Origin: Minisyncoccota bacterium | GTDB taxonomy: Bacteria; Patescibacteriota; Minisyncoccia; Phycocordibacterales; SBAW01 | Length of the DNA: 64,000 nt | NCBI GenBank assembly: GCA_035546575.1 | Contig: DASZWN010000001.1 | Span: 119,254-183,253 of the forward strand | Direction: 5' to 3' | Shown here: positions 1 through 64,000 of the stretch, in pieces | Layout: the number at the start of each line of letters is the position of its first letter | How positions within the stretch are numbered: position 1 is the stretch's first letter | The notes under the pieces: generated by a model | What the model was told of the DNA's origin: nothing | Database searches by the model: none | What the model saw: only the letters and a program-made list of their open reading frames with translations | Translations under genes and position numbers: made by a program

Positions 1-1152
1 TGCTCCGCCGGTCGATTGAATGTCGATTCTCCAACCCGTGAGCTTTGCTGCAAGGCGCACGTTTTGGCCGCCGCGGCCGATAGCGAGGCTCTGCTGGTCC
101 TCGGCAACTTTGATAGTTGCTTTATGCTCACCCTCGTCCAAATCTACCGAGACAATGCGCGCAGGGGAGAGGGCCTCCTGGATAAATGCTTTAGTGTCTT
201 CGTTCCACTCGATAATGTCGATCTTTTCGCCACCGAGTTCCGAGGTAACGGTGCTTACGCGCACACCGCGCTGGCCAACCAGTGAGCCAACCGGGTCAAC
301 ATGCGGGTCGGTCGATGCAACAGCAACCTTTGAGCGGCTGCCAGCCTCGCGAGCGATAGCTTTAAACACCACGGTGCCGTGTGCGGCCTCGGGAGCTTCC
401 ATCTCAAACAATTTTGCGAGGAACTGCCCGTTGGCGCGCGAGAGGCGGAGGTAAATGCCGCGAGGAGATTCCTCTACTTGGTAAAGCAGTGCGCGGATGC
501 GCTCGCCTTGGCGATAGCGCTCGCCCGGGATCTGTTCCTCGTATGGCAAGATGCCCGTTGCACGGCCGAGGTCCACATAAATATTGCCGCGCTCCATACG
601 CTGCACGGTGCCCGAGACAATTTCGCCGGCGCGCTTGCCAAACTCTGCGACAACAGAAACTTTTTCCGCTTCGCGGATCTTCTGGATAATGACCTGCTTT
701 GCAGTTTGTGCGGCAATGCGGCCGTAGTCGTCCTTGGCCTCAAGCGGGAAGACAAGCTCGTCTCCAACCTGCGCGTCGCGCTTGATAAACTTGGCGTCTG
801 CAAGGAGGATGTGCTGCTCGGGGTTGAAGTAAGGCAACTCAACAGCGCCTTCAGTTACTTCGTCTACCGGCGCAGTATGGCGTGCAGGCTTGTGCAACTC
901 TTCCGGAATCTCTTCGCCCTCTTCGCCAAAACGAACGGTGTTCTCGTCGACGACTTCCTTCACCTGTACAAACTGCGTGGTGCCTGCGTCCATGTCGATA
1001 ACGGCGCGGATAACCTGGCCCTTTTTTGCGTACTCTTTTTTATATGCGGTTGCGAGTGCGGCCTCGATAGCCTCGATAACCTTTGCACGAGGGATACCGC
1101 GCTCCTCTTCGAGCTCGCCCAATACCGAATTCATTACTTTAAGGTCAAACAT
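1..1152 (-). CDS. nusA: Transcription termination/antitermination factor NusA (partial; C-terminal end lies beyond the window start)
   Basis: Minus-strand translation from the ATG at 1152 reads MFDLKVMNSVLGELEEERGIPRAKVIEAIEAALATAYKKEY..., then S1-like and KH-like regions (IGRGGQNVRLAAKLTGWRIDIQS). The reading frame is still open at position 1. The ORF track misses it because it is truncated. Confidence 0.85.
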   Translation of the reverse strand, partial: MFDLKVMNSVLGELEEERGIPRAKVIEAIEAALATAYKKEYAKKGQVIRAVIDMDAGTTQFVQVKEVVDENTVRFGEEGEEIPEELHKPARHTAPVDEVTEGAVELPYFNPEQHILLADAKFIKRDAQVGDELVFPLEAKDDYGRIAAQTAKQVIIQKIREAEKVSVVAEFGKRAGEIVSGTVQRMERGNIYVDLGRATGILPYEEQIPGERYRQGERIRALLYQVEESPRGIYLRLSRANGQFLAKLFEMEAPEAAHGTVVFKAIAREAGSRSKVAVASTDPHVDPVGSLVGQRGVRVSTVTSELGGEKIDIIEWNEDTKAFIQEALSPARIVSVDLDEGEHKATIKVAEDQQSLAIGRGGQNVRLAAKLTGWRIDIQSTGGA

Positions 1153-1251
1153 ATAGTTGTTGTGATGTGTAAGTTTGGTAACAAAAAAACCGACCCTATT
1201 CAGGACGGTTATCAGTCAATATGAGTATACGCTTGTATACGGGTTAGTCAA

Positions 1252-1275
1252 CCTACCTGCCGGTAGGCAGGTAGG
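1252..1275. repeat. Palindromic element copy 1 (cctacctgcc-ggta-ggcaggtagg), intergenic between nusA and the gspE-like gene
   Basis: 10-bp arms with a 4-nt centre. Same core as the copies at 2472, 14472 and 32532. Confidence 0.7.
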
Positions 1276-1293
1276 CATTGTATACTATGTGTA

Positions 1294-2973
1294 ATGCAGG
1301 TTGATGAAGGGCAGCTCAGGGACTTTCTTATTGACTCAGGTCTGATGACCCGGAGCCAAGTGGCCGATGCCACAAGGCACTCGCAAGAGGAAAGCCTGCC
1401 TCTTTATACAACGCTCTCGCAGGGCGGTTACCTTGCGGCCGACGAGCTGCGCCGCGCGCTTGCCCACGCCTCGGGGGTAGCGTTTGTGCAGCTTAAGCAT
1501 GACGACATCTCCGCCAATGCGCTTGTGCTTATACCCGAGCCGGTCGCCCGCACCTACAACATGGTTGCGTTTAAGCAAGACGGCAACATAGTTGAGGTTG
1601 CGATGCTCGACTTGGCCGACTTGTCGCGTATCGACTTTTTGCGCGAAAAGCACGGCCTTACCATTGTGCCGCGGCTCACGACTGCCGAGTCTATAAAGCG
1701 CGCGCTCCATATCTACCAGAAGCATCTTAAAGAAAAGTTTTCGGCGCTGTTGCAGCATGGCACTACTGCTGTCGATGCGCTCATCCACCACGCGATACTC
1801 TCGTATGCCTCGGGCGTGCATCTCGACTTACACGACACGAGCATGTTGGTGCGCTACCGCATACAAGGTGTGCTCCACGAGGCAATGCGCTTGCCTGCCG
1901 ATGCCGCCACGATGCTCGAGCGTCTTAAAGAGTTGGCAAAGTTATCGCTCACACTGCATGTACCGCAAGAAGGCAGCTTTAGAGTCGAGATGGAAGGTGG
2001 GGACCAGGTAGGCGTGCGCGTTGCAACAGCACCAACCGCAAACGGCGAGCGCATGGTGCTGCACTTGACCCCCGATCGTGTTAGCAGCACCGGCTTTACG
2101 CTCTCGTCGCTTGGGCTGCACGGGCAAGCGCTCGAGGAAGCGCATCACATGCTGCAAACACGCTCAGGCCTTATTGTTGTGGCAGGGCGCGCGGGTGCGG
2201 GTAAAACTACAACGCTCTACACACTGCTCGACAATCTCTCGCAGCGCGACGCTGCAATCGCCACTATCGAGAGCGAGATAGAGCATCGCTTCCCGCATAT
2301 TGCACAGACACAAGTACGCCCCGACATCGGCGTAACATACGCGTCTGGTTTGCGTGCGCTGCTTAAACAAGACCCGGACATGGTAATGGTGGGGGAACTG
2401 AATGACGAAAAGACCGCAGCGCTCGCCGCGGCCGCAGCTGCGCGCGGCGTGCTGGTGCTCGCAGGCGTTGACCTGCCTGCCGGTAGGCAGGGGCTCGCTG
2501 CTGCAGCAATAGAGGTGCTGCGCGGGTTTGGTATCTCCGACCATTTGCTCGCGTCAACCTTACGCGGGGTTATAGGCGTGGAAGTTGTACGCAAACTTTG
2601 TAAAGAAGAGCGCGAGGAATATAGGCTTTCGCGCGCCGAGGGCGAGCCCATGGAGGGGCGGGCCAACTTTGGCCACGTGCTAGCGCAGCTTAAAGAGGAG
2701 GGGATAGTCCACAAAGACCTACCCTGGAAGGAATTACTGTTTGCCCGGGCCGAGCCCTGCTCTAACTGCGAGGATGGTTATGTGGGCCAAGTTGGCCTGC
2801 AGGAGGTGCTCCCCATCACCGCTACTATTAAAGAGAAGCTTATGGCTGGGGCCTTGGCCGAGGATATCGAGGCCTTGGCTCGGGCAGACGGGATGACCAC
2901 TACTATAGAAGACGGGCTTTTTAAGGCTGCCCAAGGAATAACAAGCGTTGAGGAGGTAGTTCGGGTTGTCTAA
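1294..2973 (+). CDS. Type II secretion / type IV pilus assembly ATPase, GspE/PilB family
   Basis: N-terminal T2SSE_N/MshEN-like domain. Walker A GRAGAGKTTT. Walker B/Glu box DPDMVMVGELND. C-terminal Cys cluster CSNCEDGY. The His box and Asp box look degenerate. Palindrome copy 2 lies in-frame at 2472-2493 and encodes LPAGRQG. Confidence 0.8.
   Translation: MQVDEGQLRDFLIDSGLMTRSQVADATRHSQEESLPLYTTLSQGGYLAADELRRALAHASGVAFVQLKHDDISANALVLIPEPVARTYNMVAFKQDGNIVEVAMLDLADLSRIDFLREKHGLTIVPRLTTAESIKRALHIYQKHLKEKFSALLQHGTTAVDALIHHAILSYASGVHLDLHDTSMLVRYRIQGVLHEAMRLPADAATMLERLKELAKLSLTLHVPQEGSFRVEMEGGDQVGVRVATAPTANGERMVLHLTPDRVSSTGFTLSSLGLHGQALEEAHHMLQTRSGLIVVAGRAGAGKTTTLYTLLDNLSQRDAAIATIESEIEHRFPHIAQTQVRPDIGVTYASGLRALLKQDPDMVMVGELNDEKTAALAAAAAARGVLVLAGVDLPAGRQGLAAAAIEVLRGFGISDHLLASTLRGVIGVEVVRKLCKEEREEYRLSRAEGEPMEGRANFGHVLAQLKEEGIVHKDLPWKELLFARAEPCSNCEDGYVGQVGLQEVLPITATIKEKLMAGALAEDIEALARADGMTTTIEDGLFKAAQGITSVEEVVRVV
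2472..2493. repeat. Palindromic element copy 2 (cctgcctgcc-ggta-ggcagggg), inside the gspE-like CDS
   Basis: Same core as 1252, 14472 and 32532. In-frame, encoding DLPAGRQGL. Confidence 0.7.
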
Positions 2974-3054
2974 ACAGTAGATTTTAAAAAATCGCCCAAA
3001 TACCTATATTTTAGGCCACATTCTGGCTACTCGAGAAGTAACTTGACCACATAC

Positions 3055-3083
3055 TTGACAAATAGTCCAATAGGGTGTATACT
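3055..3083 (+). promoter_or_regulatory. Sigma70-like promoter, TTGACA-17-TATACT
   Basis: Near-consensus -35 TTGACA at 3055-3060, a 17-nt spacer, and -10 TATACT at 3078-3083. A second TTGACC lies at 3043. It sits in an AT-rich segment downstream of the gspE-like gene. Confidence 0.5.
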
Positions 3084-3111
3084 TATACCAGTTACGATCG
3101 ATTACATATTC

Positions 3112-3162
3112 TTGGGTAAGCAGCTTTTAGAGGAGGCGGCACACCATCATCACCATATATAG
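3112..3162 (+). CDS. Candidate leader peptide, 16 aa, M(TTG)GKQLLEEAAHHHHHI, with five consecutive His codons
   Basis: TTG start about 25 nt downstream of the predicted transcription start. The run CAC CAT CAT CAC CAT lies immediately before the stop. It is followed by a 9-bp perfect palindrome (3158-3176) and a terminator-like hairpin. Confidence 0.3.
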   Translation: MGKQLLEEAAHHHHHI

Positions 3163-3177
3163 ACTGTCTATATATAG

Positions 3178-3228
3178 AGGCGATTGGGGAGCATTTCTTC
3201 TAAAGGAATACTGCCCAATCGCCTTTTT
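3178..3228 (+). terminator. Terminator/attenuator-like hairpin: 11-bp stem (aggcgattggg/cccaatcgcct), 25-nt loop, then TTTTT
   Basis: Perfect 11-bp inverted repeat followed by a T-run on the plus strand. Lies downstream of the His-codon ORF. Confidence 0.45.
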
Positions 3229-3405
3229 CGTTAGGGCGGATCGTTAGCCTGGTCTCTGACAACAAAATAGCAATTAGGAATAAAGCAGAACAATAGTGGC
3301 AAAGCCACAACTGATGTTGTTCCTCGTTGCCGGACTGACTCACCTAGTCGGTACGGTACGAGGGATCGCTTCCGCGATACCCGATAGTTCAACAGGAGAG
3401 AAGTC

Positions 3406-3528
3406 ATGAAGATCATTCGTAAGGTCGGTAATTGGTGGATGAGCCTCAGTCTCGGCGAGGCTGCGATCATCTCGTTCGGTTCGGCTGTGGCGGCAATGGT
3501 TGCCATAGCAGCGATCGTCGCCAGCTAG
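3406..3528 (+). CDS. Small hydrophobic peptide, 40 aa: MKIIRKVGNWWMSLSLGEAAIISFGSAVAAMVAIAAIVAS
   Basis: Strong SD (caGGAGAgaagtcATG). Single predicted TM helix. The stop is followed at once by a 12-bp perfect hairpin at 3536-3565. Not in the ORF track because it is under 60 aa. The overlapping antisense ORF 3231..3506 has poor codon usage. Confidence 0.35.
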   Translation: MKIIRKVGNWWMSLSLGEAAIISFGSAVAAMVAIAAIVAS

Positions 3529-3647
3529 TTCGTTCGGTAACCTGCAATACGTTTTGCAGGTTACCGATCCATTCAAGTACTTGATTCGCTCGAGTATTTT
3601 AATGGGAGTAGATTATCGAAACCACCGAATGCGCGTCGGTATCGCGC

Positions 3648-3914
3648 ATGAGCCCGATGGAGGGCAAGATGTACAAAGTTCAAGTTGGGGTGTGCGGTTT
3701 GGTTCTTTTTGGTCTGCTCGGACTTGTGTTTGTGTACGGAGGGTTATTCGCATTCTTAATCGCGTTTATTGCGACGCTCGCATCTCATCGTATGGCCGTG
3801 GTTACGGCACATGAGGAGCTTGCAGAGCTGACCAAGACGCTGATTTCGCTAAGTGCGGAGAATTCCCGCTACTATCAGAAGTTCGGGGAACTGGAAGAAT
3901 CATCCGCCACCTAA
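3648..3914 (+). CDS. Hypothetical small membrane protein; likely start at the ATG at 3669 (MYKVQVGV...)
   Basis: ORF-track ORF. SD GGAGGG 4-5 nt before the ATG at 3669. One TM segment plus a charged C-terminus. An operator-like inverted repeat lies upstream. Confidence 0.4.
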   Translation: MSPMEGKMYKVQVGVCGLVLFGLLGLVFVYGGLFAFLIAFIATLASHRMAVVTAHEELAELTKTLISLSAENSRYYQKFGELEESSAT

Positions 3915-4049
3915 GCTCAGGGCGTCGTTGATGTAAACGTCTACGACGCCCATCCATTCAAGTACTCAAGATATTGAATATTTGAATGGGTCCATAGTGC
4001 GGCCCTGAACGCGAGCATTGTGCTCGCACAACGCTGAGGAGAAGTTAGA

Positions 4050-4352
4050 ATGGAAATGATGATCACGCGGGTGCACAATATGCCCGCTTTCCTGATCCCT
4101 GGGGCGTACGATCTTCTGCGGCCGGTTCCGGTCGAGGTCGTCCAGCAAGTGCGGCAGGAGCGTCAGCGTCCGGCCAAGCCGTTGGTGGTTCTGGCCAAGA
4201 AGCAGCCGCAGGTGCTGCTGCCTGCATCCATCACCACACCGACGCATTCGACGAAGTTCTACGAGCCCAAGAAGCTCGACTCCTGCATCGTCGTGGTCCG
4301 GCGCAAGGGTCGCGGGGTGCGTTCCCCGCGCGTGAAGTTCCGGGTCCACTAG
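4050..4352 (+). CDS. Hypothetical protein, 100 aa, basic C-terminus
   Basis: SD GAGGAG 8 nt upstream. Strong GC3 bias in this frame, about 62% GC, higher than the neighbouring genes. Operator-like inverted repeat upstream. Confidence 0.45.
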   Translation: MEMMITRVHNMPAFLIPGAYDLLRPVPVEVVQQVRQERQRPAKPLVVLAKKQPQVLLPASITTPTHSTKFYEPKKLDSCIVVVRRKGRGVRSPRVKFRVH

Positions 4353-4693
4353 TCCGAGTTCGGTGGCGATTGTAATGGCTCAAACCCATTACACTCGCCG
4401 CCCCTTTCAAGCATTTATCCGTCTCGATGCCGAGATGAGTGTTTGAAAGGGGAGGTTAGTATGTGCGTACTCCCCACAAGTTCTTCTCGCTGCGCTGGTT
4501 AACGCCCCGTGAGCCATGCGCGCGGTTGGCGCGGCGATCCCGACGAGTGTACTTCGTGCAGGGATCGCCGCCGCCTTCTTCTTTGTGGCAGTTTTTGGGC
4601 TATAAACGGATCCTCTACACTTCAGTCGACACAAATCCTGGGATTTGCATCGATTGGAGCGACCCGTTTGTAGCCCTAAGACTGTCATACCAA

Positions 4694-4718
4694 GCCCTGC
4701 CCAACGGCGGGGCTTTTT
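4694..4718 (+). terminator. Intrinsic terminator (gccctgcc-caac-ggcggggc + TTTTT)
   Basis: 8-bp GC-rich stem with one G-U pair, tetraloop, U5 tract. Ends the structured region 4353-4718 just upstream of tpiA. Confidence 0.7.
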
Positions 4719-4742
4719 CCTACCCAAAAATGGTATAGTTGC

Positions 4743-5504
4743 TTGGTGAAGAAACGCCTCGTTGTCGGTAACTGGAAGATGTATATCACCTCAGCCGACA
4801 CTGCGAGTGAGTTTGCACTAATGTTGCGTAAAAAAGCTCGAGGACTCTCGGGCGCTGAGGTACTTATTGCGCCGTCTTTTACGCTCATACCCGTAGTTGC
4901 TGATGTGCTTGCAAGCTCGAGCATTCGCGTAGGAGCACAAGCGCTCTCAAGCTATACCGACGAGAAACATACCGGCGATGTCTCGGGCGCGATGCTGCGC
5001 GCCGCTGGTGCTAGCTTTGTAATTGTCGGCCACTCTGAGCGCCGCGCTGCGGGCGACACCGATGCGCTTGTGCATGCGCAGCTTGAGAATGCGATATCCG
5101 CAAAGCTTATGCCGATTTTGTGCGTAGGCGAGCTTGAGCGCACGCATGAGGCCGACCATTTTTCTTTTGTTGAAGAGCAGCTCAATACGGCGCTTATGGG
5201 CATTCCCAAAAATTTACTGAAGAAACTGGTGGTCGCATATGAGCCCGTGTGGGCGATAGGAAAAAGTGCTGCAGATGCGATGAAGCCGAGCGATGTGCAG
5301 GAGATGACTATTTTTATACGCAAAATTCTAACAGAGATCCTCGATCGCAAGATGGCACAACGCACTCCAGTTTTGTACGGTGGTTCAGTCGAGCCGGACA
5401 ACGCACCGACGCTACTTAAAGAGGGAGATGTCTCCGGTTTTTTGGTCGGGCACGCTAGCACGAATGTCGACTCGTTTGTGTCTATACTAAAAGCCGTTCG
5501 TTAG
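4743..5504 (+). CDS. tpiA: Triosephosphate isomerase
   Basis: VGNWKM, GHSERR, AYEPVWAIG, YGGSV motifs. TTG start per the ORF track. Confidence 0.92.
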   Translation: MVKKRLVVGNWKMYITSADTASEFALMLRKKARGLSGAEVLIAPSFTLIPVVADVLASSSIRVGAQALSSYTDEKHTGDVSGAMLRAAGASFVIVGHSERRAAGDTDALVHAQLENAISAKLMPILCVGELERTHEADHFSFVEEQLNTALMGIPKNLLKKLVVAYEPVWAIGKSAADAMKPSDVQEMTIFIRKILTEILDRKMAQRTPVLYGGSVEPDNAPTLLKEGDVSGFLVGHASTNVDSFVSILKAVR

Positions 5505-5512
5505 AACCCGCA

Positions 5513-6481
5513 ATGATTAAACCAGTAGTAAGGTCAGTGAGAGATGCAGAGGTGAGCGGCAAGCGAGTGCTCGTGCGCGTCGACTTTAATGTGCCGATCA
5601 AGGACGGCAAGGTGGCGGAAGACATGCGCATTCGCGTGGCAATTCCAACGCTAGAACTCATTCACGAGCACGGAGCGTCGCAAATTGTATTGATCACACA
5701 TATTGGCCGGCCCGATGGAAAGGTTGTCGAAGAGTTACGCGTTGCTCCGGTTGCAGCACGTTTGCGTGAGCTAACCTCAATACCGTTTACCATGGAGGAA
5801 AATCTACGCTTTGACCCAGGCGACGAGGCCAACGACCCCGAGTTTGCAAAAAAGCTGGCAAGTCTCGGAGATATATTTGTAAACGACGCATTCTCGGTCT
5901 CGCATCGTGCGCATGCCTCCACGGTTGGCGTGGCGCAACTCCTGCCATCGTATGCGGGGCTTAATTTGGAAAAAGAGATCGAAAAACTCTCAGGCGCACT
6001 CACGCCGCCCCAAGGCGCGGTCGCGCTCATGGCCGTTACCAAAAAAGACAAGATCCCTCTTATCGACAAATTAGCGGGGCTCTACGCCAAGGTGCTTGTG
6101 GGCGGCCCTGTCCCGCCAGACTACGTGCCGAGCGCGCCAAACATCTTAATTCCAGCAGACGGCATCCCGGAGCTTACAGGCTTGCTTGATATTGGCCCTA
6201 ATACTCGCGAAGCATGGGTCGCATATGTGGCTCAGGCTCCGTTTGTGCTCTGGAACGGCCCTTTGGGTTGGTATGAAAAAGGGTACACGCAGAGTACCGA
6301 TGCTATTGCAAACCAGATCATCGCAAGCGGTACCGAGGCAGTGATAGGTGGAGGCGATACGGTTGCTGCACTTGAGAAGTTTCAATTCAACAGAGAAAAA
6401 GTTTTTATCTCCACGGGCGGAGGAGCAATGCTCGAGTTTTTGATAGCAGGCACCTTGCCCGGGATTGAGGTGCTAAAATAG
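5513..6481 (+). CDS. pgk: Phosphoglycerate kinase (compact, 322 aa)
   Basis: RVDFNVP, DAFSVSHRAH, WNGPLG, GGGDT, STGGGA motifs. Confidence 0.9.
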   Translation: MIKPVVRSVRDAEVSGKRVLVRVDFNVPIKDGKVAEDMRIRVAIPTLELIHEHGASQIVLITHIGRPDGKVVEELRVAPVAARLRELTSIPFTMEENLRFDPGDEANDPEFAKKLASLGDIFVNDAFSVSHRAHASTVGVAQLLPSYAGLNLEKEIEKLSGALTPPQGAVALMAVTKKDKIPLIDKLAGLYAKVLVGGPVPPDYVPSAPNILIPADGIPELTGLLDIGPNTREAWVAYVAQAPFVLWNGPLGWYEKGYTQSTDAIANQIIASGTEAVIGGGDTVAALEKFQFNREKVFISTGGGAMLEFLIAGTLPGIEVLK

Positions 6482-6487
6482 AAACAT

Positions 6488-6814
6488 ATGTACCCGAAGG
6501 GGACCGTAGTTGCGAGTGTTATTGCCGCATGTGTCTTGCTGCTTTTGCTCGCTGGAGCATTTTGGTATGGAATCCATGCGCCCCCAGCTCCAACCGCTAT
6601 TACAGAACCTGCTCAGGACATCATGCAAGCGGCAGAAAACAGAAAACAAGATTTGCTGCAACTTGCCGCTACGCTACAAACAGGTACCTCTTCCGAAACT
6701 GATGCAAAGCGCATGAGGGAGTTTGAGCATTTGCAGTCGCACGATACATCGGTCGCCAATACTGCCGCCGAAGAACAGCGCAGACAAGACCTCCTAAAAA
6801 TCGAAATTAAATAA
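6488..6814 (+). CDS. Hypothetical membrane-anchored protein
   Basis: N-terminal TM helix followed by a charged coil. Confidence 0.5.
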   Translation: MYPKGTVVASVIAACVLLLLLAGAFWYGIHAPPAPTAITEPAQDIMQAAENRKQDLLQLAATLQTGTSSETDAKRMREFEHLQSHDTSVANTAAEEQRRQDLLKIEIK

Positions 6815-6818
6815 AAGC

Positions 6819-7808
6819 ATGCATCGCTTATCACTCAAGCAAAAAACGATATTCTTGTGGGGCATTGAGTTGGCTATGGCTGTTGCTTTGGTGCTGGCAA
6901 TTACAGCTCCTCGTGCATACGTACCCAACGCTCATGCGCAGGCCGCAACTAACGCGGGTACTCTTACAGGATATGCATGGAGCGAGAACGTAGGCTGGCT
7001 CAGTTTCAGCGGCAGCAACTATGGCGTTACTGTTTCTCCGACCGATGGCAACACTCTCACAGGATATGCATGGAGCGAGAACGTAGGCTGGGTCAGTTTT
7101 ACGTCGAGCGATTTATCGGGTTGTCCCTCAGGCGCATGCTCCGCACGACTTACCGGCACAAAACCAAATGTCTCTTTGGCGGGTTGGGCGCGCGCATGCG
7201 CAAGTACCGACAGCGGCGCATGTAGTGGGGCACAACATGTCGGTGGGTGGGATGGATGGATAAGCCTAAGTGGCACCTCTCCCAACTATAGTCCGACGAT
7301 TTCAACATACGCACCTAAGCCGGGGGCTGGCGGGATATTGGAAGGCTATGCGTGGGGGAGTACCGTAATGGGATGGTTGCAATTTAACCCAGCCTTCGGG
7401 GGAGTAACCGTTGCACTCACCGCATGCAACGACGGACTCGACGAAGATGGTGACGGCAATCCTGACCTAACCGACCCAGATTGTGTCGATCTCACTACCG
7501 ACTCTGAGGGTTCTACAGCAGTTGGTGCAGTAGATATCAAAGTAAACGGGAGCGATAGCCTTTCGGTGCGCAGTGGTTCCAGTGTGTCTGTGACTTGGAC
7601 GAGCGCTCTAGTTGGAGGATGTACGCTGCAGTCGCCATCCGGCACAAACTCAGTTGCTGCCCAAAACACTACAGGTACTCCATTTACCATAGCTGCTATC
7701 ACCAAGTTTGCGCTCACATGTACTACGCTTGTCGGCGGTAATCCGACGGGCCCTGCAATAAGCGACTCGGTCACGGTGCGACTTATTCCGGTATACAAAG
7801 AAATTTAG
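6819..7808 (+). CDS. Secreted/surface repeat protein; two LTGYAWSENVGW(L/V)SF repeats, Cys-rich middle, shared C-terminal domain ending IPVYKEI
   Basis: Signal-anchor N-terminus. Tandem repeats. The C-terminal ~90 aa align with the C-terminus of 15723..19997 (..VTW..C.L....G....T.FT..CT......IPV[YF][KQ]EI). Confidence 0.7.
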   Translation: MHRLSLKQKTIFLWGIELAMAVALVLAITAPRAYVPNAHAQAATNAGTLTGYAWSENVGWLSFSGSNYGVTVSPTDGNTLTGYAWSENVGWVSFTSSDLSGCPSGACSARLTGTKPNVSLAGWARACASTDSGACSGAQHVGGWDGWISLSGTSPNYSPTISTYAPKPGAGGILEGYAWGSTVMGWLQFNPAFGGVTVALTACNDGLDEDGDGNPDLTDPDCVDLTTDSEGSTAVGAVDIKVNGSDSLSVRSGSSVSVTWTSALVGGCTLQSPSGTNSVAAQNTTGTPFTIAAITKFALTCTTLVGGNPTGPAISDSVTVRLIPVYKEI

Positions 7809-7826
7809 CCCTATAATTGTAAGCAT

Positions 7827-8888
7827 ATGCAAAGTGTCAAAACAAAAGTAGCTGAGCTGACCCGCTTCGCCAAGGCGTTCCTTTTAGCGGCACTGGTGCT
7901 GCTTGCCGCAGGTGCCTATGCCTGGACTGCGCCAACGCAAGCGCCACCTGCTGGCAACGTACAACCGCCTATCAACGCAGGCGGCTCATATCAAACAATC
8001 GGGATTCTTGCCAACGGCACGACTACCGCCATTACCGGCGGTCTCTTATCGAGCGATGTGTTTGTGGTGGGCTCACCTACACCAAGCTCTGCGCCGCATG
8101 GCTCTATTTGTCTTTCCGGGTCGTGCATTACGAGCTGGAATCAGGCGGCTGGAGGCACCGACTATCAAGTTTTTACGTCGAGCGGTACTTGGACAAAGCC
8201 TGCCGATACGAGCGCATCGTCGCGTACGCTTATCGAGTGCTGGGGCGCAGGCGGGGGAGGCAGCAATAACGGAGGCGGGGGAGGCGGTGCATACGATGCC
8301 GTATGGTCCCTTACCTCTTCACTTAGCTCGACCATTGCGGTAACCGTAGCTACAGCGCCGGCTACGTCGGTGGCGGGGGGCGACTCCTCTTTCGGTTCGC
8401 TCGTTATTGCCAAGGGGGGAGGCGCCGGCGGCGCTGGCGGAGGCGGAGGAGGCGGAGGATACAGCGCAACGGGGAGTAACGGCACTTCTGCTGGGGGAGA
8501 CGGCGGTAATCCGAAGGGTAGTTGGATCTACCCGGGGGTAATTCCTTACTGTCGAGGAGGTACAAGCAGCAAGGGGGCCACCGGCGGTTCCGCATGCGGC
8601 GGAGGTGGCGGCAACGCCAATACGGAAGGCTACGATAAGGGCGGTTATTCCGTCACCGGAGGGGGCGGCGGTGCCGGTAATCACAATGATTCCAACCCTG
8701 CTAACGGTGGCGACTCTGTGTATGGCGGCGGCGGCGGGTCGGCAGGATCTTCCGGGGGTACTGGCGGCCAAAGCATGTTCGGCGGCAATGGCGGGGCTAC
8801 GGGCAGTGCCGGAATTGCCCCCGGCGGCGGCGGCGGGCGCAACGCGCAAGGTGCTCGCGGTGAGTGCCGCGTGACTACGTTTAAATAA
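7827..8888 (+). CDS. Secreted glycine-rich protein carrying a TWTKP...LIECWGAGGGG module
   Basis: Signal anchor. The module FTSSGTWTKPAD...TLIECWGAGGGGSNNGGGGGGAY recurs at residues ~1000-1050 of 15723..19997. Long Gly/Ser/Thr/Asn-rich tail. Confidence 0.7.
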   Translation: MQSVKTKVAELTRFAKAFLLAALVLLAAGAYAWTAPTQAPPAGNVQPPINAGGSYQTIGILANGTTTAITGGLLSSDVFVVGSPTPSSAPHGSICLSGSCITSWNQAAGGTDYQVFTSSGTWTKPADTSASSRTLIECWGAGGGGSNNGGGGGGAYDAVWSLTSSLSSTIAVTVATAPATSVAGGDSSFGSLVIAKGGGAGGAGGGGGGGGYSATGSNGTSAGGDGGNPKGSWIYPGVIPYCRGGTSSKGATGGSACGGGGGNANTEGYDKGGYSVTGGGGGAGNHNDSNPANGGDSVYGGGGGSAGSSGGTGGQSMFGGNGGATGSAGIAPGGGGGRNAQGARGECRVTTFK

Positions 8889-8890
8889 TT

Positions 8891-9220
8891 TTAAAGCGCA
8901 GAGGCTTTCTCGCGCCCTATCTGGGGCAGCAAGTGTAAGTGCGTATGTGGTACGTCTTTTCCGACTATGCCCACCTGTACGTATCCTATATTCGGCCTCT
9001 TTTTCATCTCGCGCGCTAGCTTTTTTGCGATGCGGAATACATGGTCCGACACTTCGTCTGACATTTCCTCAAACCATGTAGAGTGCTCTTTCGGTATAAG
9101 GAGCGTATGACCGGGCACTTTTGGGTTTTTGTCTATAAACGCCAGCACTTTATCATCCTCATATATCTTTTCTGCCGGAATCTGACCCGCAATTATTTTG
9201 CAAAAAATACAGTCATCCAT
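8891..9220 (-). CDS. HIT-family (histidine triad) nucleotide hydrolase
   Basis: C-x-F-C at the N-terminus and the HTHLHLLP histidine triad. Confidence 0.85.
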   Translation of the reverse strand: MDDCIFCKIIAGQIPAEKIYEDDKVLAFIDKNPKVPGHTLLIPKEHSTWFEEMSDEVSDHVFRIAKKLAREMKKRPNIGYVQVGIVGKDVPHTHLHLLPQIGREKASAL

Positions 9221-9243
9221 CCCTTTAGTATATACTTGCTTGG

Positions 9244-10899
9244 ATGAAATCGTACAGAATCCGCGAACGCCAGGACGAAAATCTGCTTTCTGATTTGCTG
9301 TTGGCGCGTGGAGTAGAGGGCGAGGAGGCGCAGAAGCAGTTCTTGGTACCCGACTTTGAGCGCGACTCGGGCGACCCGATGCTATTGCCAGACATGGAAA
9401 AAGCAGTGGATCGTATTTTGTCTGCTGTAAAAAATAACGAGCCTGTGTGCGTGTGGAGCGACTACGACTGCGACGGTATCCCCGGTGGCGTGATGCTCAC
9501 TGAGTTTTTGCGAGGCATAGGGCTCACGGTGCGCCATTATATCCCGCATCGGCATACGGAAGGGTACGGATTGAACGAAGAGGGGATTGAAGAACTGTTT
9601 CAGCAGGGCATCAAGCTCATCATCACCATTGACCTGGGCACCACAGAGATAGAGCAGATCGCATATGCAAATACAAAAGGAGTTGATGTAATCGTGACCG
9701 ACCACCACGTAGTGCAGCACGACTTGCCGGATGCGTTTGCGCTTTTAAACCCTAAACGCCCCGACAGCAAATATGGGTTCGACGGCTTGTGTGGTGCAGG
9801 TGTCGCCTGGAAGTTGATACAAGGCATCCTTAGCAAAAACCGTTTTGGTTTGAAGGAAGGGCAGGAAAAGTGGCTGCTCGATTTTGTCGGTATTGCGACG
9901 CTCTCCGACATGGTGCCCTTGGTGGGAGAAAACCGGATGCTCGCGCACTTTGGCTTGCGCGTCATGCGCCGCGACCGCCGGCCGGGAATCTCCGCCCTCT
10001 TAAAAATGCTGCGCATTAAGCCCGCAAGCCTTACCGAAGACGATATCGGTTTTATGATCTCTCCGCGCATTAATGCCGCATCGCGCATGGACAAGCCCGA
10101 CACTGCTGCGCGGTTGCTTGCTACAAGCGACACAGTTGAGGCTGCTGAGATTGCGGAGGAGTTGAATCACATTAATGATGAGCGTAAAGGAGTTGTTGCT
10201 GCAATAGTAAAAGAGGCAAACAAACGCATGGCCGACACTCCTATTGATGGACCAGTTATTGTAATGGGCAACCCTAAGTGGCGCCCAGGCGTACTTGGGC
10301 TTGTTGCAAACAAGTTGATGGAGGATCACAACAAGCCGGTATTTTTGTGGGGACGCGAGGGCGGCGACGTTATAAAAGGCTCGTGTCGCAGTGACGGCAG
10401 CGTGAGCGTTGTCGACCTGATGGCTGCGACAGGAGATGTGTTTCTCGGGTTTGGCGGACATACCGCCTCAGGTGGATTTTCTGTAGACGCTGGAAACGTG
10501 CACGAGCTATTGCCGCGGCTTACTCAGGCATACGAGATCCTTAAAGCAAAGGCATCAGTGCAGCAAGATGTTGTAATCGATCGCCAGGCAGATGTTGCAG
10601 AAATCCCGCACGCGCACCGCGACCTTCTGAAGCTCGCTCCGTTTGGCATAGGCAATCCAAAGCCGTTATTTATGTTCCCGGGGGTGTCTATAGGCAACAC
10701 CAAAATGTTTGGCAAAACCGAGAACCATCTCGACATGAGCTTACAGAAAGATGGCGCTAGGATCTCGGGCATCGCGTTTTTCTCGACACGCGACTCGTTT
10801 ACTAAACCTGTCGCTACTGGCGAACGCGCCGACATCGTGGGTCATATAGAGAGCGACTGGCGCGGCAACTCCCGTATCCGAGTAGTTGATATACTGTAA
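9244..10899 (+). CDS. recJ: Single-stranded-DNA-specific exonuclease RecJ (DHH family)
   Basis: DYDCDG, VTDHHV (DHH) and GGHTASGG (GGGH-like) motifs; typical length. Confidence 0.85.
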   Translation: MKSYRIRERQDENLLSDLLLARGVEGEEAQKQFLVPDFERDSGDPMLLPDMEKAVDRILSAVKNNEPVCVWSDYDCDGIPGGVMLTEFLRGIGLTVRHYIPHRHTEGYGLNEEGIEELFQQGIKLIITIDLGTTEIEQIAYANTKGVDVIVTDHHVVQHDLPDAFALLNPKRPDSKYGFDGLCGAGVAWKLIQGILSKNRFGLKEGQEKWLLDFVGIATLSDMVPLVGENRMLAHFGLRVMRRDRRPGISALLKMLRIKPASLTEDDIGFMISPRINAASRMDKPDTAARLLATSDTVEAAEIAEELNHINDERKGVVAAIVKEANKRMADTPIDGPVIVMGNPKWRPGVLGLVANKLMEDHNKPVFLWGREGGDVIKGSCRSDGSVSVVDLMAATGDVFLGFGGHTASGGFSVDAGNVHELLPRLTQAYEILKAKASVQQDVVIDRQADVAEIPHAHRDLLKLAPFGIGNPKPLFMFPGVSIGNTKMFGKTENHLDMSLQKDGARISGIAFFSTRDSFTKPVATGERADIVGHIESDWRGNSRIRVVDIL

Positions 10900-10903
10900 T
10901 CTC

Positions 10904-11329
10904 ATGCAAAAGATCACGATTCATACCGATGGAGGAGCGAGGGGGAATCCGGGTCCGGCAGGCATTGGTGCTGTTGTCACAGACGAGAGGGGTACGGTGA
11001 TACGCGAGGTTTCCAAATACATCGGCGAGCAGACAAATAACTTTGCCGAGTACGAGGCACTTATTGTCGTCCTGAATGAGCTAAAGAAAATGTTTGGCGA
11101 AAAGCTGCGCGAGATGCAGTTGGAAGTAAAAATGGACTCCGAGCTCGTGGTGCGCCAGCTCTCCGGCATCTACAAAGTAAAAGAGCCAACGCTCAAAGAG
11201 CAATTTGCAAAGGTAGCCAAAATCCGCCTCGAAGACGCCCCCAACATGACCTTTACTCATGTCTTCCGCGAGGCAAACGCCCACGCCGACAAGCTGGTAA
11301 ACAAAGCCATAGACGCGAGCCTGAAATAA
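10904..11329 (+). CDS. rnhA: Ribonuclease HI
   Basis: TDGGARGNPGPAG, NNFAEYEAL, DSELVVRQ, REANAHADKL motifs. Start taken at the ATG of MQKITIH. Confidence 0.8.
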   Translation: MQKITIHTDGGARGNPGPAGIGAVVTDERGTVIREVSKYIGEQTNNFAEYEALIVVLNELKKMFGEKLREMQLEVKMDSELVVRQLSGIYKVKEPTLKEQFAKVAKIRLEDAPNMTFTHVFREANAHADKLVNKAIDASLK

Positions 11330-11344
11330 CGCTAAGGTACTGGC

Positions 11345-12676
11345 GTGAAATATTGGAGCATCTTTGGCCTCCTGGTGTTTGCATACGCGGCGCTTTTATT
11401 TGCTCGCGTTGTTTTTACGCTCAATGCCGAGGCTGCGGAGACTTTGCCTCTGTACGACGGACACACGGGTGCAGTGGTGGGGAGGGTAGTTAACGACCCT
11501 GACCGACGCGCTACTTCGCTCCATGTACATGTGAGGGTGGCGACAGTTGATGGCGAGCCCGCACGCGGTACGCTGCTTGCGCTTTTGCCGCCACAAGCAG
11601 AAGTTTCGTACGGCGACACCGTTGAGGTGTCGGGGACAATCAAAACACCAGAGCCGTTTGAGACCGACACGGGCCGCGAGTTTAACTACGCAGGCTATCT
11701 GCGCGTGCAAGGGGTCTCAATGATGATGCAAAAAGCTACGCTACAAAATGTAGAAGAGGGAGGACTATCTTTGCAAAAAACTCTTTTTAGCATCAAACAC
11801 ACGTTTGAACACTCGCTCGAGAAATTATTCCCCGAGCCGGACAACTCGCTGCTTGAGGGGATTCTGCTCGGCGAGCGCTCGGGGCTCCCGAAAGATGTAC
11901 AGAATGCGTTTATCGCATCGAGCTTGGTGCACGTGGTGGTGCTCTCCGGCTACAATATATCGATTGTTGCCAACGCGGTGCTCTACGCCACCTCGGGTTT
12001 GCCGCGCACATTCTCCTACGGCTTTGGCGGAATGCTCATGATCTTGTTTGCCATGATGACTGGTGCAGGTGCCACTACGGTGCGTGCATGCGCCATGGGA
12101 GTTATCTCTATTGTTGCGCAGTACATGCACCGGCCAACGGTCGCGATGCGCAGCCTTATCGCAGCGGCGGGTGCGATGATACTCTGGAACCCGCTTATTG
12201 TGCTCTACGACTCCTCTTTTATATTGAGTGTGCTCGCGACATTTGGACTCGTGACACTGTCACCGACGACCGAGCGGTGGGTAAGGTGGATCCCAGAGAA
12301 GTTTGGCCTACGGTCAATTGCCGCAGCAACAATCGCAGTGCAACTGTTTGTGCTGCCAGCACTTTTGTATTTTACCGGCGTACTTTCTGTTGTTGCACTG
12401 CCTGCAAATTTACTCGCGCTCCCTGTTGTGTCTTGGGCAATGTTGTTTGGTTTTATTGCGGGGCTTCTTGGATTTGTACATCCTGCACTCGCACTACCGT
12501 TCGCGATCCTCGGTGACGCGCTCCTTAGGTGGATGATGCTTGTAGCAAACACAGCAACCGCGTTCCCGTTCTCCTCGACAGTAGTGGCGGCTTTTCCTGC
12601 TTGGATACTTATAGCGATGTATATTCCGCTAACGACTATTGCCACTAAGATTTACCTTACACAAAGTAACTCATAA
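11345..12676 (+). CDS. comEC: ComEC/Rec2 DNA internalisation channel, N-terminal DUF4131-like plus competence domain only (no MBL domain)
   Basis: LLGERSGLPKDVQNAFIASSLVHVVVLSGYNISIV core and multiple TM segments. The protein ends before an MBL domain. Confidence 0.8.
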   Translation: MKYWSIFGLLVFAYAALLFARVVFTLNAEAAETLPLYDGHTGAVVGRVVNDPDRRATSLHVHVRVATVDGEPARGTLLALLPPQAEVSYGDTVEVSGTIKTPEPFETDTGREFNYAGYLRVQGVSMMMQKATLQNVEEGGLSLQKTLFSIKHTFEHSLEKLFPEPDNSLLEGILLGERSGLPKDVQNAFIASSLVHVVVLSGYNISIVANAVLYATSGLPRTFSYGFGGMLMILFAMMTGAGATTVRACAMGVISIVAQYMHRPTVAMRSLIAAAGAMILWNPLIVLYDSSFILSVLATFGLVTLSPTTERWVRWIPEKFGLRSIAAATIAVQLFVLPALLYFTGVLSVVALPANLLALPVVSWAMLFGFIAGLLGFVHPALALPFAILGDALLRWMMLVANTATAFPFSSTVVAAFPAWILIAMYIPLTTIATKIYLTQSNS

Positions 12677-12739
12677 AAAAGTCCTTAGCCCCATTTCGCT
12701 TCGCGAAACGGCACGCCCCCACCTAGACTTTTTTCTGAG

Positions 12740-13333
12740 CTACTTTGTCACGGCTTCAAACCGCTTCTCGATAACAGACCAATTAAGATTTTTGAAAAAC
12801 GCGTCTATATATTTGCCGCGGCCGGTGGCACCTTGGTCAAGTATGTATGCGTGCTCCCACACGTCGATGGCAAGCATAATAGGGAGCGTCACAAAGTGGC
12901 CCTGATGCTGCTCGCCCGAGAAGCCAGCAATAAATTGTTTTGTCTCAGGGTCCCAGTACAAAATCGCCCAACCCGGCCCGCGTGTTGACGCGATGCTCTT
13001 GAGATACGGCTCAATGTGCGCAGCCTTCATATAATCTTTTGTGAGCGCTGCCTCGAATGCACCGCCGCTTGTAATCGGCGTAGCGCCACCCTCGAGCTGC
13101 TCAAAGTAATACTCGTGCAAGCGCATACCGTCCCACTCAAACGCGCGGCGGCGGAATATCTCGGCGAGCGCGTGGGCGTTCTTCTCGGCCTCCTTGGCGT
13201 ACTCCGGCATCAAGGCCGACATCGCATTAAAGTTTTTTACATAGCCTGCATAGAGGGCGAGGTGCTGGTCTATAGATTCCTTAGAGATACCCTCTAGAGC
13301 GGGGATAGTAAACTGTTTTTCTTGGTATTGCAT
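12740..13333 (-). CDS. sodA: Fe/Mn superoxide dismutase
   Basis: DVWEHAYILD metal-binding motif and N-terminal FTIPALEG. The ORF-track GTG start at 13366 is also possible. Confidence 0.85.
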   Translation of the reverse strand: MQYQEKQFTIPALEGISKESIDQHLALYAGYVKNFNAMSALMPEYAKEAEKNAHALAEIFRRRAFEWDGMRLHEYYFEQLEGGATPITSGGAFEAALTKDYMKAAHIEPYLKSIASTRGPGWAILYWDPETKQFIAGFSGEQHQGHFVTLPIMLAIDVWEHAYILDQGATGRGKYIDAFFKNLNWSVIEKRFEAVTK

Positions 13334-13471
13334 GTGTTCAGTAAAACATCTTAATTCTAAAGACACCCTAAAGATATCCCCATAAGGGTTGCAAAAAGTA
13401 CTATTTGTGGCATAGTTCTGTGTAGTTAGTCCTTAGCCGCAATCTGCGGCGTTTCAAAACGGGGGAACCCA

Positions 13472-13780
13472 ATGAAATATGTTTTAGGTGTTGCTTTGGT
13501 CGGGATAGCGGCGGGAGCGTGTTTCGCACTCGCTAATCCCAGCCCAATCGATACGCTGTTCACAAAAGCGGGAATGATGATCCTGCCCCACAAAGGGCAA
13601 GACCGCATTTTTCCGGCCGGCAAGGGTTTTGGCACGGTAGTGGTGCCAGATCCTGAGAACCGTATCACCAGGGTCAGCAAGCCAATTACGGTCGAGATGG
13701 AGCCGAGCGCAGCCGATCTGGCAGCGTACGACTACATGCTCGCCATCGGCCTGGCCGACACTGGCAAGCCCGACCACTAA
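13472..13780 (+). CDS. Hypothetical secreted protein
   Basis: SD GGGGGA. Signal-peptide-like N-terminus (VALVGIAAGACFALA). Intrinsic terminator downstream at 13800-13836. Confidence 0.5.
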   Translation: MKYVLGVALVGIAAGACFALANPSPIDTLFTKAGMMILPHKGQDRIFPAGKGFGTVVVPDPENRITRVSKPITVEMEPSAADLAAYDYMLAIGLADTGKPDH

Positions 13781-13799
13781 CAATCCCAGATTTTCTGGG

Positions 13800-13836
13800 C
13801 AAGAAGGCGCGATGCGAATCGCGCCTTCTTTCTTTT
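13800..13836 (+). terminator. Intrinsic terminator (agaaggcgcga/tcgcgccttct 11-bp stem + T-run)
   Basis: Perfect 11-bp stem, 6-nt loop, TTTCTTTTT. Confidence 0.65.
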
Positions 13837-13837
13837 T

Positions 13838-14743
13838 ATGTATACTTTGCGCATGCAGTTTTTGCGCCGATACTTTTCTTACCTTATCCTTGCTGCTCTG
13901 GTTTTAATTTCAATCGGCATCTGGTCAGTTGTTTGGGCCGAGACTGCGCCCGGCAAACTCATTGTTGCGGTGCTCGACGTCGGCCAAGGCGACTCCATTT
14001 TTATAGAGTCTCCAACCGGAGTGCAGATTATTATCGATGGCGGCCCCGACAACTCTCTTTTGCACGACCTGCCGCATGTGATGCCGCTCTCTGACCGCTC
14101 TATCGACGCGGTGCTCGCAACGCACCTCGACGCTGACCACATCACCGGCTTTATTGACCTGCTCAAGCGCTACTCAGTTGGCGCGTTTATTGAATCAGGT
14201 TTAGTTAAGAGTACACTCACTGCGCGCACATTAGAAAAAGAAGTTGATGCGGAAAAAATCCCCCGCACGATCGCACGCCGGGGCATGTCGCTTGACCTCG
14301 GCGGGGGAGCGTATCTTGATGTCTTGTCTCCTGACTACGATGTCTCCATCTTGCCAGAGGACAAAGGCAACGAGGGGTGCATTGTCGCACATTTGGTCTA
14401 CGGCAAAACCTCGATGCTTTTAATGTGCGACGCATCTATGGATGTTGAGGATCATATTATGGCACTTGGGAGCCTGCCTACCGGACAGGCAGGCACAACG
14501 CAGATCAAAAGCGATATTTTAAAAGTCGGACACCATGGTTCGCACTCTTCGACGGGAGATGAATTTGTGAGCGAGGTTGACCCGTCGGTTGCCATTATCT
14601 CGGTTGGCGCACACAACACGTACGGTCACCCGGCTGAGCAGACACTCGACACCCTCGCAGCTCATAATGTAGAAACCCTCCGTACAGACGAGGAGGGGAC
14701 TATCAAGTTTATTTCGAACGGGGAGAAGTTTGTGAGGGATTAG
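13838..14743 (+). CDS. ComEC C-terminal metallo-beta-lactamase domain protein, encoded as a separate gene
   Basis: VLDVGQGDS, THLDADHITG, VGHHGSHSS, NTYGHP motifs and an N-terminal TM. Palindrome copy 3 lies in-frame at 14472-14494 and encodes LPTGQAGT. Confidence 0.8.
   Translation: MYTLRMQFLRRYFSYLILAALVLISIGIWSVVWAETAPGKLIVAVLDVGQGDSIFIESPTGVQIIIDGGPDNSLLHDLPHVMPLSDRSIDAVLATHLDADHITGFIDLLKRYSVGAFIESGLVKSTLTARTLEKEVDAEKIPRTIARRGMSLDLGGGAYLDVLSPDYDVSILPEDKGNEGCIVAHLVYGKTSMLLMCDASMDVEDHIMALGSLPTGQAGTTQIKSDILKVGHHGSHSSTGDEFVSEVDPSVAIISVGAHNTYGHPAEQTLDTLAAHNVETLRTDEEGTIKFISNGEKFVRD
14472..14494. repeat. Palindromic element copy 3 (gcctgcct-accggac-aggcaggc), inside the comEC-MBL CDS
   Basis: Same CCTGCC...GGCAGG core as 1252, 2472 and 32532. 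Confidence 0.6.
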
Positions 14744-14982
14744 ATAACCCCGGCTGCCTTGAGAGTCTTGTACGCGCCGTTTTTTGTAACGGTGCGCATA
14801 CCTTTTGTCGAGAGAGTAACGGTAACGGTGCGATTAAGTTCTGGTACAAAGATGCGCTTCTTCTGCATATTCGGTTGTTTCCGAACTATACCAGTGGGGT
14901 TGAACTTGGTTGCGCGGATGCGGTTAGAATAGCCGCCTGCGACCTTGGACCCCTTTTTTGTTACCGGGCAGATTTTAGCCAT
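14740..14982 (-). CDS. rpmB: 50S ribosomal protein L28
   Basis: MAKICPVTKKGSKV..NRIRATKFNPTG.. is typical of bL28. Confidence 0.85.
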   Translation of the reverse strand: MAKICPVTKKGSKVAGGYSNRIRATKFNPTGIVRKQPNMQKKRIFVPELNRTVTVTLSTKGMRTVTKNGAYKTLKAAGVI

Positions 14983-15022
14983 ACGTTTTAGTGCTCAAGC
15001 ATGATATCATCATTCTACAAAT

Positions 15023-15670
15023 ATGCCAACTGAGCTTGTTTTCGGCCTCCTGGTGCTCATTTTCTCGGTTATTTTGCACGAGGTGGCCCACGGCTATATG
15101 GCCAATTGGCTAGGCGATCCGACAGCGCGTCTTGCTGGTCGGCTAACGCTCAATCCAATCTCGCATATCGACCCGATAGGTTCGGTTATCTTGCCGGGTC
15201 TACTCCTCATCACGCAGCCGCTCACGGGCTTTCCGTTTTTGATCGGCTATGCCAAGCCGGTGCCCTATAATCCGTATAACCTGCATGGTAAGTACGACGA
15301 GGCGCTTGTTGCCGGCGCCGGCCCGGCAACCAATATCTTACTCGCTCTTATTTTTGGTCTGCTTATCCGCTTTGGAGGAGCGGGGATCGACATCTCAGTA
15401 CTGAGCGCGTTTGCTACGATCGCTTACATCAATATGCTGCTCGCACTCTTCAACCTCATTCCCATCCCGCCCCTGGACGGCTCCAAAGTGCTTTCGGGTA
15501 TTTTGCCTCGAGGTTTGGCGCACTCATATGACCTCTTCCGTTCCAACTTTGAGCGGCTCGGCGTGCTCCAGGGGACTCTCCTTATAATGATCGTTTTCTA
15601 CTTTTTATCGCCGTTTTTTACCGCACTTCTGAGATTTTGCTTTGGCGTGCTCACTGGCGTGACAATATAA
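15023..15670 (+). CDS. Site-2 protease family (M50) membrane metalloprotease
   Basis: HEVAHG (HExxH) zinc site, NLIPIPPLDGSKVL motif and multiple TM helices. Confidence 0.75.
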   Translation: MPTELVFGLLVLIFSVILHEVAHGYMANWLGDPTARLAGRLTLNPISHIDPIGSVILPGLLLITQPLTGFPFLIGYAKPVPYNPYNLHGKYDEALVAGAGPATNILLALIFGLLIRFGGAGIDISVLSAFATIAYINMLLALFNLIPIPPLDGSKVLSGILPRGLAHSYDLFRSNFERLGVLQGTLLIMIVFYFLSPFFTALLRFCFGVLTGVTI

Positions 15671-15722
15671 TGTGTGTTGATAACCCTTCGTTCTAAAAAG
15701 GCCGCAGCACCCTATACTTACG

Positions 15723-18700
15723 TTGATGTCTCACGAATTCCTGCCGAGGATTTCTTTCAACAGACTTACACTACTAGCTAAGCTCACCGGAGGTGTTGCG
15801 GCGCTGGTTATGTTTGCCGTTGTCTTTAGCGGACGCATACCGATTAGCGGAGGGCTTGGAGCGGCGACCGCTACGTTCGCCGACGGCTCTGTGCTTACTC
15901 TCACTGCGGCAGACTCCTCTGTTACATCGGGGAATTCGACTAAACTTTCTTGGAACGCAAATTTACTCCCATCCTGTTTCGGCAGCGATACGACCGGTTG
16001 CGGCAAAGCAAATGCATCTATTGCAAGCATACTTCCGGTACAAGTATTTACTATTGGAACAGACCCCACACCGTATCTTTTGGCGCAGAACGGGATATAT
16101 AAATGGATCACGTCCGGCCCCACCGGAGCGCCATGCTTTGGCAAGGATACCTCAAGCTCGTGCGGAACAGTATTCCAATCAATTCCTCCATTAACCAATG
16201 GCCAGCAGGGAATAATGGCATTTACAGCGAGCAACGGCACTACCTACCTTGCGACGGTGGAAGTATATGCTTCTCCTCGCCTCTACAAATGGCTTCCGAC
16301 GCAAAATAGCGGAAACGGATGCTTCGGCAATGGCACTACCTGCATGAGTTCTGCGGCCGCATCCATGTTTCAGAATAACTTTCCTACAGGACCGTATTCT
16401 GAAGGAGGATTTGATTGGGAATATGCATATATAGGAGGCAATGACTACGTAATGCTCACGGTAGGAAATGCGGTGTATGTATACAAATGGATAGCAGGTA
16501 CCAAGAACTGCTTCGGAGACGGAACAAACTGCGCGACACCGGCAGTCCAATTCCAAACTATTGCGCCGCCATCTCCTCAAAGTTTCTACATGAGAGCTTT
16601 CTCTATAGGAACTGGTGCGTATCTTATTGTCGCCGACAGTACTACCTCTACCGGAGGGAACTCCGTCGTCTACCGGTGGAACCCGACCGCCAACAGTAGC
16701 AAGGGCTGCTTCGGGAGTACCTCGAGTTCCAATTGTGGTACGGCCTTCCAAAGCGGATTGTCCCGCGGGGCGTCTGCCTCGACAGCGGTGTCGGTGACCA
16801 CGCTTGGAAGCGATCAAAATCCTTACCTATTTCTCGCCCCTGGCGTAGGAGGTGTAGGAGGTTCTGATAATGCGGGGCTCATATATAAATGGAATCCCTC
16901 TGGTAATAGTAGTAATGGCTGTTTCGGTACTGGCTCGGGAACTGCCTGCGGTACAAGCAGCGGTAATTTCTTCCAGAAACTGCCTCTAGCTAACTGGCAA
17001 ATGACGGCAACTACCACACCAATCGGCACATTTTTGGTAACTATGGTTAACAGCTATGACGCAACTCCGGGGAACGTATATAAGTGGAACCCGACCGGCA
17101 ATGGCGGCTTAGGTTGTTTCGGTAATGGAACTGCTTGCGAATCCGCAACGACCAAAACCAATGTATGGCAGACGCCGTTTGATTATATAGCTGCGCCAAC
17201 TACCTACGCCCTCCTTTCGGGGAATACTTATATCGTTACGCCGTATTCCGCAACTCAAGGCGGCACGTACGGAGCGGGCATCTTTAAACCTCGATATCCG
17301 ACCTGTTCGGTAACATGGAGTAATGCAGGAGGTTCAGGGACGATTGGATCTGGAGTCGTCGGTGTAAACGTAGATACCCCGCCTATAACCCAAAACACCA
17401 CCTACACGCTCAACTGTGTTGGCGTGGGCAGCGTACAAGTTCAGGTAACTATCGCGGCAGCTGCGGTTACTCCTATTGTCTCTGTCTCCACGATTGCATC
17501 TCCCGCAACCGAGTCCGGCACACCGGGAACATTGCGCATCACTCGGGCTGCCGGTACCACCGCATCCAAAACAGTATTTTTAGATTCTGCCTCTGGTTGG
17601 ACACAACGACCGTCAGCCGGCAACCGTAGCTGGTCGAGCATCACCTCTTCTTCCGACGGCACCAAGCTTGCGGCGGTGGTAGGGCTCGATTCAGCCGGCT
17701 ACATCTATACCTCGACCGACTCCGGCGCTACGTGGACGGAGCGTACCGGCGCGGGAAGTCATAAGTGGGGAAGCATCGCATCGTCCGCCGACGGCACTAA
17801 GCTCGTGGCGGTAGTAGGTGGACCGGGAGAAGGACAATCTGAATTAGGCTACATCTATACCTCGACCGACTCCGGCGCCACGTGGACCCAGCGCACTGGC
17901 TCCGGCAGCCGCGATTGGATCTCCGTTACCTCTTCTAGCAATGGAACTAAGCTTGCGGCTGCAGTATTCGGCGGCTACATCTATACCTCGACCGATTCCG
18001 GCGCTACGTGGACGCAACGTGCAAGCAGCCGTCTGTGGAGTTCAATCACTTCCTCTGCCGACGATGGCACCAAGCTCGCCGCAGCGGTACAAAGCGGCTA
18101 CATCTATACCTCGACCGATTCCGGCGCTACGTGGACGGAGCGCACGACTGCAGGCAATCGTTATTGGAATTCCATCACCTCTTCTTCCGACGGCACCAAG
18201 CTTGCGGCGGGAGTGTACCCTCAAAGCCCAGACGAATCCATCTACCGCTCTTCGGATAGCGGTGCCACCTGGGCTCCTGATCCTAGCGTCGGTTCGCATG
18301 ATTGGCAGTCAGTCACCTCCTCTTCCGACGGTACTAAACTTGCTGCAGTTACTGAATCAGATACGGAAGGAGGCGGTTATTCTTACACAGGTAGTTTTCC
18401 TGTGAATCAGTGGACGGTACCTTCCGATTGGAACAGCAGTAATAATAAAATTGAGGTTATTGGTGGCGGAGGAGGCGCTGCTTCGACTGGCGGTGGCGGT
18501 GCAGGAGGCGGATACTCAAAATCATTAAATGTCTCTCTTACACCCGGCGCCTCTCTTGCTTATAGCGTTGGTTCGGGCGGTGCGGGAGGAGGTCCAGGGG
18601 GCACTTACCCATCCTGTGTCCTCGGTGCAGTCGGGGGCAATACATACATATGTAATTCGACCGGCAGTTGCACTTCCTTGTCGGATAGCGGAGTTTTGGT

Positions 18701-19997
18701 AGGTGCCCAAGGCGGCGGCGGCGGATCGTTCGGTGCCCCGAGCACTAACGCTGTAGGCGGCGATGCGGCTAATGGGAAGGGCAATTCCAGCAAATATTCG
18801 GGAGGGAACGGCGGATACGGATATGGAGGGACTTCGGGCGGCGGTGGCGGCGCTGCCGGTCCTGCCGGTAAAGGGGGCGCAGGCGGTCCTGCTTTTGGAG
18901 GGACTGCAGTATCAGGTGCTGGCGGTGGTGGCAATGGCGGCGGCACAGACGGTACAAAGGGCGCGGGAGTAACTACCGGCGGGGCGGGTGGAAATAATGC
19001 GAATGGTACCGGCGGAGGGACAGCGGGCAATCCCGGTAATCCTGGTTCCAGCGGCGGCGGAGGCGGTGGTGCCGGAGGAGGAAACAGTAATCCCAATGTT
19101 GCCGGCGGAGCAGGAGGCGGAGGGATTGAATGGGATTCTTCTCACGGTTCGGGCGGCGGCGGCGGCGCTGGCGCACGGAAGAATAGCTCTATGTCCAATG
19201 GAGGAAACGGCGGACTGTATGGCGGCGGCGGCGGTGCCGGAGGAGCGGATGCCGGCACCGGTGCCTGCGGCACAGGCGGCAATGGAGCTCCAGGCATTAT
19301 CGTCATTACCTATACGCCTGCCGGCGGCACGCTTGATACCTCTGCAGCTCTTCCTGTTACGTTTTCGCTCGCGACGGGTGGTAATAACGCGATTCGCAAC
19401 AGCGACTACACGCTGTCGGGCGCAAGTATTGCAAATCCTTCCGGAAATACACTCACTATTCCGGCAGGACAAGCGTCTGTCGACGTGACAATAACTCCCG
19501 TCCAGGATCTTCTTTATGAAGGCAATGAGCCGGTCACTATGACTATCCAACCGCCTGGCGACTCCAGCTATACCGTCGGTTCTCCGAACAGCGATACTGT
19601 CACCATCGTGGATCAGCAGGGTCCGACATCGTTACCAAATTCTTCAGGAGGGCTCACCTCATGTGTAGGCGTCGCAAGCGCGTCATGCAATCTCGGAGTT
19701 ACGCCGCAGCGTGTCCGCAGCGGAAGCTCCGTAACGGTTACGTGGTACGTGTCTGGTCTCATTACCGGAGCCAACGGGAACGGAAGCGACTCGTGCGTTA
19801 TTACTAAAACTCCTGATGACTCAGTCTTTCCTCAGAGTTGGAATCAATCCGGCAGTACCTGGATAAACGGCGGGGGTGTTTCGTCAGTCATCACTCAAAA
19901 CAGCGTATTCACGCTTACCTGTACCGCCCCTGACGGGATTACTAAAACCAGCACTTCGCAGTTGATCAGCATCATACCGGTTTTCCAAGAGATATAA
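15723..19997 (+). CDS. Giant secreted/surface protein, 1424 aa. Order: seven Cys-containing YKW-P..GCFG..C..FQ repeats, six BNR/Asp-box repeats (TDSGATWT), a Gly-rich TWTVP...VIGGGGG module, a Calx-beta-like domain, then the shared C-terminal domain ending IPVFQEI
   Basis: Signal anchor. Repeats visible in the translation: SxDxGxTW six times, consistent with a beta-propeller. Gly-rich region of about 300 aa. C-terminal ~90 aa homologous to the C-terminus of 6819..7808. Confidence 0.8.
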   Translation: MMSHEFLPRISFNRLTLLAKLTGGVAALVMFAVVFSGRIPISGGLGAATATFADGSVLTLTAADSSVTSGNSTKLSWNANLLPSCFGSDTTGCGKANASIASILPVQVFTIGTDPTPYLLAQNGIYKWITSGPTGAPCFGKDTSSSCGTVFQSIPPLTNGQQGIMAFTASNGTTYLATVEVYASPRLYKWLPTQNSGNGCFGNGTTCMSSAAASMFQNNFPTGPYSEGGFDWEYAYIGGNDYVMLTVGNAVYVYKWIAGTKNCFGDGTNCATPAVQFQTIAPPSPQSFYMRAFSIGTGAYLIVADSTTSTGGNSVVYRWNPTANSSKGCFGSTSSSNCGTAFQSGLSRGASASTAVSVTTLGSDQNPYLFLAPGVGGVGGSDNAGLIYKWNPSGNSSNGCFGTGSGTACGTSSGNFFQKLPLANWQMTATTTPIGTFLVTMVNSYDATPGNVYKWNPTGNGGLGCFGNGTACESATTKTNVWQTPFDYIAAPTTYALLSGNTYIVTPYSATQGGTYGAGIFKPRYPTCSVTWSNAGGSGTIGSGVVGVNVDTPPITQNTTYTLNCVGVGSVQVQVTIAAAAVTPIVSVSTIASPATESGTPGTLRITRAAGTTASKTVFLDSASGWTQRPSAGNRSWSSITSSSDGTKLAAVVGLDSAGYIYTSTDSGATWTERTGAGSHKWGSIASSADGTKLVAVVGGPGEGQSELGYIYTSTDSGATWTQRTGSGSRDWISVTSSSNGTKLAAAVFGGYIYTSTDSGATWTQRASSRLWSSITSSADDGTKLAAAVQSGYIYTSTDSGATWTERTTAGNRYWNSITSSSDGTKLAAGVYPQSPDESIYRSSDSGATWAPDPSVGSHDWQSVTSSSDGTKLAAVTESDTEGGGYSYTGSFPVNQWTVPSDWNSSNNKIEVIGGGGGAASTGGGGAGGGYSKSLNVSLTPGASLAYSVGSGGAGGGPGGTYPSCVLGAVGGNTYICNSTGSCTSLSDSGVLVGAQGGGGGSFGAPSTNAVGGDAANGKGNSSKYSGGNGGYGYGGTSGGGGGAAGPAGKGGAGGPAFGGTAVSGAGGGGNGGGTDGTKGAGVTTGGAGGNNANGTGGGTAGNPGNPGSSGGGGGGAGGGNSNPNVAGGAGGGGIEWDSSHGSGGGGGAGARKNSSMSNGGNGGLYGGGGGAGGADAGTGACGTGGNGAPGIIVITYTPAGGTLDTSAALPVTFSLATGGNNAIRNSDYTLSGASIANPSGNTLTIPAGQASVDVTITPVQDLLYEGNEPVTMTIQPPGDSSYTVGSPNSDTVTIVDQQGPTSLPNSSGGLTSCVGVASASCNLGVTPQRVRSGSSVTVTWYVSGLITGANGNGSDSCVITKTPDDSVFPQSWNQSGSTWINGGGVSSVITQNSVFTLTCTAPDGITKTSTSQLISIIPVFQEI

Positions 19998-20088
19998 TCC
20001 TATAGTCCGGATATATCGTAGATTTGCAGATATTGGCTCTGTATAGTAGAGTATCGGCACACGCCTTTGGGGCGTTTTTACTTGAACG

Positions 20089-20499
20089 ATGGCACGCATC
20101 TCACAACTCGTCCGTAAAGGGCGTACACAGATGAAGAGCAAGACAAAGTCGCCCGCACTCGCGCGCGGCTTTAACGTGCTTAAAAACCGCCCGGTTTACT
20201 ATCCATCGCCTTTTAAGCGTGGCGTATGCACCAAGGTTACGACCACTACTCCTCGCAAGCCTAACTCAGCTATCCGCAAGATCGCCCGCGTTCGCCTCAC
20301 CAACGGTATGGAGATCACCGCCTACATTCCGGGCGAGGGTCACAACCTCCAGGAGCACTCGGTGGTTATCGTGCGCGCCGGCCGCGTGAAGGACATCAAC
20401 GTTCGTTACACGGTTGTGCGCGGCAAGCTCGACGCTGCTGGTGTAGAAAAGCGCAATGTGTCCCGCTCACGCTACGGTGTAAAGCGTCCGAAGAAATAA
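20089..20499 (+). CDS. rpsL: 30S ribosomal protein S12
   Basis: QLVRKGR...[55 protein letters not shown]. Confidence 0.95.
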
Positions 20500-20535
20500 A
20501 CTTTTTAACTGAAATAAAATAAATTTTATTTATAT

Positions 20536-21006
20536 ATGCGACGCCCAGTAAAAAACAGAAATATCGTCGGCCCTGATATGAAGTATCAGTCTTTGCGCGT
20601 GGAGAAGTTTATCAACTCGGTCATGCGCGACGGCAAAAAGTCGACTGCCCGCAAGGTGGTCTACGACGCACTCGATATCATAAAAGAAAAGACAAAGGAC
20701 GAGCAGCCGGTCGAGATTTTTGAGACTGCAATCCGCAATGTTGGCCCTGCGATGGAAATCCGCTCCCGCCGCGTGGGTGGCGCCAACTATCAGGTGCCGC
20801 GCGAGGTTCGCCCAGAGCGCAAGCAGGCGCTCGCCTTCCGCTGGATACTCCTTGCTGCCCGCACAAAAAAGGGCAAACCAATGGCAGAGAAACTTGCCGA
20901 GGAAATCATCTTAGCTTCCAACAACGAGGGCTCAGCTATCAAGAAGAAGGACGACACGCTGCGCATGGCAGAATCGAACAAGGCGTTTGCTCACTTTGCT
21001 TGGTAA
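20536..21006 (+). CDS. rpsG: 30S ribosomal protein S7
   Basis: S7 family sequence throughout. Confidence 0.95.
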
Positions 21007-21029
21007 TTCAGATACATCATGTTTCAAAA

Positions 21030-21057
21030 ACAGCGCCATCGGGCGCTGTTTTTGTAT
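21030..21057 (+). terminator. Intrinsic terminator after rpsG (aacagcgcc-atcg-ggcgctgtt + TTTTT)
   Basis: 9-bp stem, tetraloop, T-run. The following TTGACA-17-TAGTCT promoter-like sequence lies upstream of glmM. Confidence 0.65.
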
Positions 21058-21127
21058 ACGTTGACAAGCACTCTCGCGGCAACTAGTCTTGCCGCAGACT
21101 TGTATTCAGATAAAGGGAGTACGTTCA

Positions 21128-22510
21128 ATGCAGAAACAGAAACCGAAGAAAAACGTCTTCCGTCGGCAGTTCGGCCGCTTTGGTACCGATGGTATCCGCG
21201 GAGTCGCTAATACCGAGGTTACTGCTGAACTTGCAATGCAGGTTGGCAAGGCAGCCGGCGCAGTGTTCATGAAGAATAATGGCGCCCATCGGCACCGTGT
21301 CATTATCGGCAAGGACACGCGCGAGTCGGGCTACATGATCGAGAACGCGATCACGTCCGGCTTTCTGGCCGTGGGAGTCGACGTTCTTCTGACCGGCCCG
21401 CTGCCGACCCCCGCTATTGCAATGCTGACAGTCTCCATGGGTTGTGATATCGGCGTCATGATATCGGCGTCGCATAATCCATATGCTGACAACGGCATCA
21501 AGATATTCGGCTCGGACGGCCACAAGCTGCCCGATTCGGTCGAGGCGGAGATCGAGCAGTTGGTAAACTCTGATCTCTCTGAGTACGCAGCTCAGGCCGG
21601 GAAACTTGGCCGAGCGGAACGTATTCATGAGGTCCAGGGTCGCTACGTCGAGTTTGCGAAGAGGACCCTTCCTCGCAACACCAACTTCGAGAACCTCAAG
21701 GTTGTCATCGACTGCGCCAATGGTGCGGCCCACAAGGTTGCTCCGTGGGTACTGCGCGAGTTGCGTGCTGACGCGATCCCGATCGGGATCGAACCTAACG
21801 GCGTCAATATCAACCAAAAGGTCGGCTCTACGTACCCGTCTACAGTTGCGGCCCGTGTGCTGACCGAGGCGGCTGATGTCGGTATCGCGCTCGATGGCGA
21901 TGCCGACCGTGTCATCATCGTCGACGAGAAAGGGCAAGTCGTCGATGGCGACCAGATCATTGCGGCTATCGCAACCGCGATGCACGAAGGCAAACGTCTG
22001 CGCGGCGGAGTAGCGGTGACCGTGATGTCCAACCTCGGGCTTGAGCACTATCTCCGCGATCGGGATATCAAGGTCACGTACACCAAGGTTGGCGATCGAC
22101 ACGTGAACGAGGCTATGCAGTCGCTGGGGTATAACCTCGGCGGCGAGCAGTCCGGGCATATCATCTGCTCGGATTACTCCACCACCGGAGATGGTCTCAT
22201 TGCTGGCCTTCAGGCGCTCTCGATCCTCAAGAAGTCCGGGCGTCCGGCGAGCGAGGTGTTTCATTGCTTCGATCCGATTCCGCAGGACTTGCGTAACGTT
22301 CTCTACCGAGAGGGCACCAAGCCTTTGGAGCATCTCGCCGTCAAGCGGGTGATTGCCAAGAGCGAGAGGCTTCTTTTGGGGAGGGGTCGCCTCGTAGTTC
22401 GAGAGTCGGGCACTGAATCTGTAATTCGCATCATGGCGCAGGGCGAAAATCGTGCGGAAATCGAGGAAGTCGTACGTAGCATTGCCCACGCTATCGAAAT
22501 GACTTCCTAA
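21128..22510 (+). CDS. glmM: Phosphoglucosamine mutase
   Basis: FGTDGIRG and SASHNPYADNGIK (phospho-Ser loop). RBS GGGAG before the ATG at 21128. The fully overlapping antisense ORF 21125..22489 is rejected. Confidence 0.9.
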   Translation: MQKQKPKKNVFRRQFGRFGTDGIRGVANTEVTAELAMQVGKAAGAVFMKNNGAHRHRVIIGKDTRESGYMIENAITSGFLAVGVDVLLTGPLPTPAIAMLTVSMGCDIGVMISASHNPYADNGIKIFGSDGHKLPDSVEAEIEQLVNSDLSEYAAQAGKLGRAERIHEVQGRYVEFAKRTLPRNTNFENLKVVIDCANGAAHKVAPWVLRELRADAIPIGIEPNGVNINQKVGSTYPSTVAARVLTEAADVGIALDGDADRVIIVDEKGQVVDGDQIIAAIATAMHEGKRLRGGVAVTVMSNLGLEHYLRDRDIKVTYTKVGDRHVNEAMQSLGYNLGGEQSGHIICSDYSTTGDGLIAGLQALSILKKSGRPASEVFHCFDPIPQDLRNVLYREGTKPLEHLAVKRVIAKSERLLLGRGRLVVRESGTESVIRIMAQGENRAEIEEVVRSIAHAIEMTS

Positions 22511-22592
22511 ACAAGCATCGGGGCCGCGGGATTCATACTCCTGCGGCCTCTTTTATTTGCTTTTTGGGTTTCAAATATGCTACTAAAAACCA

Positions 22593-22632
22593 CTGTTCCT
22601 TAAATCTAACGACCGCGTATAATAAGGAACAT
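22593..22632 (+). repeat. 40-bp direct repeat copy 1 (ctgttccttaaatctaacgaccgcgtataataaggaacat). Contains a 9-bp inverted repeat TGTTCCTTA/TAAGGAACA and a TATAAT box, and ends at the ATG of the paaX-like gene
   Basis: Near-identical copy at 23226-23265 (one A/G difference). Confidence 0.75.
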
Positions 22633-23221
22633 GGATATTGAGAAAAGGGTTAAAACTCGAGCACGGCGGCAAAGAATACAGCATATCGTCCTTGGCTCTG
22701 TCTATGCGGCAACTGCTATTGGTATGGCAATGGTCGCACCAAACTCTGTGCAACTATTGCGGCATGTTCAAAAACATTTTGGCCCAAAAGAAAAACTCGG
22801 CCGGCGTATATCTCAAGCTATTACACGCCTACATAGCAAAGGCCTTGTTGTCCGTGTAAAAACTGAAAAAGGTTTCTCGCTCAAACTTACAGAGAAGGGG
22901 AATCGGCTCGCGGAGTCACTGGAGGCAAGAGAGTCTACTCATGCACATACGCCAAAGCGGTGGGACGGAAAGTGGCGGATTGTGATATTTGATGTGTGGG
23001 AGCGCAGGCGGGGAGTGCGCGACCAGTTGCGCCATATGCTCCAAAAAGCAGGTTTCGTAAAAATCCAAAACAGTGTATGGGTGTACCCGTATGACTGCGA
23101 GGAATTGTTTACCTTTCTACGTATCGACCTACATCTGGGGAAGGGGATTCTCTACATCGTTGCAGAAGAAATCGAGCATGACGAAAAGTTGCGCCAGCAC
23201 TTTCACCTCCCACGTCCATAA
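22631..23221 (+). CDS. PaaX-family transcriptional regulator (wHTH plus PaaX_C-like WDGKW domain), short form
   Basis: PKRWDGKWRIVIFDVWERRRGVRDQL matches the PaaX WDGKW signature. The N-terminal region is wHTH-like. Confidence 0.65.
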   Translation: MDIEKRVKTRARRQRIQHIVLGSVYAATAIGMAMVAPNSVQLLRHVQKHFGPKEKLGRRISQAITRLHSKGLVVRVKTEKGFSLKLTEKGNRLAESLEARESTHAHTPKRWDGKWRIVIFDVWERRRGVRDQLRHMLQKAGFVKIQNSVWVYPYDCEELFTFLRIDLHLGKGILYIVAEEIEHDEKLRQHFHLPRP

Positions 23222-23225
23222 GCCT

Positions 23226-23265
23226 CTGTTCCTTAAATCTAGCGACCGCGTATAATAAGGAACAT
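23226..23265 (+). repeat. 40-bp direct repeat copy 2 (downstream of the paaX-like gene, upstream of 23354)
   Basis: Matches 22593-22632. Confidence 0.75.
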
Positions 23266-23353
23266 AGAGAATAAGATTGTACTAGGAACTGACCTGTGCA
23301 CAGCAGCAAAAGCCAACACAGCCTTCGCCCGCCTTGCATGATAAAATAGAATC

Positions 23354-23656
23354 GTGAAAAAGTGGCTATATATCGGTGGTGTTCTCGCCGTTGTTGAGTA
23401 TTTTTTGTGGATTTTCTATGTTTGTGCTTCAGACACAAGTGGCGGATGCGGTGTCGGGTTATTAATTATCCACCCATGGCTTGGTCTTGCTTATATAATC
23501 CAAATTCCCGTTGATGGATCAATTGGCTATATATTAGAGCCTTATTTTTCAGATATTCTTTTCGTAGCTATTCAATTTATAGTAGGAATGTTTTTTGGAT
23601 GGTTAGCATACCGAATATTTAATTGGTTCAAGAAGTTACCGCCCAGCAGTTTCTAG
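23354..23656 (+). CDS. Hypothetical small membrane protein (AT-rich gene)
   Basis: Three predicted TM helices. Lower GC than the flanking genes. Confidence 0.45.
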   Translation: MKKWLYIGGVLAVVEYFLWIFYVCASDTSGGCGVGLLIIHPWLGLAYIIQIPVDGSIGYILEPYFSDILFVAIQFIVGMFFGWLAYRIFNWFKKLPPSSF

Positions 23657-23717
23657 AAGGTTGCATTTTTGCGGTTTTTTAGTATCTTAGTGGTAACGCC
23701 TTTGGCGATTTTTATTT

Positions 23718-25868
23718 ATGGCAGGACGCGACTATCCACTGGAGAAAGTTAGAAACTTCGGCATCATCGCACACATCGATGCGGGCAAGACCACCACGTC
23801 TGAGCGCGTGTTGTATTACACCGGCTCGCAGCACAAGATAGGCGAGGTACACGAGGGCGAGACAACCACCGACTGGATGGAGCAGGAGCGCGAGCGCGGC
23901 ATCACTATTACCGCCGCCGCTATTACCTGCTTCTGGTCCAAGACAAACGAGCCGGACAAGAAGGACGCTTCTAAAAAATTCCGTTTCAATATTATCGACA
24001 CTCCCGGACACATCGACTTTACCGTAGAGGTTAAGCGCTCGATGCGCGTGCTCGACGGCGCAGTGGTGGTGTTCGACGGCGTAGCCGGCGTAGAACCGCA
24101 GTCGGAGACAAACTGGCGCTATGCCGACGAGGCTAATGTGCCGCGCGTCTGTTTTATCAACAAGATGGACCGCATGGGCGCCTCGTTTGAAAAATCGTAC
24201 GCATCGATCCTCGACCGCCTCACCAAGCACGCGGTGCGCATGCAGATCCCGATAGGCGCAGAAGGGGATTTTGACGGCGTTGTCGACCTGCTGAGTATGA
24301 AGGCCTACAAATTTGAGGGCAACATGGGCGAAGATGTTGTTGAGACTGAGGTTCCAGAGAACCTTAAAGAGGAGGCTCTCAAATATCGCGGCATGCTGAT
24401 TGAGAAGATCGTCGAGCAGGACGATGCGCTCATGACCGCCTACCTCGACGGCAAAGAGCCAAGCATAGAGGAGCTTAAAGCCACTCTTCGCAAGGCAGTT
24501 ATCGCAAACAAGATCTTTCCGGTCTACACGGGCTCTGCTCTTAAAAACAAAGGCGTGCAGCTCGTGCTTGATGCGGTGGTGGACTATCTCCCGTCTCCAG
24601 TCGACATGCCGCCGGTTACCGGCACCGATCCTAAGACAGGTAATCCTATCGAGCGCCACGCATCAGACGATGAGCCGTTTACCGCACTCGCATTCAAACT
24701 CCAGGCCGACCCATTTGTGGGCCAGCTCACCTTCTTCCGCGTATACTCGGGCACCATCGAGGCAGGTTCATATATCTACAATTCAACTACCGGTACTAAG
24801 GAGCGCCTTGGCCGTATCGTGCGCCTCCAAGCAAACGAGCGCGAAGAGGTAAAGAAGGTCTACGCCGGCGAGATCGCTGCAGCCGTAGGTCTTAAGGACA
24901 CCAAGACATCGCACACGCTGTGCGACGAGGCACACCCGATCCAGCTCGAGCAGATCAAATTCCCTGAGCCGGTTATTTCTCTGCGCATTGAGCCAAAGAC
25001 AAAGGCCGACCAAGAGAAGATGGGCATGGCAATGAAGAAGCTCGCTGACGAGGACCCAACCTTTAAGGTGTCGACCGACTCCGAGACGATGGAGACCCTC
25101 ATTTCAGGCATGGGTGAGCTCCACCTCGAAATCCTCGTCGACCGCATGAAGCGCGAGTTCGGCGTAGAGGCAAACGTGGGCAAGCCGCAGGTGGCATACC
25201 GCGAGACTATCCAGAAGGAGGCCGAGGCAGAAGGCAAATACATCAAGCAAACCGGCGGTAAGGGCCAGTACGGTCATGTGCGCTTGCGTCTCAAGCCGCT
25301 CGAGCCGCTTGCTGAGGGTGCCAAAATTTCTAAAACAACTACGCGCGAAGATCACTTTGAGTTTATCAACTCGATTAAGGGAGGCGTTGTCCCGAACGAG
25401 TTTATCGGTCCTGTTGAAGACGGCGTGCGCGAGGCTATGGAGCGCGGTATTGTTGCCGGCTTTAAGATGGTGGACATCTCATGCGAGCTCTACGACGGCT
25501 CCTATCACGATGTCGACTCGTCAGAAATCGCCTTTAAGATTGCTGCGTCGATGGGCTTCCAGGAGGCTGCAAAGGCTGCAAAGCCTGTTCTGCTTGAGCC
25601 TATTATGAAAGTGGAGGTTGTAGTGCCAGAGAAGTTCATGGGTGATATTACCGGCTCGCTTAACTCCAAGCGCGGGCAGATCGAGGGTATGGAGGAGCGC
25701 GGTATGGCTCGCGCTGTTAAGGCAAAGGTGCCGCTGAGCGAGATGTTTGGCTACACCACCGCGCTTCGCTCGATGACCGAAGGCCGCGCCTCGTTTACCA
25801 TGGAGTTTGACCACTACGAGGTGGTGCCGCCAAACGTAGCTGCGACCATTGTTGCAGCTCGCAAATAG
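23718..25868 (+). CDS. fusA: Elongation factor G
   Basis: [12 protein letters not shown] and DTPGHIDF G-domain motifs; full-length EF-G. Confidence 0.95.
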
Positions 25869-25930
25869 AGCCTACTACTTATCCCCACCCGCCTCTTGCG
25901 GGGAATAGGGAAGATACTAGAATGAAGACA

Positions 25931-25975
25931 ACAGGGTGCGAGCGAAAGCTCGTGCCCTCTCTTCGTTTTAATTAT
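25931..25975 (+). terminator. Intrinsic terminator after fusA (10-bp stem with GAAA tetraloop + T-run)
   Basis: gggtgcgagc-gaaa-gctcgtgccc followed by tctcttcgtttt. Confidence 0.6.
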
Positions 25976-25982
25976 TAGTTTT

Positions 25983-26771
25983 TTGAAAATCATGACAAAA
26001 GCGCAGACGTTATCAGCAACTTTTATAAAAACACTCTACGTGTTTACGGTGATTTTTGCCGTTTTGTTGGCATATGCTTTCTGGGCGCCAAAGGCTCACG
26101 CCGCAGCACTCACCGAGACGCAAATCCAAGCCGTGAGCAGTTTGCTTGCCTCGTTTGGTGCGGAGCAATCAGTGCTGAGTAACGTGCAGTTGGCCCTTAA
26201 GGGTGCATCGCGGGAGGATATTTTAAAAGCGATGGGAGCGAACATGGGCTCAACCTCTCCAAGGGGGGATATGCGCCCAACCCTTTCTAATGTCATGGGC
26301 ACCTCAAGCCCTATTATGTGCCCGATGCTCGTCCGCACGGTGGGTAAGGGCGCAAACGGGGATGATGTCTCTAATCTCCAAGCCTTTTTGCAGAGAAGCG
26401 GCGATTTGAAAGAAGCTTCAACAACTGGTTACTTTGGCCAGAGCACTGAAGATGCGCTCAAGGCATGGCAGGCTCGCCAAGGTATAGCAACGAGCGGCGA
26501 TCGCTCCACGACAGGTTTTGGCGCTGCTGGTCCTAAGACTCGCGATGCGCTGGTAATAAACTGTATGAAGATGCAGGTAGAACAGCAGCAAAAAATGCGC
26601 ATGATGGAGCCGAAGCGCGTCTCGAGCACCACTCCGCTGGTGCCGCCTCCTCCAAAACAAAAAGATTCCGACGTTGTATCGCTCATTAACTCAATCAAGC
26701 AAGTATCCGGGCTTATCTCATTGGGGGCAGCCTCGGTATTTGAGGGCTACACCTCGTTGTTTGAGCAATAA
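25983..26771 (+). CDS. Secreted protein with a peptidoglycan-binding (PG_binding_1-like) domain
   Basis: Signal peptide. GANGDDVSNLQAFLQRSGDL...GYFGQSTEDALKAWQARQGIATSGD...GPKTRDAL fits the PGBD repeat pattern. Confidence 0.65.
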   Translation: MKIMTKAQTLSATFIKTLYVFTVIFAVLLAYAFWAPKAHAAALTETQIQAVSSLLASFGAEQSVLSNVQLALKGASREDILKAMGANMGSTSPRGDMRPTLSNVMGTSSPIMCPMLVRTVGKGANGDDVSNLQAFLQRSGDLKEASTTGYFGQSTEDALKAWQARQGIATSGDRSTTGFGAAGPKTRDALVINCMKMQVEQQQKMRMMEPKRVSSTTPLVPPPPKQKDSDVVSLINSIKQVSGLISLGAASVFEGYTSLFEQ

Positions 26772-26847
26772 CAACTTGCGTATCCTCTTAGGAGTGATTG
26801 AATAGGGGAAGAAGATAACTTGTGTGTAACATGCAGGAGAATGATCA

Positions 26848-27285
26848 ATGTCTATCTCCGAGCTTGAGTTCGAGTTGAAGAGTCGTCGAGCTCCTTACGA
26901 AAAGAACGAAGACGGAAGTCTTGTGCTAAGGGCGGAGAGCAAATCGTGTATATATCCGGTTCTCTTTACCCCTAGCGGTGATCATATCCAGGCCCTCGTG
27001 TGGTTTCCCGCCACCCAGCGTCTTGTCAGTGATGCCAAGGGTCTCTGCAGGAGTATCCTGGCACACTGGGTTTCCGGCATGGACATCGGCTTCGAGTTCA
27101 GTAATGGTAAGTTTTACGCCGGCGCTTTTCTCACCCCACAAAATGTATGGGCCCAGATGGATAAATTCGTCATGGCCTGCGACATACTGACGATCCTTTT
27201 CAAACGTGCGGGAGAGCTGGGTACATGGGATGGGCATCTTATAGACCTCGCATTTACTCCGGTCGAAAGATTGCCTCCCCAATAA
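26848..27285 (+). CDS. Hypothetical cytoplasmic protein (possibly YbjN-like)
   Basis: About 145 aa with no TM segment; weak resemblance only. Confidence 0.45.
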   Translation: MSISELEFELKSRRAPYEKNEDGSLVLRAESKSCIYPVLFTPSGDHIQALVWFPATQRLVSDAKGLCRSILAHWVSGMDIGFEFSNGKFYAGAFLTPQNVWAQMDKFVMACDILTILFKRAGELGTWDGHLIDLAFTPVERLPPQ

Positions 27286-27290
27286 ACTTT

Positions 27291-27316
27291 AACCGCCGGC
27301 CCACAAAGCCGGCGGT
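27291..27316 (+). terminator. Intrinsic terminator (aaccgccggc-cacaaa-gccggcggtt)
   Basis: 10-bp perfect stem. Confidence 0.6.
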
Positions 27317-27342
27317 TGACTCTTTTTCGTGCTCTGCTACTA
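27315..27342 (+). promoter_or_regulatory. Promoter TTGACT-16-TACTAT upstream of tuf
   Basis: -35 TTGACTCTTTT and -10 TACTAT. The same TTGACTCTTTT -35 element also occurs at 33570 and 34674. Confidence 0.55.
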
Positions 27343-27412
27343 TGGCCCTAACGCAATAGGGCGGGCTTTCCTTTGCTTGTAATTAAAAGTTATTAATTAG
27401 GGTTTCTTATAT

Positions 27413-28606
27413 ATGGCAACATTCGATAGACAGAAGCCGCACGTAAACGTCGGCACAATCGGTCACGTCGACCACGGCAAGACGACGCTCACTGCGTCGA
27501 TCCTCCACACACTCGACTTGGCAAAGGGTCAGGGCTACAGCGCACGCGTAGAAGGTGTCGATGGCATCGACAACGCTCCCGAGGAAAAGGCCCGCGGTAT
27601 TACCATTGCTCTCCACCACTCTGAGTACGAGACGCCGAAGCGCCACTACGCGCACATCGACGCTCCAGGCCACGCCGACTACATCAAGAACATGATTACC
27701 GGTGCCGCTCAAATGGACGGCGCAGTACTCGTGGTTGCGGCAACTGACGGCGTGATGCCTCAGACCCGCGAGCACATTCTCCTTGCAAAGCAGGTTGGTG
27801 TGCCGAAGCTTATCGTCTTCCTCAACAAGGTAGACATGGTAGACGACAAAGACCTCGTTGATCTCGTTGAAGAGGAGGTTAAAGACGCTCTCAAGAAGCA
27901 GGGCTACACTGACTCTCCGGTTATCAAGGGCTCAGGCCTCAAGGCGCTGGAAAGTACAGACATCAACAACGAATGGTCGCAGAAGGTCCTCGAGCTCGTT
28001 AACACGATGGATAGCTACTTCCCGGACCCTGTCCGCGAGACTGACAAGCCATTCCTCATGCCGATCGAAGACATCTTCTCGATCGAAGGTCGCGGTACCG
28101 TAGTTACCGGCCGCATCGAGCGCGGTATCGTTAAAGTAGGCGAGGAAGTCGAGATCGTTGGTCTTGAGCCAACCTCGAAGACCACCATCACTGGTATCGA
28201 GATGTTCAACAAGCAGCTCGACCAGGGTATGGCAGGCGACAACGCAGGCATTTTGCTCCGCGGTACTAAAAAAGAGGACATTCATCGCGGCCAGGTGCTC
28301 GCAAAGGCTGGCTCGGTTACGCCGCATACTGAGTTTGAGGGCGAGGTATACGTCCTCACCAAGGAGGAGGGTGGCCGCCACACGCCATTCTTTACTGGCT
28401 ACAAGCCTCAGTTCTACATCCGCACCACAGACGTTACCGGCGAGGTAACACTCCCAGCTGGTGTTGAGATGGTTATGCCAGGCGACACGATCACATTCAA
28501 GGTTAAACTCACCGCTCCGGTTGCGCTCGAAGACAAGCAGCGCTTCGCAGTTCGCGAAGGCGGCAAGACCGTCGGTGCCGGTGTCGTAACAAAGATTGTT
28601 GCGTAA
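27413..28606 (+). CDS. tuf: Elongation factor Tu
   Basis: [20 protein letters not shown] and NKVDMVDD motifs. Confidence 0.95.
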
Positions 28607-28629
28607 TCCAAATAAGATTTGAAAAGAAA

Positions 28630-28653
28630 AACCCGGTTTACGCCGGGTTTTTC
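28630..28653 (+). terminator. Intrinsic terminator after tuf (aacccgg-tttacg-ccgggtt + TTTTT)
   Basis: 7-bp stem plus U-tract. Confidence 0.7.
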
Positions 28654-28746
28654 TTATGCTATTGTCTACCTGTTCTCATTATCACTGTAAGCGTTAGCTA
28701 ATAGGGTATAGGTTACGGCATCGCCGAGAACTACGCCCAAACAATT

Positions 28747-29124
28747 ATGGCAACCGAACCAGCAGCAGAAAAGAAGGCAGCTCCTAAGCGCACTCGCAAA
28801 ACAGCCGCTCCGGCTGCAGTGCAGCGCCTTCGCATTAAGGTCCGTGCATACGAGCACAAAGTGCTCGACGCATCGGTAAAGCAGATCATGGAGACAGCGT
28901 TGCGTTACGACGCAAAGATCGCTGGCCCTATCCCGCTTCCGACCGAGATCAAAAAGTATACGGTCAACCGCTCAACCTTCGTCTACAAAGACGCTCGCGA
29001 GCAGTTTGAGATGCGCGTGCACAAGCGCCTCATCGACATCCTCGACCCGTCCCCGAAGGTGATTGAGGCTCTCACGAACCTCTCCCTCCCGTCTGGAGTC
29101 ACTATTGATGTAAAAATGGCGTAG
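28747..29124 (+). CDS. rpsJ: 30S ribosomal protein S10 (with N-terminal extension)
   Basis: [13 protein letters not shown]...GPIPLPT...[18 protein letters not shown]. Confidence 0.9.
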
Positions 29125-29232
29125 CGTAGCTACTGACATTTTTACAAATCAAAAAGAATGGCATTACAGAAAATCCCCGAAAGGGGATTTTCTGTGCTAC
29201 GTTGTAGGCAGGATAGGCAAAGGAGAAGTTCG

Positions 29233-29436
29233 ATGACATCAAAAAAGAGGGGAACGAAATTCGAAGATCAGCGCACGCGGCCTTCGGTACTCGACAAAAA
29301 GATAAGGCAGCCGGCAATTGTCGGCTCCAAACTCCCGAGACCTTCGGTGCGCGGGCGAAAGACTGCCAACAGCACTCTTTCTCCGGGAGGGCAGTTCGAA
29401 CGTCATATCAACTGGGTAAATTCCCACTTCAGGTAA
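29233..29436 (+). CDS. Candidate small basic protein, 67 aa, with an internal RPSV repeat. May instead be part of a structured RNA
   Basis: SD AAAGGAG 7 nt before the ATG. Heavy AGG/AGA codon use, atypical for this genome. Lies inside a highly structured spacer. Confidence 0.25.
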   Translation: MTSKKRGTKFEDQRTRPSVLDKKIRQPAIVGSKLPRPSVRGRKTANSTLSPGGQFERHINWVNSHFR

Positions 29437-29448
29437 TCCCTGAACTTC

Positions 29449-29480
29449 CTAAGCCTCGGCATTTGTCCCGAGGCTAATTT
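29449..29480 (+). terminator. Intrinsic terminator (gcctcgg-catttgtc-ccgaggc + TAATTTTTT)
   Basis: 7-bp stem plus T-run. Confidence 0.6.
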
Positions 29481-29772
29481 TTTGTAACCTTTTTGTTTCT
29501 ACTCAGTTTTTATAAGTGGATAGAGTAGTCTGACAGTGGAGGCCTGTGAGGGGAAACCCTCGGACGCTCACATACGAGCTCACACATTCCTTTTGAGCCT
29601 CTGTATTTTTTACACGCTCTCCCACTCCATCTTCGTTCTTTCTTCCCCCACCCGCCTCATCATTTTTGATGAGGCATATTTCTTGCTACACTCAGGTTGT
29701 CCGGTGCCAGAAGGTATTGAGGAGGGGCGCAAGCTCTGAATCAGAGCTCTGGCAAACGACGGCCGTAACTAT

Positions 29773-29820
29773 AACGGCCCTAGGGGGTGGAGGCGTCAAA
29801 ACCTCCACCCCTGCCTTTTT
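29773..29820 (+). terminator. Terminator-like hairpin (ggggtggagg/cctccacccc 10-bp stem, then TGCCTTTTTC)
   Basis: Perfect 10-bp stem followed by a T-run, inside the rpsJ-rplC spacer. Confidence 0.5.
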
Positions 29821-29927
29821 CTTGCATAATTTTAAACCTTAGGTTATAGTCTTCTGGACTCTCGACCCGCGCCCTTGGCGGGGTAAACATAGGGTTGTCC
29901 ACGTCCCCTCGGGGACCAATAGAAACC

Positions 29928-30551
29928 ATGAAATTCATCCTTGGAACAAAGGGCAAAATGACGACTGTATACACCGAAGAGGGTCAGGCCTTTGCCGCGA
30001 CCGTTATTACTGCTACTCCGGGTGTAGTTACACAGATCAAAACAGCCGAGAAGGAGGGTTACAACGCCGTCCAGATCGGTGGTATCGACGGCAACGTAAA
30101 GCACACCAACAAAGCGCAGCGGGGCCACGCAAAGGGCAAATTCTTTAAGCATTTCCGTGAGCTTCGCGCACGCGACGGCAAACTGCCGGAGGGTGTCGAG
30201 GTAGGTGCCACAATCGACCTTTCTGCGTTTGCAGTTGGCGACAAGGTGCAAGTGTCTGCAATCTCAAAGGGCAAAGGCTTTGCCGGCGTTGTTAAGCGCT
30301 ACAACTTTAAGGGCGGTCCACGTTCCCATGGCCAGAAGCACAGCGAGCGTGCACCGGGTTCTATCGGCGGCTCTGGCGGTCGCGCAGGCGGTCGCGTTGC
30401 TAAGGGTATGCGCATGGCAGGCCGCATGGGCCAAGACCGCGTAACCGTGCGCAACCTCGCAATACTCCAGGTGCTTCCAGAGACAAACGAGCTCGTTATT
30501 GCAGGTGCAATCCCGGGCCGCGCAGGTACGCTTGTTGAGATACGCGGCTAG
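29928..30551 (+). CDS. rplC: 50S ribosomal protein L3
   Basis: MKFILGTKGKMTTVYTEEG...; start chosen at the conserved N-terminus rather than the longer ORF-track start at 29895. Confidence 0.9.
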   Translation: MKFILGTKGKMTTVYTEEGQAFAATVITATPGVVTQIKTAEKEGYNAVQIGGIDGNVKHTNKAQRGHAKGKFFKHFRELRARDGKLPEGVEVGATIDLSAFAVGDKVQVSAISKGKGFAGVVKRYNFKGGPRSHGQKHSERAPGSIGGSGGRAGGRVAKGMRMAGRMGQDRVTVRNLAILQVLPETNELVIAGAIPGRAGTLVEIRG

Positions 30552-30556
30552 ATAAT

Positions 30557-31354
30557 TTGAATACCACTATGGAAACTACTATCTACAACAAACAAGGCAA
30601 AGAATCAGGAAAGATCACGCTTCCTGAAAACATTTTTGGCCTGCCGTGGAATGCAGACCTGGTACACCTGGTTGTAACTGCAATGCGCGCAAATGCTCGC
30701 GGCAATGTCGCACACACCAAAGACCGCGGCGAGGTTCGCGGAGGCGGGCGCAAGCCATGGGCCCAAAAAGGGACTGGCCGCGCTCGCCATGGCTCAAGCC
30801 GCTCACCAATCTGGAAGGGCGGCGGTGTGACCCACGGTCCTCGCAACGAGAAGATCTTTGGCCTCAAGGCAAACCGTCAGGCTCGCCAGAAGGCGCTTTT
30901 GGTTGCGCTCTCTCGCAAATTTAAAGACGGCGAGGTGCTCTTTATCGACTCGCTCGAGATGGAGACACCTAAGACAGCAGCAGCAAAGGTGATGCTCTCA
31001 GCGCTCGGTAAAAACTTCTCCGGTCTCAGCAAAACCAAGAATGCAGCACTCATTGCTATCCCTGCTGCTCACGCTGCAACACAAAAGAGCTTCCAGAACT
31101 TTGGCAATATCGAGGTGGCCGAGGTGCGTAATCTCAACCCGCTGTCGGTGCTCTCGAGCAAATACGTTATCTTTGCAAACCCAGAGGCTGCATTTGAGAC
31201 GCTTAGTGCCAAGAAGGTTGTAAAAAGCACTACGGGCGAAAAGAAGGTTAAGAAGGCAAAGGTGGTGGCCGAGGAAGCAGCGCCTGCACCAAAGGCAGTT
31301 AAAAAGGCACCGGCCAAAAAGGCAATAAAAAAGGTAGCTGCACCGGCAAAATAA
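30557..31354 (+). CDS. rplD: 50S ribosomal protein L4 (with Lys/Ala-rich C-terminal extension)
   Basis: L4 family core. C-terminal KKAKVVAEEAAPAPKAVKK tail. Confidence 0.9.
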   Translation: MNTTMETTIYNKQGKESGKITLPENIFGLPWNADLVHLVVTAMRANARGNVAHTKDRGEVRGGGRKPWAQKGTGRARHGSSRSPIWKGGGVTHGPRNEKIFGLKANRQARQKALLVALSRKFKDGEVLFIDSLEMETPKTAAAKVMLSALGKNFSGLSKTKNAALIAIPAAHAATQKSFQNFGNIEVAEVRNLNPLSVLSSKYVIFANPEAAFETLSAKKVVKSTTGEKKVKKAKVVAEEAAPAPKAVKKAPAKKAIKKVAAPAK

Positions 31355-31355
31355 T

Positions 31356-31643
31356 ATGAACAAGCCTCACTCAAAAATTCTCCTTTCTCCTCGCATTACC
31401 GAAAAGGGCGCGTACCTCGCCGAGGGCAGCGTATATGTCTTTAACGTCGCGATGGATGCAAACAAAAAGCAGATTGCCGATGCGGTACGCGATACCTTTA
31501 AGGTGACGCCTCGCTATGTGCGCATTGCGGCAGTGCCACGCAAGGTGGTGATGACTCGCGGCACTAACCGCAAGGGCAAGACTACTGCGGGCAAGAAGGC
31601 ATACGTATTCCTCAAGAAAGGAGAGACCATTGAGCTGGTCTAA
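31356..31643 (+). CDS. rplW: 50S ribosomal protein L23
   Basis: L23 family sequence. Confidence 0.9.
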   Translation: MNKPHSKILLSPRITEKGAYLAEGSVYVFNVAMDANKKQIADAVRDTFKVTPRYVRIAAVPRKVVMTRGTNRKGKTTAGKKAYVFLKKGETIELV

Positions 31644-31674
31644 ATTTATTTAGACCCAATCAAAAAGAAATCTT

Positions 31675-32523
31675 ATGAAACACTATCGACCATACACAAA
31701 ATCACGCCGTGGTATGACCACCATTACCTTCAAGGGTAAGCTCACGACCAATGAGCCGCACAAAGCTCTTGTACACGGCGGCAAACGCGATATGGGCCGC
31801 AATAATGCGGGCCGCATTTCGGTGCGCCACAAGGGCGGTGGACACAAGCGCATGTTCCGCGATGTGGACTTTTTCTACAACAAGCAGGTTCCGGCTCGCG
31901 TAGAGACTGTCGAGTACGATCCGAACCGCTCCGGCTTTATCGGCGTGCTTGCATATCGCGACGGCGAGCGCCGCTACGCACTCCTTCCGCAGTCGGTTAA
32001 AGTTGGCGACACTGTCGAGACTTCTGCTACCGCGCCTGCAACTCCAGGTAACCGCATGCCACTCAAGAATGTTCCGATCGGCGCGTTTGTCTACAACGTT
32101 GAGATTAAGCCGGGCAACGGTGCCAAGCTTGGCCGCGCTGCAGGTACGCACATCGAGGTTATCGCACGCGACGGCGGCTATGTAGACCTTAAGATGCCAT
32201 CGAGCGAGGTCCGTAAAGTCCTCGAGACCTGCTGGGCAACGCTCGGCGAGGTTTCAAACCCAGAGAACAAACTCATGAACATTGGTAAGGCAGGTCGCAG
32301 CCGCTGGCTCGGTATCCGCCCAACCGTGCGCGGTACTGCAATGAACCCGGTTGATCACCCATACGGCGGAGGCGAAGGCCGCCAAGGCCGCGGTACTCGC
32401 CGCGCCAAGTCTATGTGGGGCAAGCCGACAGGCAAGGGCCAGAAGTCTCGCCGCCCAAAGAAGTACTCCAACTACTTGATAGTTAGTCGAAGAAAGGTTG
32501 GTAAAAGAGGCGCGCAGCAATAA
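31675..32523 (+). CDS. rplB: 50S ribosomal protein L2
   Basis: GGGHKR..., GTAMNPVDHPYGGGEG motifs. Confidence 0.95.
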   Translation: MKHYRPYTKSRRGMTTITFKGKLTTNEPHKALVHGGKRDMGRNNAGRISVRHKGGGHKRMFRDVDFFYNKQVPARVETVEYDPNRSGFIGVLAYRDGERRYALLPQSVKVGDTVETSATAPATPGNRMPLKNVPIGAFVYNVEIKPGNGAKLGRAAGTHIEVIARDGGYVDLKMPSSEVRKVLETCWATLGEVSNPENKLMNIGKAGRSRWLGIRPTVRGTAMNPVDHPYGGGEGRQGRGTRRAKSMWGKPTGKGQKSRRPKKYSNYLIVSRRKVGKRGAQQ

Positions 32524-32531
32524 GTAGGCAA

Positions 32532-32551
32532 CCTGCCTGCCGGCAGGCAGG
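32532..32551. repeat. Palindromic element copy 4, a perfect 20-bp palindrome cctgcctgccggcaggcagg, intergenic just after rplB
   Basis: Perfect palindrome sharing its core with 1252, 2472 and 14472. Confidence 0.75.
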
Positions 32552-32582
32552 GCGCGGAGCCCAGCAGTAACTATAAAAAAGA

Positions 32583-32609
32583 GAAAAGGCGCCGAAGGGG
32601 CGCCTTTTG
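32583..32609. terminator. Bidirectional terminator (AAAAGGCGCC-gaagg-GGCGCCTTTT)
   Basis: A-run, 7-bp GC stem, T-run. Member of a three-copy terminator family with 38583 and 39133. Confidence 0.7.
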
Positions 32610-32634
32610 CAATAGCGGGGAAGCAGGCCTTAGC

Positions 32635-32829
32635 TTACTTCATCTGGATCTGCGGAACGGATACAAGCCTCGCGCGTGGCGAAGATTGCTGCTGTTGCGG
32701 AGTGACGTCGCGCCGAATTTGGTCGTCGGCGCAACCCGGGACACAATACAGGAAAGGTCCTCGTCTGGTGGGTTTGCCAAGAATTTGGCGAGTGCAGGTT
32801 GAGTTGTGACAAAACAACCTATGCGTCAT
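32635..32829 (-). CDS. Hypothetical small Cys-containing protein, 64 aa
   Basis: ORF track. CHNSTC and CVPGC motifs. Terminator on its 3' side. Weak call. Confidence 0.25.
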   Translation of the reverse strand: MTHRLFCHNSTCTRQILGKPTRRGPFLYCVPGCADDQIRRDVTPQQQQSSPRARLVSVPQIQMK

Positions 32830-33016
32830 TTCAGAATTCCTTCTGCTGCATCTGAAAACAAGATGAACTCTCAGCCTTTTCCCACCATACTCTCATATAT
32901 TTTATTTGGCAAGAATTTTCCGGTGCATAACGTAGAAATATTTTATTGGATCGCGCGTTGAAACTTGAAGGAAAATTAGTTACTCTTTGCAACAGATACG
33001 ATAGGAGAAACAATCC

Positions 33017-33238
33017 ATGTTCTACTTTTTTGCATTAGCGCTGGCTGCAGCCGCACTTCTTGTAATAGGCTATCTGTCGCGGGTTGCGACCGTGTTCGAG
33101 AAGATGGTTCAATATGAACGCAGTTGCGGCCGGAAGACTCACTGGGCACTCATTCTCCTTTATAGTCTTGTCCTAGTTGGGCTCATGTATGAAGGAGCTG
33201 ATATACGCATACCGCAGGTTAATCCTGCGAAGAAGTAA
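33017..33238 (+). CDS. Hypothetical small membrane protein, 73 aa
   Basis: Two TM helices. AT-rich upstream region. Terminator hairpin at 33245-33275. Confidence 0.35.
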   Translation: MFYFFALALAAAALLVIGYLSRVATVFEKMVQYERSCGRKTHWALILLYSLVLVGLMYEGADIRIPQVNPAKK

Positions 33239-33284
33239 AACGACGCCCCGGCAAAGTGCCGGGGTGATTTTCGCTCAGCCCTCA

Positions 33285-33524
33285 TTAATTGCGAGGGAGT
33301 TTTTTCTTCGGGACAATCTTGACCGCCTCCTCAAGCACTCCTCTGAATTGCTTCCTCGTGATACCTGGGCCGCCAGATTGCATTCGCCGCTGTAGAGGTG
33401 TCATATCCTTTTCGTCCACCACCTCCGGGTGTTTCTTCTTGTGGGCGAAGAACTCATCTGCGATCTTCTTTGCCACAGGCGATAGGGCGCCCTTAACCAC
33501 TCGCCGATCCCTTGCTTTCTTCAT
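33285..33524 (-). CDS. Hypothetical small basic protein, 79 aa
   Basis: Perfect SD GGAGGtacccc before the ATG at 33524. Confidence 0.5.
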   Translation of the reverse strand: MKKARDRRVVKGALSPVAKKIADEFFAHKKKHPEVVDEKDMTPLQRRMQSGGPGITRKQFRGVLEEAVKIVPKKKLPRN

Positions 33525-33641
33525 GGGGTACCTCCGTTTTGTTCAACTAAAGCCGAATATAGCACAATATTGACTCTTTTAATTTTTTCCAGCACCATTG
33601 CGCCAGCTTAGTTCGCCAAAACGTTCAACCAGGAGGACTCA

Positions 33642-34616
33642 ATGTCGAAGACAGACCAAATACGGCCGATGGTTATCGACTTGCCGCTCAAGTATCGCGG
33701 CAAAACGCGCGACACATATGAGGCCAAGTGGCCTGACCCAAACGACAAGCGCCGGCCGCCGCTCTTGATCGTGGCAAGCGACCGTATCTCGACGCATGAC
33801 GTCGTGCACAAGAGCATGATCCCAAAGAAGGGCGAGGTGCTCAATGCGCTAACGATCTTCTGGATCGTCGACGTGCTCGAGAAGCTCGGTATTGCTCACC
33901 ATCTCATTGCCTACGGCAAGAAGATCTATGATTACGTGCCGAAGCCGGACAGCGACCCCAAGGACGTACCGCTCCACCACCGAGCAATCGTAGTGAAGCA
34001 ACTCGATATAATTCTGGTCGAGTTTATCCTCCGGCAATTTCTGTGTGGGGGCTTGTGGAGCAAGCATTACAGTAAGGGTCTGGACCCTTACGGGCTCAGT
34101 ATCCCCGCAGGTCTTCCGCTCATGACGAACTTTGGCACGTTGGCAAAGTTTGCTGCACCCGTCTTCACTCCGACCAAGAAATCGGATGAAGAACATGATC
34201 CGCCGCTACTGAGCGAGGCGACTGCTCGGGAACATCCGGAGGCTCTTATGCTCAGCCGAAAAGTGTTCGATCGCGGCAGGCAACGTCTCCGTACGAGGGG
34301 AATCGAGCTCATCGACTCCAAGTTCGAGTTTGGGATCGACGAAGATGGTCAGGTGGTGCTCGCCGATGAGGTTCTCACGCCTGACTCAAGCCGCTTCGCA
34401 CTGCTCAGCGACATCAAGGAGGGGGAGAACCCGCCTTGGCTCGATAAGCAGATCGCTCGCGATTGGGCGGAAAAGCATTGGGGGCTTAACCCCAAAGAGC
34501 CTCTGGTATTTCCACCTCTTACGATCAGCGGCATCCGCAATACCTACGTCGATCTATTCGAGCAGATCGTCGGCATGAAGCTCAGTCAGTTCCAGCACGA
34601 ACGGCTCGACAACTAG
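33642..34616 (+). CDS. purC: Phosphoribosylaminoimidazole-succinocarboxamide (SAICAR) synthase
   Basis: YRGKTRDTYE, LLIVASDRISTHDVV, DSKFEFG, DEVLTPDSSRF motifs. SD GGAGG. Confidence 0.85.
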   Translation: MSKTDQIRPMVIDLPLKYRGKTRDTYEAKWPDPNDKRRPPLLIVASDRISTHDVVHKSMIPKKGEVLNALTIFWIVDVLEKLGIAHHLIAYGKKIYDYVPKPDSDPKDVPLHHRAIVVKQLDIILVEFILRQFLCGGLWSKHYSKGLDPYGLSIPAGLPLMTNFGTLAKFAAPVFTPTKKSDEEHDPPLLSEATAREHPEALMLSRKVFDRGRQRLRTRGIELIDSKFEFGIDEDGQVVLADEVLTPDSSRFALLSDIKEGENPPWLDKQIARDWAEKHWGLNPKEPLVFPPLTISGIRNTYVDLFEQIVGMKLSQFQHERLDN

Positions 34617-34632
34617 AGTTCCCAAGCAAACG

Positions 34633-34664
34633 CCCCGGCCGTTTACGGCCGGGGTTCTCTTTTT
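34633..34664 (+). terminator. Intrinsic terminator after purC (ccccggccg-ttta-cggccgggg + T-run)
   Basis: 9-bp stem. Confidence 0.7.
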
Positions 34665-34673
34665 GCCCTAAAT

Positions 34674-34702
34674 TTGACTCTTTTGGGCTTATCCTGTAGT
34701 AT
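34674..34702 (+). promoter_or_regulatory. Promoter TTGACT-17-TAGTAT upstream of rpsS
   Basis: Near-consensus -35 and -10 with a 17-nt spacer. Shares TTGACTCTTTT with the tuf and purC upstream regions. Confidence 0.6.
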
Positions 34703-34772
34703 CTCCTTACTTCCGTGCCGCAAGGTTTGAGCGCTCTCTGCTTAAACGGGCAGGGAATTTAATTTTGGAAAT

Positions 34773-35129
34773 ATGGCACGCAGCCTCAAAAAAGGACCAT
34801 ACGTAGACGCAAAGCTCCTCAAGAAGATTGAGGGCAAGAAAGCTCAGGGCTCTGAGCTTATTAAGACGTGGGCACGCCGCAGCCAGATCTCTCCGGAGAT
34901 GGTTGGCTTTAAGTTTGGCGTACACAACGGCAAGACGCACATTGAGGTACTTGTAAGCGAGGACATGGTCGGGCACCGCCTGGGCGAGTTCTCTCCTACA
35001 AAGAAGTTCCAGCGCCACGGAGGCAAGATGCAGAAGGAGATGGAGACCAAGGCTAAGGAGGCCGAGATCGCAGCAGCATCTGCAGCAAAGGCAGCTACCG
35101 ACACCAAGGGCGCCGCAGCAAAGAAATAA
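34773..35129 (+). CDS. rpsS: 30S ribosomal protein S19 (with C-terminal extension)
   Basis: SLKKGPYVD...HNGK..I.V...MVGH.LGEF. Confidence 0.95.
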
Positions 35130-35132
35130 TAT

Positions 35133-35507
35133 ATGGCTGACTCAACCGCATCACTTAAGAATTACCGCCAGTCGCCTCGCAAGGTGCGTCTTGTGGCTGA
35201 TCTTATCCGCGGCAAGTCGGCAGACCGCGCGCTCGCGCTTTTGAACACGCTCCCAAAGCGCGCGTCTGATCCGGTTGCCAAACTCCTCCTCTCGGCTATC
35301 GCAAATGCAAAGCAGGCGGCCCCGCAGTCGGAGCTCTATGTTTCGAGCATTCAGGTCAACGGCGGGATTGTCTTTAAGCGCTCGATGCCTCGCGCACGCG
35401 GTCGCGCATCGGCTATCCGCAAGCGCACCAGCCACATCACCTTGGCCCTCAGCCGCAAGGCTGAAAGTCAAAAAGCAAGAAGCGCTTCTTCGAAGGCCCA
35501 AAAATAA
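35133..35507 (+). CDS. rplV: 50S ribosomal protein L22
   Basis: L22 family sequence. Confidence 0.9.
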   Translation: MADSTASLKNYRQSPRKVRLVADLIRGKSADRALALLNTLPKRASDPVAKLLLSAIANAKQAAPQSELYVSSIQVNGGIVFKRSMPRARGRASAIRKRTSHITLALSRKAESQKARSASSKAQK

Positions 35508-35508
35508 T

Positions 35509-36183
35509 ATGTCTAAAGTTGTACACCCATTTGCACATCGGCTCGGTATCCTGCGTGACTGGCGTCATCGCTGGTTTGTGACGGGCCCTAAGTACCAGCA
35601 GTACCTCAAGGCCGACATTCTTTTGCGTGAGTACCTCCAAAAGGAGCTCCGCGGCATGTATATCGGCGGTATGGAGATTGAGCGCAACGAGAAGCAGCTC
35701 CGCGTTATCATCAAAACATCGCGCCCGGGCGTTATCATCGGTCGCAGCGGCGAGGGCTCTGCTAAAATGCGCGACAAGATCACCGCATTCCTCCGCAAGC
35801 ACAAACTCCCGGTTCCGGAGATCAAGCTCGATATCGAGGAGATCCGCTCACCAGAATCGAGCGCTGCTATTGTTGGCTACATGGTAGCCGAGGGTCTCGA
35901 AAAGCGCATGCCATTCCGCCGCGTACTCAAGCAGACTATCGAAAAGGTTATGGCAAACCGCGATGTTAAGGGTGTCCGTATCGGCCTCTCGGGCATGCTC
36001 GGCGGTGGCTCTATGTCCCGCACCGAGGAGCTCAAGAAGGGCCGTATTCCGCTGCAGACTTTCCGCTCTGATATCGACTTTGCTAAGGAGCGCGCAAACC
36101 TCCCGCTCGGCGTGATCGGTATTAAAGTGTGGATCTACCGCGGCGAGGTCTTTGCGGACGCGCCTAAAGAGAAGACCAAATAA
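35509..36183 (+). CDS. rpsC: 30S ribosomal protein S3
   Basis: MSKVVHPFAHRLGI... The ORF-track ORF 35275..36183 begins 78 codons upstream of the conserved S3 N-terminus; start set at the ATG at 35509. Confidence 0.9.
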   Translation: MSKVVHPFAHRLGILRDWRHRWFVTGPKYQQYLKADILLREYLQKELRGMYIGGMEIERNEKQLRVIIKTSRPGVIIGRSGEGSAKMRDKITAFLRKHKLPVPEIKLDIEEIRSPESSAAIVGYMVAEGLEKRMPFRRVLKQTIEKVMANRDVKGVRIGLSGMLGGGSMSRTEELKKGRIPLQTFRSDIDFAKERANLPLGVIGIKVWIYRGEVFADAPKEKTK

Positions 36184-36188
36184 ACTGT

Positions 36189-36611
36189 ATGTTGACTCCT
36201 AAGAAAGTAAAATTTAGAAAGTGGCACACCATGCGCCACAATGCCAAGAAGGGGAAGGTGGCTTCTCGCGGCATTACGGTTGCGTTTGGCTCGCACGGCC
36301 TCAAGGCAACGAGCCAGGCCCGCCTTCGCTCCAACCAGCTCGAAAGTGCTCGCAAGGTTATCGTCCGCTCGCTCGGCAAGACCGGCAAGATGTGGTTGCG
36401 CGTTTTCCCAGACAAGCCATTTACCCAGAAGCCGCCGGAAGTGAAGCTCGGCAAGGGTAAGGGCGACCCGGTTGGCTACGAAGTGGAGGTATGGCCAGGC
36501 CGCGTGCTCTTTGAGGTAGACGGCGTATCTGCCGCTATCGCATCCGAGACGCTCATCAAGGCAGGCAAGAAGCTCCCGCTCAAGACAAAGGTTGTCACCC
36601 GCGCGCATTAA
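36189..36611 (+). CDS. rplP: 50S ribosomal protein L16
   Basis: L16 family sequence. Confidence 0.95.
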   Translation: MLTPKKVKFRKWHTMRHNAKKGKVASRGITVAFGSHGLKATSQARLRSNQLESARKVIVRSLGKTGKMWLRVFPDKPFTQKPPEVKLGKGKGDPVGYEVEVWPGRVLFEVDGVSAAIASETLIKAGKKLPLKTKVVTRAH

Positions 36612-36618
36612 AATCCGT

Positions 36619-36816
36619 ATGGCTACTAAAAAAACAACACTAAAAAACCACACTCCAGAGGAACTCAACAAGCTCGCTCTCGATAAGCAGGAAGAGCTCC
36701 GGGTCTTGCGCTTTTCTGCTTCTGGTGGTAAAAACCACAATGTAAAGCAGACTAAAATGCTCCGCAAGCAGATTGCGCGTGCACTCACAGAGCTTAACGC
36801 CCGCCGCACCAAGTAA
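36619..36816 (+). CDS. rpmC: 50S ribosomal protein L29
   Basis: MATKK...EELNKLALDKQEELRVLRF...; start set at the internal ATG of the ORF-track ORF. Confidence 0.85.
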   Translation: MATKKTTLKNHTPEELNKLALDKQEELRVLRFSASGGKNHNVKQTKMLRKQIARALTELNARRTK

Positions 36817-36820
36817 ACCT

Positions 36821-37066
36821 ATGGAACCAAAAGTAATACATAAAAAGACGCTTCGCGGCACCGTAGTCTCCGACAAAATGCAGGAGACTGCGGTAGTTGC
36901 CGTGTCTCGCTACGTTAAGCACCCAAAGTACAAAAAGTATATGAAGAGCACCAAAAAGTACCATGCTCACAACCCAGGCAACCGCGCTAAGGAGGGGGAG
37001 ATGGTAACAATCCGCTCCTGCCGACCAATGTCTAAGACAAAGTCGTTCGAGATCGTGTTTGCATAA
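36821..37066 (+). CDS. rpsQ: 30S ribosomal protein S17
   Basis: TLRGTVVSDKMQETAVVAV.RYVKHPKY.K; start set at MEPKV. Confidence 0.85.
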   Translation: MEPKVIHKKTLRGTVVSDKMQETAVVAVSRYVKHPKYKKYMKSTKKYHAHNPGNRAKEGEMVTIRSCRPMSKTKSFEIVFA

Positions 37067-37071
37067 TTTTT

Positions 37072-37452
37072 ATGATCCAGCCACAAACATTAGTAGTGAT
37101 TGCAGATAACTCCGGCGGCAAGATCGGGCGCATTTTCAAAGTGCTCGGCTCATCGCACAAGCGCTATGCGGAGATCGGCGAGCTCGTAGTGCTCTCGGTA
37201 CAGGTTGCCGAGCCGCGCAAGGGTGTAAAGAAAAAGGATATTCTCCGCGGTGTGGTAGTGCGCCAGAAAAAGGCAATGCGCCGCAAAGACGGCTCGTACA
37301 TCCGCTTTGACGAGAACGCAGTCGTGATCCTTGAGACTGCAGGCAAAGACAAGAAGGAGCCTAAGGCGGGCCGCATCTTTGGTCCAATTCCGCGCGAGCT
37401 CCAGGAGCTTGGCTACCAGACAATCATCTCCCGTGCTCCGGAGGTTGTATAA
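37072..37452 (+). CDS. rplN: 50S ribosomal protein L14
   Basis: [17 protein letters not shown]... Confidence 0.95.
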
Positions 37453-37457
37453 ACACT

Positions 37458-37682
37458 ATGAACACTCTCCACATTAAAAAAGGCGATAGCGTTGTAGTGC
37501 TCTCTGGCAACGACAAAGGCAAGAGCGGCAAAGTGACCGCAGTGCTCCCAAAGCTCAACCAGGTGGTTGTTGAGGGTGTTGGTATGCGCAAAAAGCACGC
37601 AAAGCCTCGCCGCGAAGGCCAAAAGGGCCAGATCATCGATAAGCAGTTTCCAATCCACGCCAGCAATGTAGCGAAGAAGTAA
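37458..37682 (+). CDS. rplX: 50S ribosomal protein L24
   Basis: [20 protein letters not shown]. Confidence 0.9.
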
Positions 37683-37689
37683 ATCGTAT

Positions 37690-38241
37690 ATGTCTAAACT
37701 ACTTCAAGAACAACAGAAAACAGTATTTGCTGATCTCAAGGGCAACTTTGGATGGGTAAATGTCATGCAGACACCAAAGATCGAGAAGGTGGTTGTCTCG
37801 GTTGGTGTAGGCTCTACTAAAGACAAAAAGAAAGTGGAACTGATCGAGAACCGCCTTGCTACTATCACGGGCCAGAAGCCGGCTCCTCGCGCAGCTAAAA
37901 AGGCTATCGCCACGTTTAAGACTAGGCTGGGCGACAAGGTTGGCTACCAGGTTACGCTCCGCGGCAAGCGTGCAGAGGACTTTGTTAACCGCCTTATCCA
38001 CATTGCACTTCCTCGCACCAAGGACTTTAAGGGCATTCCGGTTACTGCTATCGACGAGATGGGCAACTACACGCTCGGCATCAAGGAGCACTCGGTGTTT
38101 GCAGAAACTGCAGACGAGGAGCTCAAAGACATCTTCGGCATGGCTATCACGGTTGTTACGACCGCAAAAAACAAGGACGAGGCAAAAGCATATCTCACAC
38201 ACCTCGGATTCCCCTTCAAAAAGGACCCGACGCAAAAATAA
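37690..38241 (+). CDS. rplE: 50S ribosomal protein L5
   Basis: L5 family sequence. Confidence 0.95.
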   Translation: MSKLLQEQQKTVFADLKGNFGWVNVMQTPKIEKVVVSVGVGSTKDKKKVELIENRLATITGQKPAPRAAKKAIATFKTRLGDKVGYQVTLRGKRAEDFVNRLIHIALPRTKDFKGIPVTAIDEMGNYTLGIKEHSVFAETADEELKDIFGMAITVVTTAKNKDEAKAYLTHLGFPFKKDPTQK

Positions 38242-38261
38242 TTTTTAGAAAATAGTTTGAC

Positions 38262-38293
38262 AAAGAGTGCTTAAAGGAGCACTCTTTTGTTTG
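38262..38293 (+). terminator. Intrinsic terminator after rplE (aaagagtgct-taaagg-agcactcttt + T-run)
   Basis: 10-bp perfect stem. Its position is unusual, in the middle of the normally contiguous spc operon. Confidence 0.7.
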
Positions 38294-38321
38294 GTGGTTC
38301 AACTAGGCGGAGGAATGAAGC

Positions 38322-38522
38322 ATGAAAGACGGGGAACATACTCAGGGTCAGCGGGGCAAACGCCCCATGTCCAAGCATGAGCGTGCGGTTGCATATGCGC
38401 TGAGCCAGGAGGGCCAGCGTGAAGCCCGGGGGTTTCAGAAAGATGTTGCTCGCCACCGGCACGACGAAGTAGTAACTGCTCTGGTGGGAGACTTCCGTCT
38501 CCGCCTCTTTTACAGGCATTAG
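38322..38522 (+). CDS. Hypothetical small protein, 66 aa
   Basis: SD GGCGGAGGA 7 nt upstream. Followed by the terminator cccgcg-tatcgctg-cgcggg + T-run at 38531-38567. Confidence 0.4.
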   Translation: MKDGEHTQGQRGKRPMSKHERAVAYALSQEGQREARGFQKDVARHRHDEVVTALVGDFRLRLFYRH

Positions 38523-38582
38523 GCCTCCTGGGTCCCGCGTATCGCTGCGCGGGGCCTTTCTTTTTATAAAATTGAGAAAAGT

Positions 38583-38611
38583 AAAAGGCGCTCCTTACGG
38601 GGCGCCTTTTT
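38583..38611. terminator. Bidirectional terminator (AAAAGGCGCtcc-ttac-ggGGCGCCTTTTT), family member 2
   Basis: On the 3' side of the minus gene 38610..39077. Near-identical core to 32583 and 39133, including a shared upstream AGTAAAAGGCGC. Confidence 0.7.
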
Positions 38612-39077
38612 AGAAAAATTCTCCTGCCTTGTACTCCTTCATCAGCTTCTGTGCTGTTTCTCTTTCTTCTTCGTCGTTGATTCGCTCTGCCCACTGTTCA
38701 GCCTCAGGAAGGTTGTCGTATACAAGAAGGGTCAGGAGTGTCGTAATCTGGTTCGGGTGGTCGTCGCCTTGGTATATCAAGGCCGCAACTGCGTTGAGAC
38801 GAGCTGCCTCCTTGTCTTTGTGCATCCAGATTGCACTGCTGATTGCATGATGATGCCAGAACCACAGTATCTCGAGACACCATTCGCGCTCCTCTTTTGG
38901 AAGTGCGCGCAGATTTGTACGACTGAGGATTTTTCGGACCTTATTGGTGAGTAGGAAAGGGTTTTCGTAATCCCACTCTCCAGCCTTAAATAGCCGCTGG
39001 TCTTCATCGATGTACGCACGATACAGGTCGCGGATAGTAGTGACTCCCGCCACCGCGTACGCCTCAAGAAGTGACAT
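38610..39077 (-). CDS. Hypothetical protein, 155 aa, inserted inside the spc operon
   Basis: ORF-track ORF. Sits between a promoter-like AT-rich region and a terminator. No recognisable family. Confidence 0.5.
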   Translation of the reverse strand: MSLLEAYAVAGVTTIRDLYRAYIDEDQRLFKAGEWDYENPFLLTNKVRKILSRTNLRALPKEEREWCLEILWFWHHHAISSAIWMHKDKEAARLNAVAALIYQGDDHPNQITTLLTLLVYDNLPEAEQWAERINDEEERETAQKLMKEYKAGEFF

Positions 39078-39132
39078 GTTGTCCTCCGTATTTCAAACCA
39101 ACCATCACTGTGTCATATCTGCGGAAAAAGTA

Positions 39133-39160
39133 AAAGGCGCCGGTGGAAGGGCGCCTTTCT
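39133..39160. terminator. Bidirectional terminator (AAAAGGCGCC-ggtggaag-GGCGCCTTTCT), family member 3
   Basis: On the 3' side of the minus gene 39175..39480. Confidence 0.65.
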
Positions 39161-39174
39161 GCATTCTTGGGCAG

Positions 39175-39480
39175 TCAGTCCAACTGCTCGACGAGCTTCT
39201 CAGCTGTCGCTTTATCAACACCGTGGATGACGAAGCACCCAACCAATGTCGAGCGTCCCGACTGAGCCTGCTTCTCCTGGATAAGTCGGAGGGCCTCCTC
39301 CGGGAGTCCCTTTGGGAGGGACCGTCCGGCGAAACGCACCTTCATGTCCTTCGCTCCTGCGAAGGCGAGGGCAAGGCTCCTTTCGGCAGCTGCCTTGACC
39401 TCGGGTGAAGCCGGATCTGCCCGGCCAGCCGCTAGGCGGACTGCAACTTGCCCAAGCGCCTCTGTACGAGGGTCGCTCAT
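39175..39480 (-). CDS. Hypothetical protein, 101 aa
   Basis: ORF-track ORF with its own terminator. No recognisable family. Confidence 0.45.
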   Translation of the reverse strand: MSDPRTEALGQVAVRLAAGRADPASPEVKAAAERSLALAFAGAKDMKVRFAGRSLPKGLPEEALRLIQEKQAQSGRSTLVGCFVIHGVDKATAEKLVEQLD

Positions 39481-39612
39481 CTCGATTTCTCCTTGTTTCG
39501 AAGAACGCTTAACCAGACTATATTATACCATAGGATATAGATAAAAGTCAAGTGATAGAAATGGCCCTCAAAATAGGGTTGGTACATAAGGGTGGGGCAG
39601 GAGGGCGGGTAT

Positions 39613-39641
39613 TTGCATTTCTGCCTGGGCTACGGTATAGT
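39613..39641 (+). promoter_or_regulatory. Promoter TTGCAT-17-TATAGT that restarts transcription of rpsZ-rpsH-rplF-... after the insertion
   Basis: Good -35 and -10 with a 17-nt spacer. Followed by a gcccatatgggc palindrome plus T6 (possible attenuator) and a leader of about 120 nt. Confidence 0.55.
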
Positions 39642-39775
39642 CTCTCCACGCCCATATGGGCTCCTTTTTTCTGTCAGGTGCCGCTTAGTCTTAATTGGCG
39701 AGGCAAACCCACAGAATCACCCTTCGACAGGTTTGAGCATGGGGCTTAGCCGAGGGATCGAAGGAACAAAAGTAT

Positions 39776-39961
39776 ATGGCAAAAAAGTCTACAGTAGCGC
39801 GCTCAAACCGTGCCCCGAAATTCAAGTCGAGGGTTGTTAATCGTTGCTTCCGCTGCGGCCGCAAGCGCTCATTTATGCGCGACTTCGGCATGTGCCGCGC
39901 CTGCTTCCGCGAGGCAGCGCTTGAGGGCCTTATACCTGGCGTTCGCAAATCATCTTGGTAA
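39776..39961 (+). CDS. rpsZ: 30S ribosomal protein S14, type Z (zinc-binding, 61 aa)
   Basis: [23 protein letters not shown] with CxxC...CxxC. Confidence 0.9.
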
Positions 39962-39970
39962 TCATCTTTT

Positions 39971-40357
39971 ATGGTAACTGACCCTATCGCAGATTTTTTG
40001 ATCCGACTTCGCAACGCGCTTATGGCGAATAAGGAGTCTGTCGTCGTACCGTCCTCTAAGATGACCCTCGCTCTTTCCGAGGTGCTCTCTCGCGAGGGAT
40101 ACATCGGCGCTGTCGACAAAAAGGTCAAAAACAACTCACTCACGATTGCGCTCACCTACAAAAACGGCCGTCCATCTATATTGGGCAGCAAGCGCATCAG
40201 CAAGCCGTCGCGCCGCATGTACATCGGAGTACACGATGTAAAGCCGGTTAAACGCGGCCACGGCCTCCTTGTACTCTCAACCCCGGCAGGCATTCTCACA
40301 GGCAAAGAAGCGAAGGAGAAGCATGTCGGCGGGGAAGCGCTGTTCGAAATCTGGTAG
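39971..40357 (+). CDS. rpsH: 30S ribosomal protein S8
   Basis: MVTDPIADFLIRLRNA... Confidence 0.95.
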   Translation: MVTDPIADFLIRLRNALMANKESVVVPSSKMTLALSEVLSREGYIGAVDKKVKNNSLTIALTYKNGRPSILGSKRISKPSRRMYIGVHDVKPVKRGHGLLVLSTPAGILTGKEAKEKHVGGEALFEIW

Positions 40358-40389
40358 TTCGATATGACTCACCACAAGTAATCATTCGT

Positions 40390-40923
40390 ATGTCACGCCT
40401 TGCTAAAAGACCAATAACGCTCCCCGCTAAAACCGAGATAACATTCTCCGGCGATTTGCTGACGGTTAAGGGGCCTAAAGGCACGCTCACGCGCCAAGGT
40501 CATCGCCTTATCACTATCGAGAAAGGGGAGGAAGGCGTGCAGGTGTCGATGAAGAAGGACACGCTTGAGGCCCGCGCGCTTGTCGGCAGTTTTGCTTCGC
40601 ATGTGCGCAACATGATCGAGGGCGTCAACGCCGGCTTCAGCAAAAAGCTGATCATCGAGGGCGTCGGCTACAAGTGGGACGTTGCGGGTAAGACACTCAA
40701 TTTGGCACTCGGCTTTTCGCACCCTGTCAAAATGTCGATCCCCGAAGGCCTCACCGTAACGATCGAGAAGGGAGTACTCTCAGTTGCGGGATTTGATAAA
40801 GAACTCGTGGGCCAGTTTGCCGCAAACGTCCGCGCGCTCAAGGTGCCGGAGCCGTACAAGGGCAAGGGTATCCGCTACAGCGACGAAGTGATCCGCCGCA
40901 AGCAGGGCAAGAAGGCGGCGTAA
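40390..40923 (+). CDS. rplF: 50S ribosomal protein L6
   Basis: L6 family sequence. Confidence 0.95.
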   Translation: MSRLAKRPITLPAKTEITFSGDLLTVKGPKGTLTRQGHRLITIEKGEEGVQVSMKKDTLEARALVGSFASHVRNMIEGVNAGFSKKLIIEGVGYKWDVAGKTLNLALGFSHPVKMSIPEGLTVTIEKGVLSVAGFDKELVGQFAANVRALKVPEPYKGKGIRYSDEVIRRKQGKKAA

Positions 40924-40956
40924 TCCCGAGCTTGCGAGGAACAATACAAAGAACGT

Positions 40957-41301
40957 ATGAAAAACAACATTAAAACTCAAGGCCGTGAACGCCGCCACAA
41001 CCGCATTCGCTCTCGCGTCGTGGGTTCAGCTGCGCGCCCACGCCTCACCGTATACAAATCAAACCGCTACCTCCATGCCCAGATTATCGACGATGCTGAG
41101 GGTAAAACCCTTGTCTCTGGTACGACACAGGGAGTGAAGGCCACGAAGATGGACGCTGCAAAGAAACTCGGCGCTGATATGGCAAAGCGCGCACAGGAGG
41201 CGGGGATCAAGGCGGTTGTATTTGATCGCGGCGGCTTCCGCTACACTGGTCGCGTAGCCATGCTCGCAACGGCAGCGCGCGAAGCAGGACTCAACTTTTA
41301 A
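40957..41301 (+). CDS. rplR: 50S ribosomal protein L18
   Basis: L18 family sequence. Confidence 0.9.
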   Translation: MKNNIKTQGRERRHNRIRSRVVGSAARPRLTVYKSNRYLHAQIIDDAEGKTLVSGTTQGVKATKMDAAKKLGADMAKRAQEAGIKAVVFDRGGFRYTGRVAMLATAAREAGLNF

Positions 41302-41307
41302 TTACGT

Positions 41308-41916
41308 ATGGACGATATGACTGAACAAAAGAATGATATGGAAGTGGTAGCACAAGAGGCTGCGGTTGAGACTGCTACCGAAAACGCTGCACCGGCAGCA
41401 GACACCCGCGCTCCTCGCGAGCGTCGTGGTCGTACGGGCGGTCGTGGCGGACGCCCAGGCAGCAATCGTGCGCGTCCGGAGCGCAAGAGCGAGTACGACC
41501 AGCGCATCATCAATATCCGCCGAGTGTCTCGTGTGACTACTGGCGGTCGCCGCTTCACCTTTAGCGTTTCGGTTATTATCGGCAATAAAAAAGGCAAGGT
41601 GGGTGTGGGTGTCGGCAAAGCGGGGGACACTACGCTCGCTATCGACAAGGCGGTGCGCGATGCAAAAAAGCACATGATCACCGTGGCGCTGCGCAAAGAC
41701 TCTTCTATTGCGCACGACGTGCTCGCAAAGTTTAACGCGTCTCGCGTTTCGCTCACTCCGGCGCACGGCCGCGGTCTTGTTGCAGGCTCATCGGTACGCC
41801 CGGTACTCGAACTCGCAGGTATCACCAACATCGTTGCCAAGGTGCATTCGGGCAGCAAGAACGGCCTCAACAATGCGCGCGCAGCAATCGAGGCACTCAA
41901 ATCTCTTAAGGCATAA
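41308..41916 (+). CDS. rpsE: 30S ribosomal protein S5 (with Arg/Gly-rich N-terminal extension)
   Basis: S5 core sequence IINIRRVSRVTTGGRRFTFS... Confidence 0.9.
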   Translation: MDDMTEQKNDMEVVAQEAAVETATENAAPAADTRAPRERRGRTGGRGGRPGSNRARPERKSEYDQRIINIRRVSRVTTGGRRFTFSVSVIIGNKKGKVGVGVGKAGDTTLAIDKAVRDAKKHMITVALRKDSSIAHDVLAKFNASRVSLTPAHGRGLVAGSSVRPVLELAGITNIVAKVHSGSKNGLNNARAAIEALKSLKA

Positions 41917-41926
41917 AACACCCACC

Positions 41927-42346
41927 ATGCAACTCAACGAACTTAAACGGGCAACCCCGAACAAAAAAGAAAAGCGCGTAGGCCGCGGAGGCGGTCGCGG
42001 CAAAACCTCTGGTCGCGGTACCAAGGGCCAGAAGGCGCGCGCGGGCCACAGCATCATGCCGGCAATCCGCGAGCAGCTGAAGAAACTTCCGAAGCGCCGC
42101 GGCTACAGCTTTAAGAGCATCCAGGCAAAGTCGTCGGTAGTTAACCTCTCCTTGCTCGAAAAGGTGTTTCAGGCAGGTGATACCATTAACCCAAAGATCC
42201 TCATGGATCGCGGCGTCGTGCGTGACACGGGCGCGGTCAAGATCTTGGGCGATGGCGAACTCACTAAAAAATTTACGATCTCCGGGTGCGCGATCTCTGC
42301 AAGCGCTCGGGCAAAAGTAGAGAAGGCAGGCGGCTCGGTTTCCTAA
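41927..42346 (+). CDS. rplO: 50S ribosomal protein L15
   Basis: MQLNELKRATPNKKEKRVGRGGGRGKTSGRG...; start set at the internal ATG at 41927. It directly follows rpsE; no L30 gene lies between them. Confidence 0.9.
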   Translation: MQLNELKRATPNKKEKRVGRGGGRGKTSGRGTKGQKARAGHSIMPAIREQLKKLPKRRGYSFKSIQAKSSVVNLSLLEKVFQAGDTINPKILMDRGVVRDTGAVKILGDGELTKKFTISGCAISASARAKVEKAGGSVS

Positions 42347-42358
42347 CACCACTCGGAT

Positions 42359-43633
42359 ATGAATACCTTTATACAACGACTCACGCTTCTCATCGCAGAC
42401 AAGTCGCTGCGCAATCGGCTATTGTTCGTAGTCGGCGCGCTCGCTGTATTCCGCGTACTCGCGGCTATTCCGATTCCGGGCGTTAACGCGGCCCAGCTGC
42501 AAAACTTTTTTGCTAACAATCAGTTTTTCGGTCTCCTCAACCTCTTCTCGGGCGGCGGCCTTTCGAGCCTCTCCATTGTGATGCTCGGCGTAGCGCCGTA
42601 CATCACGGCCTCTATCATCATGCAGCTCCTTACGATGATGATTCCGGCGCTCAAACAGCTCTACCAGGAAGAGGGGGAAGCGGGTCGCCAGCGCTTTAGC
42701 CAATACACCCGCATGCTCGCGCTTCCGATAGCGGTGCTCCAGGGTGTTAGCTTTTTGCTTATCCTCGAGCGCCAGGGCGTACTCACGGTACTTTCGCCAT
42801 TTAACTTTGCGGCAAACTTGCTTGTGATAACGGCAGGCTCACTCCTCCTTATGTGGATCGGCGAGCTTATCTCGGAGTTCGGTCTCGGCAACGGCGTATC
42901 GCTCATCATTTTTGCCGGCATTGTGTCCCGCCTTCCAGAAACTATCAGCCAGAGCATCTTCGCATTCGACTCAACGCAGGTTCCGGTATATCTCGGCTTC
43001 CTTGCGGGGGCTATCGCAGTTATCGCGGCAGTCGTCGTTATCAGCGAGGCTGAGCGTCCGGTGCCGGTAACCTACGCCAAGCGCGTTCGCGGTATGAAGT
43101 TTATCTCCGGCGGCGGTTCAACCTACCTTCCGCTTCGCCTTAACCAGGCAGGCGTTATCCCGATTATCTTTGCGCTCTCACTCCTCCTTATCCCGCAGAT
43201 GTTCGCGAGTTTCTTCTCAACCTCAAGCAACGCAATCCTTTCCGGCATCTCGGCTTCAATACTCAGCACCTTCCAAAACCTGACCATCTACGGCAGCCTC
43301 TACTTTGTCTTCGTGTTCCTCTTTACCTACTTCTACACTGCAGTTACGTTCGACCCGAACCAGATCTCGGAAAATCTGCAGAAGAACGGCGCGTTTATCC
43401 CGGGTGTGCGCCCAGGCATTTCCACCTCTGAGCATCTCGCACGCATCATTACGCGCATCACGTTTGTGGGCGCGCTCTTCCTCGCGATCATCGCGGTGCT
43501 CCCGATTATCATGCAGTCGATAACGGGTATCACCACGCTCGCGCTGGGCGGTACTGCGCTCCTCATCGTGGTTCAGGTGATCCTCGACCTCGCGCGTCGC
43601 ATTGACGCGCAGATCTCAATCCGCGAGTATTAA
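42359..43633 (+). CDS. secY: Protein translocase subunit SecY
   Basis: 10-TM SecY family with conserved segments. Confidence 0.95.
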   Translation: MNTFIQRLTLLIADKSLRNRLLFVVGALAVFRVLAAIPIPGVNAAQLQNFFANNQFFGLLNLFSGGGLSSLSIVMLGVAPYITASIIMQLLTMMIPALKQLYQEEGEAGRQRFSQYTRMLALPIAVLQGVSFLLILERQGVLTVLSPFNFAANLLVITAGSLLLMWIGELISEFGLGNGVSLIIFAGIVSRLPETISQSIFAFDSTQVPVYLGFLAGAIAVIAAVVVISEAERPVPVTYAKRVRGMKFISGGGSTYLPLRLNQAGVIPIIFALSLLLIPQMFASFFSTSSNAILSGISASILSTFQNLTIYGSLYFVFVFLFTYFYTAVTFDPNQISENLQKNGAFIPGVRPGISTSEHLARIITRITFVGALFLAIIAVLPIIMQSITGITTLALGGTALLIVVQVILDLARRIDAQISIREY

Positions 43634-43636
43634 TAG

Positions 43637-44218
43637 ATGGAGAAGCAGGGCAAACTCGTTCTCGTTATTGGCCCAACTGGCAGCGGAAAGAGTGCGCTCA
43701 TGGCACATGCGCGGCAAGCCGTGCCTGGCCTCGTGTTTCCGATATCGTGCACTACTCGCGCGATGCGACCCGGCGAAGTCGAAGGAGAAAATTATTTTTT
43801 TGTAACTCCAGAGGAGTTTGAACGCCGCGTTAAAGCGGGCGATTTTCTAGAGTGGAAGCATACCGACGAAAAGCGCTACGGCACCCTTAAATCACAGATT
43901 CTTACGCCGCTCGCAGAAGGTAAGACCGTCATTCGAGAGGTTGAGATACGCGGCGCGCGCGATATTTTGGGCGGCCTCGTCCCGCGCGATCTCGTACACA
44001 CTATATATATCGACGGCGGTTCGTGGGAGCAGCTTGAGGCGCGCATTTTAAGACGTGCTTCCATGGGAGAGGTCGAGCTTGCATCACGCCGCACCCGCTA
44101 TGCGGAGGAGTCGGTTTTTAAGAACGAAGCGGATGTGGTGATAGAAAATACGGAGGGCAAGCTGGAAGAGGCAAAACAAGAGTTCGAGAAAGCTATCCGG
44201 GCTATCATGGAAGCGTAA
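43637..44218 (+). CDS. gmk: Guanylate kinase
   Basis: GPTGSGKSAL P-loop; RPGEVEGENYFFV. Confidence 0.85.
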   Translation: MEKQGKLVLVIGPTGSGKSALMAHARQAVPGLVFPISCTTRAMRPGEVEGENYFFVTPEEFERRVKAGDFLEWKHTDEKRYGTLKSQILTPLAEGKTVIREVEIRGARDILGGLVPRDLVHTIYIDGGSWEQLEARILRRASMGEVELASRRTRYAEESVFKNEADVVIENTEGKLEEAKQEFEKAIRAIMEA

Positions 44219-44238
44219 TATAGTTTAAAATACCTAGC

Positions 44239-44832
44239 GTGAATCAACTTACCGTAATCTTTTTAGGGCCGCAAGGGAGTGGAAAGGGCACACACGCAAA
44301 TATGTTTCAGGAGGACCTCAAGCGGCTCGACGCCGGTCGTCCCATCGTTCACTTTGAGATGGGCAAAAATCTGCGCGACTTGGCTTCCGGCAACTCGTAC
44401 ACGGGGAGACTGCTCCAAGAAGTAATCAGCCGCGGAGAGCTGGTACCGTTTAACATCAGCAGCAGCGTGCTCTCGCAATATCTCATCAGCGCCATGCAAG
44501 GCAACGAACATCTTATCATCGACGGCTTTCCCCGCAGCGAAACACAGATGGACGTTGTAGACACCACCATGCAATTTTATAAGCGCGAGTCTCCAACCGT
44601 CGTGCACATCAATATTTCCGATGAAGAAGGGCTTAAGCGCCTCCTCAAGCGCGGCCGCTCCGACGATACCGAGGACAATATTCGCAGACGTCTTGCCTGG
44701 ACTCGTGCTGAGTGGGATAAAATCCGCAAACGACTAGACGCAAATCCAATGTACAAAGTACTCGAGATAGATGGCGACCACAGTATCGAGGACGTACATG
44801 CCGATATTCTCGCCAAATTAGGTTTAGCATGA
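44239..44832 (+). CDS. adk: Adenylate kinase
   Basis: GPQGSGKGT P-loop; IDGFPR. Confidence 0.9.
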   Translation: MNQLTVIFLGPQGSGKGTHANMFQEDLKRLDAGRPIVHFEMGKNLRDLASGNSYTGRLLQEVISRGELVPFNISSSVLSQYLISAMQGNEHLIIDGFPRSETQMDVVDTTMQFYKRESPTVVHINISDEEGLKRLLKRGRSDDTEDNIRRRLAWTRAEWDKIRKRLDANPMYKVLEIDGDHSIEDVHADILAKLGLA

Positions 44833-45590
44833 TAGCAAAAACACAAAGCGAAATAAAAAATCTGCGCGAAGCAGGGAAGCGCATGGCTGAGGTGGTGCGC
44901 GAGGTGCTTGCTGCGGTCAAGCCGGGAGTTTCTTCTATGGAGCTTGAGCGTATCGCACGCGAGGCAACCAAACGGGTTGATGCTGTGCCATCGTACTTAG
45001 GCTATGGCGTAAAAGGGGAAAACATATATCCGGCAGCACTCTGTGTTTCTATCAACGACGATATTGCGCATAGTCCGCCCACTCCAGATAAAATTTTAAA
45101 AAAGGGAGATGTGGTCTCGATCGACTTCGGTCTCAACTATAAGGGCGCGTTTATGGATACTGCCTACACGATTGCCGTGGGCGAGGTAGACAGCAAAGCA
45201 AAAAATCTTATTGCTGGCACTGAAGCCGCGCTTGCGGTTGGTATAGATGCTGCGCGTGTCGGAGGCAAAACTGGCGACATTGGTGCGGCAGTTGAGGCAG
45301 TAGCAAAGCAATACAAACTCGACGTCGTGCGCGACTTACGCGGTCACGGCGTTGGCAAGGCAGTGCACGAGGCACCAAATATTCCAAACTTTGGCACTAA
45401 AGGCAAAGGAGTAGAGATGGTAGAGGGCTTGGTGATTGCGATCGAACCGATTTTCGCAGAAGGCTCCGGTGAGATGGTAGACAAGGGCGACGGATTTACC
45501 TACACGACCAAAGACGGCTCGCGCGCCGCGCATTTTGAGCACACGGTGCTTATCACCAAAGACGGTCCGGAGATTTTAACGCTCTTGTAA
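44829..45590 (+). CDS. map: Methionine aminopeptidase, type I
   Basis: Pita-bread fold sequence with metal-ligand residues (D..D..H..E..E). Confidence 0.9.
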   Translation: MIAKTQSEIKNLREAGKRMAEVVREVLAAVKPGVSSMELERIAREATKRVDAVPSYLGYGVKGENIYPAALCVSINDDIAHSPPTPDKILKKGDVVSIDFGLNYKGAFMDTAYTIAVGEVDSKAKNLIAGTEAALAVGIDAARVGGKTGDIGAAVEAVAKQYKLDVVRDLRGHGVGKAVHEAPNIPNFGTKGKGVEMVEGLVIAIEPIFAEGSGEMVDKGDGFTYTTKDGSRAAHFEHTVLITKDGPEILTLL

Positions 45591-45619
45591 AAACTCCCGC
45601 ACTATTGTAGAGTGCTGCC

Positions 45620-46204
45620 ATGCAGCATCCTAAAGAGGAGAAGACATTCGTGCTTATAAAACCCGATGGGGTCCGTAAGGGCCTGGTGGGTGAGATTATC
45701 AAGCGCTTTGAGCAGCGCGACCTTAAGGTCGTGGCGCTCGAAATGTTTGAGCCATCGCGCGCCGAGATGGATCAACATTATCCAAAAGACGAAAAGTGGC
45801 TGACCCGCATCGGCGACAAGACCGCCGCAACCTACGAGAAGTACGGTTACGATATCAAAAAAGATTTTGGCACGACCAACCGTCTTTCGATCGGCAAAGA
45901 AGTACGCAAATGGCTCATCACGTTCATGACCTCGGCGCCGATGGTTAAGATGGTGGTACAGGGCGTGCATTCGGTAGATATGGTCCGCAAAATCGTGGGG
46001 CCTACGATGCCATACCTAGCTGAGATGGGCACCATCCGTGGCGATTACTCCGCAGATTCGGCCATAAGCGCAAATATGGAGAAACGCGCGGTGTTTAACC
46101 TGGTCCATGCAAGCGAGACTCCCGAGGAGGCGCGTCACGAGATCAATCATTGGTTTGGTAAAAAGAACATCTTTCACTACAAGCGTTTTGGTATTGATGA
46201 ATAA
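45620..46204 (+). CDS. ndk: Nucleoside diphosphate kinase (with insertion)
   Basis: EKTFVLIKPDGVRKGLVGEIIKRFE...GPTMPY...GTIRGDY. Confidence 0.85.
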   Translation: MQHPKEEKTFVLIKPDGVRKGLVGEIIKRFEQRDLKVVALEMFEPSRAEMDQHYPKDEKWLTRIGDKTAATYEKYGYDIKKDFGTTNRLSIGKEVRKWLITFMTSAPMVKMVVQGVHSVDMVRKIVGPTMPYLAEMGTIRGDYSADSAISANMEKRAVFNLVHASETPEEARHEINHWFGKKNIFHYKRFGIDE

Positions 46205-46255
46205 AGCTTTTTAGCCTCTTCATTGCATCTTTTTAGAGTTTGCTATAATAGGTCT

Positions 46256-46420
46256 AGGACTGCGAAGGCAAATGTCCTTAAGTGATCTATCGGGAGTTCG
46301 CTGTGGCGGGGCACCGTGGTGTACCGCTTAGAACACCCACTTTGCACAAAGGTAGACGCTTGCTTTCGGAGTCCCACAAAGAACAACAAACTCTGCGTAT
46401 GCAGGGGTTTTTTGTTCCCA
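46256..46420 (+). ncRNA. Candidate small RNA of about 165 nt with its own promoter (TTGCAT-15-TATAAT at 46223-46249) and a weak terminator (ctgc-gtat-gcag + GGGGTTTTTT)
   Basis: No convincing ORF. Several internal hairpins. Promoter-like and terminator-like signals bracket it. Family not recognised. Confidence 0.25.
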
Positions 46421-46466
46421 AAAAATAGACCGCGTTTTCTCTGGGATTTTTTGTTACAATTACACG

Positions 46467-47828
46467 ATGCAATCGACCATATATTTTTACGGAGGCGCGG
46501 GAGCCGTGACAGGCTCTAATTTTTTGCTCGACACGGGCGGCGCAAAATTTTTGATAGACTGCGGTCTCTCGCAGGGGAGGCATGATGCAGAAGAGGACAA
46601 TTGGAAAGCGTTTCCCTATGACCCTGCCTCAATCCCGTTTCTCGTTGTGACGCATGCTCACATCGATCACGTCGGGCGCATTCCTAAGCTGGTGCGTGAT
46701 GGCTTTAAGGGCAAGATTATTTCGACCGAGGCAACCAAGGCATTATCCGAGCCGTTACTCATGGACAGCATGGAACTGCTCGCGCACGACGCGCGCAAGC
46801 ACGGCCGCGAAGAGCTCTACAACGAGCATGACATCGCAAAAGCCTTCACCATGTGGGAAGGCGTCGGCTATCATCAAAGGCAAGAACTCGCAGACGGAGT
46901 TATGCTAGAATTTTTTGATTCCGGACACATCCTCGGTTCCGCAATGGCGCAGTTTGAGAGGGGAGGAGTAAAAGTAGTGTTTACCGGCGACTTGGGCGGC
47001 GGCAACTCCCCGCTCTTGGTTGGTGCGGACGAAATCCCTGGTACGAACTATCTCACTATGGAGAGCGTCTATGGGGACCGCATCCGCGGCAAAGAGGAGA
47101 ATCATAAAGATCAGCTCGAGGATGTTATTGAAGACACTGCAGCGCGCGGTGGCACGCTGCTTATACCTGCGTTCTCAACCGAGCGCACCCAAGACCTCTT
47201 GTTTGAGGTCAGGAGCCTCATGATGGATAAAAAAGTCCCTTCTATGCCGGTGTATGTCGACTCGCCGTTAGCGCAAAAGATAACGGCCGCGTATTTGGCA
47301 CACCCCGAATACTTTCCTCCTACTATACGTGAGCGAATACAAAACGGAGAGAATATTTTTACGTTTCCGGAGCTCAAGTTTGTTGAGAGTGTCGAGGAGT
47401 CCAAACATACAGCCGGGCTCCCCGGGCCAAAAATAGTTATTGCCGGCTCTGGCATGAGCAACGGCGGGCGCGTGCAAGGCCACCAAAAGTACGTGCTCCC
47501 GGACGCAAAGTCAACCCTCCTGATTGTTGGATACCAAGCAGCAGGCAGCCTCGGCCGCCGCCTGCTCGAGGGCGAAAAGCATGTCCGTGTGGCGGGCGAG
47601 GAGGTAGTAGTGCGCTCAAAAGTTGAGGCTATCTACGGCTACTCGGCCCACATGGACGGCGAGCAGCTGCTTGAGTTTGCTAACAAAGCGGCACCGTCGC
47701 TTAAGCAGGTGTTTGTGGTGATGGGGGAGCCTGCATCATCGGGTTTTTTGGTGCAGCGTATTCGCGATTACCTTGGTATTAAGGCGAATGCTCCCAACGT
47801 GGGTGATAAAGCGCAAATAGATTTTTAA
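46467..47828 (+). CDS. Beta-CASP family metallo-beta-lactamase ribonuclease (RNA-metabolising MBL hydrolase)
   Basis: HAHIDHVG (HxHxDH). Beta-CASP region. C-terminal RMMBL-like segment. Confidence 0.8.
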   Translation: MQSTIYFYGGAGAVTGSNFLLDTGGAKFLIDCGLSQGRHDAEEDNWKAFPYDPASIPFLVVTHAHIDHVGRIPKLVRDGFKGKIISTEATKALSEPLLMDSMELLAHDARKHGREELYNEHDIAKAFTMWEGVGYHQRQELADGVMLEFFDSGHILGSAMAQFERGGVKVVFTGDLGGGNSPLLVGADEIPGTNYLTMESVYGDRIRGKEENHKDQLEDVIEDTAARGGTLLIPAFSTERTQDLLFEVRSLMMDKKVPSMPVYVDSPLAQKITAAYLAHPEYFPPTIRERIQNGENIFTFPELKFVESVEESKHTAGLPGPKIVIAGSGMSNGGRVQGHQKYVLPDAKSTLLIVGYQAAGSLGRRLLEGEKHVRVAGEEVVVRSKVEAIYGYSAHMDGEQLLEFANKAAPSLKQVFVVMGEPASSGFLVQRIRDYLGIKANAPNVGDKAQIDF

Positions 47829-47887
47829 GTCCCGACGTAAATTCGGGGTCCCGACCAAGGCGTCGGGAGTAAGATATAATACATAGA

Positions 47888-48490
47888 ATGGATCCTAAAC
47901 AGACGCATCTGCAGCTGAAGCTTTGCGTGTCCGGTGCTGCCGAGACTGGACACTGCGGTATCGATGCATACGACAAAGGTGTTGAGCTTGGCCGCCAGAT
48001 AGCAAAACATGGCGCGATTGTTGTAACTGGTGCGACTACTGGCTTTCCACTTTGGTCGGCGATGGGCGCAAAACAGGCGGGCGGTTTTTCAATAGGGTTT
48101 TCTCCTGCAAACACCGAGAAGGAACATGTCGAGAGCTACAACCTGCCGATCGAGTACATGGACATGATTGTGTACACCGGCTTTGGCTATCCGGGCCGCG
48201 ACTTGATACTCACGCGCGCGTCGGACGCCGTATTTTTTGGCTGTGGGCGCATTGGTACCATCCACGAGTTTACTATCGCGTTTGAGGACAAAAAGCCGAT
48301 AGGCATTCTTGAGGCAGACTGGGAGACCGACGAGGTACTCAAAAATATTATCGAGAACGGCCATCGCGACAACGACCGCATCGTATTTGATACTGACCCA
48401 AAGGCGCTCGTGGAGCGTATTATCGAGCTTGTTAACAAAGACAAGATAAACAGAGCATCTTTCCACTTTGATGCAACGCAGAAAGCATAG
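47888..48490 (+). CDS. LOG/TIGR00725-like Rossmann-fold nucleotide-binding protein
   Basis: CVSGAAETG...IVVTGATTG...GGFSIGFSP fits the LOG/SLOG-type glycine-rich motifs. Confidence 0.5.
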   Translation: MDPKQTHLQLKLCVSGAAETGHCGIDAYDKGVELGRQIAKHGAIVVTGATTGFPLWSAMGAKQAGGFSIGFSPANTEKEHVESYNLPIEYMDMIVYTGFGYPGRDLILTRASDAVFFGCGRIGTIHEFTIAFEDKKPIGILEADWETDEVLKNIIENGHRDNDRIVFDTDPKALVERIIELVNKDKINRASFHFDATQKA

Positions 48491-48547
48491 TAACCTTTGC
48501 CTTTGCGGCGCAGTTGCAGTAAGAAGTTGCACAAAACGAGGAGGATT

Positions 48548-48727
48548 ATGGTGAGAGACCTCAAGTTGAGAGCGGCGGTGGAACGTGATTTTCCGCAGTT
48601 TGTTGCGGGGATTCATGCCAAGCATGGTCTGCAGCCTCCGGAGCACATACAGTTTGCAAGCGATCTTCCGGCCGGGCAGGGGAGACTTACCGAAAAGCCC
48701 GATACTACAAAGGGTGAGAAACCCTAA
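48548..48727 (+). CDS. Hypothetical small protein, 59 aa
   Basis: Strong SD GAGGAGG 6 nt before the ATG at 48548. Confidence 0.3.
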   Translation: MVRDLKLRAAVERDFPQFVAGIHAKHGLQPPEHIQFASDLPAGQGRLTEKPDTTKGEKP

Positions 48728-48774
48728 TTCCCCTGGCAGCAAAAACGAAAAGAGCCCTTGCGGGCTCTTTTACT

Positions 48775-49125
48775 TTATCCGATTTTCTTAACGAATCGAG
48801 CAAACGACTCAGGAGACTTTTGCGCGAGCTCGGCGAGCATCTTGCGGTTAACCAGTACTCCCTTTTTGCGCATCGCGCCCATAAACTTGCTGTACGAGAA
48901 CTTGGGGTCAATCGCACGGAGCCCTGCGTTTGCCTGGACATTCCAGAGACGCTTAAAGTCGTTCTTTTTATCGCGGCGGTGCGCAAATGCATACTTACCG
49001 GCGTGGAAGATCGCCTCGCGTGCCTGGCGCTTTTTGGTCGAGCGGCCAAAGCGATAGCCCTTGGTCATCGCAAGGATATTCTTGCGACGCTTATTACTTG
49101 TTTTACCTCCTTTTACGCGTGCCAT
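48775..49125 (-). CDS. rplT: 50S ribosomal protein L20
   Basis: MARVKGG...RRKN..K.AKGYRG. Confidence 0.95.
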   Translation of the reverse strand: MARVKGGKTSNKRRKNILAMTKGYRFGRSTKKRQAREAIFHAGKYAFAHRRDKKNDFKRLWNVQANAGLRAIDPKFSYSKFMGAMRKKGVLVNRKMLAELAQKSPESFARFVKKIG

Positions 49126-49131
49126 ATATGT

Positions 49132-49332
49132 TTAATTCTTTGATTTAGAAGCAGTACCAATATAGCGCTGGCTCACCTTTGGGGTGAGGGAGAGCGACTG
49201 CGAGCGACGACCGTCCATCTGAGAAGCGCGGTTCTCCTTGGCATTAAAGTGATTCTGCCCAGGCTTGCGCGCAATAATCTTCCCCGTACGGGTAATTTTG
49301 AGGCGCTTTGTAAATGACTTATTAGTTTTCAT
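49132..49332 (-). CDS. rpmI: 50S ribosomal protein L35
   Basis: MKTNKSFTKRLKITRTGKIIARKPGQNH...; start set at the internal ATG at 49332. Confidence 0.85.
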   Translation of the reverse strand: MKTNKSFTKRLKITRTGKIIARKPGQNHFNAKENRASQMDGRRSQSLSLTPKVSQRYIGTASKSKN

Positions 49333-49336
49333 ACGA

Positions 49337-49855
49337 TTATTTGTTTTTTGACGCACGCTCTAGCACAGTACTGAGGCCTTTCGGGCTTTTGCCTATCGGC
49401 TCAGCTATCTTATACTCCTCGGGAATCAGCTTCAAAAATTGCTCCAAGCGGTCCTTTAGGAAGTTAAATTCCATGTACTTGTACCGCCCCCACAAAAAGA
49501 GGTCTACCTTGACCCGGTGCCCCTCCCCAAGCCACTCGGCCGCCTTGCGGGCCTTGAGGTTGAGGTCGTGGTCTCCCGTGCCTATTTTGACCTGGACGCC
49601 CTTCGTCTCAGTAACGTGGGATTTGGCCTTCATTTCCCGGCGTTTCTTCTGCTGTTCGTATTGGAATTTACCATATTCCATGATTTTTGCAACCGGAGGG
49701 ACGGCGTTGGGGGAGATCTCGATAAGGTCGAGTCCGGCGTCCTGGGCGCGCTGTATAGCCTCGGAAAGGGGGATAACCCCGATATTTTCGCCCTCGGGGC
49801 CGATAACGCGGACCTCAGCCGCACGGATTTGGTGGTTAATGCGAGTGGTATCCAA
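49337..49855 (-). CDS. infC: Translation initiation factor IF-3 (non-AUG start likely)
   Basis: IF3 N- and C-terminal domain sequence. The ORF track gives a TTG start. Confidence 0.9.
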   Translation of the reverse strand: MDTTRINHQIRAAEVRVIGPEGENIGVIPLSEAIQRAQDAGLDLIEISPNAVPPVAKIMEYGKFQYEQQKKRREMKAKSHVTETKGVQVKIGTGDHDLNLKARKAAEWLGEGHRVKVDLFLWGRYKYMEFNFLKDRLEQFLKLIPEEYKIAEPIGKSPKGLSTVLERASKNK

Positions 49856-50077
49856 AGTTGTCGTAACACTATACCAGAAAATGTCATCCCCGACAACGTG
49901 GTTGACAGAGGTATGCCGTGCCGATACAGTCGATATATGGAGTCATATGCAGCCAATCCTCACTTCGATTTCGCGACAACATGTGTCGCGCTCTTCTGCC
50001 GTATGTGGAAGCGCACGATGCCGGAGATTAGGCTGCAGTATGTGAGGATCTAAAACCACCAAACTATTTGCATCTCG

Positions 50078-50108
50078 AAATCTCCGGCAACCGCCGGAGA
50101 TTTTTTGT
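50078..50108 (+). terminator. Hairpin atctccggc-aacc-gccggagat + TTTTT upstream of infC, oriented as a plus-strand terminator
   Basis: 9-bp perfect stem with a T-run on the plus strand. A related hairpin (aatctccggcgcggg...) lies at 50745-50790. Confidence 0.5.
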
Positions 50109-50213
50109 TCGGACCCTGATGCAAGGAAAAAGAAAAAAGTTTTTGCACCAGCGCCTGAGCAGGGTAGAGCTGGGTTGATCTTTAACTTATTACAATAGAG
50201 GAGGAATTCGGTA

Positions 50214-50741
50214 ATGCCGGAAGCTAGCACTCAGTCCGGATTACGTCCCATAGTGTTCTACACCATCATGGAAGGAGGCCAGAATCTGCATAGCGTACGT
50301 GTAATCGATGCGATGGAATGGATTATTTCCACCCAGCTTGAAGAAAAGCCCTATCTCAGAGGCATACTTTGCTCCAAGCTGCATTCCGAGTCGCAGATGC
50401 ATAGTATTCCTTTGAATTCGGTCGCCATCTTCGATGGTTACGTGAACAGGCGCTTTAGCTTTCTTGCTCCGTCGCACAATAAGGGCGCACCCGCATGGTC
50501 CAAGAGTTCTTCATGGGCCATAGTGGTTGGGCCACAAGCGGGGGAGAAGGGGGATTACATACGCTCCTGCGCTTTCAATGCCGTTGCAAACTTTGCACGG
50601 CACTTCGAGGATAGGCTCGCAGCCGGACACTATCCGTGGGGTGAGCGTCGCACAGGGCCGAGGCATCGAGGTGGCAAGCAGCAGCGACTGAAGAAGCAGA
50701 TGAAGGAAGCCGGAGGCCCCGGCGGCTGGCCCTCGCTCTAA
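50214..50741 (+). CDS. Hypothetical protein, 175 aa
   Basis: Strong SD GAGGAGG 8 nt upstream. No recognisable family. Confidence 0.5.
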   Translation: MPEASTQSGLRPIVFYTIMEGGQNLHSVRVIDAMEWIISTQLEEKPYLRGILCSKLHSESQMHSIPLNSVAIFDGYVNRRFSFLAPSHNKGAPAWSKSSSWAIVVGPQAGEKGDYIRSCAFNAVANFARHFEDRLAAGHYPWGERRTGPRHRGGKQQRLKKQMKEAGGPGGWPSL

Positions 50742-50746
50742 CAATC

Positions 50747-50786
50747 TCCGGCGCGGGTTTAAAACCCGCGCCGGATTTCTATGTAT
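50747..50786. terminator. Bidirectional terminator (ccggcgcgggttt-a-aaacccgcgccgg)
   Basis: Perfect inverted repeat of 13 nt between convergent genes. Confidence 0.65.
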
Positions 50787-50837
50787 AAAAAGAGAAAGCA
50801 CGCGCGTACGCGTGCCTCTTAAGAATGTGAGTGGAGT

Positions 50838-51095
50838 TTAGTTTCTCCGCCGCAGCACTTTCTCGAAGTCGGAGGAAAAACTGACCACCATTTCACCTCG
50901 GCTAGAGGTAAGGTTGATGGTGCGGCTTTCCCCGGCTGGGGACTCAAGGATCACCTCCAGAGTATGCAGCTCCGCCGGAATATCCGGCGAGGCGTATTCT
51001 TCTGCGGCCTTTTTGAGGCCCTCCGGCGAGTTATCGAACTTCTGGTCCGGATGCGGCAGCACCCGGTACGCTCTAACAGAGTATCTGCGTGCCAT
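50838..51095 (-). CDS. Hypothetical protein, 85 aa
   Basis: SD AGGAG before the ATG. Confidence 0.45.
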   Translation of the reverse strand: MARRYSVRAYRVLPHPDQKFDNSPEGLKKAAEEYASPDIPAELHTLEVILESPAGESRTINLTSSRGEMVVSFSSDFEKVLRRRN

Positions 51096-51165
51096 CTAGC
51101 GCTCCTGTAAAACAGGGGTGGGGTGCATCTATTTGCACCTTACCGTATATCCCTGGATTCCTCAA

Positions 51166-51552
51166 CTATCTCCCAACCCAACTGTTCTTAAAAAACCTTT
51201 GTCTCCACAGTTTTAAACAAAAACCAATAAGATTTCCTAAAATAGTCACACCAATAAATCCTAAATATATCTTTAGGCTAAGGTTATACAAAAGAAAGAA
51301 GCCCAGAAAAGCATATAGTGTAATAATAATATAGTCGGCTTTTTTCCCTAGGGCGCCAAAAATAACACTAACCCATAGAGCGTAAGAAAATACTAAGGCT
51401 AAAAAATCTGTAGCGAACCCCTGGAATGCCCCAAAAAAAGTGGAAGATTCACTATAACCAAGGTATTGAGTTACAAATGGAATAAAGCCATCTACTAGTA
51501 TAAATCCAATTACCAATACAAAAATTAACCAAAACATTCTCATGAGCACCAT
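51166..51552 (-). CDS. Hypothetical membrane protein (AT-rich gene)
   Basis: Four predicted TM helices. About 35% GC segment. Start trimmed to the internal ATG to avoid overlap with the upstream gene. Confidence 0.45.
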   Translation of the reverse strand: MVLMRMFWLIFVLVIGFILVDGFIPFVTQYLGYSESSTFFGAFQGFATDFLALVFSYALWVSVIFGALGKKADYIIITLYAFLGFFLLYNLSLKIYLGFIGVTILGNLIGFCLKLWRQRFFKNSWVGR

Positions 51553-51560
51553 TTTAGTAA

Positions 51561-53807
51561 TTACTGCGTCTGATGATCTCTGAACCATGTTGTGTATTTG
51601 TGTATTAAGTCTACACCATCTTTCATATTACCCTTGTCCTTTGCCAACAGATCCATGTCAGCTAAAGTCAACTTAATAGCTGCGGTCGTTATAGTAAGAA
51701 GTAATGCGTTTGCCTTAGTGCGTTTCGCAGGGATAACCTTCTCGATAGTTTCTTTAGTCTTAAGGAGCTCCTTTAATGCTTTGCAGTCAAAGACTAAATT
51801 GTCAGCAACAGCTTTTTTACCAATCCACTTGTTTTTGTAAGCCAGAGTCATGTCCGTAACACAAGTGTCTGGAGTGAGTGTGGTTAGTGGAGGCGGCGGG
51901 GAAGCGTCGGCAGTAATTGTAACCGCTGTGGTCGTAGAGGATAAGTAAAGCGAATTGTTTATTACTTGGTTGAGGGTAGTGGTGCCGCTCACGTAAGCCT
52001 CGTTTGTGGTTGTGCTCTGTATATAGCTTGTAGCGATGGTGTAAGTGCCATTGCCAGTACCCTTGGTTTGCACTTTATATGTGCCAGGCAAGGGGTCAAA
52101 AATAATTGCGTACTCATGTTCGGCATCCGGGCCTGAGTACAAAGCGTTAGGAATTTCGTTAACTACTGACCCGGTCGTAATATCTTTACCTATATGCGCG
52201 CCATTAGGAGCAGTAATCTCCATATTGATAGGAGAGAAAAGAAGAAAGAATAATATTGTATGATTTTCGGCAAAACTACCTATGGTTTGCATCAAATCCT
52301 TAAATTCCGAAGGCGTTGGTGATAGTTTATTTATCAAAACAGAGTAATCAGCATCTTTAAGAGGTACGAACACATTTCCCACGATTATCTGTGGATCCTT
52401 GTTATTTAATTGTCTAAATATATAAGCTGCACTTGTAGAAGCTACTTCTGTATGGTTCACCCCGTGAAACTCCTTATCAGCCGCACCAACAAGATTTTCT
52501 ATACTTACTCTTGGAACCGTCACGTCTCCTGTGTCAAAATAAGTCGCCGTAATTTCTCCATCTTGCCACTTTGGCAACACCGTGGAAGGTTTGGTAATAA
52601 AAAAACTGATGGTATTGCTAAGATCTGTATCAGCCAGAATAGTGTCAGTCCGTGCCGCCTTTGTAATCTTTGCGAAGTTAGACGCAATATTCTCTAGAAA
52701 TATATTTTTAGGTGGAGTGATGGTGTTGAAGTCGGAATCAAACAAATAATCATACGTAGGCAAAAGTTGTTGTATCGAAAGAACAGGCTTGTTTCTTAGG
52801 TAACTAAATGTATCGTTATAACCTGCTTGCTTTGCTTCTTTAGTAAAAACTCTTTCCAGCAGCATGTTTTGGAGTTTTGAGAAAATATCGTTTGAATCAG
52901 GGTCAATCTGACCACCTTCCCACATCTTATAAGCTTTAGGGGAACCTGATAGGGGGGTTGCGAGGAAGAAGACCTGGTCGACATCGTTTTTGTACCCAGG
53001 GCTCTCGATGTATTGGGCCGCAACCAGTCCTCCCATCGAGTGTCCTATCAAGTTTACATGGCTACAGTTGCAGATAGTTTTTATATCCTGGATCTTTTTT
53101 GCCAACACCGATGCGGTAACTTCGTTCGGCTCCTCCCAATCGTAGGGGAATTTAAAAAGAGTTTTACCGTCTACATAGCCGTTGGCTAGGAAAGTGTCGA
53201 CCAAGTTGTCGTAAATATGAGTAATTGGATCGAGTACCCACTCGCCGTTCTTTTGCCATGATCCGAGGATCCCAGGAATGATCACCACCGGCTCATACTC
53301 GCTCGCGGGTACGCCGCCCCACTTCCACTGTATGATCGCGTAGTTATTGCTTGGCAGTAGCGTGCCGGTAGTCGAGCCTGTTTTAAATGCGGCATCAAAC
53401 CTAGCAGCTTCGGTGCTTGAGCTGTATCCGTATACTACGGAAAAATAATTCTGATCCTGCGCTGGGCTGCCAAAGTTATTGGTATCTTCCTGTACAAGGG
53501 TAGGAGAGTCGCCCTGTATTTTATCACCAGCCACAAATATCGAGTTGCCAGGTACTCCTTTGTAGGTGGCGATCGTTTTGGTGCCGGGGATCTTCGAGGG
53601 AATGCTATACACGCACGGCCCCCCATTTTGAGCTACATAATGCTTTCCTGACTCAAAAGAAAATTTGTATGGACTACAGGAGAAGCTGAATGGTTGGGCT
53701 CCATATACAGGATCAAAGGAGAGGTTGGTAGTGTTGGCAAGGGCTACCGATGTTCCCAGAGATAGGAATATGCCTGCAACCAGAGAGATAATGCCAACTA
53801 CACGCAT
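51561..53807 (-). CDS. Secreted alpha/beta-hydrolase (lipase/esterase-like, GHSMGG nucleophile elbow) with C-terminal beta-rich domains
   Basis: Signal peptide. GxSxG motif as GHSMGG. The N-terminal ~430 aa are paralogous to 53985..57239. The 3' half is markedly AT-rich. Confidence 0.8.
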   Translation of the reverse strand: MRVVGIISLVAGIFLSLGTSVALANTTNLSFDPVYGAQPFSFSCSPYKFSFESGKHYVAQNGGPCVYSIPSKIPGTKTIATYKGVPGNSIFVAGDKIQGDSPTLVQEDTNNFGSPAQDQNYFSVVYGYSSSTEAARFDAAFKTGSTTGTLLPSNNYAIIQWKWGGVPASEYEPVVIIPGILGSWQKNGEWVLDPITHIYDNLVDTFLANGYVDGKTLFKFPYDWEEPNEVTASVLAKKIQDIKTICNCSHVNLIGHSMGGLVAAQYIESPGYKNDVDQVFFLATPLSGSPKAYKMWEGGQIDPDSNDIFSKLQNMLLERVFTKEAKQAGYNDTFSYLRNKPVLSIQQLLPTYDYLFDSDFNTITPPKNIFLENIASNFAKITKAARTDTILADTDLSNTISFFITKPSTVLPKWQDGEITATYFDTGDVTVPRVSIENLVGAADKEFHGVNHTEVASTSAAYIFRQLNNKDPQIIVGNVFVPLKDADYSVLINKLSPTPSEFKDLMQTIGSFAENHTILFFLLFSPINMEITAPNGAHIGKDITTGSVVNEIPNALYSGPDAEHEYAIIFDPLPGTYKVQTKGTGNGTYTIATSYIQSTTTNEAYVSGTTTLNQVINNSLYLSSTTTAVTITADASPPPPLTTLTPDTCVTDMTLAYKNKWIGKKAVADNLVFDCKALKELLKTKETIEKVIPAKRTKANALLLTITTAAIKLTLADMDLLAKDKGNMKDGVDLIHKYTTWFRDHQTQ

Positions 53808-53876
53808 GGCGGCACATTACACGTCTGCACGGCCCAATGCAACTACACTGGCTTTATCAAAGCCGGATTGACCTTA

Positions 53877-53902
53877 TTCGCACATTCGCGCGAATGTACG
53901 AA
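53877..53902. promoter_or_regulatory. 26-bp near-perfect palindrome (16-bp perfect core acattcgcgcgaatgt) about 70 bp upstream of lipase gene 51561..53807
   Basis: ttcgCacattcgcgcgaatgtAcgaa; operator-like. Confidence 0.4.
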
Positions 53903-53926
53903 TATCTGAGGAGGTGGAGGTAGATA

Positions 53927-53956
53927 TCTAAAAAGAGGCGTGGGAGCGCCTCTTTT
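53927..53956. terminator. Bidirectional terminator (aaaaagaggcg-tggga-gcgcctcttttta)
   Basis: 8-bp stem flanked by A-run and T-run, between the two lipase paralogues. Confidence 0.65.
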
Positions 53957-53984
53957 TATTTCTCTATGCTACTGCGGGTTAGAC

Positions 53985-56900
53985 TTACAAACCTGCAGGG
54001 ACGGGAATTGTGCTGTTGCCGCTCGGGAGCGTGAAGGTCATCGTTGGCGAGCCCGAGATGTTTATCGTGTCGGCTACGACTGCAAAGAAGTTCGAAGGGG
54101 TGTTCTTGGCACTGCCTGCGACATTGAGCTGCTGGCGAGGGAGGTAGACTACGCCGTCGAGCGTCAGAGTACCCGATCCTGCGAGCGTGGTTGCCGCAAG
54201 CGGCGTGCCGTTTGTATTTGAAGGATCAAGGAAGATAGCAAAACCTGCCATCGTGCCCGAGGTTGGCGCCGAGATGTCGAGCTTGCCGGAGCCGGCCAGA
54301 GTGAGGCCCGCACCGCTGCCTGTCATAAAGAACGAGACGCCGTCGCCCGTGACCGACGCACTACCCGCGATGCTCAAGTCGCCGCCCTTAAGGATATAGA
54401 TGCCCGGGTTAAGCGTGAGTTTTGCCGAGCCGTCTACCGTGATGCCGCCGCAGTATACGCCGGGGCTGATTGTTGCTTTGTTATTTTGTGCCAGCGTGTA
54501 GTTGGTCTGCGTGCATGCGCCGACTGCTGGTTTTGCGTGGCTGGCAAACGGATCGGCGATGGCGGTGCACGAAACCGCGTTAGGCGAGATTGACGCGCTT
54601 CCGGATTTAGAAACCGTGCCGACGATGCAGTTCTTAGTCGAAGTAATCTTGGTGCTGCCGCTAATGTTGACTGCGCCGCTTGAGTTTGAGTTTACCTGCA
54701 CGCCGCAGTTGGTGCCCTTGATCTGCGTGCTGCCCGCAAGCGTAATCGCGCCCGCACCGCTTGTCTTGAGTGCTACTGCACATGCGCCTGTGCCGGTTGA
54801 AACTTGCGGCGCGCTTATCTTGAACGAGCTCGTCGCATAGCCAGTGTTGCCTGCAGCGTCGGTCGCAGAGATCACGAACGTGCTGGTACCTACCGGTGCA
54901 GACGAGAATGGCAGGGCTTGTGCTGGGTTTACTGAGGCGCCATTAAACTTGTACGTCTTGGTAGGTATAGCCGATCCCTCCGGGTCGGTGATCGTGAAGG
55001 CGGGCACGACGGAATCGGTCGTGAGATACGAACCGTTGTTTTGCGGCGCGGTTATGGTTATCACCGGAGCACCTGTGTCTGCCGGCGGAGGCGCTACAAC
55101 AACCGAGAACGATGACGTTGCGTAGCCAGTGTTGGTAAACACATCGGTTGCAGACACAACTAGTGTTGATGTGCCGAGCGGGAGATTTGCGAAGTTGATC
55201 GGCTGCGCTGGGTTGATCAGTACACCGTTAAGACGATAGGTGCTTGTTGCGATAGGGGAGTTTTCCGGATCGGTAAATGTTGCAGACACCGAGGTTGTCG
55301 CGTTGTTGAAGTATGCGTGGTTTTGCTGTGGGCTGTTGATAACGACTGCAGGCGGATTGATGTCGAGCGACTCGATAGTGATTGAGTCTGATGTGGTTGC
55401 AAGCGTGAACTGGAGACCTATGAGTTGACCGGGTGTTGTTTGGGTCGGGGCAGTACTTGTTGCAACAACGCCCTGGCCGCAGACATCGGATGCGTTAACG
55501 CTAAAGTTGCCGGTACCGGAGCCCTGCGTGCGGATCTGGTAGATGCCGTTGATCGGGTTTACGACAATACCGTACTCAGGAGCTGCAGCAAAACCGGAAT
55601 AGATAGAGTTGCCGATCTCGTGGAAGGTGCCGCTACCGCCCAGGTCCTTGCCAAGGCGATTGCCGTTAGGGTCCGTAATCTGCATGTCGGCCGGCGAAGT
55701 GGTGGTGAGGAAGAGCACGCAACTCACCGGATATGAGGTTGTTACGGTCGGAAGCGGCGCTTTGCTGTTGAGGAGCGTAAAGACATAGCTCTGCGATGCG
55801 GTAGGGAGTGCGCGGTGCGCCACGGGGAACTCATGGTCGGGTTGGACATAATTCTCGATACTTGCACGTGGCACCATGCCGTCGCCTGTATCGGTAAAGG
55901 TGTTGGTTGGCTGACCCTCGGGCCACAGCGGCGGCTGCGAGGACGGCGCTACGGTATAAAGCGTAGTTGTCTGCCCCGTGTTGTCATCTGCAAGGATCGT
56001 GTTTACGCGCACGCGGTTAAACACATTGAGCCCGTAGTTCGAGATCAAGTTCTCGATAAAGGTGTTGCGCGGGTAACCGGTTGGGTACGTGTAGGTGTTA
56101 AAGTCGTTGTCAAAGAGATAATCATAGGTCGGGAGCATTTCTTGGAACGAGAGCACCGGCTTGTTATGAATATAGTCGAACACACTCAGGAATCCGAGCT
56201 CTTTTGCTGATGCGCCCAGGAATACCTGCGCAAGGCCGTCTGAAAGCGGACTGCCAAAAGAGATCTGGCCGCCCTCCCATGCGAGGTACGCCGCCGGCAC
56301 GCCGCCGAGTGGTGTTGCCATCAGCACAAGCTGGTCGACGTCGTTTTGGTAGTCGGTTCCGCCGATGTACTGCTCGGCAATGAGGCCGCCGGTGCCGTGC
56401 GCGACAACATCAACATGCGAGCAGCCGCAGGCAGCTTTTACGTCCTGGATTTTATTCTTGAGTGCCTGCGCCGTCAGGATATTTGAATCCTGCCAGTTGT
56501 ACGGCATCGGAAAGAATGTCTGGTTGAGCACGTAGCCGTTTGCCAAGAATGTGTCAGTAAGGTTTTGGTAGATATGGAATATCGGGTCGATTACGAGCCC
56601 CGTGTCGGTCTGCCATGAGTTAAGAATGTCGGGTACCAATAGCACAGGCTCGTACTCGCTTGCGGGCTTGCCGCCCCATTTCCACTGAATGAGCGCGTAA
56701 TTATTGCCGGGAGGGAGCACGTTGGTCGAGGAGCCGTTTTTAAATGATGCGTCGTAGAGCGCAGCATCGGCCGGAGTTGTGTAGCCGTATACAACCGAGA
56801 AATAGTTCTGATCCTGGAGCGGCGAGCCAAAGTTGTTGGTGTCCTCCTGCACCAAAGTAGGAGAGCCCTGTATCTGGTCGCCAGCTACGAAGGTCGAGTT

Positions 56901-57239
56901 GCCAGGTACTCCTTTATAGGTAGCGATAGTCTTGGTACCAAGGACTGTCGAAGGGATAGTGTACACGCACGGACCGCCGTTTTGCGCGACGTAATGGTTA
57001 CCGGCCTGGAAGCCGATTTTGTACGGACTGCAGTAAAAGGTGAGCGGCTGTGAGCCGTAGCTCGGATCAGATGAGAGATTAGTAGTGTTTGCAAAAACGG
57101 GTGTAATAAATAAAAAGAATCCTGCCAGCACCCCAACCGCGCCCGTGATAAGTCGTGTATGCATATGCCTATACGATACTATATATAGGAGCTGCGTATA
57201 AGAAGCCTTCAGGATACCTGTGTAAAAGCTCCTAGACAC
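53985..57239 (-). CDS. Large secreted lipase-like paralogue, 1084 aa. The nucleophile Ser is replaced (AHGTGG), so it is probably non-catalytic. Ig-like and beta-helix-like C-terminal region
   Basis: N-terminal 430 aa align with 51561..53807, but GHSMGG becomes AHGTGG. Long Thr/Ser/Gly-rich C-terminus with repeated ..SGSG..LTLAGS.. segments. Confidence 0.8.
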   Translation of the reverse strand: MSRSFYTGILKASYTQLLYIVSYRHMHTRLITGAVGVLAGFFLFITPVFANTTNLSSDPSYGSQPLTFYCSPYKIGFQAGNHYVAQNGGPCVYTIPSTVLGTKTIATYKGVPGNSTFVAGDQIQGSPTLVQEDTNNFGSPLQDQNYFSVVYGYTTPADAALYDASFKNGSSTNVLPPGNNYALIQWKWGGKPASEYEPVLLVPDILNSWQTDTGLVIDPIFHIYQNLTDTFLANGYVLNQTFFPMPYNWQDSNILTAQALKNKIQDVKAACGCSHVDVVAHGTGGLIAEQYIGGTDYQNDVDQLVLMATPLGGVPAAYLAWEGGQISFGSPLSDGLAQVFLGASAKELGFLSVFDYIHNKPVLSFQEMLPTYDYLFDNDFNTYTYPTGYPRNTFIENLISNYGLNVFNRVRVNTILADDNTGQTTTLYTVAPSSQPPLWPEGQPTNTFTDTGDGMVPRASIENYVQPDHEFPVAHRALPTASQSYVFTLLNSKAPLPTVTTSYPVSCVLFLTTTSPADMQITDPNGNRLGKDLGGSGTFHEIGNSIYSGFAAAPEYGIVVNPINGIYQIRTQGSGTGNFSVNASDVCGQGVVATSTAPTQTTPGQLIGLQFTLATTSDSITIESLDINPPAVVINSPQQNHAYFNNATTSVSATFTDPENSPIATSTYRLNGVLINPAQPINFANLPLGTSTLVVSATDVFTNTGYATSSFSVVVAPPPADTGAPVITITAPQNNGSYLTTDSVVPAFTITDPEGSAIPTKTYKFNGASVNPAQALPFSSAPVGTSTFVISATDAAGNTGYATSSFKISAPQVSTGTGACAVALKTSGAGAITLAGSTQIKGTNCGVQVNSNSSGAVNISGSTKITSTKNCIVGTVSKSGSASISPNAVSCTAIADPFASHAKPAVGACTQTNYTLAQNNKATISPGVYCGGITVDGSAKLTLNPGIYILKGGDLSIAGSASVTGDGVSFFMTGSGAGLTLAGSGKLDISAPTSGTMAGFAIFLDPSNTNGTPLAATTLAGSGTLTLDGVVYLPRQQLNVAGSAKNTPSNFFAVVADTINISGSPTMTFTLPSGNSTIPVPAGL

Positions 57240-57262
57240 TTGTTTTTATAGGATACAATGGT

Positions 57263-57721
57263 GTGCATATAAGTAATGGTGCGTATTTGATGTTCTTTAT
57301 GAAAAATAGCTCTTTACACGAGATAGCAAAGTTTGCTGCGGGGCTTGTGGCGGCGGATTTTCTCTGGTTGCTCTGGTTCTCCCAGCAGCACCTGAGGTCA
57401 ATAAGCTTCTTCGGAATGAACGTAACGTCCGAAATGCTCCTGCCAAACCTTATTTTTGACCTCGCACTCTTTATTGTGCTTGTCCACTACGCATGGCATG
57501 TGGGCAAGATCCCGGCTATGCGCGAGCGCTCGTATGTATTTATCGCAGGAATTATCTTTGCCTTTGTGGCGGTGCTCCATATCTGGCGCATCTTCACCGG
57601 CGCGGACCTGCAGCTGGGCGACTGGGACGCTCCGGTCTGGCTCTCGTGGTTTGGCGTCGCAGTGACGACCTATCTCGCCTACATGAGCTTCCACCTCGCG
57701 GCTCGCATCAAGGGTAAATAA
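57263..57721 (+). CDS. Hypothetical membrane protein
   Basis: Four TM helices. The start could instead be the internal ATG at 57290. Confidence 0.5.
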   Translation: MHISNGAYLMFFMKNSSLHEIAKFAAGLVAADFLWLLWFSQQHLRSISFFGMNVTSEMLLPNLIFDLALFIVLVHYAWHVGKIPAMRERSYVFIAGIIFAFVAVLHIWRIFTGADLQLGDWDAPVWLSWFGVAVTTYLAYMSFHLAARIKGK

Positions 57722-57840
57722 AGTTCACCCGTATTTCACGGCAAGTGTGGCCTCCTAATTTTAGGAGGCCTTCTTGTTTTTAGGCGAGCGTCACACTTTT
57801 TTGAAATTTTTACATACCCATTTTGGTATAATAAGTACTT

Positions 57841-58269
57841 ATGCTCAAAAAATTGAAGACGCACGTGCACAACCGCGTCCTGGTGCAGCTCGTGCTATTT
57901 GCGATTGTGTCACTCGGGCTGCTTGGAGCTGTCTTATACGATGTTATAGAAGGGGAGATTGGGCTCATGCTTCTGGTAGTGGCACTTTTAGTCGGCTTCG
58001 TTGTCGGATATGTTGTGGGCAAAATATTCAAGCTCAGCTGGCACGAAGACACGCGCAAGGTGATCATGAGCCTCGATAAAATGAGCTTTGTCTTAATCGG
58101 TATCTACGTAGTATTCCGCATTTTTGGCGAGCAACTTCTTGGTCAGTATATCCATGGCGACGAGTTGAGTGCGTTCACTTTTACATTCCTCGACGGACTC
58201 CTTATCGGCCGCTTAGTGAGCGTCTGGCGCGGTGTCACTCGAATACTGCGCGAGCAGGGGATTATGTAA
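57841..58269 (+). CDS. Hypothetical membrane protein, 142 aa
   Basis: Three or four TM helices. Extended -10 TGgTATAAT upstream. GAAA-capped terminator at 58276-58300. Confidence 0.55.
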   Translation: MLKKLKTHVHNRVLVQLVLFAIVSLGLLGAVLYDVIEGEIGLMLLVVALLVGFVVGYVVGKIFKLSWHEDTRKVIMSLDKMSFVLIGIYVVFRIFGEQLLGQYIHGDELSAFTFTFLDGLLIGRLVSVWRGVTRILREQGIM

Positions 58270-58308
58270 AGAAAGAAAACGCCCGAAAGGGCGTTTTCTT
58301 TATATCTG

Positions 58309-58678
58309 TGGAAGTGGAGAGATTTGAACTCTCGTGCAATATAAGATAGAACGCAGGTCTACAAGAGATAGACTATCTTATTTTCTTAGACTCAGTTGTA
58401 AGAGATAGACAGAATAAAACTGAGCTGCAGATCCTTTTTCTTGATTAGCAGCGAATCACTTTGCCAACCACAGCCCGATATATAACACCCTATCTCCCTA
58501 CTCAGACACTCGGGAGGGGATGGACCTTAGGCTCGCGCAGTGGCGAGAGAAAGATCATTCACCGAGAAATACGGTGAGCTAACTGATTTTGCAGTTATGG
58601 TTTGGAGCTTTTAAAGCAGATCTCCACTGCTCCCTTGCGTGTGAACTATTGATTACATTGTCTAAGCCTGTCACTCCC
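58309..58678 (-). ncRNA. ssrA: tmRNA (SsrA), about 370 nt, encoded without a CCA end
   Basis: Minus-strand RNA begins GGGAGUGACAGGCUUAGACAAUG... (compare the GGNUUCGACA consensus). It ends ...GAGAGUUCAAAUCUCUC-CACUUCC-A, with a T-arm and a 7-bp acceptor stem containing the G3-U70 wobble typical of Ala identity. Resume codon GCA near nt 87. Adjacent to smpB. Confidence 0.7.
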
Positions 58679-58722
58679 CATCAAAGCGCGAGTAGTCGCG
58701 CACTGGTGGGGACGGCCTAGGT

Positions 58723-59205
58723 TTATTGATTTTTCAACGTTCTGCGAATATCTCGCTCGGTATCGCGCTCTTTTAAGACGGCGCGCTTGTCGTACTTCTT
58801 ACGGCCTCGCGCTAGAGCGATACGGAGCTTGAGATTCTTACCCTTATTATACACCGAAATAGGTACGATTGTCAACCCCTTCTGTCCCTCAAACCCGGCA
58901 AGCGCCGCAAGTTCTTTTTTAGTGAGCAGGAGCCGGCGGCTGCGCTCAGGGTCGTACTCTTTTGGAGTGTTAGCCGGTTGGTAGGGGGGGATACTCATGC
59001 CCACTACCCACGCTTCGCCACCGCGCACTAGTATATGTGCGCCCTCGAGCTTGCCGTGGCGAGCGCGCAAAGATTTAACCTCATGGCCAAGCAATTCCAA
59101 GCCGGCCTCGTATTCCTCGAGGATTTCGTACTCAAGCCGGGCCTTTTTGTGCTCGATCAAGTTCATACGGGTGAATATAGCATGCGATATGCTACTATGG
59201 GTCAA
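58723..59205 (-). CDS. smpB: SsrA-binding protein SmpB
   Basis: SmpB family sequence (..GHEVKSLR..G..L.GA...). Confidence 0.9.
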   Translation of the reverse strand: MTHSSISHAIFTRMNLIEHKKARLEYEILEEYEAGLELLGHEVKSLRARHGKLEGAHILVRGGEAWVVGMSIPPYQPANTPKEYDPERSRRLLLTKKELAALAGFEGQKGLTIVPISVYNKGKNLKLRIALARGRKKYDKRAVLKERDTERDIRRTLKNQ

Positions 59206-59210
59206 TCATC

Positions 59211-61184
59211 ATGGCAGAGGGTGAAAAAAATAGGCCGCAGGGGCAAGGCGGAGGTAAGCGCCCAAAAGGCATGCCGCCCGTACCACCCCTGCCTAAACTC
59301 CCGCGCAGCGACTCGTTTTGGTTTAATTTGGCAACGAGCGTAATGATCCTGCTCCTCCTCGCAGGCGGGTACGCGTACTTTACGCAAAGCGGCAGCACCG
59401 AAAAGGAGTCGATTCCGATCTCGCAACTCGCCCAAGACATTGGCGCGGGCAAGGTTGCTACCATTGTCGTAAGCGGCGAGACGCTCAACATAACGTACTC
59501 CGACGAGACAGAAAAAACCTCTAAAAAAGAGCCTGATGCATCGCTCACCACAACGCTTGCTAACTACGGCGTTGCAAAAGAGGCGCTCGACAAGGTTTCT
59601 ATCGAGATCAAGCGCGAGAGCTCATTCCAATTTTGGCTTGGCGCGCTCGCGCCCTTTTTGGCACCGCTTCTCCTGATTGCATTTTTTGTGTGGTACCTCA
59701 GCCGCCAAGTGCGCGGTGCGGGTATGCAGGCATTCTCGTTTGGGCAGAGCAAGCCGCGCGTGATCGACCCGAACGACCAGAACTCGCGCGTGACCTTTAA
59801 AGACGTTGCCGGCGCAAAAGAGGCAAAAGAGGAGCTCCTGGAGGTCGTAGACTTTCTTAAAAATCCTAAAAAATTCCTCGACATCGGCGCGCGCATACCA
59901 AAAGGCATTCTGATGATGGGCGCTCCGGGTACCGGCAAAACCTTGCTCGCACGCGCGGTAGCGGGGGAGGCAGGCGTGCCGTTTTTCTCGATCTCGGGCT
60001 CGGAGTTTGTTGAGATGTTTGTAGGCGTGGGCGCAAGCCGCGTACGCGATCTCTTTTTGACCGCTAAGAAAGCAGCTCCTGCAATTATCTTTGTTGACGA
60101 GATCGATGCGGTGGGCCGCGTACGCGGTACGGGTGTCGGTGGCGGCAACGACGAGCGCGAGCAGACTCTCAACCAGATACTCGTGGAGATGGACGGATTT
60201 GAACCGAACGAAAAGGTGATTGTGATGGCCGCAACCAACCGCCCCGATGTGCTCGACCCGGCGCTCCTCAGGCCCGGCCGCTTTGACCGCCGCGTTACGA
60301 TCGACCTACCGGATCGCTCCGACCGCCTCGAAATTTTGAAAGTACACTCGCGTAAAAAGCCTTTTGCCGAGGACGTAAACCTGGAGGTTATCGCCGAGCG
60401 CACACCAGGCTTCTCGGGTGCAGACCTCTTCTCGCTTATGAACGAGGGTGCAATCTTAGCCGCACGCGAGAACCGCAAGACTGTCGGACAGTTCGATCTC
60501 ATTCGCTCAATCGAGAAGGTGATGCTCGGCCCGGAGCGTAAATCGCACGTGCTCAATAAAAAAGAAAAGGAGATCACTGCATATCACGAGGCCGGCCATG
60601 CGCTTGTGGCCTCGGTCTTACCGTATGCTGACCCGGTCCACAAAATCTCGATCATTTCTCGCGGCCGCGCTGCAGGCTACACGCTCAAGCTGCCACTCGA
60701 CGACCGCAAAATGCAGAGCAAAAAAGAGTTCCTCGACGACATCGCAATGAGCCTCGGCGGCTACATTGCCGAGAAGGAGATCTTTGGTGATGTGACGACC
60801 GGACCAAGCAACGATCTCCAAGTGCTCACGGGCTTGGCGCGCGACATGGTGACCCGCTTTGGTATGTCTGACAAGATGGGCACCATAGCGCTTGAAGGGG
60901 AAGGAGGCCGAGCGCTCTTTGGCCGTGGAGTAGAGGATAAATCATACTCAGAGAAAGTTTCTGGTGAGATCGATACTGAAGTCAAGAAAATAATCGACGA
61001 GGCATATGCTAAAGCCACCAATATTATTACCGAGCATCGCAAGCTGCTCGATGCTATTGCAGCCCGCCTGATCGAAAAGGAGACTATTGAGCGCGATGAG
61101 TTTGAGGGCATGCTGGTAGCGCACGGTATCCAACCTAAAAAGAAAGAGGAGATAACGATAGACCCGATTAAGGTAGATTTTTAA
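59211..61184 (+). CDS. ftsH: ATP-dependent zinc metalloprotease FtsH
   Basis: [22 protein letters not shown] Walker A, SRF, HEAGHAL zinc site. Confidence 0.95.
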
Positions 61185-61190
61185 TAGTGT

Positions 61191-61592
61191 ATGACCAGAG
61201 AGCGGGGCATTATAAAATTCTTCGACAAGCTTGAGGATAAAGTGAGAATCAGCCTGAGTCATCGGCCGATACTCTACGCGCTTATTGGTGGTATCGGCGT
61301 CGTGCTGTTTTGGAAAGGGGTGTGGGAAACAGCAGAGGCATTTCCAGTTTTGTTCGGGCTGCCTTCGGCCATACTCGGGACCGTTATCATGCTCATGACG
61401 GGGCTTTTCGTCTCGTTTTTTATCGGCGACAGCATTCTGCTCTCGGGCTTTAAGCACCAGAAAAAGATCGCCGACAAAACCGAGGAGGAGGTGGTTAAAG
61501 ACGTCGACATTACGCAAACAATAAAAGCCCAACTCGATGTGCTTGCTAAAGAAATAGCCGAGATAAAAGCAAAACTCTCGCAGACACAATAA
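61191..61592 (+). CDS. Hypothetical membrane protein, 133 aa
   Basis: Two TM helices plus a C-terminal coiled-coil-like segment. Terminator at 61601-61628. Confidence 0.5.
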   Translation: MTRERGIIKFFDKLEDKVRISLSHRPILYALIGGIGVVLFWKGVWETAEAFPVLFGLPSAILGTVIMLMTGLFVSFFIGDSILLSGFKHQKKIADKTEEEVVKDVDITQTIKAQLDVLAKEIAEIKAKLSQTQ

Positions 61593-61600
61593 AAAAGAAG

Positions 61601-61628
61601 ATCCCCGGCCAAGGTGGCCGGGGATAGT
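61601..61628. terminator. Bidirectional terminator (atccccggcca-agg-tggccggggat)
   Basis: 11-bp perfect stem. Confidence 0.7.
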
Positions 61629-61630
61629 TC

Positions 61631-62356
61631 TTATTGGGCTACTGCGAGCGCTTCTTTCAGGTCGAGCGTACCTGCGTACAGAGCCTTGCCGACAATGACG
61701 CCTTCGACGCCAGTCTGCTTCAGCTGTCGAATGTGTTCGATCGATTTCACGCCTCCGGCGGCTAGTACATGCATCGGTGCCATTAGTCCTTCCGCATATT
61801 TAACCACCCGCTCGGTAGCATGCAGGTTTGGCCCCGCAAGAGTCCCATCGCGCGAGATATCCGTGTACACGATCCTCGTTATGCCAACGTCCGATAAGAG
61901 GAGAATCAGATCATGCACCGACATGGTGCTGTGCTTCGACCAACCTTCGATAGCGATCGCGCCGTCCTTGGTGTCTATGCTGACGACCATATAGGGTGCA
62001 TGTTGTTTTGCCATCCGCTTGAACGTGTCGCGCGCGGTTACCGCAGCGGTCGAGATTACCACTCGGTCGGCTCCAAACGTGCGGTAGTGTCCAATTGCAG
62101 GACTACTGCGAAGGCCTCCGCCCACTTGCACGTGCACAGAGGTTTGCTGCATGAGCGCGTGTATGATTTTGAAGTTTTCCGCTTTCCCCGAACGCGCGGC
62201 GTCTAAGTCGATAACATGCAGACGTTTTGCGCCCGCATCAGTCCACCTTTTGGCTGCTGCCGTGGGTGTGCCGTAGTACTCCGGCTTGTCAGCGATACCC
62301 TGGGTGAGCCGCACACAGCGACCCCCCTGTATGTCGATTGCAGGAATGATTTCCAT
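61631..62356 (-). CDS. hisA: HisA/PriA-family (beta/alpha)8 ProFAR isomerase
   Basis: MEIIPAIDIQGGRCVRLTQG..., GGGLRS. SD AGGAGG before the ATG at 62356. The longer ORF-track start at 62401 is rejected. Confidence 0.75.
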   Translation of the reverse strand: MEIIPAIDIQGGRCVRLTQGIADKPEYYGTPTAAAKRWTDAGAKRLHVIDLDAARSGKAENFKIIHALMQQTSVHVQVGGGLRSSPAIGHYRTFGADRVVISTAAVTARDTFKRMAKQHAPYMVVSIDTKDGAIAIEGWSKHSTMSVHDLILLLSDVGITRIVYTDISRDGTLAGPNLHATERVVKYAEGLMAPMHVLAAGGVKSIEHIRQLKQTGVEGVIVGKALYAGTLDLKEALAVAQ

Positions 62357-62517
62357 TTCAAGCCTCCTTTTGAATCGTCTGATCTGGAGGCACCATAACA
62401 TAAGTCATACATTTTTTAAATTAAAGGACTTTTGTGATATAGTGGTACTTTAGAGTCTCAGGGTTCATCCCAACAGCTCTTTTCTCAAATTCTAGAGAGG
62501 CAAAAGGAGGAATAATC

Positions 62518-63945
62518 ATGGCCGATGGCCAAGATCTCGAGTTACTCGCTTTCCGGTTGAAGCTTGGAGGTTCGCGCATCAAAAAGCGCGCGTTTCTGAG
62601 CACCGGTAACCCCGACAATAAACAGCGCATGCTTTCTGGAGCCAAATCTCTCGCCGAGCTTGGCGTGGAGATATATGCAACCAGCGGCACAAGCGCTTTT
62701 CTCGACGAGCACGGGGTCTCCAATACCCGCGTCAACAAGATTGCGGAAGGGGGAGGCTCCAGTATCCAGCCCCTGCTCGAAAGCGGCCGGTTTGACCTGG
62801 TCGTCAACGTGCTCACCGGTGACAGCGACTACGACGAAAATTCCGATGCAAAGGTGATCCGGCGGCTTGCCATCGAGCACGGCGTTCCGCTTATCACCGA
62901 CGTTGTGGTCGCCGTCGACACTATCGAGCGCATGGTCGCTCAGATCAAGAGCGAACGTGGGCGAAAGACTTATGTGAGCATGCAGGAGTACTTTGCATCG
63001 CTTGTTCACGATCGTGGTGGTTATGCTGACAATCACGGCCACTACGACAAGGCGTACCTTATCACGCCTGACACGCTGCAAGTTGGGCAGATTGACATGA
63101 CGGAAAAGTGGCGGCTCTACCGCCAGCTCAAGGAAGGCTATACGCATGAAGATCTGATCACGCGCATTTCCCGATGCGTCGACTTTCGCTCGTCGCATGG
63201 TGTGCCCTTCATGCGTACCATGGTAGATGCGGATACTCTCGTCGAACTCAAGTGCATCGAAGCAGCGCTTGAGGTGAAGCGGCGGTATGCCGGCAAGGCT
63301 ACCATCGAGATCGGCATCCAACCACTCGAAGGTGTTCTTGAACCCGGTCCACGCAAGTGGGTGGAGAAGGCCTGTGGCATGGCCGACTTTATCGGAGGCT
63401 TGCCGTCTCGCGACGGTCCGCGCCCCGAAGCCCATCTGGACTTCATCATGGGCATGGCTCGCGAAATGGGAAAGCGGATCGACGTGCATGTCGATCAAAA
63501 AGGTGTGCCGTGGGAGAACGAAACCAAATTACTCGCCCTCAAGACGATCGAGTACGGACTTGAAGGTCGAGTTGCTGCGGTCCACTCGATTATCTCCCGC
63601 AAGCCACTCTACGAGCAAAAAGAGATCGCCAAGATGACCACGGACGCGGGTATCACCGTTGTGGTGTGTCCCGGCGCCGAGATCAGCATGAAGCAGGAGG
63701 ACATGCAGGGGCAGCTTTCAAACTGCATCCCTCCCGTTTCTATCTATCGAGAAGCGGGCACGAAGGTGGTCTACGGTTCCGACAACACCGAAGATCCTTT
63801 CATGCCGTTCTCCGATGGTGATCCATGGTACGAAGCTCGCTTCCTTATGGATGCGGTGCGGACGTATGCGGCTAATGAGGTGGCCGACATAATGTGCGAT
63901 AAGTCCTTGTTCGGACAGAATGCCGCTGTCTCGCAAGCGGCATAA
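62518..63945 (+). CDS. Two-domain protein: N-terminal MGS-like domain (as in PurH IMP-cyclohydrolase or CarB C-terminus) fused to a C-terminal metal-dependent amidohydrolase domain
   Basis: KRAFLSTGNPDNKQ...EIYATSGTSAFL...RFDLVVNVL is MGS-like. Downstream HGH (HxH), HVDQ, HSI and YGSDN fit amidohydrolase-superfamily ligands. Confidence 0.65.
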   Translation: MADGQDLELLAFRLKLGGSRIKKRAFLSTGNPDNKQRMLSGAKSLAELGVEIYATSGTSAFLDEHGVSNTRVNKIAEGGGSSIQPLLESGRFDLVVNVLTGDSDYDENSDAKVIRRLAIEHGVPLITDVVVAVDTIERMVAQIKSERGRKTYVSMQEYFASLVHDRGGYADNHGHYDKAYLITPDTLQVGQIDMTEKWRLYRQLKEGYTHEDLITRISRCVDFRSSHGVPFMRTMVDADTLVELKCIEAALEVKRRYAGKATIEIGIQPLEGVLEPGPRKWVEKACGMADFIGGLPSRDGPRPEAHLDFIMGMAREMGKRIDVHVDQKGVPWENETKLLALKTIEYGLEGRVAAVHSIISRKPLYEQKEIAKMTTDAGITVVVCPGAEISMKQEDMQGQLSNCIPPVSIYREAGTKVVYGSDNTEDPFMPFSDGDPWYEARFLMDAVRTYAANEVADIMCDKSLFGQNAAVSQAA

Positions 63946-64000
63946 CAACTGGGGCGCTGATATCCGCAAGGATCCAGCGCCCTCACTTTTTATAAAAAGA

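Follow-up and report, generated by a model that had tools for sequence, protein, structure and literature searches.

Intergenic hairpin units and a structured tail in an array of small ORFs between pilB and tpiA of Candidatus Paceibacterota

Background

In the early mRNA of phage T7, RNase III hairpins of ~20 bp, alike in sequence and carrying characteristic internal loops, lie between the cistrons, and after cleavage by RNase III the 3' hairpin stabilises the upstream message. In enterobacteria the REP/BIME palindromes are located just after stop codons in operons, where they probably shield the upstream RNA from 3' exonucleases; a genome contains hundreds of dispersed REP copies. At the ends of transcripts, small RNAs such as RsaE/RoxS and CpxQ derive from the 3' ends of mRNAs or bear C/U-rich seed loops which pair with Shine-Dalgarno regions. 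Moreover, clustered hammerheads flanking variable genes have been reported in prophage transcripts; they cleave in vitro (PMC3088659), and have been proposed to divide a long transcript into RNAs of one gene each (Perreault et al. 2011, PMC3088659).

Herein we describe a locus which bears comparison with each of these systems. The region under study, about 350 nt at positions 4353-4718 of a 64-kb stretch of DNA (the window), had been singled out in a first-pass annotation as a heavily structured, RNA-like element ending in a strong intrinsic terminator directly upstream of tpiA. Our analysis revealed that it consists of the last hairpin-plus-palindrome unit (4362-4452) and the non-coding tail (4453-4718) of an array of small ORFs. 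The annotation took the region as one unit; its first ~100 nt turned out to be a copy of a unit repeated between the genes of the array. In the literature, we found no paper on integrons or attC sites in Patescibacteria arrays like these, nor on the tail RNA.

Results and Discussion

Layout of the array locus

In part of the Candidatus Paceibacterota clade (Patescibacteria/CPR), the interval between pilB, the type IV pilus ATPase gene upstream of the array, and tpiA holds an insert of 0.4 to >4 kb, which is composed of one strong predicted promoter, a structured leader of ~320 nt, a run of small ORFs, and a non-coding tail with a terminator (Table 1). The ORFs, of 30-250 aa, lie on one strand and belong to no known family, and each is followed by a unit in which a GC-rich hairpin (H1) abuts a conserved palindrome of 17-19 bp (H2). 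At all loci with annotated neighbours the flanks are nusA, an Exo_endo_phos gene, pilB, tpiA, pgk, HIT, recJ and RNase H. The array is known only from some Paceibacteria; its carriers are patchily distributed, and the tpiA tree is poorly resolved as to whether they form one clade. Across genomes the ORF content varies while the flanking non-coding sequence is conserved, and the unit types follow the same order in different genomes.

Table 1. Features of the array locus, in window positions
Position	Strand	Feature	Evidence
3055-3083	+	Candidate promoter of the whole array, TTGACA-17-TATACT	Promoter scan, 11/12
3084-3405	+	Conserved non-coding leader, terminator-like hairpin at 3176-3232	nhmmer, alignment, consensus fold
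3406-3528	+	Small ORF 1, 40 aa, hydrophobic	ORF list, sequence
3536-3606	+	Inter-gene unit 1: GC hairpin 3536-3565, palindrome 3569-3606	nhmmer; -39.7 kcal/mol, z = -9.1
3648-3914	+	Small ORF 2, 88 aa, hydrophobic N-terminal stretch (by eye)	ORF list
3920-3990	+	Inter-gene unit 2: GC hairpin 3920-3951, palindrome 3954-3990	nhmmer; -40.8 kcal/mol, z = -8.3
3991-4049	+	Conserved 5' UTR 'type b' ahead of ORF 3	Sequence comparison
4050-4352	+	Small ORF 3, 100 aa	ORF list
4362-4402	+	H1, GC hairpin of unit 3 (inverted repeat I3)	-25.6 kcal/mol, z = -7.0
4401-4452	+	H2, palindrome of unit 3, nested hairpin in loop	nhmmer; -31.6 kcal/mol, z = -8.1
4453-4486	+	Junction: right flank of last unit (GGTTAGTATGTGCGTACTCCCC) joined to motif AAGTTCTTC	Conserved in L001, L013, L029, L042, L040
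4487-4575	+	Optional hairpins H3 (4487-4525) and H4 (4528-4575)	Some lineages only
4586-4687	+	H5, long hairpin: outer stem 4586-4592/4681-4687, inner 13-bp stem 4597-4609/4662-4674, variable apical hairpin	Model R1
4611-4617	+	UCCUCUA motif inside H5, anti-Shine-Dalgarno-like	Alignment
4692-4718	+	Intrinsic terminator, GCCCTGCC-CAAC-GGCGGGGC, stem 4694-4701/4706-4713 and U5 4714-4718	Fold
4731-4748	+	Predicted extended -10 of tpiA, TGGTATAGT (4731-4739), start TTG 4743 or GTG 4746	Invariant block AAAAATG.TATA.T

In the candidate array promoter, CTTGACAA and GGGTGTATA show little or no variation across six lineages. Between 3500 and 4742 no further promoter-like site is predicted by the scan, which covers the sigma-70 consensus only and which divergent or non-sigma-70 promoters would escape. 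The leader was recognised in five relatives (L012, L042, L039, L035 and L040) by nhmmer with E = 1e-31 to 1e-85; its alignment has ~120 invariant columns and its consensus fold has covarying hairpins, and it has no match in Rfam. A run of His codons in the leader (TTG 3113..3162, MGKQLLEEAAHHHHHI) was considered as a his-type attenuator and rejected, the His codons being not conserved in the same five relatives.

As to the ORFs, the Shine-Dalgarno sequence and the ATGAAGA start of ORF 1 are positionally conserved in L012 and L042, and the C-terminus of ORF 3 is conserved in L013 (47% over 45 aa). ORF 1 has no PHROG match, ORFs 2 and 3 have neither a Pfam nor a PHROG match, and the cassette ORFs examined gave no significant match to either collection. 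The 'type b' 5' UTR is found, up to the Shine-Dalgarno sequence, in L029, L042 and L062 ahead of unrelated ORFs; the ORFs behind it, of 100, 138 and 44-45 aa, bear no relation to one another. Judged by eye, some of the array ORFs appear hydrophobic; the locus adjoins the pilus ATPase gene. A phage or plasmid origin was also considered and dismissed, as blastn of the whole array against phage and plasmid collections gave no match; scanning viral contigs for the pattern yielded 19 matches, all of them by chance and without the hairpin.

Fold of the region

The hairpins, a 13-codon ORF (4461-4502), a 91-aa ORF with a GTG start (4463-4738) and the terminator all lie where the first-pass annotation had placed them. 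Folded as RNA on the + strand, the whole region reaches -185.9 kcal/mol, whereas its shuffles average -120.7 (z = -10.5; 0/100 shuffles as good), and its minus strand gives z = -8.1; in 25 control windows of the same length across the 64 kb the mean z is -1.0 and the minimum -5.7. The inverted repeats comprise I3 (4362-4378/4386-4402, 17 nt, 88%), I2 (4393-4419/4434-4460), which contains CCCCTTTCAA/TTGAAAGGGG, and I5 (4531-4541/4561-4571, 11 nt, 100%) around ACGA..TCGT. To these our analysis adds one hairpin not listed before, I1 (4586-4612/4661-4687) with the nested I4, of ~105 nt in total. A MITE- or REP-type repeat elsewhere in the window is ruled out, since blastn of the region against the window finds only the region itself.

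The gathering-score scan of the window with Rfam 15 reports only a tmRNA and an LSU fragment, both outside the region, which agrees with the earlier remark that no RNase P, SRP or tmRNA motifs are seen there, and no other Rfam family is found in the region either. In an E-value scan of 3850-4850 the best matches are Phe_leader (25.9 against a gathering score of 55) and MIR6136 (25.3 against 99), and a scan of seven relatives gave nothing for the tail or the units.

The inter-gene unit

With nhmmer run with its filters off, the unit is found in three copies in the 64 kb, all at this locus, with the palindromes within 3569-4452. In the relatives L001, L002, L005, L008, L013, L014, L029, L035, L039, L040, L042, L062 and L063, one to six copies are found at the same locus, all on the ORF strand; H1 is conserved in L001, L013 and L029. 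In the alignment of 39 copies of H2, whose consensus arms are CCCTTTCAAGCACTT and GAGTGTTTGAAAGGG, 90% of the cells are paired, against 24-56% with slid partners. Compensatory changes occur in 13 of the 19 pairs and none of 500 shuffles is as good; the related genomes share ancestry, so that such shuffle controls overstate the significance, while the slid-partner controls are free of this effect. Together with the corresponding result for the long hairpin of the tail (H5, below), this shows that H2 and H5 are conserved structures with compensatory changes, which fold preferentially on the sense strand. The view of the region as a heavily structured, non-coding, RNA-like element closed by a terminator is supported, and the element is conserved in relatives with compensatory base changes.

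Two wobbles, a G.U pair (columns 13/58) and a U.G pair (columns 18/53), are retained in 33 of the 39 copies each. These pairs are conserved on the + strand only, and would be mismatches on the opposite strand; a G.T wobble is tolerated in folded single-stranded DNA as well, however, and so strand-specific folding alone is no proof of a role as RNA. The stem of 19 pairs aligns without bulges, its irregularities being the two wobbles and a semi-conserved mismatch at columns 10/61. Loop length ranges between 5 and 29 nt, with a nested hairpin at times, which argues against a double-stranded DNA site of fixed spacing for a dimeric protein. For the same reason no consistent -35/-10 spacing is possible inside the palindrome, and a promoter at this place was rejected on this ground and on the sigma-70 scan, which predicts none; reading the units by eye likewise gave no consistently spaced -35/-10. 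The stem has the geometry of an RNase III site, namely 17-19 bp, or about two helical turns, between ORFs, with 90% pairing over the 39 copies.

In one lineage, L008, a type III hammerhead-like core takes the place of H2, directly 3' of the GC hairpin and between two ORFs. It has CUGAUGA ... GAAA, the A15.1-U16.1 pair, H17, and all three stems, and it scored 32.7 bits (E = 1.3e-5) in a local search, below the Rfam gathering score of 48.5. The array of the window has no such core.

The tail and its reading frames

The junction at the start of the tail is conserved in five relatives (Table 1), and its place is occupied by an ORF in L040 and in L014, of a sister lineage. The hairpins H3 and H4 are present in L001, L039 and L062, partly present in L040, and absent from L013, L029 and L042; H4 as a whole folds with z = -5.1, and its outer stem covaries, with a compensated insertion of one pair in L001. 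The following hairpin, H5, is found by model R1 in 11 relatives, as a single + strand copy per array locus, which always immediately precedes tpiA. In its alignment 96.8% of the cells are paired, 11 of the 20 pairs show compensatory changes and 0/500 shuffles are as good, the last figure being inflated by shared ancestry as for H2; the fold in the window has z = -8.8. In L026 a short H5 is part of the terminator itself, and the arrays of L002, L014 and L036 end in other hairpins without the H5 motif.

Inside H5 lies the motif UCCUCUA, of which CCTCT is invariant and the next A nearly so in the 11-sequence alignment. The motif is present in L062 as well, and UCCUCC is seen by eye at the equivalent position in L063. 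In the minimum free energy fold of the window sequence CUCUACA is left unpaired and the first UC is paired. For the UCCUCUA loop, RNAduplex did not settle on the same target in the six genomes compared. TAGAGG occurs in all six leaders compared; pairing of a leader UAGAGGA with the tail UCCUCUA was chosen by RNAduplex in L042 only, and it was set aside as a weak lead.

From the reading frames in relatives, the 13-codon and 91-aa ORFs are not conserved and the tail is non-coding. The 13-codon ORF had been put forward as a possible regulatory peptide behind a strong Shine-Dalgarno sequence. Its ATG is AAG in L013, L029 and L042 have no ATG, and L001 has a 1-nt deletion after codon 3 and has lost the stop codon; moreover, the Shine-Dalgarno-like AAAGGGGAGG is just the 3' arm of the palindrome in the repeated unit. 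An attenuator with a leader peptide was accordingly discarded, the start codon and frame of the short ORF being lost in relatives. The 91-aa ORF is broken in L001 by indels of 1, 4 and 10 nt, and L013, L029 and L042 lack ~100 nt of it; neither this ORF nor an antisense ORF of 106 aa has a Pfam match. With frame-breaking indels, a deletion of ~100 nt and no Pfam match, a coding role of the region was rejected.

The terminator has a stem of 8-10 bp and a 4-nt loop (-18.8 kcal/mol, z = -3.9), and by sequence and fold it is an intrinsic terminator, although a simple terminator scanner missed 4694-4718. Its stem changes in sequence with compensation in L039, L042, L013 and L029.

Proposed processing of the array transcript and its alternatives

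The reading we favour, to which we give about an even chance, is that the array is one transcript which would be cut at the H1/H2 units, the tail being released as a stable RNA bearing UCCUCUA. A single RNA would start from the promoter at 3055-3083, and the H1/H2 units would act in it as elements of processing and stability. The cut may fall where H1 meets H2 or close by, the ~19-bp stem possibly serving as the substrate of an RNase III-type enzyme, so that the upstream message would end in H1 and the downstream message would begin with H2. From the hammerhead-like core at the place of the palindrome in L008 we infer such a role in RNA processing and the release of a tail RNA of ~320 nt; in the window a cut at ~4400 would free a stable non-coding RNA of this size (4401-4718). 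Its H5 would display the anti-Shine-Dalgarno-like UCCUCUA, which may pair with ribosome-binding sites of the GAGGA type, possibly those of the array's own ORFs, and the terminator would also shield tpiA from read-through. Leaky termination is another possible function of the H1 hairpins.

Control of tpiA in cis by the region, as a riboswitch or as an attenuator working through the 13-codon peptide, has in its favour the place directly upstream of the gene, the Shine-Dalgarno-like AAAGGGGAGG ahead of the short ORF and the weak Phe_leader match (25.9 bits against a gathering score of 55); a riboswitch-like element or a leader with a regulatory peptide had been thought plausible in the first-pass annotation. 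Nevertheless we consider it very improbable, because the terminator and then tpiA's own conserved promoter stand between the element and the gene, and because this promoter is kept where the element is absent. The promoter has the extended -10 pattern TGnTATAnT with the start codon 4-7 nt downstream, from which the tpiA mRNA is predicted to be leaderless or nearly so, and the same arrangement is seen in the relatives in which pilB abuts tpiA. The start and frame of the mini-ORF, as seen above, are not conserved either, and its Shine-Dalgarno-like stretch is accounted for as an arm of the palindrome. The tail (~4453-4718) might on the other hand be a separate small-RNA gene with its own unrecognised promoter, downstream of the last unit but independent of any processing of the array transcript; such a gene would have a good terminator at its end, H5 is kept as a unit in array loci, and trans-acting small RNAs typically expose a pyrimidine loop such as this one. 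We regard this as unlikely, for no sigma-70-like promoter is predicted in 3500-4742, and the interval between H2 and H3, conserved as it is, has no -35/-10 pattern by eye. Moreover L040 and L014 have an ORF with a Shine-Dalgarno sequence at the junction before the tail, and therefore the tail there would be a 3' UTR. The same low probability is given to the idea that the region has no trans-acting role and is a stack of hairpins for stability and termination, partly the remains of a lost cassette, which does no more than end the transcript and shield tpiA. It fits with the dispensability of H3 and H4, absent in L013, L029 and L042, with the short H5 of L026 that forms part of the terminator, and with the different hairpins, lacking the H5 motif, at the array ends of L002, L014 and L036; but such a stack would not need a nearly invariant unpaired UCCUCUA and conserved internal loops, among genomes whose TpiA proteins are only 52-78% identical.

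Recombination offers another type of explanation, in which the palindromes, and perhaps H5, would be folded single-stranded DNA sites like integron attC, the array a locus for the exchange of cassettes, and the region its terminal empty cassette or attachment end. In favour of it, small ORFs on one strand are parted by imperfect palindromes with variable loops, the single upstream promoter resembles the integron Pc, and the ORF content differs between genomes, with the 'type b' 5' UTR standing ahead of unrelated ORFs. Furthermore, L014 has two cassettes more than L002 despite common flanks of ~92% identity, and the insert is wholly absent where pilB abuts tpiA. However, no recombinase or integron integrase gene lies beside any array among the loci with annotated flanks; no RYYYAAC/GTTRRRY core sites are seen by eye on either strand, GTTTGAA failing GTTRRRY at position 4; and no extrahelical bases are seen by eye either, the stem being fully paired on the 39-copy alignment. 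The hammerhead-like RNA at the equivalent position in L008, the chance nature of the viral-contig pattern matches and the empty blastn of the array against phage and plasmid collections also count against it, and the colinear order of the units fits descent with loss better than shuffling. We therefore hold attC-like sites to be decidedly improbable. In a broader form, the pilB-tpiA insert would be a new kind of CPR gene-cassette locus, in which a scaffold is kept and the ORFs are swapped, with no integrase nearby, through recombination within the structured repeats or in the stretches that separate them, the flagged 350 nt being a terminal empty cassette with the fixed end; this we think rather improbable. 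The scaffold so conceived consists of the leader, the hairpin-plus-palindrome units, the shared 5' UTRs and the H5 tail.

Implications

The bacteria of the Candidate Phyla Radiation are uncultivated, have tiny genomes and are probably attached to host cells, and to our knowledge almost nothing is known about regulation at the RNA level in them. The locus contributes three new conserved RNA structures which are absent from Rfam, namely the leader, the inter-gene hairpin unit, and the tail hairpin with its anti-Shine-Dalgarno-like loop, and their conservation exceeds that of the small ORFs of no known family which they frame. Should the small proteins have a part in contact with the host or in immunity, the scaffold would reveal the way in which such genes come to be expressed and to diversify. 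The covariance model obtained in this work could serve to chart the tail hairpin in public metagenomes and metatranscriptomes, and similar models are possible for the units and the leader.

Comparison with known systems

A CRISPR array, with spacers of 25-75 nt and no ORFs, was considered and rejected: here the repeats are spaced by ~95-1100 nt, mostly 300-450, and most of the intervals hold a translatable ORF with a preceding Shine-Dalgarno sequence. With integrons, for example the repeats of Vibrio cholerae, the array shares same-strand small ORFs of unknown kind, imperfect palindromes, one promoter upstream and a variable content; it differs in having no adjacent integrase, no core sites, no extrahelical bases (by eye) and a colinear order of units. 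With REP/BIME it has in common palindromes that directly follow stop codons and may guard the upstream RNA against 3' exonucleases; it is set apart from them by its distribution, all three copies in the 64 kb being at one locus and those of relatives likewise at the same locus only. The intercistronic hairpins of ~20 bp are similar to those of T7, while cleavage in the array is only proposed, the stem is nearly perfect with two fixed wobbles, and another hairpin, rich in GC, stands ahead of it in every case. The tail is like RsaE/RoxS and CpxQ in its conserved pyrimidine motif UCCUCUA, held in a stable hairpin just before the terminator at the end of the operon; the tail has no match in sequence or structure to such Rfam families, and its role as an RNA of this kind is putative.

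As for the prophage hammerhead clusters, the array locus has no phage genes or similarity to phage records, and the window and most relatives have a plain hairpin without a catalytic core, so that any cut would need a protein. In both systems, nevertheless, repeated structured RNAs lie between small genes of the same strand whose identity is variable, and in the relative L008 a hammerhead-like core stands exactly at the position of the palindrome.

Structure and conservation of the region upstream of tpiA

The region at 4353-4718, which the first-pass annotation described as heavily structured and ending in a strong intrinsic terminator directly upstream of tpiA, is a real, conserved structured RNA element absent from Rfam, and it is part of a larger, unusual locus of Paceibacteria. 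All the features listed by that annotation were recovered at their positions, together with a fourth hairpin, H5, which it had not described. The RNA fold of the region (-185.9 kcal/mol, with shuffles averaging -120.7; z = -10.5) is far beyond chance: 25 control windows of the same length spread over the 64 kb average z = -1.0 and go no lower than -5.7. For the opposite strand z is -8.1, and each of the individual hairpins is significant when folded alone. Two control windows, 13501-13866 and 34301-34666, have notably negative values as well (-3.8 and -4.5).

Features of the region and of the array upstream
Feature	Position	Description	Source
Promoter	3055-3083	near-consensus, TTGACA-17-TATACT; after pilB stop codon	promoter prediction
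Leader	3084-3405	~320 nt, non-coding; downstream of promoter	
Unit copies 1 and 2	3536-3606; 3920-3990	H1 + H2	
H1 arms	4362-4378/4386-4402		inverted-repeat search
H2	4401-4452	contains CCCCTTTCAA/TTGAAAGGGG	inverted-repeat search
13-codon ORF	4461-4502		
91-aa ORF	4463-4738	GTG start	
H4 arms	4531-4541/4561-4571	100% complementary	inverted-repeat search
H5	4586-4687	~105 nt	
Terminator	4694-4718	GCCCTGCC-CAAC-GGCGGGGC + U5	
tpiA	start 4743/4746	pgk next downstream	Pfam TIM, 1.7e-68

As the first-pass annotation had proposed, the region was scanned against Rfam 15, and no known family matched at gathering scores; a relaxed scan gave weak, unrelated matches only. Relatives were gathered by a genome scan, a metagenome scan and 12 look-ups of TpiA homologues, and the sequence 5' of tpiA is conserved among them. 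For L001 and L012, two loci of one species, TpiA is 75% identical and the whole of 4353-4740 aligns at ~73% nucleotide identity; parts are kept in L013, L029, L042, L039, L035, L005, L008, L040, L062 and L026; compensatory changes, also among the suggested checks, are present in H2, H5 and the terminator stem.

The coding question was addressed with a six-way alignment of the region, where L001 has indels of 1, 4, 1 and 10 nt and ~100 nt corresponding to the H3/H4 segment are missing from L013, L029 and L042. The 13-codon ORF, which with its Shine-Dalgarno sequence had been taken as a possible regulatory peptide, has AAG in place of its ATG in L013, has no such codon left in L029 and L042, and in L001 is frameshifted and has lost its stop codon. 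Pfam gave no match for the 91-aa ORF, nor for an antisense ORF of 106 aa. This excludes both ORFs as genes, and with them the idea of a leader peptide; with a conserved, covarying structure and both ORFs broken in relatives, the region agrees with the structured non-coding RNA that had been put forward as one possibility.

The repeated unit and the small-ORF array

The first 100 nt of the region is one copy of a repeated unit, in which a GC-rich hairpin of variable sequence (H1) is directly followed by a palindrome (H2) of the consensus CCCTTTCAAGCACTTrA - loop - TTGAGTGTTTsAAAGGG. With filters off, nhmmer detected no copies in the 64 kb beyond the three of the array. Relatives carry 1-6 copies, all on the tpiA strand and upstream of tpiA, and downstream of a pilB-type ATPase gene wherever the contig includes the upstream flank. 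In a MAFFT alignment of 39 copies, 90% of the cells of the 19-pair stem are paired against 24-56% with partners slid, both-sided changes occur at 13 of the 19 pairs (104 cells), and none of 500 shuffles was as good. Moreover, 33 of the 39 copies retain the wobble G.U (columns 13/58), and 33 retain U.G (columns 18/53); since these wobbles become mismatches on the opposite strand, the sense strand is the folding strand. The loop varies from 5 to 29 nt and at times includes a further hairpin, which is the case for the third copy of the window; this speaks against a promoter and against a double-stranded DNA site of fixed spacing bound by a dimeric protein. In L001 an N run (~1903-2002) has duplicated right-flank sequence of the unit on both sides, while the L012 metagenome contig has neither gap nor duplication, so the repeated units seem to cause assembly errors. 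L015 (1-130), where the array is missing, has a tRNA-like 3' end and after it a palindrome of this family with a U-run, which there acts as an ordinary-looking terminator just before tpiA.

Between the units the window has small ORFs of 40, 88 and 100 aa, all with Shine-Dalgarno sequences. Some array ORFs are hydrophobic by eye, and no significant match was found for 10 tested against PHROGs and 12 against Pfam. Some cassette ORFs are common to several arrays, the order of unit types is identical across genomes, and L014 has two cassettes more than L002, with shared flanks ~92% identical. For example, L029, L042 and L062 have in common with the window (3991-4049) a 'type b' 5' UTR, which follows the palindrome, is alike up to the Shine-Dalgarno sequence and leads into unrelated ORFs of 100, 138 and 44-45 aa; the non-coding scaffold is better conserved than the small ORFs it frames. 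In L017-L020, L033 and L037 the pilB stop lies within ~30 nt of tpiA, which makes leader, array and tail a clade-restricted insert; a tpiA tree did not separate a single from a repeated origin. Phage and plasmid records hold nothing similar to the whole array, pattern matches to viral contigs are chance hits, and nothing relevant on an array or RNA of this kind was found in the literature.

Promoter prediction gave no further promoter-like site between the promoter after pilB and tpiA. The leader downstream of it is conserved across six lineages (nhmmer E = 1e-31 to 1e-85; ~120 invariant columns) and matches nothing in Rfam. Its fold includes covarying hairpins and, internally, one that resembles a terminator (3176-3232, ~95 nt past the promoter). 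The leader could serve in attenuation, act like a riboswitch or be a small RNA of its own. A possible 16-codon ORF in it (3113-3162) has five consecutive His codons (MGKQLLEEAAHHHHHI), which are not kept in relatives, so that a his-type leader peptide is improbable.

The non-coding tail

The last palindrome is directly followed by a conserved flank (GGTTAGTATGTGCGTACTCCCC) joined to the motif AAGTTCTTC, and this motif or a close GTTC variant recurs after stop codons and before GC hairpins in several other cassettes (in L040 at ~3205). Since L040 and L014 have an ORF at the exact flank/motif junction, the window's tail looks like a cassette without ORF. H3 and H4, the latter with a covarying outer stem, are optional, being present in L001, L039 and L062 and not in L013, L029 and L042; H5 forms the tail's conserved core. 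For a covariance model of H5, 11 sequences were used after manual trimming of their variable apical insert; each array locus has exactly one match to it, in every case on the + strand just before tpiA, and the rest of the window has none. When the full-length, unedited matches were re-aligned, 96.8% of cells were paired against 32-48% in slid controls, with compensatory changes at 11 of 20 pairs, and none of 500 shuffles did as well. The inner stem and the variable apical hairpin, the latter covarying where common to the window and L062, are separated by a near-invariant, unpaired UCCUCUA (4611-4617; UCCUCC by eye at the equivalent place in L063), similar to the anti-Shine-Dalgarno sequence. 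RNAduplex made no consistent choice of pairing between leader and tail.

Other observations in the window

An isolated match to positions 1856-2001 of the bacterial 23S rRNA model (58.8 bits) lies at 29694-29804 (+), with a terminator-like hairpin after it, in the ~770-nt gap from rpsJ (28747-29124) to rplC (29895-30551); possibly this is a regulatory rRNA mimic upstream of the L3 gene. The gap also has an unannotated 92-aa ORF (29158-29436). A tmRNA gene is located at 58306-58678 (-) (Rfam, 81.4 bits). The phosphoglycerate kinase (5513-6481) has 322 aa only, matched by the Pfam PGK profile in two stretches, and looks shorter than the 346-361 aa in L033, L035, L037, L038, L062 and L063.

A possible role in RNA processing

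A relaxed Rfam scan of relatives detected a type III hammerhead-like sequence in L008 (2180-2234), immediately after a GC hairpin and with an array ORF on either side, the place usually taken by the palindrome. Its score of 32.7 bits is below the gathering score of 48.5 (E = 0.0027 in a 43-kb search, 1.3e-5 locally), and its core is complete (CUGAUGA, GAAA, A15.1-U16.1, H17 = C); leaving out L025, near-identical to the L008 locus, no other array has a hammerhead core. In prophage transcripts, clustered hammerheads are reported to flank genes of varying identity, and these ribozymes cleaved in vitro (Perreault et al. 2011, PMC3088659). The L008 sequence, the sense-strand wobbles, the single promoter and the ~19-bp stem together suggest that the units are processing and stability elements of one long, presumably co-transcribed RNA. 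We give about an even chance that this transcript's last processing unit and its structured non-coding tail make up the region. Cleavage near 4400, where H1 meets H2, would free a ~320-nt RNA with H2 at its start and the terminator at its end, whose H5 would present the anti-Shine-Dalgarno-like loop and could pair with GAGGA-type ribosome-binding sites, while the terminator would shield tpiA against read-through.

Several other explanations were weighed. A leader or attenuator of tpiA, to which the riboswitch-like element of the first-pass annotation would belong, is very improbable: the predicted terminator is indeed present, its stem shows compensatory changes between lineages, and in the six-way alignment an invariant AAAAATG.TATA.T block comes next, the extended -10 belonging to tpiA itself (TGnTATAnT, window 4731-4748) and here only 4-7 nt short of the start codon. 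The region is therefore not tpiA's leader or riboswitch and is independent of the gene. The extended -10, conserved across the clade 4-8 nt before the start codon, implies a probably leaderless tpiA mRNA; its arrangement is the same with or without an upstream array.

A reading of the units as recombination sites in single-stranded DNA, attC-like and part of a locus that exchanges cassettes, would account for ORFs swapped behind conserved UTRs; however, no integrase lies next to the arrays, no core sites or extrahelical bases are seen by eye, the unit order is colinear, and the hammerhead clue of L008 points elsewhere, so we hold it to be quite unlikely. It is also rather unlikely that the tail is an independent small-RNA gene, and we are similarly doubtful that the region is a passive stack of a terminator and stability hairpins. 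On the favoured processing reading, the region would belong with two known kinds of element, inter-gene processing hairpins and a structured 3' RNA.

What the first reader, a model, noticed from the sequence alone, without database searches (positions are those of the whole stretch)
6819..19997. Family of secreted surface proteins built from shared modules, including a novel C-terminal domain ending IPV[YF][KQ]EI and a TWTxP...GGGGG glycine-rich module
Three genes share pieces: 6819-7808 (329 aa), 7827-8888 (353 aa) and 15723-19997 (1424 aa). The C-terminal ~90 aa of the first and third align and both end ...IPVYKEI or ...IPVFQEI, a possible sorting, anchoring or donor-strand signal. The Gly-rich module (F/S..(T/Q)WT(K/V)P(A/S)D...(L/I)(I/E)(E/V)(C/I)(W/G)GAGGGG...GGGG) occurs in the second and third. 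The giant protein additionally has seven Cys-bearing repeats (YKW.P...GCFG..C...FQ), six Asp-box/BNR repeats (TDSGATWT, propeller-like) and a Calx-beta-like domain. Together with the nearby GspE/PilB-like ATPase and ComEC, this suggests an uncharacterised surface-adhesion or pilus-associated system.
Basis: seen in the sequence. Interest (0 to 1): 0.6.

Follow-up and report, generated by a model that had tools for sequence, protein, structure and literature searches.

The report
CPR surface-fibre cassette with C-terminal tail
Three secreted surface proteins of an uncultured ultrasmall (CPR/Paceibacterota) bacterium are built mostly from known binding modules, but two of them end in a previously undescribed, strictly C-terminal six-residue tail, and two belong to a conserved gene cassette encoding phage-tail-fibre-like proteins with swappable tips that may be how these bacteria grip their hosts.

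Summary
ORFs 6819-7808 (P1), 7827-8888 (P2) and 15726-19997 (P3) exist and share the stated pieces.

The novelty claims need correcting:
- The Gly-rich "TWTxP...GGGG" module is the known TNF-like plus glycine-rich receptor-binding domain (Pfam PF21722). Its fold matches phage Bxb1 and Pam3 tail-fibre tips and ALK.
- The "C-terminal domain" is a generic Ig-like repeat (19,100 cluster representatives, up to 47 copies per protein).

What is distinctive is the terminal hexapeptide P-x-[FY]-x-E-x-COOH. It ends 61 of 120 P1 homologs against 7 internal matches in 43,908 residues. It ends 44 ORFs in 80 CPR loci against 0-2 at control offsets. It follows unrelated domains, always on proteins with N-terminal signals.

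Comparative genomics shows the real unit is a CPR-specific cassette:
- a small membrane protein (6488-6814);
- P1, with four novel "GYAWSxNxGW" β-hairpin repeats;
- one to eight P2-like fibres sharing a conserved N-terminal module, with interchangeable tips (Gly_rich_2, collagen, Peptidase_S74, Gp38).

In 11 of 80 loci the cassette abuts pilB-pilC-pilin genes. No sorting enzyme co-occurs.

Best reading: a surface adhesion and fibre system whose tail is an envelope-docking signal. The mechanism is inferred, not shown.

The parts
6488..6814 (+). Small single-pass membrane protein (108 aa). It has a TM segment near residues 7-27 and a charged helical C-terminal part with repeated 'QDLLQL/QDLLKI' motifs. 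It is the first gene of the cassette and its stop codon ends 4 nt before the P1 start.
   Evidence: Translation. An equivalent 90-150 aa TM ORF with repeated 'EEKxxILxxLS' lies directly upstream of the GYAW gene in 19 of 80 loci and in the syntenic MAG L081. No Pfam hit. Weak PHROG Rz-like spanin resemblance, E 0.006.
6819..7808 (+). P1, 329 aa: a secreted GYAW-repeat protein (NCBI VHD31_00730, 'hypothetical').
   Evidence: 100% identical to P0001. More than 3,315 homologs, nearly all Patescibacteria. AF2 model has mean pLDDT 87.2.
6957..7385 (+). Four aromatic β-hairpin repeats 'G-Y-A-W-S-x-N-x-G-W-[IV]-x-F' (P1 residues about 47-189).
7416..7523 (+). Acidic Cys-bracketed linker 'CNDGLDEDGDGNPDLTDPDC', similar to calcium-binding, thrombospondin-type-3-like motifs (P1 residues about 200-235).
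   Evidence: NCBIfam NF033662 acidic double-disulfide repeat, E 2.7e-6, below cutoff. Weak teneurin-4 match in PDB.
7527..7784 (+). Ig-like β-sandwich with a conserved Trp and a Cys pair (P1 residues about 237-322).
7785..7805 (+). C-terminal tail I-P-V-Y-K-E-I-COOH (general form [ILV]-P-x-[FY]-x-E-x).
7827..8888 (+). P2, 353 aa: a tail-fibre-like protein (VHD31_00735). It has a Sec-type signal (residues 1-32, ...GAYA|WTAPT), a conserved N-terminal module WTxPTxxPPxxNVxxPINxG...Q (about 33-62), a low-confidence stalk, and a TNF-like plus Gly-rich tip.
   Evidence: Translation. The N-module is shared by 71-76 neighbour genes in 46-51 of 80 loci. AF2 mean pLDDT is 79.6, with residues from about 110 to 353 mostly above 90 (blocks 231-260 lower, 51-72).
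8154..8885 (+). Gly_rich_2 (TNF-like β-sandwich plus polyglycine lattice) domain of P2. It runs from ...SGTWTKP... to the family-typical ending ...APGGGGGRNAQGARGECRVTTFK.
   Evidence: PF21722 at E 1.5e-3. 249 homologs, many with a precomputed PF21722 hit and the same ending. Foldseek matches: Bxb1 tail tip 9d93 at E 8.6e-6, Pam3 fibre 7ypx at E 1.6e-4, ALK/LTK at about 1e-2. PHROG 863, tail category, at 9.3e-8.
15726..19997 (+). P3, 1423 aa: a giant multidomain adhesin-like protein (VHD31_00785, HVV38844.1). It has an N-terminal hydrophobic anchor or signal at residues about 14-36.
15927..17285 (+). Seven two-Cys 'YKW...CFG..C...FQ' repeats, read as an EPTP/EAR-like seven-bladed propeller.
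   Evidence: Pfam EPTP PF03736 at 31.3 bits against a cutoff of 21, E 2.1e-7, on one blade. Seven CFG anchors 53-71 aa apart.
17559..18365 (+). Six Asp-box (BNR) blades, read as a Sortilin-Vps10/sialidase-type propeller.
   Evidence: Sortilin-Vps10 at 3.1e-9, BNR_6 at 2.1e-7 and BNR at 2.6e-6 on the fragment. Blade list.
18372..19310 (+). Internal Gly_rich_2 domain of P3 (...QWTVPSDW...IEVIGGGGG...GAPGIIVITYTP), 39% Gly.
   Evidence: PF21722 at 24.7 bits against a cutoff of 24.3. hhalign to the P2 family at E 1.9e-4. Composition.
19311..19640 (+). Calx-beta-like domain.
   Evidence: PF03160 at 18 bits, below the cutoff of 27. Homologs of this segment carry PF03160.
19677..19973 (+). Ig-like β-sandwich homologous to the one in P1.
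   Evidence: BLASTP E 4e-4. Fits alignment A4. P0121 has Calx-beta plus this domain plus the tail at 40% identity over 93% of the query.
19974..19994 (+). C-terminal tail I-P-V-F-Q-E-I-COOH.
1294..2973 (+). PilB/GspE-type ATPase. It is context only: 3.5 kb upstream of the cassette, with tpiA and pgk in between.
   Evidence: T2SSE at 1.3e-70 and MshEN at 5.3e-12. In other genomes pilB directly abuts the cassette.

Best explanation
These are cell-surface adhesion and fibre proteins of a Paceibacterota (CPR) bacterium.

Shown:
- P2 is a secreted protein whose tip is the TNF-like plus glycine-rich receptor-binding domain used by phage tail fibres.
- P2 belongs to a CPR family that keeps one conserved N-terminal module and swaps tips: Gly_rich_2, collagen, Peptidase_S74 chaperone and Gp38.
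- P1 belongs to a very large CPR family with four novel GYAW β-hairpin repeats, an Ig-like domain and a strictly C-terminal P-x-[FY]-x-E-x tail.
- A small membrane protein gene, a P1-type gene and one to eight P2-type genes form a conserved co-directional cassette, sometimes abutting type IV pilus operons.
- P3 is an independent giant protein that strings two β-propellers, a Gly_rich_2 domain and a Calx-beta domain onto the same Ig-plus-tail ending.

Inferred:
- The P2-type proteins are trimeric fibres whose common N-module docks them onto a shared base, most plausibly the P1 protein, while the variable tips bind ligands on host or partner cells.
- The tail is a short docking or retention peptide. 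It holds otherwise freely secreted proteins (P1, P3 and others) to a common envelope receptor. Candidates are the small membrane protein, the cell wall or the pilus. Binding would be non-covalent, by β-strand addition or carboxylate and Glu recognition, rather than through a sortase-type reaction.
For: Module identities:
- Pfam and PHROG hits.
- AF2 plus Foldseek matches to Bxb1 tail tip, Pam3 fibre and ALK.
- The published role of this domain as a fibre receptor-binding tip (PMC9608196).

Fibre nature of the P2 family: 9 members carry Peptidase_S74, 4 carry collagen triple helix and 1 carries Gp38.

Cassette:
- A P2-like family occurs in 51 of 80 loci by clustering and 46 of 80 by motif.
- 28 of 76 GYAW genes have a directly adjacent same-strand P2-like gene, and tandem arrays reach 7.
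- A small TM ORF lies upstream in 19 loci.
- The triad is conserved in the syntenic MAG L081.

Tail:
- 61 of 120 homologs have the strict tail and 78 of 120 the loose form, against 7 internal matches in 43,908 residues. Glu(-2) is present in 78 of 78 and Pro(-6) in 72 of 78.
- 44 ORF ends carry it against 0-2 at offset controls. 12 of these lack GYAW repeats, and those with an intact N-terminus begin with a hydrophobic segment.
- It follows Ig-type, Cys-rich and other β-domains.
- It occurs at only 25 internal sites in about 229,000 residues of multi-repeat proteins, so it is not the generic inter-repeat linker.
- 57 of 76 GYAW genes in the loci keep it, most of the rest end in degenerate variants, and none ends in a membrane anchor.

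Other support:
- Cleavable signal peptides are evident in homologs, for example ...VQA|Q and ...ISNA|Q, so some retention mechanism is needed.
- Larger family members carry lectin-like or propeller binding modules: Laminin_G_3, Kelch, LVIVD, PKD, CARDB and BNR.
- Pilus adjacency in 11 of 80 loci.
Against: - No experiment or complex prediction links P1, P2, the small protein or the tail. The docking partners are conjecture.
- The AF2 model gives the tail as non-regular but fairly confident (last block pLDDT 89). That is also compatible with a purely intramolecular role.
- Only 28 of 76 GYAW genes have a directly adjacent P2-like gene, and 29 to 34 loci (by clustering or by motif) show none within 10 kb.
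- NusA, EF-Tu, trigger factor and ClpP are as frequent neighbours as pilB. Part of every neighbourhood signal is therefore inherited synteny among related small genomes.
- The correlation of the tail with the small TM gene is weak and not phylogeny-corrected (18/19 against 39/57, p=0.03).
- Signal-peptide cleavage was judged by eye, not by a predictor.
- Trimerisation of P2 is inferred from family members, not from P2 itself.
Confidence: 0.55

Rival explanations
1. The tail is purely structural. It would be a cap or vestigial first strand of a lost following Ig repeat that packs back on the last domain, with no sorting or docking role. The shared pieces would simply reflect domain shuffling among unrelated adhesins.
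For: - The preceding β-sandwich is a generic tandem repeat.
- Matches of internal copies often extend to the conserved Pro at profile position 88.
- A few internal junctions look like the tail and continue into the next domain's A-strand, for example P0291 ...EVFPPPFIEFELSAN... and P0323 ...VRVPVFVETPLL....
- The AF2 pLDDT of the last block is 89.
Against: - Only 25 internal occurrences in about 229,000 residues of proteins with hundreds of repeat junctions.
- The tail follows unrelated domain types, including Cys-rich ones.
- Glu is invariant at exactly -2 from the carboxyl end and Pro is nearly invariant at -6.
- The tail is retained across families that otherwise share nothing with P3.
Confidence: 0.2
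2. The tail is a covalent sorting or processing signal read by a dedicated enzyme, following the sortase, exosortase or rhombosortase logic or that of a C-terminal processing peptidase. This is what the first reader proposed.
For: - The motif is strictly C-terminal.
- It occurs on many architectures, all with N-terminal export signals.
- Several tail-bearing paralogs can cluster in one locus (L050, L075, L039).
Against: - All known signals of this logic are tripartite (motif, hydrophobic helix, basic cluster). Here the protein ends one residue after the Glu.
- The last residue is variable: F, I, L, T, R or Q.
- Unbiased clustering of 1,338 neighbour genes in 80 loci found no recurrent peptidase or transpeptidase.
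- No sortase TLxTC motif lies in a real ORF of the window.
- No NCBIfam CTERM model hits.
- An enzyme encoded elsewhere in the genome cannot be excluded.
Confidence: 0.13
3. The tail is a donor strand. Tail-bearing subunits would polymerise head-to-tail, or insert into pilus or fibre subunits, by strand complementation, making a non-type-IV pilus-like filament.
For: - The tail has β-strand-like alternation (Φ-x-Φ-x-E-Φ) directly after the last strand of an Ig fold.
- The cassette is adjacent to pilus genes in some genomes.
Against: - The Ig domains of P1 and P3 appear complete in the model, with no missing strand or open groove reported.
- The tail is only about 6 residues, short for a donor strand.
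- It also follows non-Ig domains.
- The CppA match is generic for the Ig fold.
Confidence: 0.08
4. P1 and P2 are a prophage or tailocin remnant, that is, phage tail-fibre genes sitting in the chromosome, not a cellular system.
For: P2's tip matches phage tail-tip and tail-fibre structures and a PHROG tail family. Family members carry S74 and Gp38 domains.
Against: - The neighbours are housekeeping genes, with no capsid, portal, terminase or integrase.
- P1 has no match in 50,697 phage genomes, in PHROGs or in 2.9 million IMG/VR contigs.
- A WTGPT...PINVG DNA pattern finds 7 sites in 1.2 Mb of CPR loci and none in IMG/VR.
- The cassette sits in conserved chromosomal synteny across many lineages.
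Confidence: 0.03

Closest known systems
Phage tail-fibre and tail-tip receptor-binding proteins with a TNF-like plus glycine-rich domain (cyanophage Pam3 gp24, PDB 7YPX; mycobacteriophage Bxb1 tail tip, 9D93; S16 gp38), and the ALK/LTK extracellular TG domain. This is Pfam PF21722 Gly_rich_2.
   Same: - The P2 tip and the internal P3 module match PF21722.
- The P2 AF2 model matches these structures.
- P2 shares the family's characteristic start (F-T-x-S-G-T-W-T-K-P) and end (APGGGGGRNAxGARGE[CV]RV..F).
- P2-family members also use the S74 chaperone, collagen and Gp38 modules typical of fibres.
   Different: - These are chromosomal, Sec-secreted cellular proteins with a CPR-specific N-terminal module in place of a baseplate-attachment helix.
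- No fibre-assembly chaperone gene follows P2.
- In P3 the domain is internal in a 1,423-aa protein, not at the tip.
- TM-scores to the solved structures are low (0.29-0.44).
C-terminal protein-sorting signals of monoderm and diderm bacteria and archaea (LPXTG/sortase, PEP-CTERM/exosortase, GlyGly-CTERM/rhombosortase, PGF-CTERM/archaeosortase).
   Same: A short conserved motif at the C-terminal end of many otherwise unrelated secreted, adhesin-like proteins within one lineage. Several substrates occur per genome.
   Different: There is no hydrophobic helix or basic cluster after the motif. No partner enzyme was found in the neighbourhood. The motif sits at the very carboxyl end.
Repeat-based cell-wall anchoring modules of Gram-positive surface proteins (choline or cell-wall-binding repeats PF01473, GW modules). 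This is an analogy from general knowledge, not tested.
   Same: The P1 GYAW units are about 30-45-aa aromatic-rich β-hairpin repeats in a secreted protein that lacks a membrane anchor.
   Different: There is no sequence or fold match to any of them. A binding specificity for wall polymers is conjecture.
Giant modular adhesins with Ig-like tandem repeats, β-propellers and Calx-beta domains (for example RTX/LapA-type or Bap-type adhesins, and SorCS/Sortilin-Vps10 and EPTP propellers in eukaryotes).
   Same: P3 combines a seven-repeat EPTP-like propeller, a six-blade BNR propeller, Calx-beta and Ig-like domains.
   Different: It has no RTX or type I secretion signal, no LPXTG and no T9SS CTD. Its ending is the CPR tail. 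The domain order, with an internal Gly_rich_2, is unusual.
Type IV pilus-associated adhesins and minor-pilin tip complexes.
   Same: The cassette is adjacent to pilB-pilC-pilin operons in 11 of 80 loci. Type IV pili are the known host-attachment organelles in cultivated Patescibacteria (titles and abstracts).
   Different: P1, P2 and P3 lack the class III (G|FTLIE) prepilin signal. In this window the cassette is separated from pilB by glycolytic genes.

Membership tests
Pfam PF21722 Gly_rich_2 (TNF-like plus glycine-rich domain) | HMM score at or above the gathering threshold (24.3 bits) | tested here: met
   P3 fragment: 24.7 bits, E 2.8e-5. P2 fragment alone: 19.1 bits, below the cutoff. However, dozens of P2's 249 homologs carry a precomputed PF21722 hit, and 5 P2-like neighbours score up to E 7.1e-30.
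Pfam PF21722 Gly_rich_2 (TNF-like plus glycine-rich domain) | Fold: β-sandwich interwoven with a lattice of extended Gly-rich loops, as in Pam3 gp24 and the ALK GRD | tested here: met
   The AF2 model of P2 has residues from about 110 to 353 mostly at pLDDT above 90, with a lower stretch around 231-260. Foldseek gives probability 1.00 to 9d93_Qa (E 8.6e-6) and 7ypx_A (E 1.6e-4), then ALK/LTK at about 1e-2. TM-scores are low (0.29-0.44), so this counts as supportive rather than decisive.
Pfam PF21722 Gly_rich_2 (TNF-like plus glycine-rich domain) | Function as the receptor-binding tip of a trimeric fibre | not testable with these tools
   Inferred from PMC9608196 and from S74 and collagen modules in sister proteins.
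Sortase-, exosortase-, rhombosortase- or archaeosortase-type C-terminal sorting signal | Tripartite signal: signature motif, then a hydrophobic transmembrane helix, then a basic cluster | tested here: not met
   P1 and P3 end one residue after the invariant Glu. This holds across 78 of 120 homologs.
Sortase-, exosortase-, rhombosortase- or archaeosortase-type C-terminal sorting signal | Dedicated processing enzyme that co-occurs or is co-located with the substrates | tested here: inconclusive
   No recurrent peptidase or transpeptidase appears among 1,338 neighbour genes of 80 loci. There is no sortase motif in real ORFs of the window. Whole genomes could not be profiled.
EPTP/EAR seven-bladed β-propeller (Pfam PF03736) | HMM hit above the gathering score, and seven tandem repeats | tested here: met
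   31.3 bits against a cutoff of 21 on residues 275-320. Seven CFG-anchored repeats. The propeller fold itself was not modelled.
BNR/Asp-box β-propeller (Sortilin-Vps10/sialidase type) | Repeated S-x-D-x-G-x-T-W Asp-boxes spaced about 40-50 aa apart, and a family HMM hit | tested here: met
   Five canonical Asp-boxes and one degenerate. Sortilin-Vps10 at 36.6 bits against a cutoff of 33, and BNR_6 at 30.8 against 27, on the fragment.
Calx-beta (Pfam PF03160) | HMM score at or above the gathering threshold (27 bits) | tested here: inconclusive
   18 bits, E 0.0029. Database homologs of the same segment are annotated PF03160.
Type IV pilins or pseudopilins | Class III signal peptide with G|[FM]T[LI][IL]E and an N-terminal hydrophobic helix retained in the mature protein | tested here: not met
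   The regex finds no pilin-type signal anywhere in the window. P2-type proteins have A-x-A|W Sec-type sites instead.
Type IV pilus gene cluster (accessory component) | Conserved co-location with pilB, pilC and pilin genes | tested here: inconclusive
   Directly adjacent and co-directional in 11 of 80 loci. In the window and in L081, pilB is 3.5 kb away with tpiA and pgk between. Housekeeping genes are equally frequent neighbours.
Prophage or tailocin tail-fibre module | Neighbouring phage structural or integration genes, and relatives in phage genomes | tested here: not met

The most novel reading that the evidence does not exclude
P-x-[FY]-x-E-x-COOH is a new class of C-terminal surface-retention signal specific to Patescibacteria. 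The cassette (small membrane protein, GYAW protein and interchangeable tail-fibre-like proteins) is a previously unrecognised, partly pilus-associated host-recognition apparatus. In it, a common base displays fibres with swappable receptor-binding tips, a cellular counterpart of a phage baseplate-and-fibre system that determines which hosts an episymbiont can attach to.
Probability: 0.2. Interest if true: 0.8.

Novelty: new variant of a known kind. Interest (0 to 1): 0.5.

Why it matters
How ultrasmall CPR/Patescibacteria recognise and hold on to their hosts is largely unknown beyond type IV pili. This locus suggests three concrete things to test:
- A conserved gene cassette encoding fibres with exchangeable, phage-like receptor-binding tips. 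This is a plausible determinant of host range.
- A very large, uncharacterised protein family with a new β-hairpin repeat (more than 3,000 hits).
- A simple, searchable C-terminal peptide that may mark the surface-displayed proteome of these organisms.

If the tail is a retention signal, it gives a one-line rule for predicting CPR surface proteins and a handle for tagging or displaying proteins on them.

Tried and rejected
- BLASTP of P2 against P3 found no Gly-rich match because of composition adjustment. The relationship had to be shown through Pfam on fragments and hhalign.
- Whole-protein Pfam and NCBIfam scans missed Gly_rich_2 entirely.
- PDB sequence searches with P1, P2 and the P3 Gly module gave nothing useful.
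- Searching homologs of the P3 C-terminal 235 aa returned only six proteins, one informative.
- Phage origin was rejected: no P1 match in INPHARED phages, in PHROGs or in IMG/VR. The P2 N-module pattern was absent from IMG/VR, with a positive control in the CPR loci.
- A2 was too divergent for the search for related loci.
- Literature searches for CPR sorting signals, CPR tail fibres and the literal motif strings found nothing relevant.
- T9SS CTD, LPXTG, PEP-CTERM and outer-membrane β-signal readings were considered and dropped. There is no model hit, no TM or basic segment, and these organisms have a monoderm-type envelope (the last point from general knowledge).
- ComEC, RecJ, RNase H, SOD, MBL and M50 were treated as possible system members and rejected as housekeeping genes in conserved synteny.
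- The correlation of the tail with an adjacent P2-like gene was not significant (p=0.41).

Full report
**Source and context.** ORF 6819-7808 is 100% identical to a hypothetical protein (VHD31_00730) of a Candidatus Paceibacterota MAG, on a 287-kb contig. P2 and P3 are VHD31_00735 and VHD31_00785, and the small upstream ORF is VHD31_00725. All four are annotated "hypothetical". The surrounding genes are ordinary housekeeping genes:
- pilB-type ATPase (1294-2973), tpiA, pgk, HIT, recJ and RNase H;
- comEC, sodA, an MBL hydrolase and an M50 protease;
- rpsL, rpsG, a phosphoglucomutase and fusA.

Ribosomal and translation genes follow further on. There are no phage genes.

**Checking the observation.** The three ORFs and their translations are as described.

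The P1 and P3 C-termini align at 35% identity over 100 columns, E=4e-4. Both fit a 33-sequence alignment with invariant Trp, two Cys, Pro(-6) and Glu(-2). The IPV[YF]xEI ending occurs only twice in all six frames of the window.

The Gly-rich similarity is invisible to composition-adjusted BLASTP. It is recovered in two ways:
- Both fragments hit Pfam PF21722, P3 at 24.7 bits (cutoff 24.3) and P2 at 19.1 bits.
- A profile of 76 P2 relatives aligns TWTKP...IECWGAGGGG with QWTVP...IEVIGGGGG at E=1.9e-4.

P3 has seven CFG-anchored two-Cys repeats and six Asp-box blades, five of them canonical. One Cys repeat hits Pfam EPTP above threshold. The Asp-box region hits Sortilin-Vps10 and BNR. The Calx-beta call is sub-threshold but is backed by annotated homologs. 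The sequence observation is therefore confirmed.

**The Gly-rich module is a known domain.**
- P2's 249 database relatives come from Proteobacteria and others as well as CPR. They have unrelated, often tail-fibre-like N-termini. Many carry a precomputed PF21722 hit, one is named "glycine-rich domain-containing protein", and almost all share P2's ending ...APGGGGGRNAxGARGE[CV]RV..F.
- An AF2 model of P2 (mean pLDDT 79.6, residues from about 110 to 353 mostly above 90) matches the mycobacteriophage Bxb1 tail tip (E 8.6e-6) and the cyanophage Pam3 fibre 7YPX (E 1.6e-4). The ALK/LTK TNF-like plus Gly-rich domains come next.
- PHROGs places P2 in a "tail" family.
- The Pam3 paper describes exactly this architecture as the receptor-binding tip of a trimeric fibre (PMC9608196).

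This module is therefore not novel.

**The "C-terminal domain" is a generic Ig-like repeat.**
- An exhaustive profile search finds 19,100 cluster representatives, 7,676 of them at E≤1e-10. The best are giant proteins with up to 47 tandem copies, and many end in transmembrane or PEP-CTERM-like anchors.
- The matches normally stop at profile positions 84-89 of 93, before the tail.

**The tail is the distinctive feature.**
- Among the 120 best P1 homologs, 61 end in P-x-[FYW]-x-E-x and 78 in a looser form. There are only 7 internal matches in 43,908 residues. Glu is present at -2 in 78 of 78 and Pro at -6 in 72 of 78.
- In 1.2 Mb from 80 CPR loci, 44 of 2,916 ORFs of at least 80 aa end in the strict motif, against 0-2 at control offsets. 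Twelve of the 44 lack GYAW repeats. They are 106-806 aa long, and those with an intact N-terminus begin with a hydrophobic segment. None has a Pfam domain.
- The tail follows Ig-type, Cys-rich (...KDCPLRIFEI) and other β-domains (...NAGNIEPVYEEI).
- It is rare at internal repeat junctions, 25 in about 229,000 residues.
- P3's only close relative for this region, P0121, keeps Calx-beta plus Ig plus ...ILPVFQEI.
- Of 76 GYAW genes in the loci, 57 keep the tail or a short extension. Most others end in degenerate variants, and none ends in a membrane anchor.

Enrichment has been shown only in P1-centred loci, not genome-wide.

**P1 itself.** After an N-terminal hydrophobic segment come four β-hairpin repeats with the signature G-Y-A-W-S-x-N-x-G-W-[IV]-x-F. 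Many homologs have clear cleavable signal peptides. The repeats have no Pfam, NCBIfam, PDB or viral-structure counterpart. It is essentially confined to Patescibacteria. Larger members insert lectin-like or propeller modules: Laminin_G_3, Kelch, LVIVD, PKD, CARDB and BNR.

**The cassette.** I clustered 1,338 neighbour genes from the 80 loci without prior assumptions. The only non-housekeeping family that recurs is a P2-like family, in 51 loci by clustering and 46 by motif. Its members share a Sec-type signal (...VYA|WTGPT) and a conserved mature N-terminus, WTxPTxxPPxxN[VT]xAPINVGxxxQxKxGxL. They differ completely in their C-terminal parts: nine carry the Peptidase_S74 intramolecular chaperone, five Gly_rich_2 (best E 7e-30), four collagen triple helix, one phage Gp38 adhesin and one a TSP1 domain.

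These genes lie on the same strand as the GYAW gene, often 10-100 bp away, and in arrays of up to seven (L029). 28 of 76 GYAW genes have one directly adjacent.

A third component is a 90-150-aa single-pass membrane protein with repeated helical "EEKxxILxxLS" motifs. It sits immediately upstream of the GYAW gene in 19 loci. In the window this is ORF 6488-6814, whose stop codon ends 4 nt before the P1 start.

The closest related MAG has the identical arrangement: pilB, tpiA, pgk, 116-aa TM protein, 306-aa GYAW protein ending LLPMYREI, P2 homolog, HIT, recJ.

**Pilus link.** Thirteen of the 80 loci contain pilB. In eleven of them the cassette directly abuts, co-directionally, a pilB-pilC-pilin cluster, or the GYAW gene lies among pilin genes. 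There are caveats:
- NusA, EF-Tu, trigger factor and ClpP are equally common neighbours.
- The loci are phylogenetically related.
- None of the three proteins has a prepilin signal.

**Not a prophage.** P1 has no relatives in 50,697 phage genomes, in PHROGs or in IMG/VR. A DNA pattern for the P2 N-module finds seven sites in the CPR loci and none in IMG/VR. Only the tips are shared with phages.

**Mechanism.**

Shown:
- the domain identities;
- the positional specificity of the tail;
- the cassette and its partial association with pilus genes.

Inferred:
- P2-type proteins are trimeric fibres, attached through their common N-module to a shared base and using variable tips to bind ligands.
- P1 is the conserved partner. 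It could act as the base or adaptor, perhaps wall-binding through its aromatic hairpin repeats.
- The tail is a non-covalent docking or retention peptide shared by P1, P3 and other exported proteins.

I put about 0.55 on this overall picture. The main alternatives are:
- the tail is merely structural (0.2);
- it is a covalent sorting or processing signal whose enzyme is encoded elsewhere (0.13);
- it is a donor strand for polymerisation (0.08);
- the cassette is a prophage remnant (0.03).

No partner for the tail was identified.

**Comparison with the known, and novelty.** Gly_rich_2, EPTP, BNR, Calx-beta and the Ig-like repeat are known families, and P3 is a new combination of them. The following appear undescribed:
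- the GYAW repeat family;
- the P2 N-terminal module;
- the three-gene cassette;
- the P-x-[FY]-x-E-x-COOH tail.

They have no curated model, and literature searches, including literal motif strings, found nothing. They fit a known kind of thing, modular surface adhesins with a lineage-specific C-terminal signal. They differ from every known signal of that type in lacking the transmembrane and basic segment and a linked enzyme. I rate this "new variant of a known kind" with interest about 0.5. It gives a concrete, testable candidate for host recognition in CPR bacteria, but the functional claims are inferential.

Noticed in passing
window 51561-53807 (-) and 53985-57239 (-): Two large LCAT-like α/β-hydrolase proteins of 747 and 1083 aa (PF02450 at 8.9e-16 and 6.3e-8). 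The second also carries DUF7305. They lie in the lowest-GC part of the window (0.446-0.471 at 50-54 kb), followed by a GC-skew spike of 0.161 at 54-56 kb. This may be an acquired lipase or acyltransferase island.
   Followed up: no
window 29694-29804 (+): A gathering-level Rfam match to bacterial 23S rRNA positions 1856-2001 (58.8 bits, E 7e-15). It lies inside an unusually long 770-nt spacer between rpsJ (28747-29124) and rplC (29895-30551). It was not reproduced in a region-limited search. Unexplained; it could be an rRNA-mimic leader or a stray fragment.
   Followed up: partly
window 58306-58678 (-): A tmRNA gene with tag peptide AKSVSSPYFSVNDLSLATARA.
   Followed up: yes
window 2974-4742: The 1.77-kb stretch between pilB and tpiA has no ORF with any family hit. 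Only short overlapping ORFs are present. One of them (3648-3914, 88 aa) has a TM segment plus a helical tail reminiscent of the small cassette protein. In other genomes pilC and pilin genes follow pilB directly.
   Followed up: partly
window 15023-20499; L057:2546-7458; L004; L015: The slot between the M50 protease gene and rpsL is variable. It holds P3 here and an apparently unrelated 1256-aa gene (no P3 tblastn hit) in L057. In L004 and L015 M50 and rpsL are only about 270 bp apart. This looks like a hot-spot for inserting giant surface-protein genes.
   Followed up: partly
L024:23-1525 with 1537-2538; L039:10915-12405 with 12417-13274; L050:4500-6060 (approximate) with 6077-6913: A second recurrent pair: a roughly 500-aa N-terminally anchored protein sits directly upstream (11-16 bp) of a short (278-333 aa) tail-bearing protein that lacks GYAW repeats. 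This may be another tail-linked module.
   Followed up: no
P0027, P0069, P0112, P0074 (database proteins): GYAW-type repeats also occur in a few non-CPR proteins, for example from Desulfuromonadales. These have a different, conserved ending...TTVRGLTIxKGTVTxDRIVI[RK], instead of the tail.
   Followed up: no
window 5513-6481; L081:4378-5346: Phosphoglycerate kinase is only 322 aa here and in the related MAG. It matches the 379-position Pfam PGK model in two stretches, which suggests a compact, internally deleted form.
   Followed up: no
window 22631-23221: A 196-aa protein with a PaaX central Cas2-like domain (3.3e-20) lies between the phosphoglucomutase gene and fusA. Homologs recur in 5 of the 80 loci.
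   Followed up: no

Follow-up and report, generated by a model that had tools for sequence, protein, structure and literature searches.

Separate genes for the channel and the metallo-β-lactamase module of ComEC in a Minisyncoccota bacterium point to a two-subunit ComEC

Results

The channel gene ends without a metallo-β-lactamase domain

The window analyzed here, a 64,000-nucleotide stretch of a Minisyncoccota contig, contains two genes that match different parts of the DNA-uptake protein ComEC, and between them lie a superoxide dismutase (SOD) gene, a small open reading frame (ORF) and hairpin-forming sequences (Table 1). The protein encoded by the upstream gene, which is 100% identical to public protein P0121, matched the Pfam families Competence (PF03772; E 1e-44; 153 bits, cut-off 23) and DUF4131 (PF13567; E 5e-12; 46 bits, cut-off 31.6), and Pfam found no metallo-β-lactamase (MBL) domain in it before the gene stops at 12676. 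Within the 663-position ComEC model TIGR00361 it covers positions 82-375, and this coverage, together with the Pfam matches, bears out the preliminary description of the locus, in which the gene carried DUF4131 and competence domains and no MBL domain.

Searching the PDB by sequence aligned residues 88-427 of the channel protein to residues 144-482 of the full-length ComEC structure 30bt and also aligned the protein to the solved ComEC structure 9vc6. The AF2 model (pLDDT 81) has a helix at residues 4-30, a β-barrel at 41-137 and then helices up to residue 441, corresponding to a layout that starts with one N-terminal transmembrane (TM) helix, continues with the OB fold (DUF4131) and the competence/channel domain, and closes with a short tail in the cytoplasm past the last helix. 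When the model was compared with the PDB by Foldseek, there was no significant match, just weak OB-fold ones (an SSB-type protein and the ComEC OB domain 9iew), and the full-length ComEC structures that the sequence search had returned were not among them.

Table 1. Features of the ComEC locus; positions are those of the window.
Feature	Position	Strand	Description
ComEC channel gene (predicted channel subunit)	11345-12676	+	443 aa; assigned from Pfam, TIGR00361 and AF2
Long inverted repeat	12661-12748		23-nt arms (91% complementary) around an inner hairpin; covers the stop codons of both the channel gene and the SOD gene convergent with it
Probable Fe/Mn-family superoxide dismutase gene	12740-13333 (ORF to 13366)	-	197 aa; convergent with the channel gene
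Small ORF	13472-13780	+	102 aa; N-terminal signal peptide, possible lipobox (AAGAC)
Intrinsic-terminator-like hairpin	13801-13840	+	13-bp stem with 7 G-C pairs, 4-nt loop, then a T-run
ComEC MBL gene (predicted nuclease subunit)	13853-14743 (alternative start 13838)	+	296 aa (301 aa from 13838)
Palindromic insertion	14473-14493	+	CCTGCCTACCGGACAGGCAGG, 21 nt, in frame, encodes LPTGQAG

A separate gene encodes a TM helix and a ComEC-type MBL domain

The downstream gene had been described as a separate gene encoding a TM segment plus a ComEC-type MBL domain. Both the domains and the motifs were confirmed, and the start is likely the ATG at 13853, since public protein P0001 has 296 aa and homologues mostly begin MxFLRRY. 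The protein has an Arg-rich N-terminus, a single TM helix, a linker and an extracytoplasmic MBL domain; it matched Lactamase_B in Pfam (E 6e-13) and positions 406-663 of TIGR00361 (E 1.7e-31). A sequence search of the PDB returned ComEC entries only (9ic4, 2e-30; residues 517-789 of 30bt, 9e-30). The protein is 43% identical to residues 532-779 of a fused 787-aa ComEC (P0285), and fused ComECs at 37-44% identity occur within its best 150 cluster representatives. The AF2 model (pLDDT 93.6, with a helix at residues 2-30) gave the ComEC MBL structure 9ic4 as its best Foldseek match (E 3e-25, TM 0.85).

The next Foldseek match, ten orders of magnitude weaker in E than 9ic4, was the phosphorylcholine esterase Pce (E 1e-14, TM 0.70). 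Among structural homologues, Pce is reported to be the one closest to the ComEC MBL domain, and both observations would suit a non-nuclease cell-surface phosphodiesterase, for example a Pce-like phosphorylcholine esterase that acts on wall polymers. However, identity to Pce is 15-17%, compared with 31% for the ComEC MBL structure and 43% for the fused-ComEC C-terminal domain, and by sequence no non-ComEC chain of the PDB was found at E 0.001 or better. Pce/CbpE (PDB 2bib, 1wra) is the nearest non-ComEC fold to the MBL half but has another substrate and no link to a channel gene, and we regard an esterase of this kind as very improbable. The MBL protein groups with ComEC MBL domains and not with the non-ComEC families whose membership, according to the preliminary description, would have spoken against a split ComEC.

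Among relatives, the motifs GQGD, H-x-D-x-D-H (HLDADH) and HHGS and the residue D198 are invariant, as are the metal-binding residues in a set of 62 sequences, and the H-x-D-x-D-H motif is the same as in ComEC. We infer that the protein is a nuclease of the ComEC type, with a predicted DNase activity and a presumptive role in DNA uptake.

The MBL gene carries an in-frame palindrome

A copy of a dispersed palindrome had been noted within the MBL gene, and it is indeed there (Table 1). The insert lies in a surface loop of the MBL domain, with low pLDDT at model residues 205-220, and is missing in 13 of 15 aligned homologues; the same insert is present at the same codon position in a 64%-identical orthologue on L086, in which the flanks have diverged. 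In the window, the pattern CCTGCC..GGCAGG has six matches (four sites, two of them double-counted as nested), compared with 0.07 expected. The palindrome is a copy of a widespread small palindromic element. The Rickettsia palindromic elements are reportedly selfish elements of about 100-150 bp that sit in frame in protein genes and are tolerated there. The palindrome of the window is likewise in frame inside a coding gene and tolerated, but its element is 16-21 nt long and, in metagenomes, lies mostly outside long ORFs.

The two halves are separated by a convergent SOD gene, a small ORF and hairpins

The SOD gene likely starts at the ATG at 13333, since this start gives 197 aa, as in relatives. 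The C-terminal domain matched Sod_Fe_C in Pfam (5.7e-17, 62 bits against a cut-off of 20.9), the N-terminal domain scored 17.4 bits against Sod_Fe_N (cut-off 27), and all NCBIfam SOD models were far below their own cut-offs. The protein matched Fe-SODs best in the PDB (1coj, 2e-20), and its metal-ligand positions (H, H, D, H) line up with those of 1coj. A convergent gene that probably encodes an SOD lies between the halves, but the name sodA given to it is too precise for a divergent member of the Fe/Mn family whose best solved relatives are Fe-SODs.

The signal-peptide protein described between the halves is also present, as a small ORF with no match in Pfam or NCBIfam. L001, L003 and L086 have ORFs in the corresponding place, whose products are 124-140 aa long, 22-32% identical to the protein of the window and without a Pfam match, and in L004 no ORF was found at this position. 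The position is conserved, whereas the sequence is poorly conserved and variable among relatives.

Terminators had been assigned to both of these genes, which holds only in part. The hairpin at 13801-13840, 13 nt upstream of the likely MBL start, folds with −30.6 kcal/mol (z −6.2), and a terminator scan and folding agree that it has the G+C-rich hairpin and T-run by which an intrinsic terminator is defined. The inverted repeat at the ends of the channel and SOD genes folds strongly on both strands (−28.9 kcal/mol on the plus strand and −44.4 kcal/mol on the minus strand; z −5.5 and −6.7), but it lacks a canonical T-tail, received no call in the terminator scan and falls outside the definition of an intrinsic terminator; it is possibly a bidirectional terminator. 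Separated by the convergent SOD gene and the hairpins, the channel and MBL genes are not co-transcribed here. A promoter scan gave no convincing promoter upstream of either half. Judging from the sequence, a TATACT box (13841-13846) that lies 6 nt upstream of the ATG at 13853 could mean that the MBL gene has a leaderless transcript. An Rfam scan of 10800-15800 returned nothing above threshold, the sole match being to P11 (E 0.12).

The two halves are complementary on fused ComEC

On each fused reference the halves are complementary and do not overlap: the channel and MBL halves occupy positions 82-375 and 406-663 of that model, residues 144-482 and 517-789 of full-length 30bt, and residues 72-475 and 532-779 of fused P0285. 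The ∼34 residues of 30bt left unmatched correspond to a 16-residue channel tail and the first 20 residues of the MBL half. The halves score 79.7 and 109.1 bits on TIGR00361, and neither these scores nor their simple sum of 188.8 reach the equivalog cut-off of 190 bits.

Canonical fused ComEC/Rec2 proteins (TIGR00361; Neomoorella carbonis ComEC, 30bt; Bacillus subtilis ComEC) have the same modules in the same order, namely the OB fold, the channel, and TM11 with an MBL nuclease domain bearing H-x-D-x-D-H, and the two halves, lying end to end, together cover such a protein in full. In contrast, the MBL domain of the window is on a separate polypeptide, encoded by its own gene 1.2 kb downstream of the channel gene, and in the channel half a single TM helix precedes the OB fold, compared with three predicted for most ComECs. 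As placed by the alignments, the break that makes two genes of one polypeptide is in the cytoplasmic loop between TM10 and TM11, and the MBL protein corresponds to TM11 plus the nuclease domain. This loop is a natural break point, because the cryo-EM paper on 30bt describes a cytoplasmic helix between TM10 and TM11, one protomer without TM11, and an MBL domain on a flexible linker that is placed by a small OB-loop interface.

The two-gene arrangement is common among CPR bacteria

The best 120 database relatives of each half are all stand-alone proteins. We classified 84 loci, including the window, by arrangement. The window's order of channel gene, reversed SOD gene and MBL gene recurs in 25 loci. 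The channel and MBL genes are adjacent in 18 loci, separated by another gap in 8 and on opposite strands in 1, and 7 loci have a fused ComEC, a form found mostly outside the candidate phyla radiation (CPR), the group to which this bacterium belongs. The remaining 25 loci have an MBL gene and no channel gene in the DNA available. About 18 loci with at least 3 kb of upstream sequence have no channel gene within reach of the MBL gene, and linkage of the two genes is therefore not obligatory.

In other CPR lineages the two genes lie directly side by side, often with their stop and start codons overlapping as ATGA, and some lineages have gmk or rnc in between. The MBL genes of the adjacent pairs each encode an N-terminus rich in Lys/Arg and a TM helix of their own, and the neighbouring genes differ from those in the window, which argues that the pairing is not mere wider synteny. 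The two-gene ComEC is thus CPR-wide and common to many relatives; for the window itself it is ordinary, being the rule in its clade.

The same gene order is found in independent NCBI, JGI, ENA and Logan assemblies. The suspicion that an assembly error hides a fused gene, and the wider reading of the split as a sequencing artefact or a decaying pseudogene, are refuted by the two intact genes between the halves, by the identical arrangement in dozens of independent assemblies, and by the catalytic and structural residues, which are invariant in 62 sequences of each half. The AF2 models of both halves are confident as well, and nothing was found in support of an artefact.

Discussion

We consider it probable that the window encodes a two-subunit ComEC. 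This was one of two alternatives offered in the preliminary description, and it is supported by the complementary halves, the intact catalytic residues and the linkage of the pair across CPR lineages with differing neighbours. Subunit 1 would supply the DNA-binding OB fold and the membrane channel and end in the cytoplasm past the helix equivalent to TM10. Subunit 2 would cross the membrane once, with its N-terminus inside and its C-terminus outside, and would have a helix equivalent to TM11 and the MBL nuclease as its outside domain. The two proteins would assemble through the anchor helix and a small contact between the OB loop and the MBL domain, as in fused ComEC, placing the nuclease at the channel's outer mouth, where it would degrade the strand that is not imported as the other one passes through. 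In published in vitro work, the isolated ComEC MBL domain gained nothing from a separate soluble OB fold (0.29 versus 0.26 per min), while covalent OB-MBL fusion gave a ∼seven-fold gain, so that a split enzyme would need real docking.

Alternatively, the MBL protein may be an independent membrane-anchored extracellular nuclease that degrades environmental DNA to salvage nucleotides and does not dock on the channel, in which case the closeness of the genes would be an ancestral leftover. In favor of this, the window has the two genes in separate transcription units, many MBL loci (including those of Clostridium, Veillonella and Wildermuthbacteria) have no channel gene within 10 kb, and CPR bacteria lack nucleotide synthesis and are thought to scavenge DNA. 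However, many CPR lineages with other neighbours have the two genes side by side, often with stop and start codons that overlap, the anchor helix of the MBL protein and TM11 of fused ComEC are homologous, and an isolated ComEC MBL domain is published as a slow enzyme that by itself binds DNA undetectably. We therefore judge an independent nuclease unlikely and favor the two-subunit ComEC.

The other alternative of the preliminary description, gene fission followed by rearrangement, also held as regards the rearrangement and is compatible with two components. In a neighbour-joining tree of the MBL domains all channel-SOD-MBL loci form one clade, and other CPR pairs are adjacent, which points to the SOD gene as a later addition. 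The channel and MBL genes would originally have stood side by side with coupled translation, a state still found in many CPR lineages, and a reversed SOD gene would have been inserted between them in the ancestor of this Paceibacterota clade, placing the halves on separate transcripts here. The insertion looks ancient and neutral. Fused forms occur in at least two places among the split forms of the same tree, whose deep branches are too short to trust as evidence for either fission or fusion. It is conceivable, though we hold it doubtful, that ComEC was originally a two-subunit machine, that TM11 of fused ComEC is the relic signal-anchor of a once-separate nuclease, and that this state was kept in the CPR and in some Firmicutes with unlinked stand-alone ComEC-type MBL proteins.

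CPR ComECs without an MBL fusion have already been published (Méheust 2019), and the channel gene of the window corresponds both to this CPR family and to the 'DC-profile' ComEC (DUF4131 and Competence, no Lactamase_B) of Pimentel & Zhang 2018. As far as the sections of these two papers covered here go, both scored only Competence-domain proteins and make no mention of a separately encoded, linked ComEC-type MBL partner; here, in contrast, that partner is identified and its linkage mapped. Our search, which covered part of the literature, found no explicit description of such a partner, and the two-gene arrangement is real but appears to be rarely discussed. A CPR ComEC without an MBL domain can be functional, since the 482-aa ComEC of Southlakia epibionticum (SEML1_0777), with Competence and DUF4131 only, is needed for natural transformation.

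The same organism has a 211-aa MBL-fold protein, SEML1_0132, which matches a different Pfam family (PF13483). Its gene immediately precedes those for L28 and a site-2 protease, the downstream neighbours that are found in the window too. That SEML1_0132 is the same subunit as the MBL protein of the window is a lead only.

A separate membrane-bound nuclease that degrades the non-imported strand beside ComEC is likewise found in Streptococcus pneumoniae, in the form of EndA. To our knowledge EndA is not an MBL-fold enzyme, whereas here the separate nuclease would be ComEC's own MBL module.

As far as we know, transforming DNA universally enters through ComEC. The cooperation of its OB fold, channel and nuclease is a subject of recent structural work, as is the question whether a ComEC that has no nuclease domain can work at all. 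A natural and widespread split ComEC would be a ready-made system for examining the need for covalent linkage, and it suggests that nuclease loss is overestimated in surveys restricted to proteins with a Competence domain. It also names one concrete gene for genetics in a tractable CPR bacterium.

The two genes encode complementary parts of ComEC

The preliminary description held that the channel and the metallo-β-lactamase (MBL) domain of ComEC are encoded by separate genes, and this is correct, as alignments to three references proved complementary. Against the 663-position ComEC model TIGR00361, the channel half (443 aa; DUF4131 and Competence domains, none besides) covered positions 82-375 (79.7 bits) and the MBL half (296 aa) positions 406-663 (109.1 bits), each alone being below the cut-off of 190 bits and the simple sum reaching 188.8. 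In P0285, a fused ComEC of 787 aa, residues 72-475 aligned to the channel half (26% identity) and 532-779 to the MBL half (43%), with no overlap. The corresponding residues of 30bt, the full-length ComEC structure from Neomoorella carbonis, were 144-482 and 517-789, and the ∼34 unmatched residues were accounted for by the last 16 of the channel protein and the first 20 of the MBL protein, with nothing missing.

According to the 30bt structure paper, ComEC has 11 TM helices with a short cytoplasmic helix between TM10 and TM11 (one protomer lacked TM11 in the map), and its MBL domain is carried by a flexible linker, a loop of the OB fold making the small, conserved contact that sets its position. 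Taken together with the alignments to 30bt, this layout puts the break in the cytoplasm, between TM10 and TM11, and the MBL protein thus consists of TM11, linker and nuclease. Its N-terminus (MQFLRRYF) is positively charged and, from the positive-inside rule, we infer that the MBL domain lies outside the cell, as in fused ComEC.

The MBL half is a ComEC-type MBL. Its only PDB sequence matches at E <0.001 were ComEC entries (9ic4, an isolated ComEC MBL domain, E 2e-30; 30bt residues 517-789, E 9e-30), and 9ic4 was also the best structural match (E 3e-25, TM 0.85) of its AlphaFold model (pLDDT 93.6), so that membership in a non-ComEC family, which had been raised as a possible refutation, is not borne out. 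The next structural match, ten orders of magnitude weaker than 9ic4, was Pce (phosphorylcholine esterase); sequence distances make a role as a Pce-like esterase unlikely. The motif H-L-D-A-D-H, an instance of the H-x-D-x-D-H variant described for ComEC in a 2025 NAR paper, and the other metal-binding motifs were invariant across 62 relatives. When 1.84 billion cluster representatives were searched exhaustively, 2,368 matched the MBL half with an E of 1e-30 or lower; of the 150 best, ∼135 were stand-alone proteins (270-310 aa) and 10 or 11 were fused ComECs (746-818 aa), in which the MBL domain begins near residue 472-543 and is 37-44% identical to the MBL half.

Organization of the locus

Features of the ComEC region and copies of the dispersed palindrome (window coordinates)
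Feature	Position	Strand	Remark
Palindrome copy	1256-1271		just upstream of pilus ATPase start
PilB-like type IV pilus assembly ATPase	1294-2973		T2SSE + MshEN
Palindrome copy	2472-2491		in frame in pilus ATPase
PGK-HIT region	5513-8888
ORF	6819-7808		no Pfam match
ORF	7827-8888		no Pfam match
RecJ	9244-10899
RNase H	10886-11329
ComEC channel gene	11345-12676	+
Nested, unusually long hairpin	12661-12748		23-nt outer arms, inner 9-bp stem; channel and SOD genes converge here and both their stop codons fall within it
Fe/Mn-type SOD	12740-13333	-
Signal-peptide ORF	13472-13780	+	102 aa
MBL gene	13853-14743	+
Palindrome copy	14473-14493		in frame in MBL gene
Ribosomal protein L28	14740-14982	-
M50 site-2 protease	15023-15670
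Large variable protein	15723-19997		1424 aa
Palindrome copy	32532-32551

Between the ComEC genes lie the long hairpin and a canonical terminator that ends 13 nt before the MBL start; we conclude that the halves are separate transcripts in this genome. In relatives, the channel and SOD genes overlap by ∼46 nt where the window has the hairpin instead. The pilus ATPase gene is 8 kb upstream of the ComEC genes; in DNA uptake, ComEC works together with type IV pili.

The PGK ORF is 322 aa in the window versus 356-374 aa in relatives, and two ORFs separate it from the HIT gene; PGK directly adjoins HIT in the homologous locus L001, and at most one ∼60-aa ORF intervenes in L003 and L004, so the interval in the window may be a 2.4-kb insertion. 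A very large protein that differs between loci occupies the slot directly downstream of the M50 protease: the window's version combines repeated YIYTSTDSGATWT units (BNR/Asp-box-like) with an extended Gly-rich stretch, L001 (8891-12142) has Kelch repeats, and L003 (8925-12926) has Calx-beta. The slot has the appearance of a surface-protein locus that changes quickly.

Split ComEC is widespread among relatives

The window belongs to a metagenome-assembled genome of Candidatus Paceibacterota (candidate phyla radiation, CPR). Each half was 100% identical to a public protein, and the best 120 relatives of each were all stand-alone (MBL ∼290 aa, channel 440-510 aa). The same block (TIM, PGK, HIT, RecJ, RNase H, channel, reversed SOD, sometimes a small ORF, MBL, L28, M50) recurred, at MBL identities as low as 62%, on contigs from NCBI, JGI, ENA and Logan assemblies. 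An assembly error is thereby refuted, and the split as artefact or pseudogene is excluded.

An MBL alignment was used to scan a single genome of each GTDB species, and 84 loci (the window, 3 from earlier look-ups and 80 from the scan) were classified with profiles built in this analysis. Channel, reversed SOD and MBL occurred in this order in 25 loci; the two genes were directly adjacent as separate ORFs in 18, separated by a gap of 229-974 nt in 8, and fused in a single ORF in 7 (labelled Chloroflexota, Dehalococcoidales, Margulisiibacteriota, Acidiferrum, WOR-1 and Atribacterota). The channel gene was on the opposite strand in one locus, and the remaining 25 had no channel gene in the available DNA. 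The SOD-containing loci formed a single clade in a neighbour-joining tree of MBL domains, which fits one insertion event. Other CPR lineages carry guanylate kinase (gmk; L035, L038, L056) or RNase III (rnc; L030) in the gap, and unrelated genes have therefore been inserted there more than once. Where the pair is adjacent, the stop codon of the channel gene meets or overlaps the MBL start codon (as ATGA in L041, L043, L069, L081 and L082), and every MBL gene encodes a Lys/Arg-rich N-terminus and a TM helix of its own. These pairs lack the RecJ, RNase H and L28 neighbours of the window, and thus the pairing does not simply reflect wider synteny.

Outside CPR, too, we saw ComEC-type MBL genes that stand alone and lack a channel gene within 10 kb, in Clostridium, Veillonella and other Firmicutes (L058, L062, L065, L066, L074, L079) and in Elusimicrobia (L051, two such genes in tandem). 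According to Pimentel & Zhang 2018, the groups that have "lost" the ComEC MBL domain include Clostridiaceae; given the stand-alone genes in Clostridium, the nuclease may simply be encoded elsewhere.

The palindrome in the MBL gene is a dispersed element

The MBL gene does carry an in-frame palindrome, as first described: 21 nt encoding LPTGQAG, a segment missing in 13 of 15 aligned homologues and falling in the sole low-confidence loop of the AlphaFold model. The L086 orthologue (64% identical) has this insert as well, at an identical codon position (4624-4644), with one loop base different and diverged flanks, and an 84%-identical relative lacks it. The G+C-rich pattern CCTGCC..GGCAGG (16-21 nt) gave 6 matches in the window (four sites, two double-counted as nested) versus 0.07 expected. 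Copies were also noted in L046 and L048. The SOD gene of L008 carries one, and two channel homologues have it in their OB-fold region. In-frame copies in unrelated genes (PilB, ComEC MBL, SOD, ComEC OB fold) encode LP(A/T)G(R/Q)(Q/A)G, those in the pilus ATPase, the L008 SOD and the two channel homologues giving LPAGRQG or similar peptides. The 20-nt form CCTGCCTGCCGGCAGGCAGG was present on at least 120 metagenome contigs, with about two-thirds of copies outside long ORFs and the rest spread over the three reading frames, that of LPAGRQ being slightly over-represented. We conclude that the palindrome is a small dispersed element tolerated in surface loops and not specific to ComEC.

Function of the split genes

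The suggestion that a two-component ComEC is encoded is sound, since the two genes jointly provide every ComEC module with catalytic residues intact and stay genetically linked across a large radiation. The two proteins would come together in the membrane as a complete ComEC, in which the nuclease at the outer channel mouth would degrade one strand while the other is imported. Less probably, the MBL protein is an independent scavenging nuclease, as no channel gene lies near the MBL gene in ∼18 loci whose upstream sequence is long enough. In published work, DNA binding by the isolated ComEC MBL domain was too weak to be measured, and the rate of this domain rose ∼seven-fold when it was fused to an OB fold, with no gain from an OB fold merely added in solution. 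A split nuclease would thus be efficient only when genuinely docked, which argues, short of proof, for assembly over a free-acting enzyme.

In Southlakia epibionticum, a cultured, transformable Saccharibacterium, the MBL-less ComEC SEML1_0777 (482 aa, DUF4131 and Competence only) is required for natural transformation. Encoded 600 kb away, in the SEML1_0132-0134 region (supplement of PMC10633639), is SEML1_0132, a 211-aa MBL-fold protein (PF13483) directly upstream of L28 (- strand) and a site-2 protease, the downstream neighbours of the window's MBL gene; this protein may be either the counterpart of the MBL subunit or another MBL.

Evolution of split ComEC

Fused and split forms were interleaved by similarity in the cluster-representative search, and fused forms branched in at least two places among the split ones of a rough neighbour-joining MBL tree; fission and an ancestral unfused state both fit. 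In JGI annotation both halves bear the name "competence protein ComEC"; in that of NCBI the MBL half is called no more than "MBL fold metallo-hydrolase". Separate groups for the two ComEC parts are a long-standing feature of the COG database. That CPR bacteria lack the ComEC-MBL fusion was published earlier by Méheust et al. 2019. The survey of Pimentel & Zhang 2018, which scored Competence-domain proteins only, describes the DUF4131-plus-Competence profile as common and infers repeated Lactamase_B gains and losses, and the 2025 NAR paper notes that such MBL-less variants exist and poses the transformability of their hosts as a question. A literature search of incomplete coverage found no description of a nuclease partner encoded by a linked gene of its own, of the TM11 anchor of this partner, or of insertions of SOD, gmk and rnc. 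We conclude that split ComEC is an under-described variant of ComEC and the normal state of a very large group, not an oddity of this genome.
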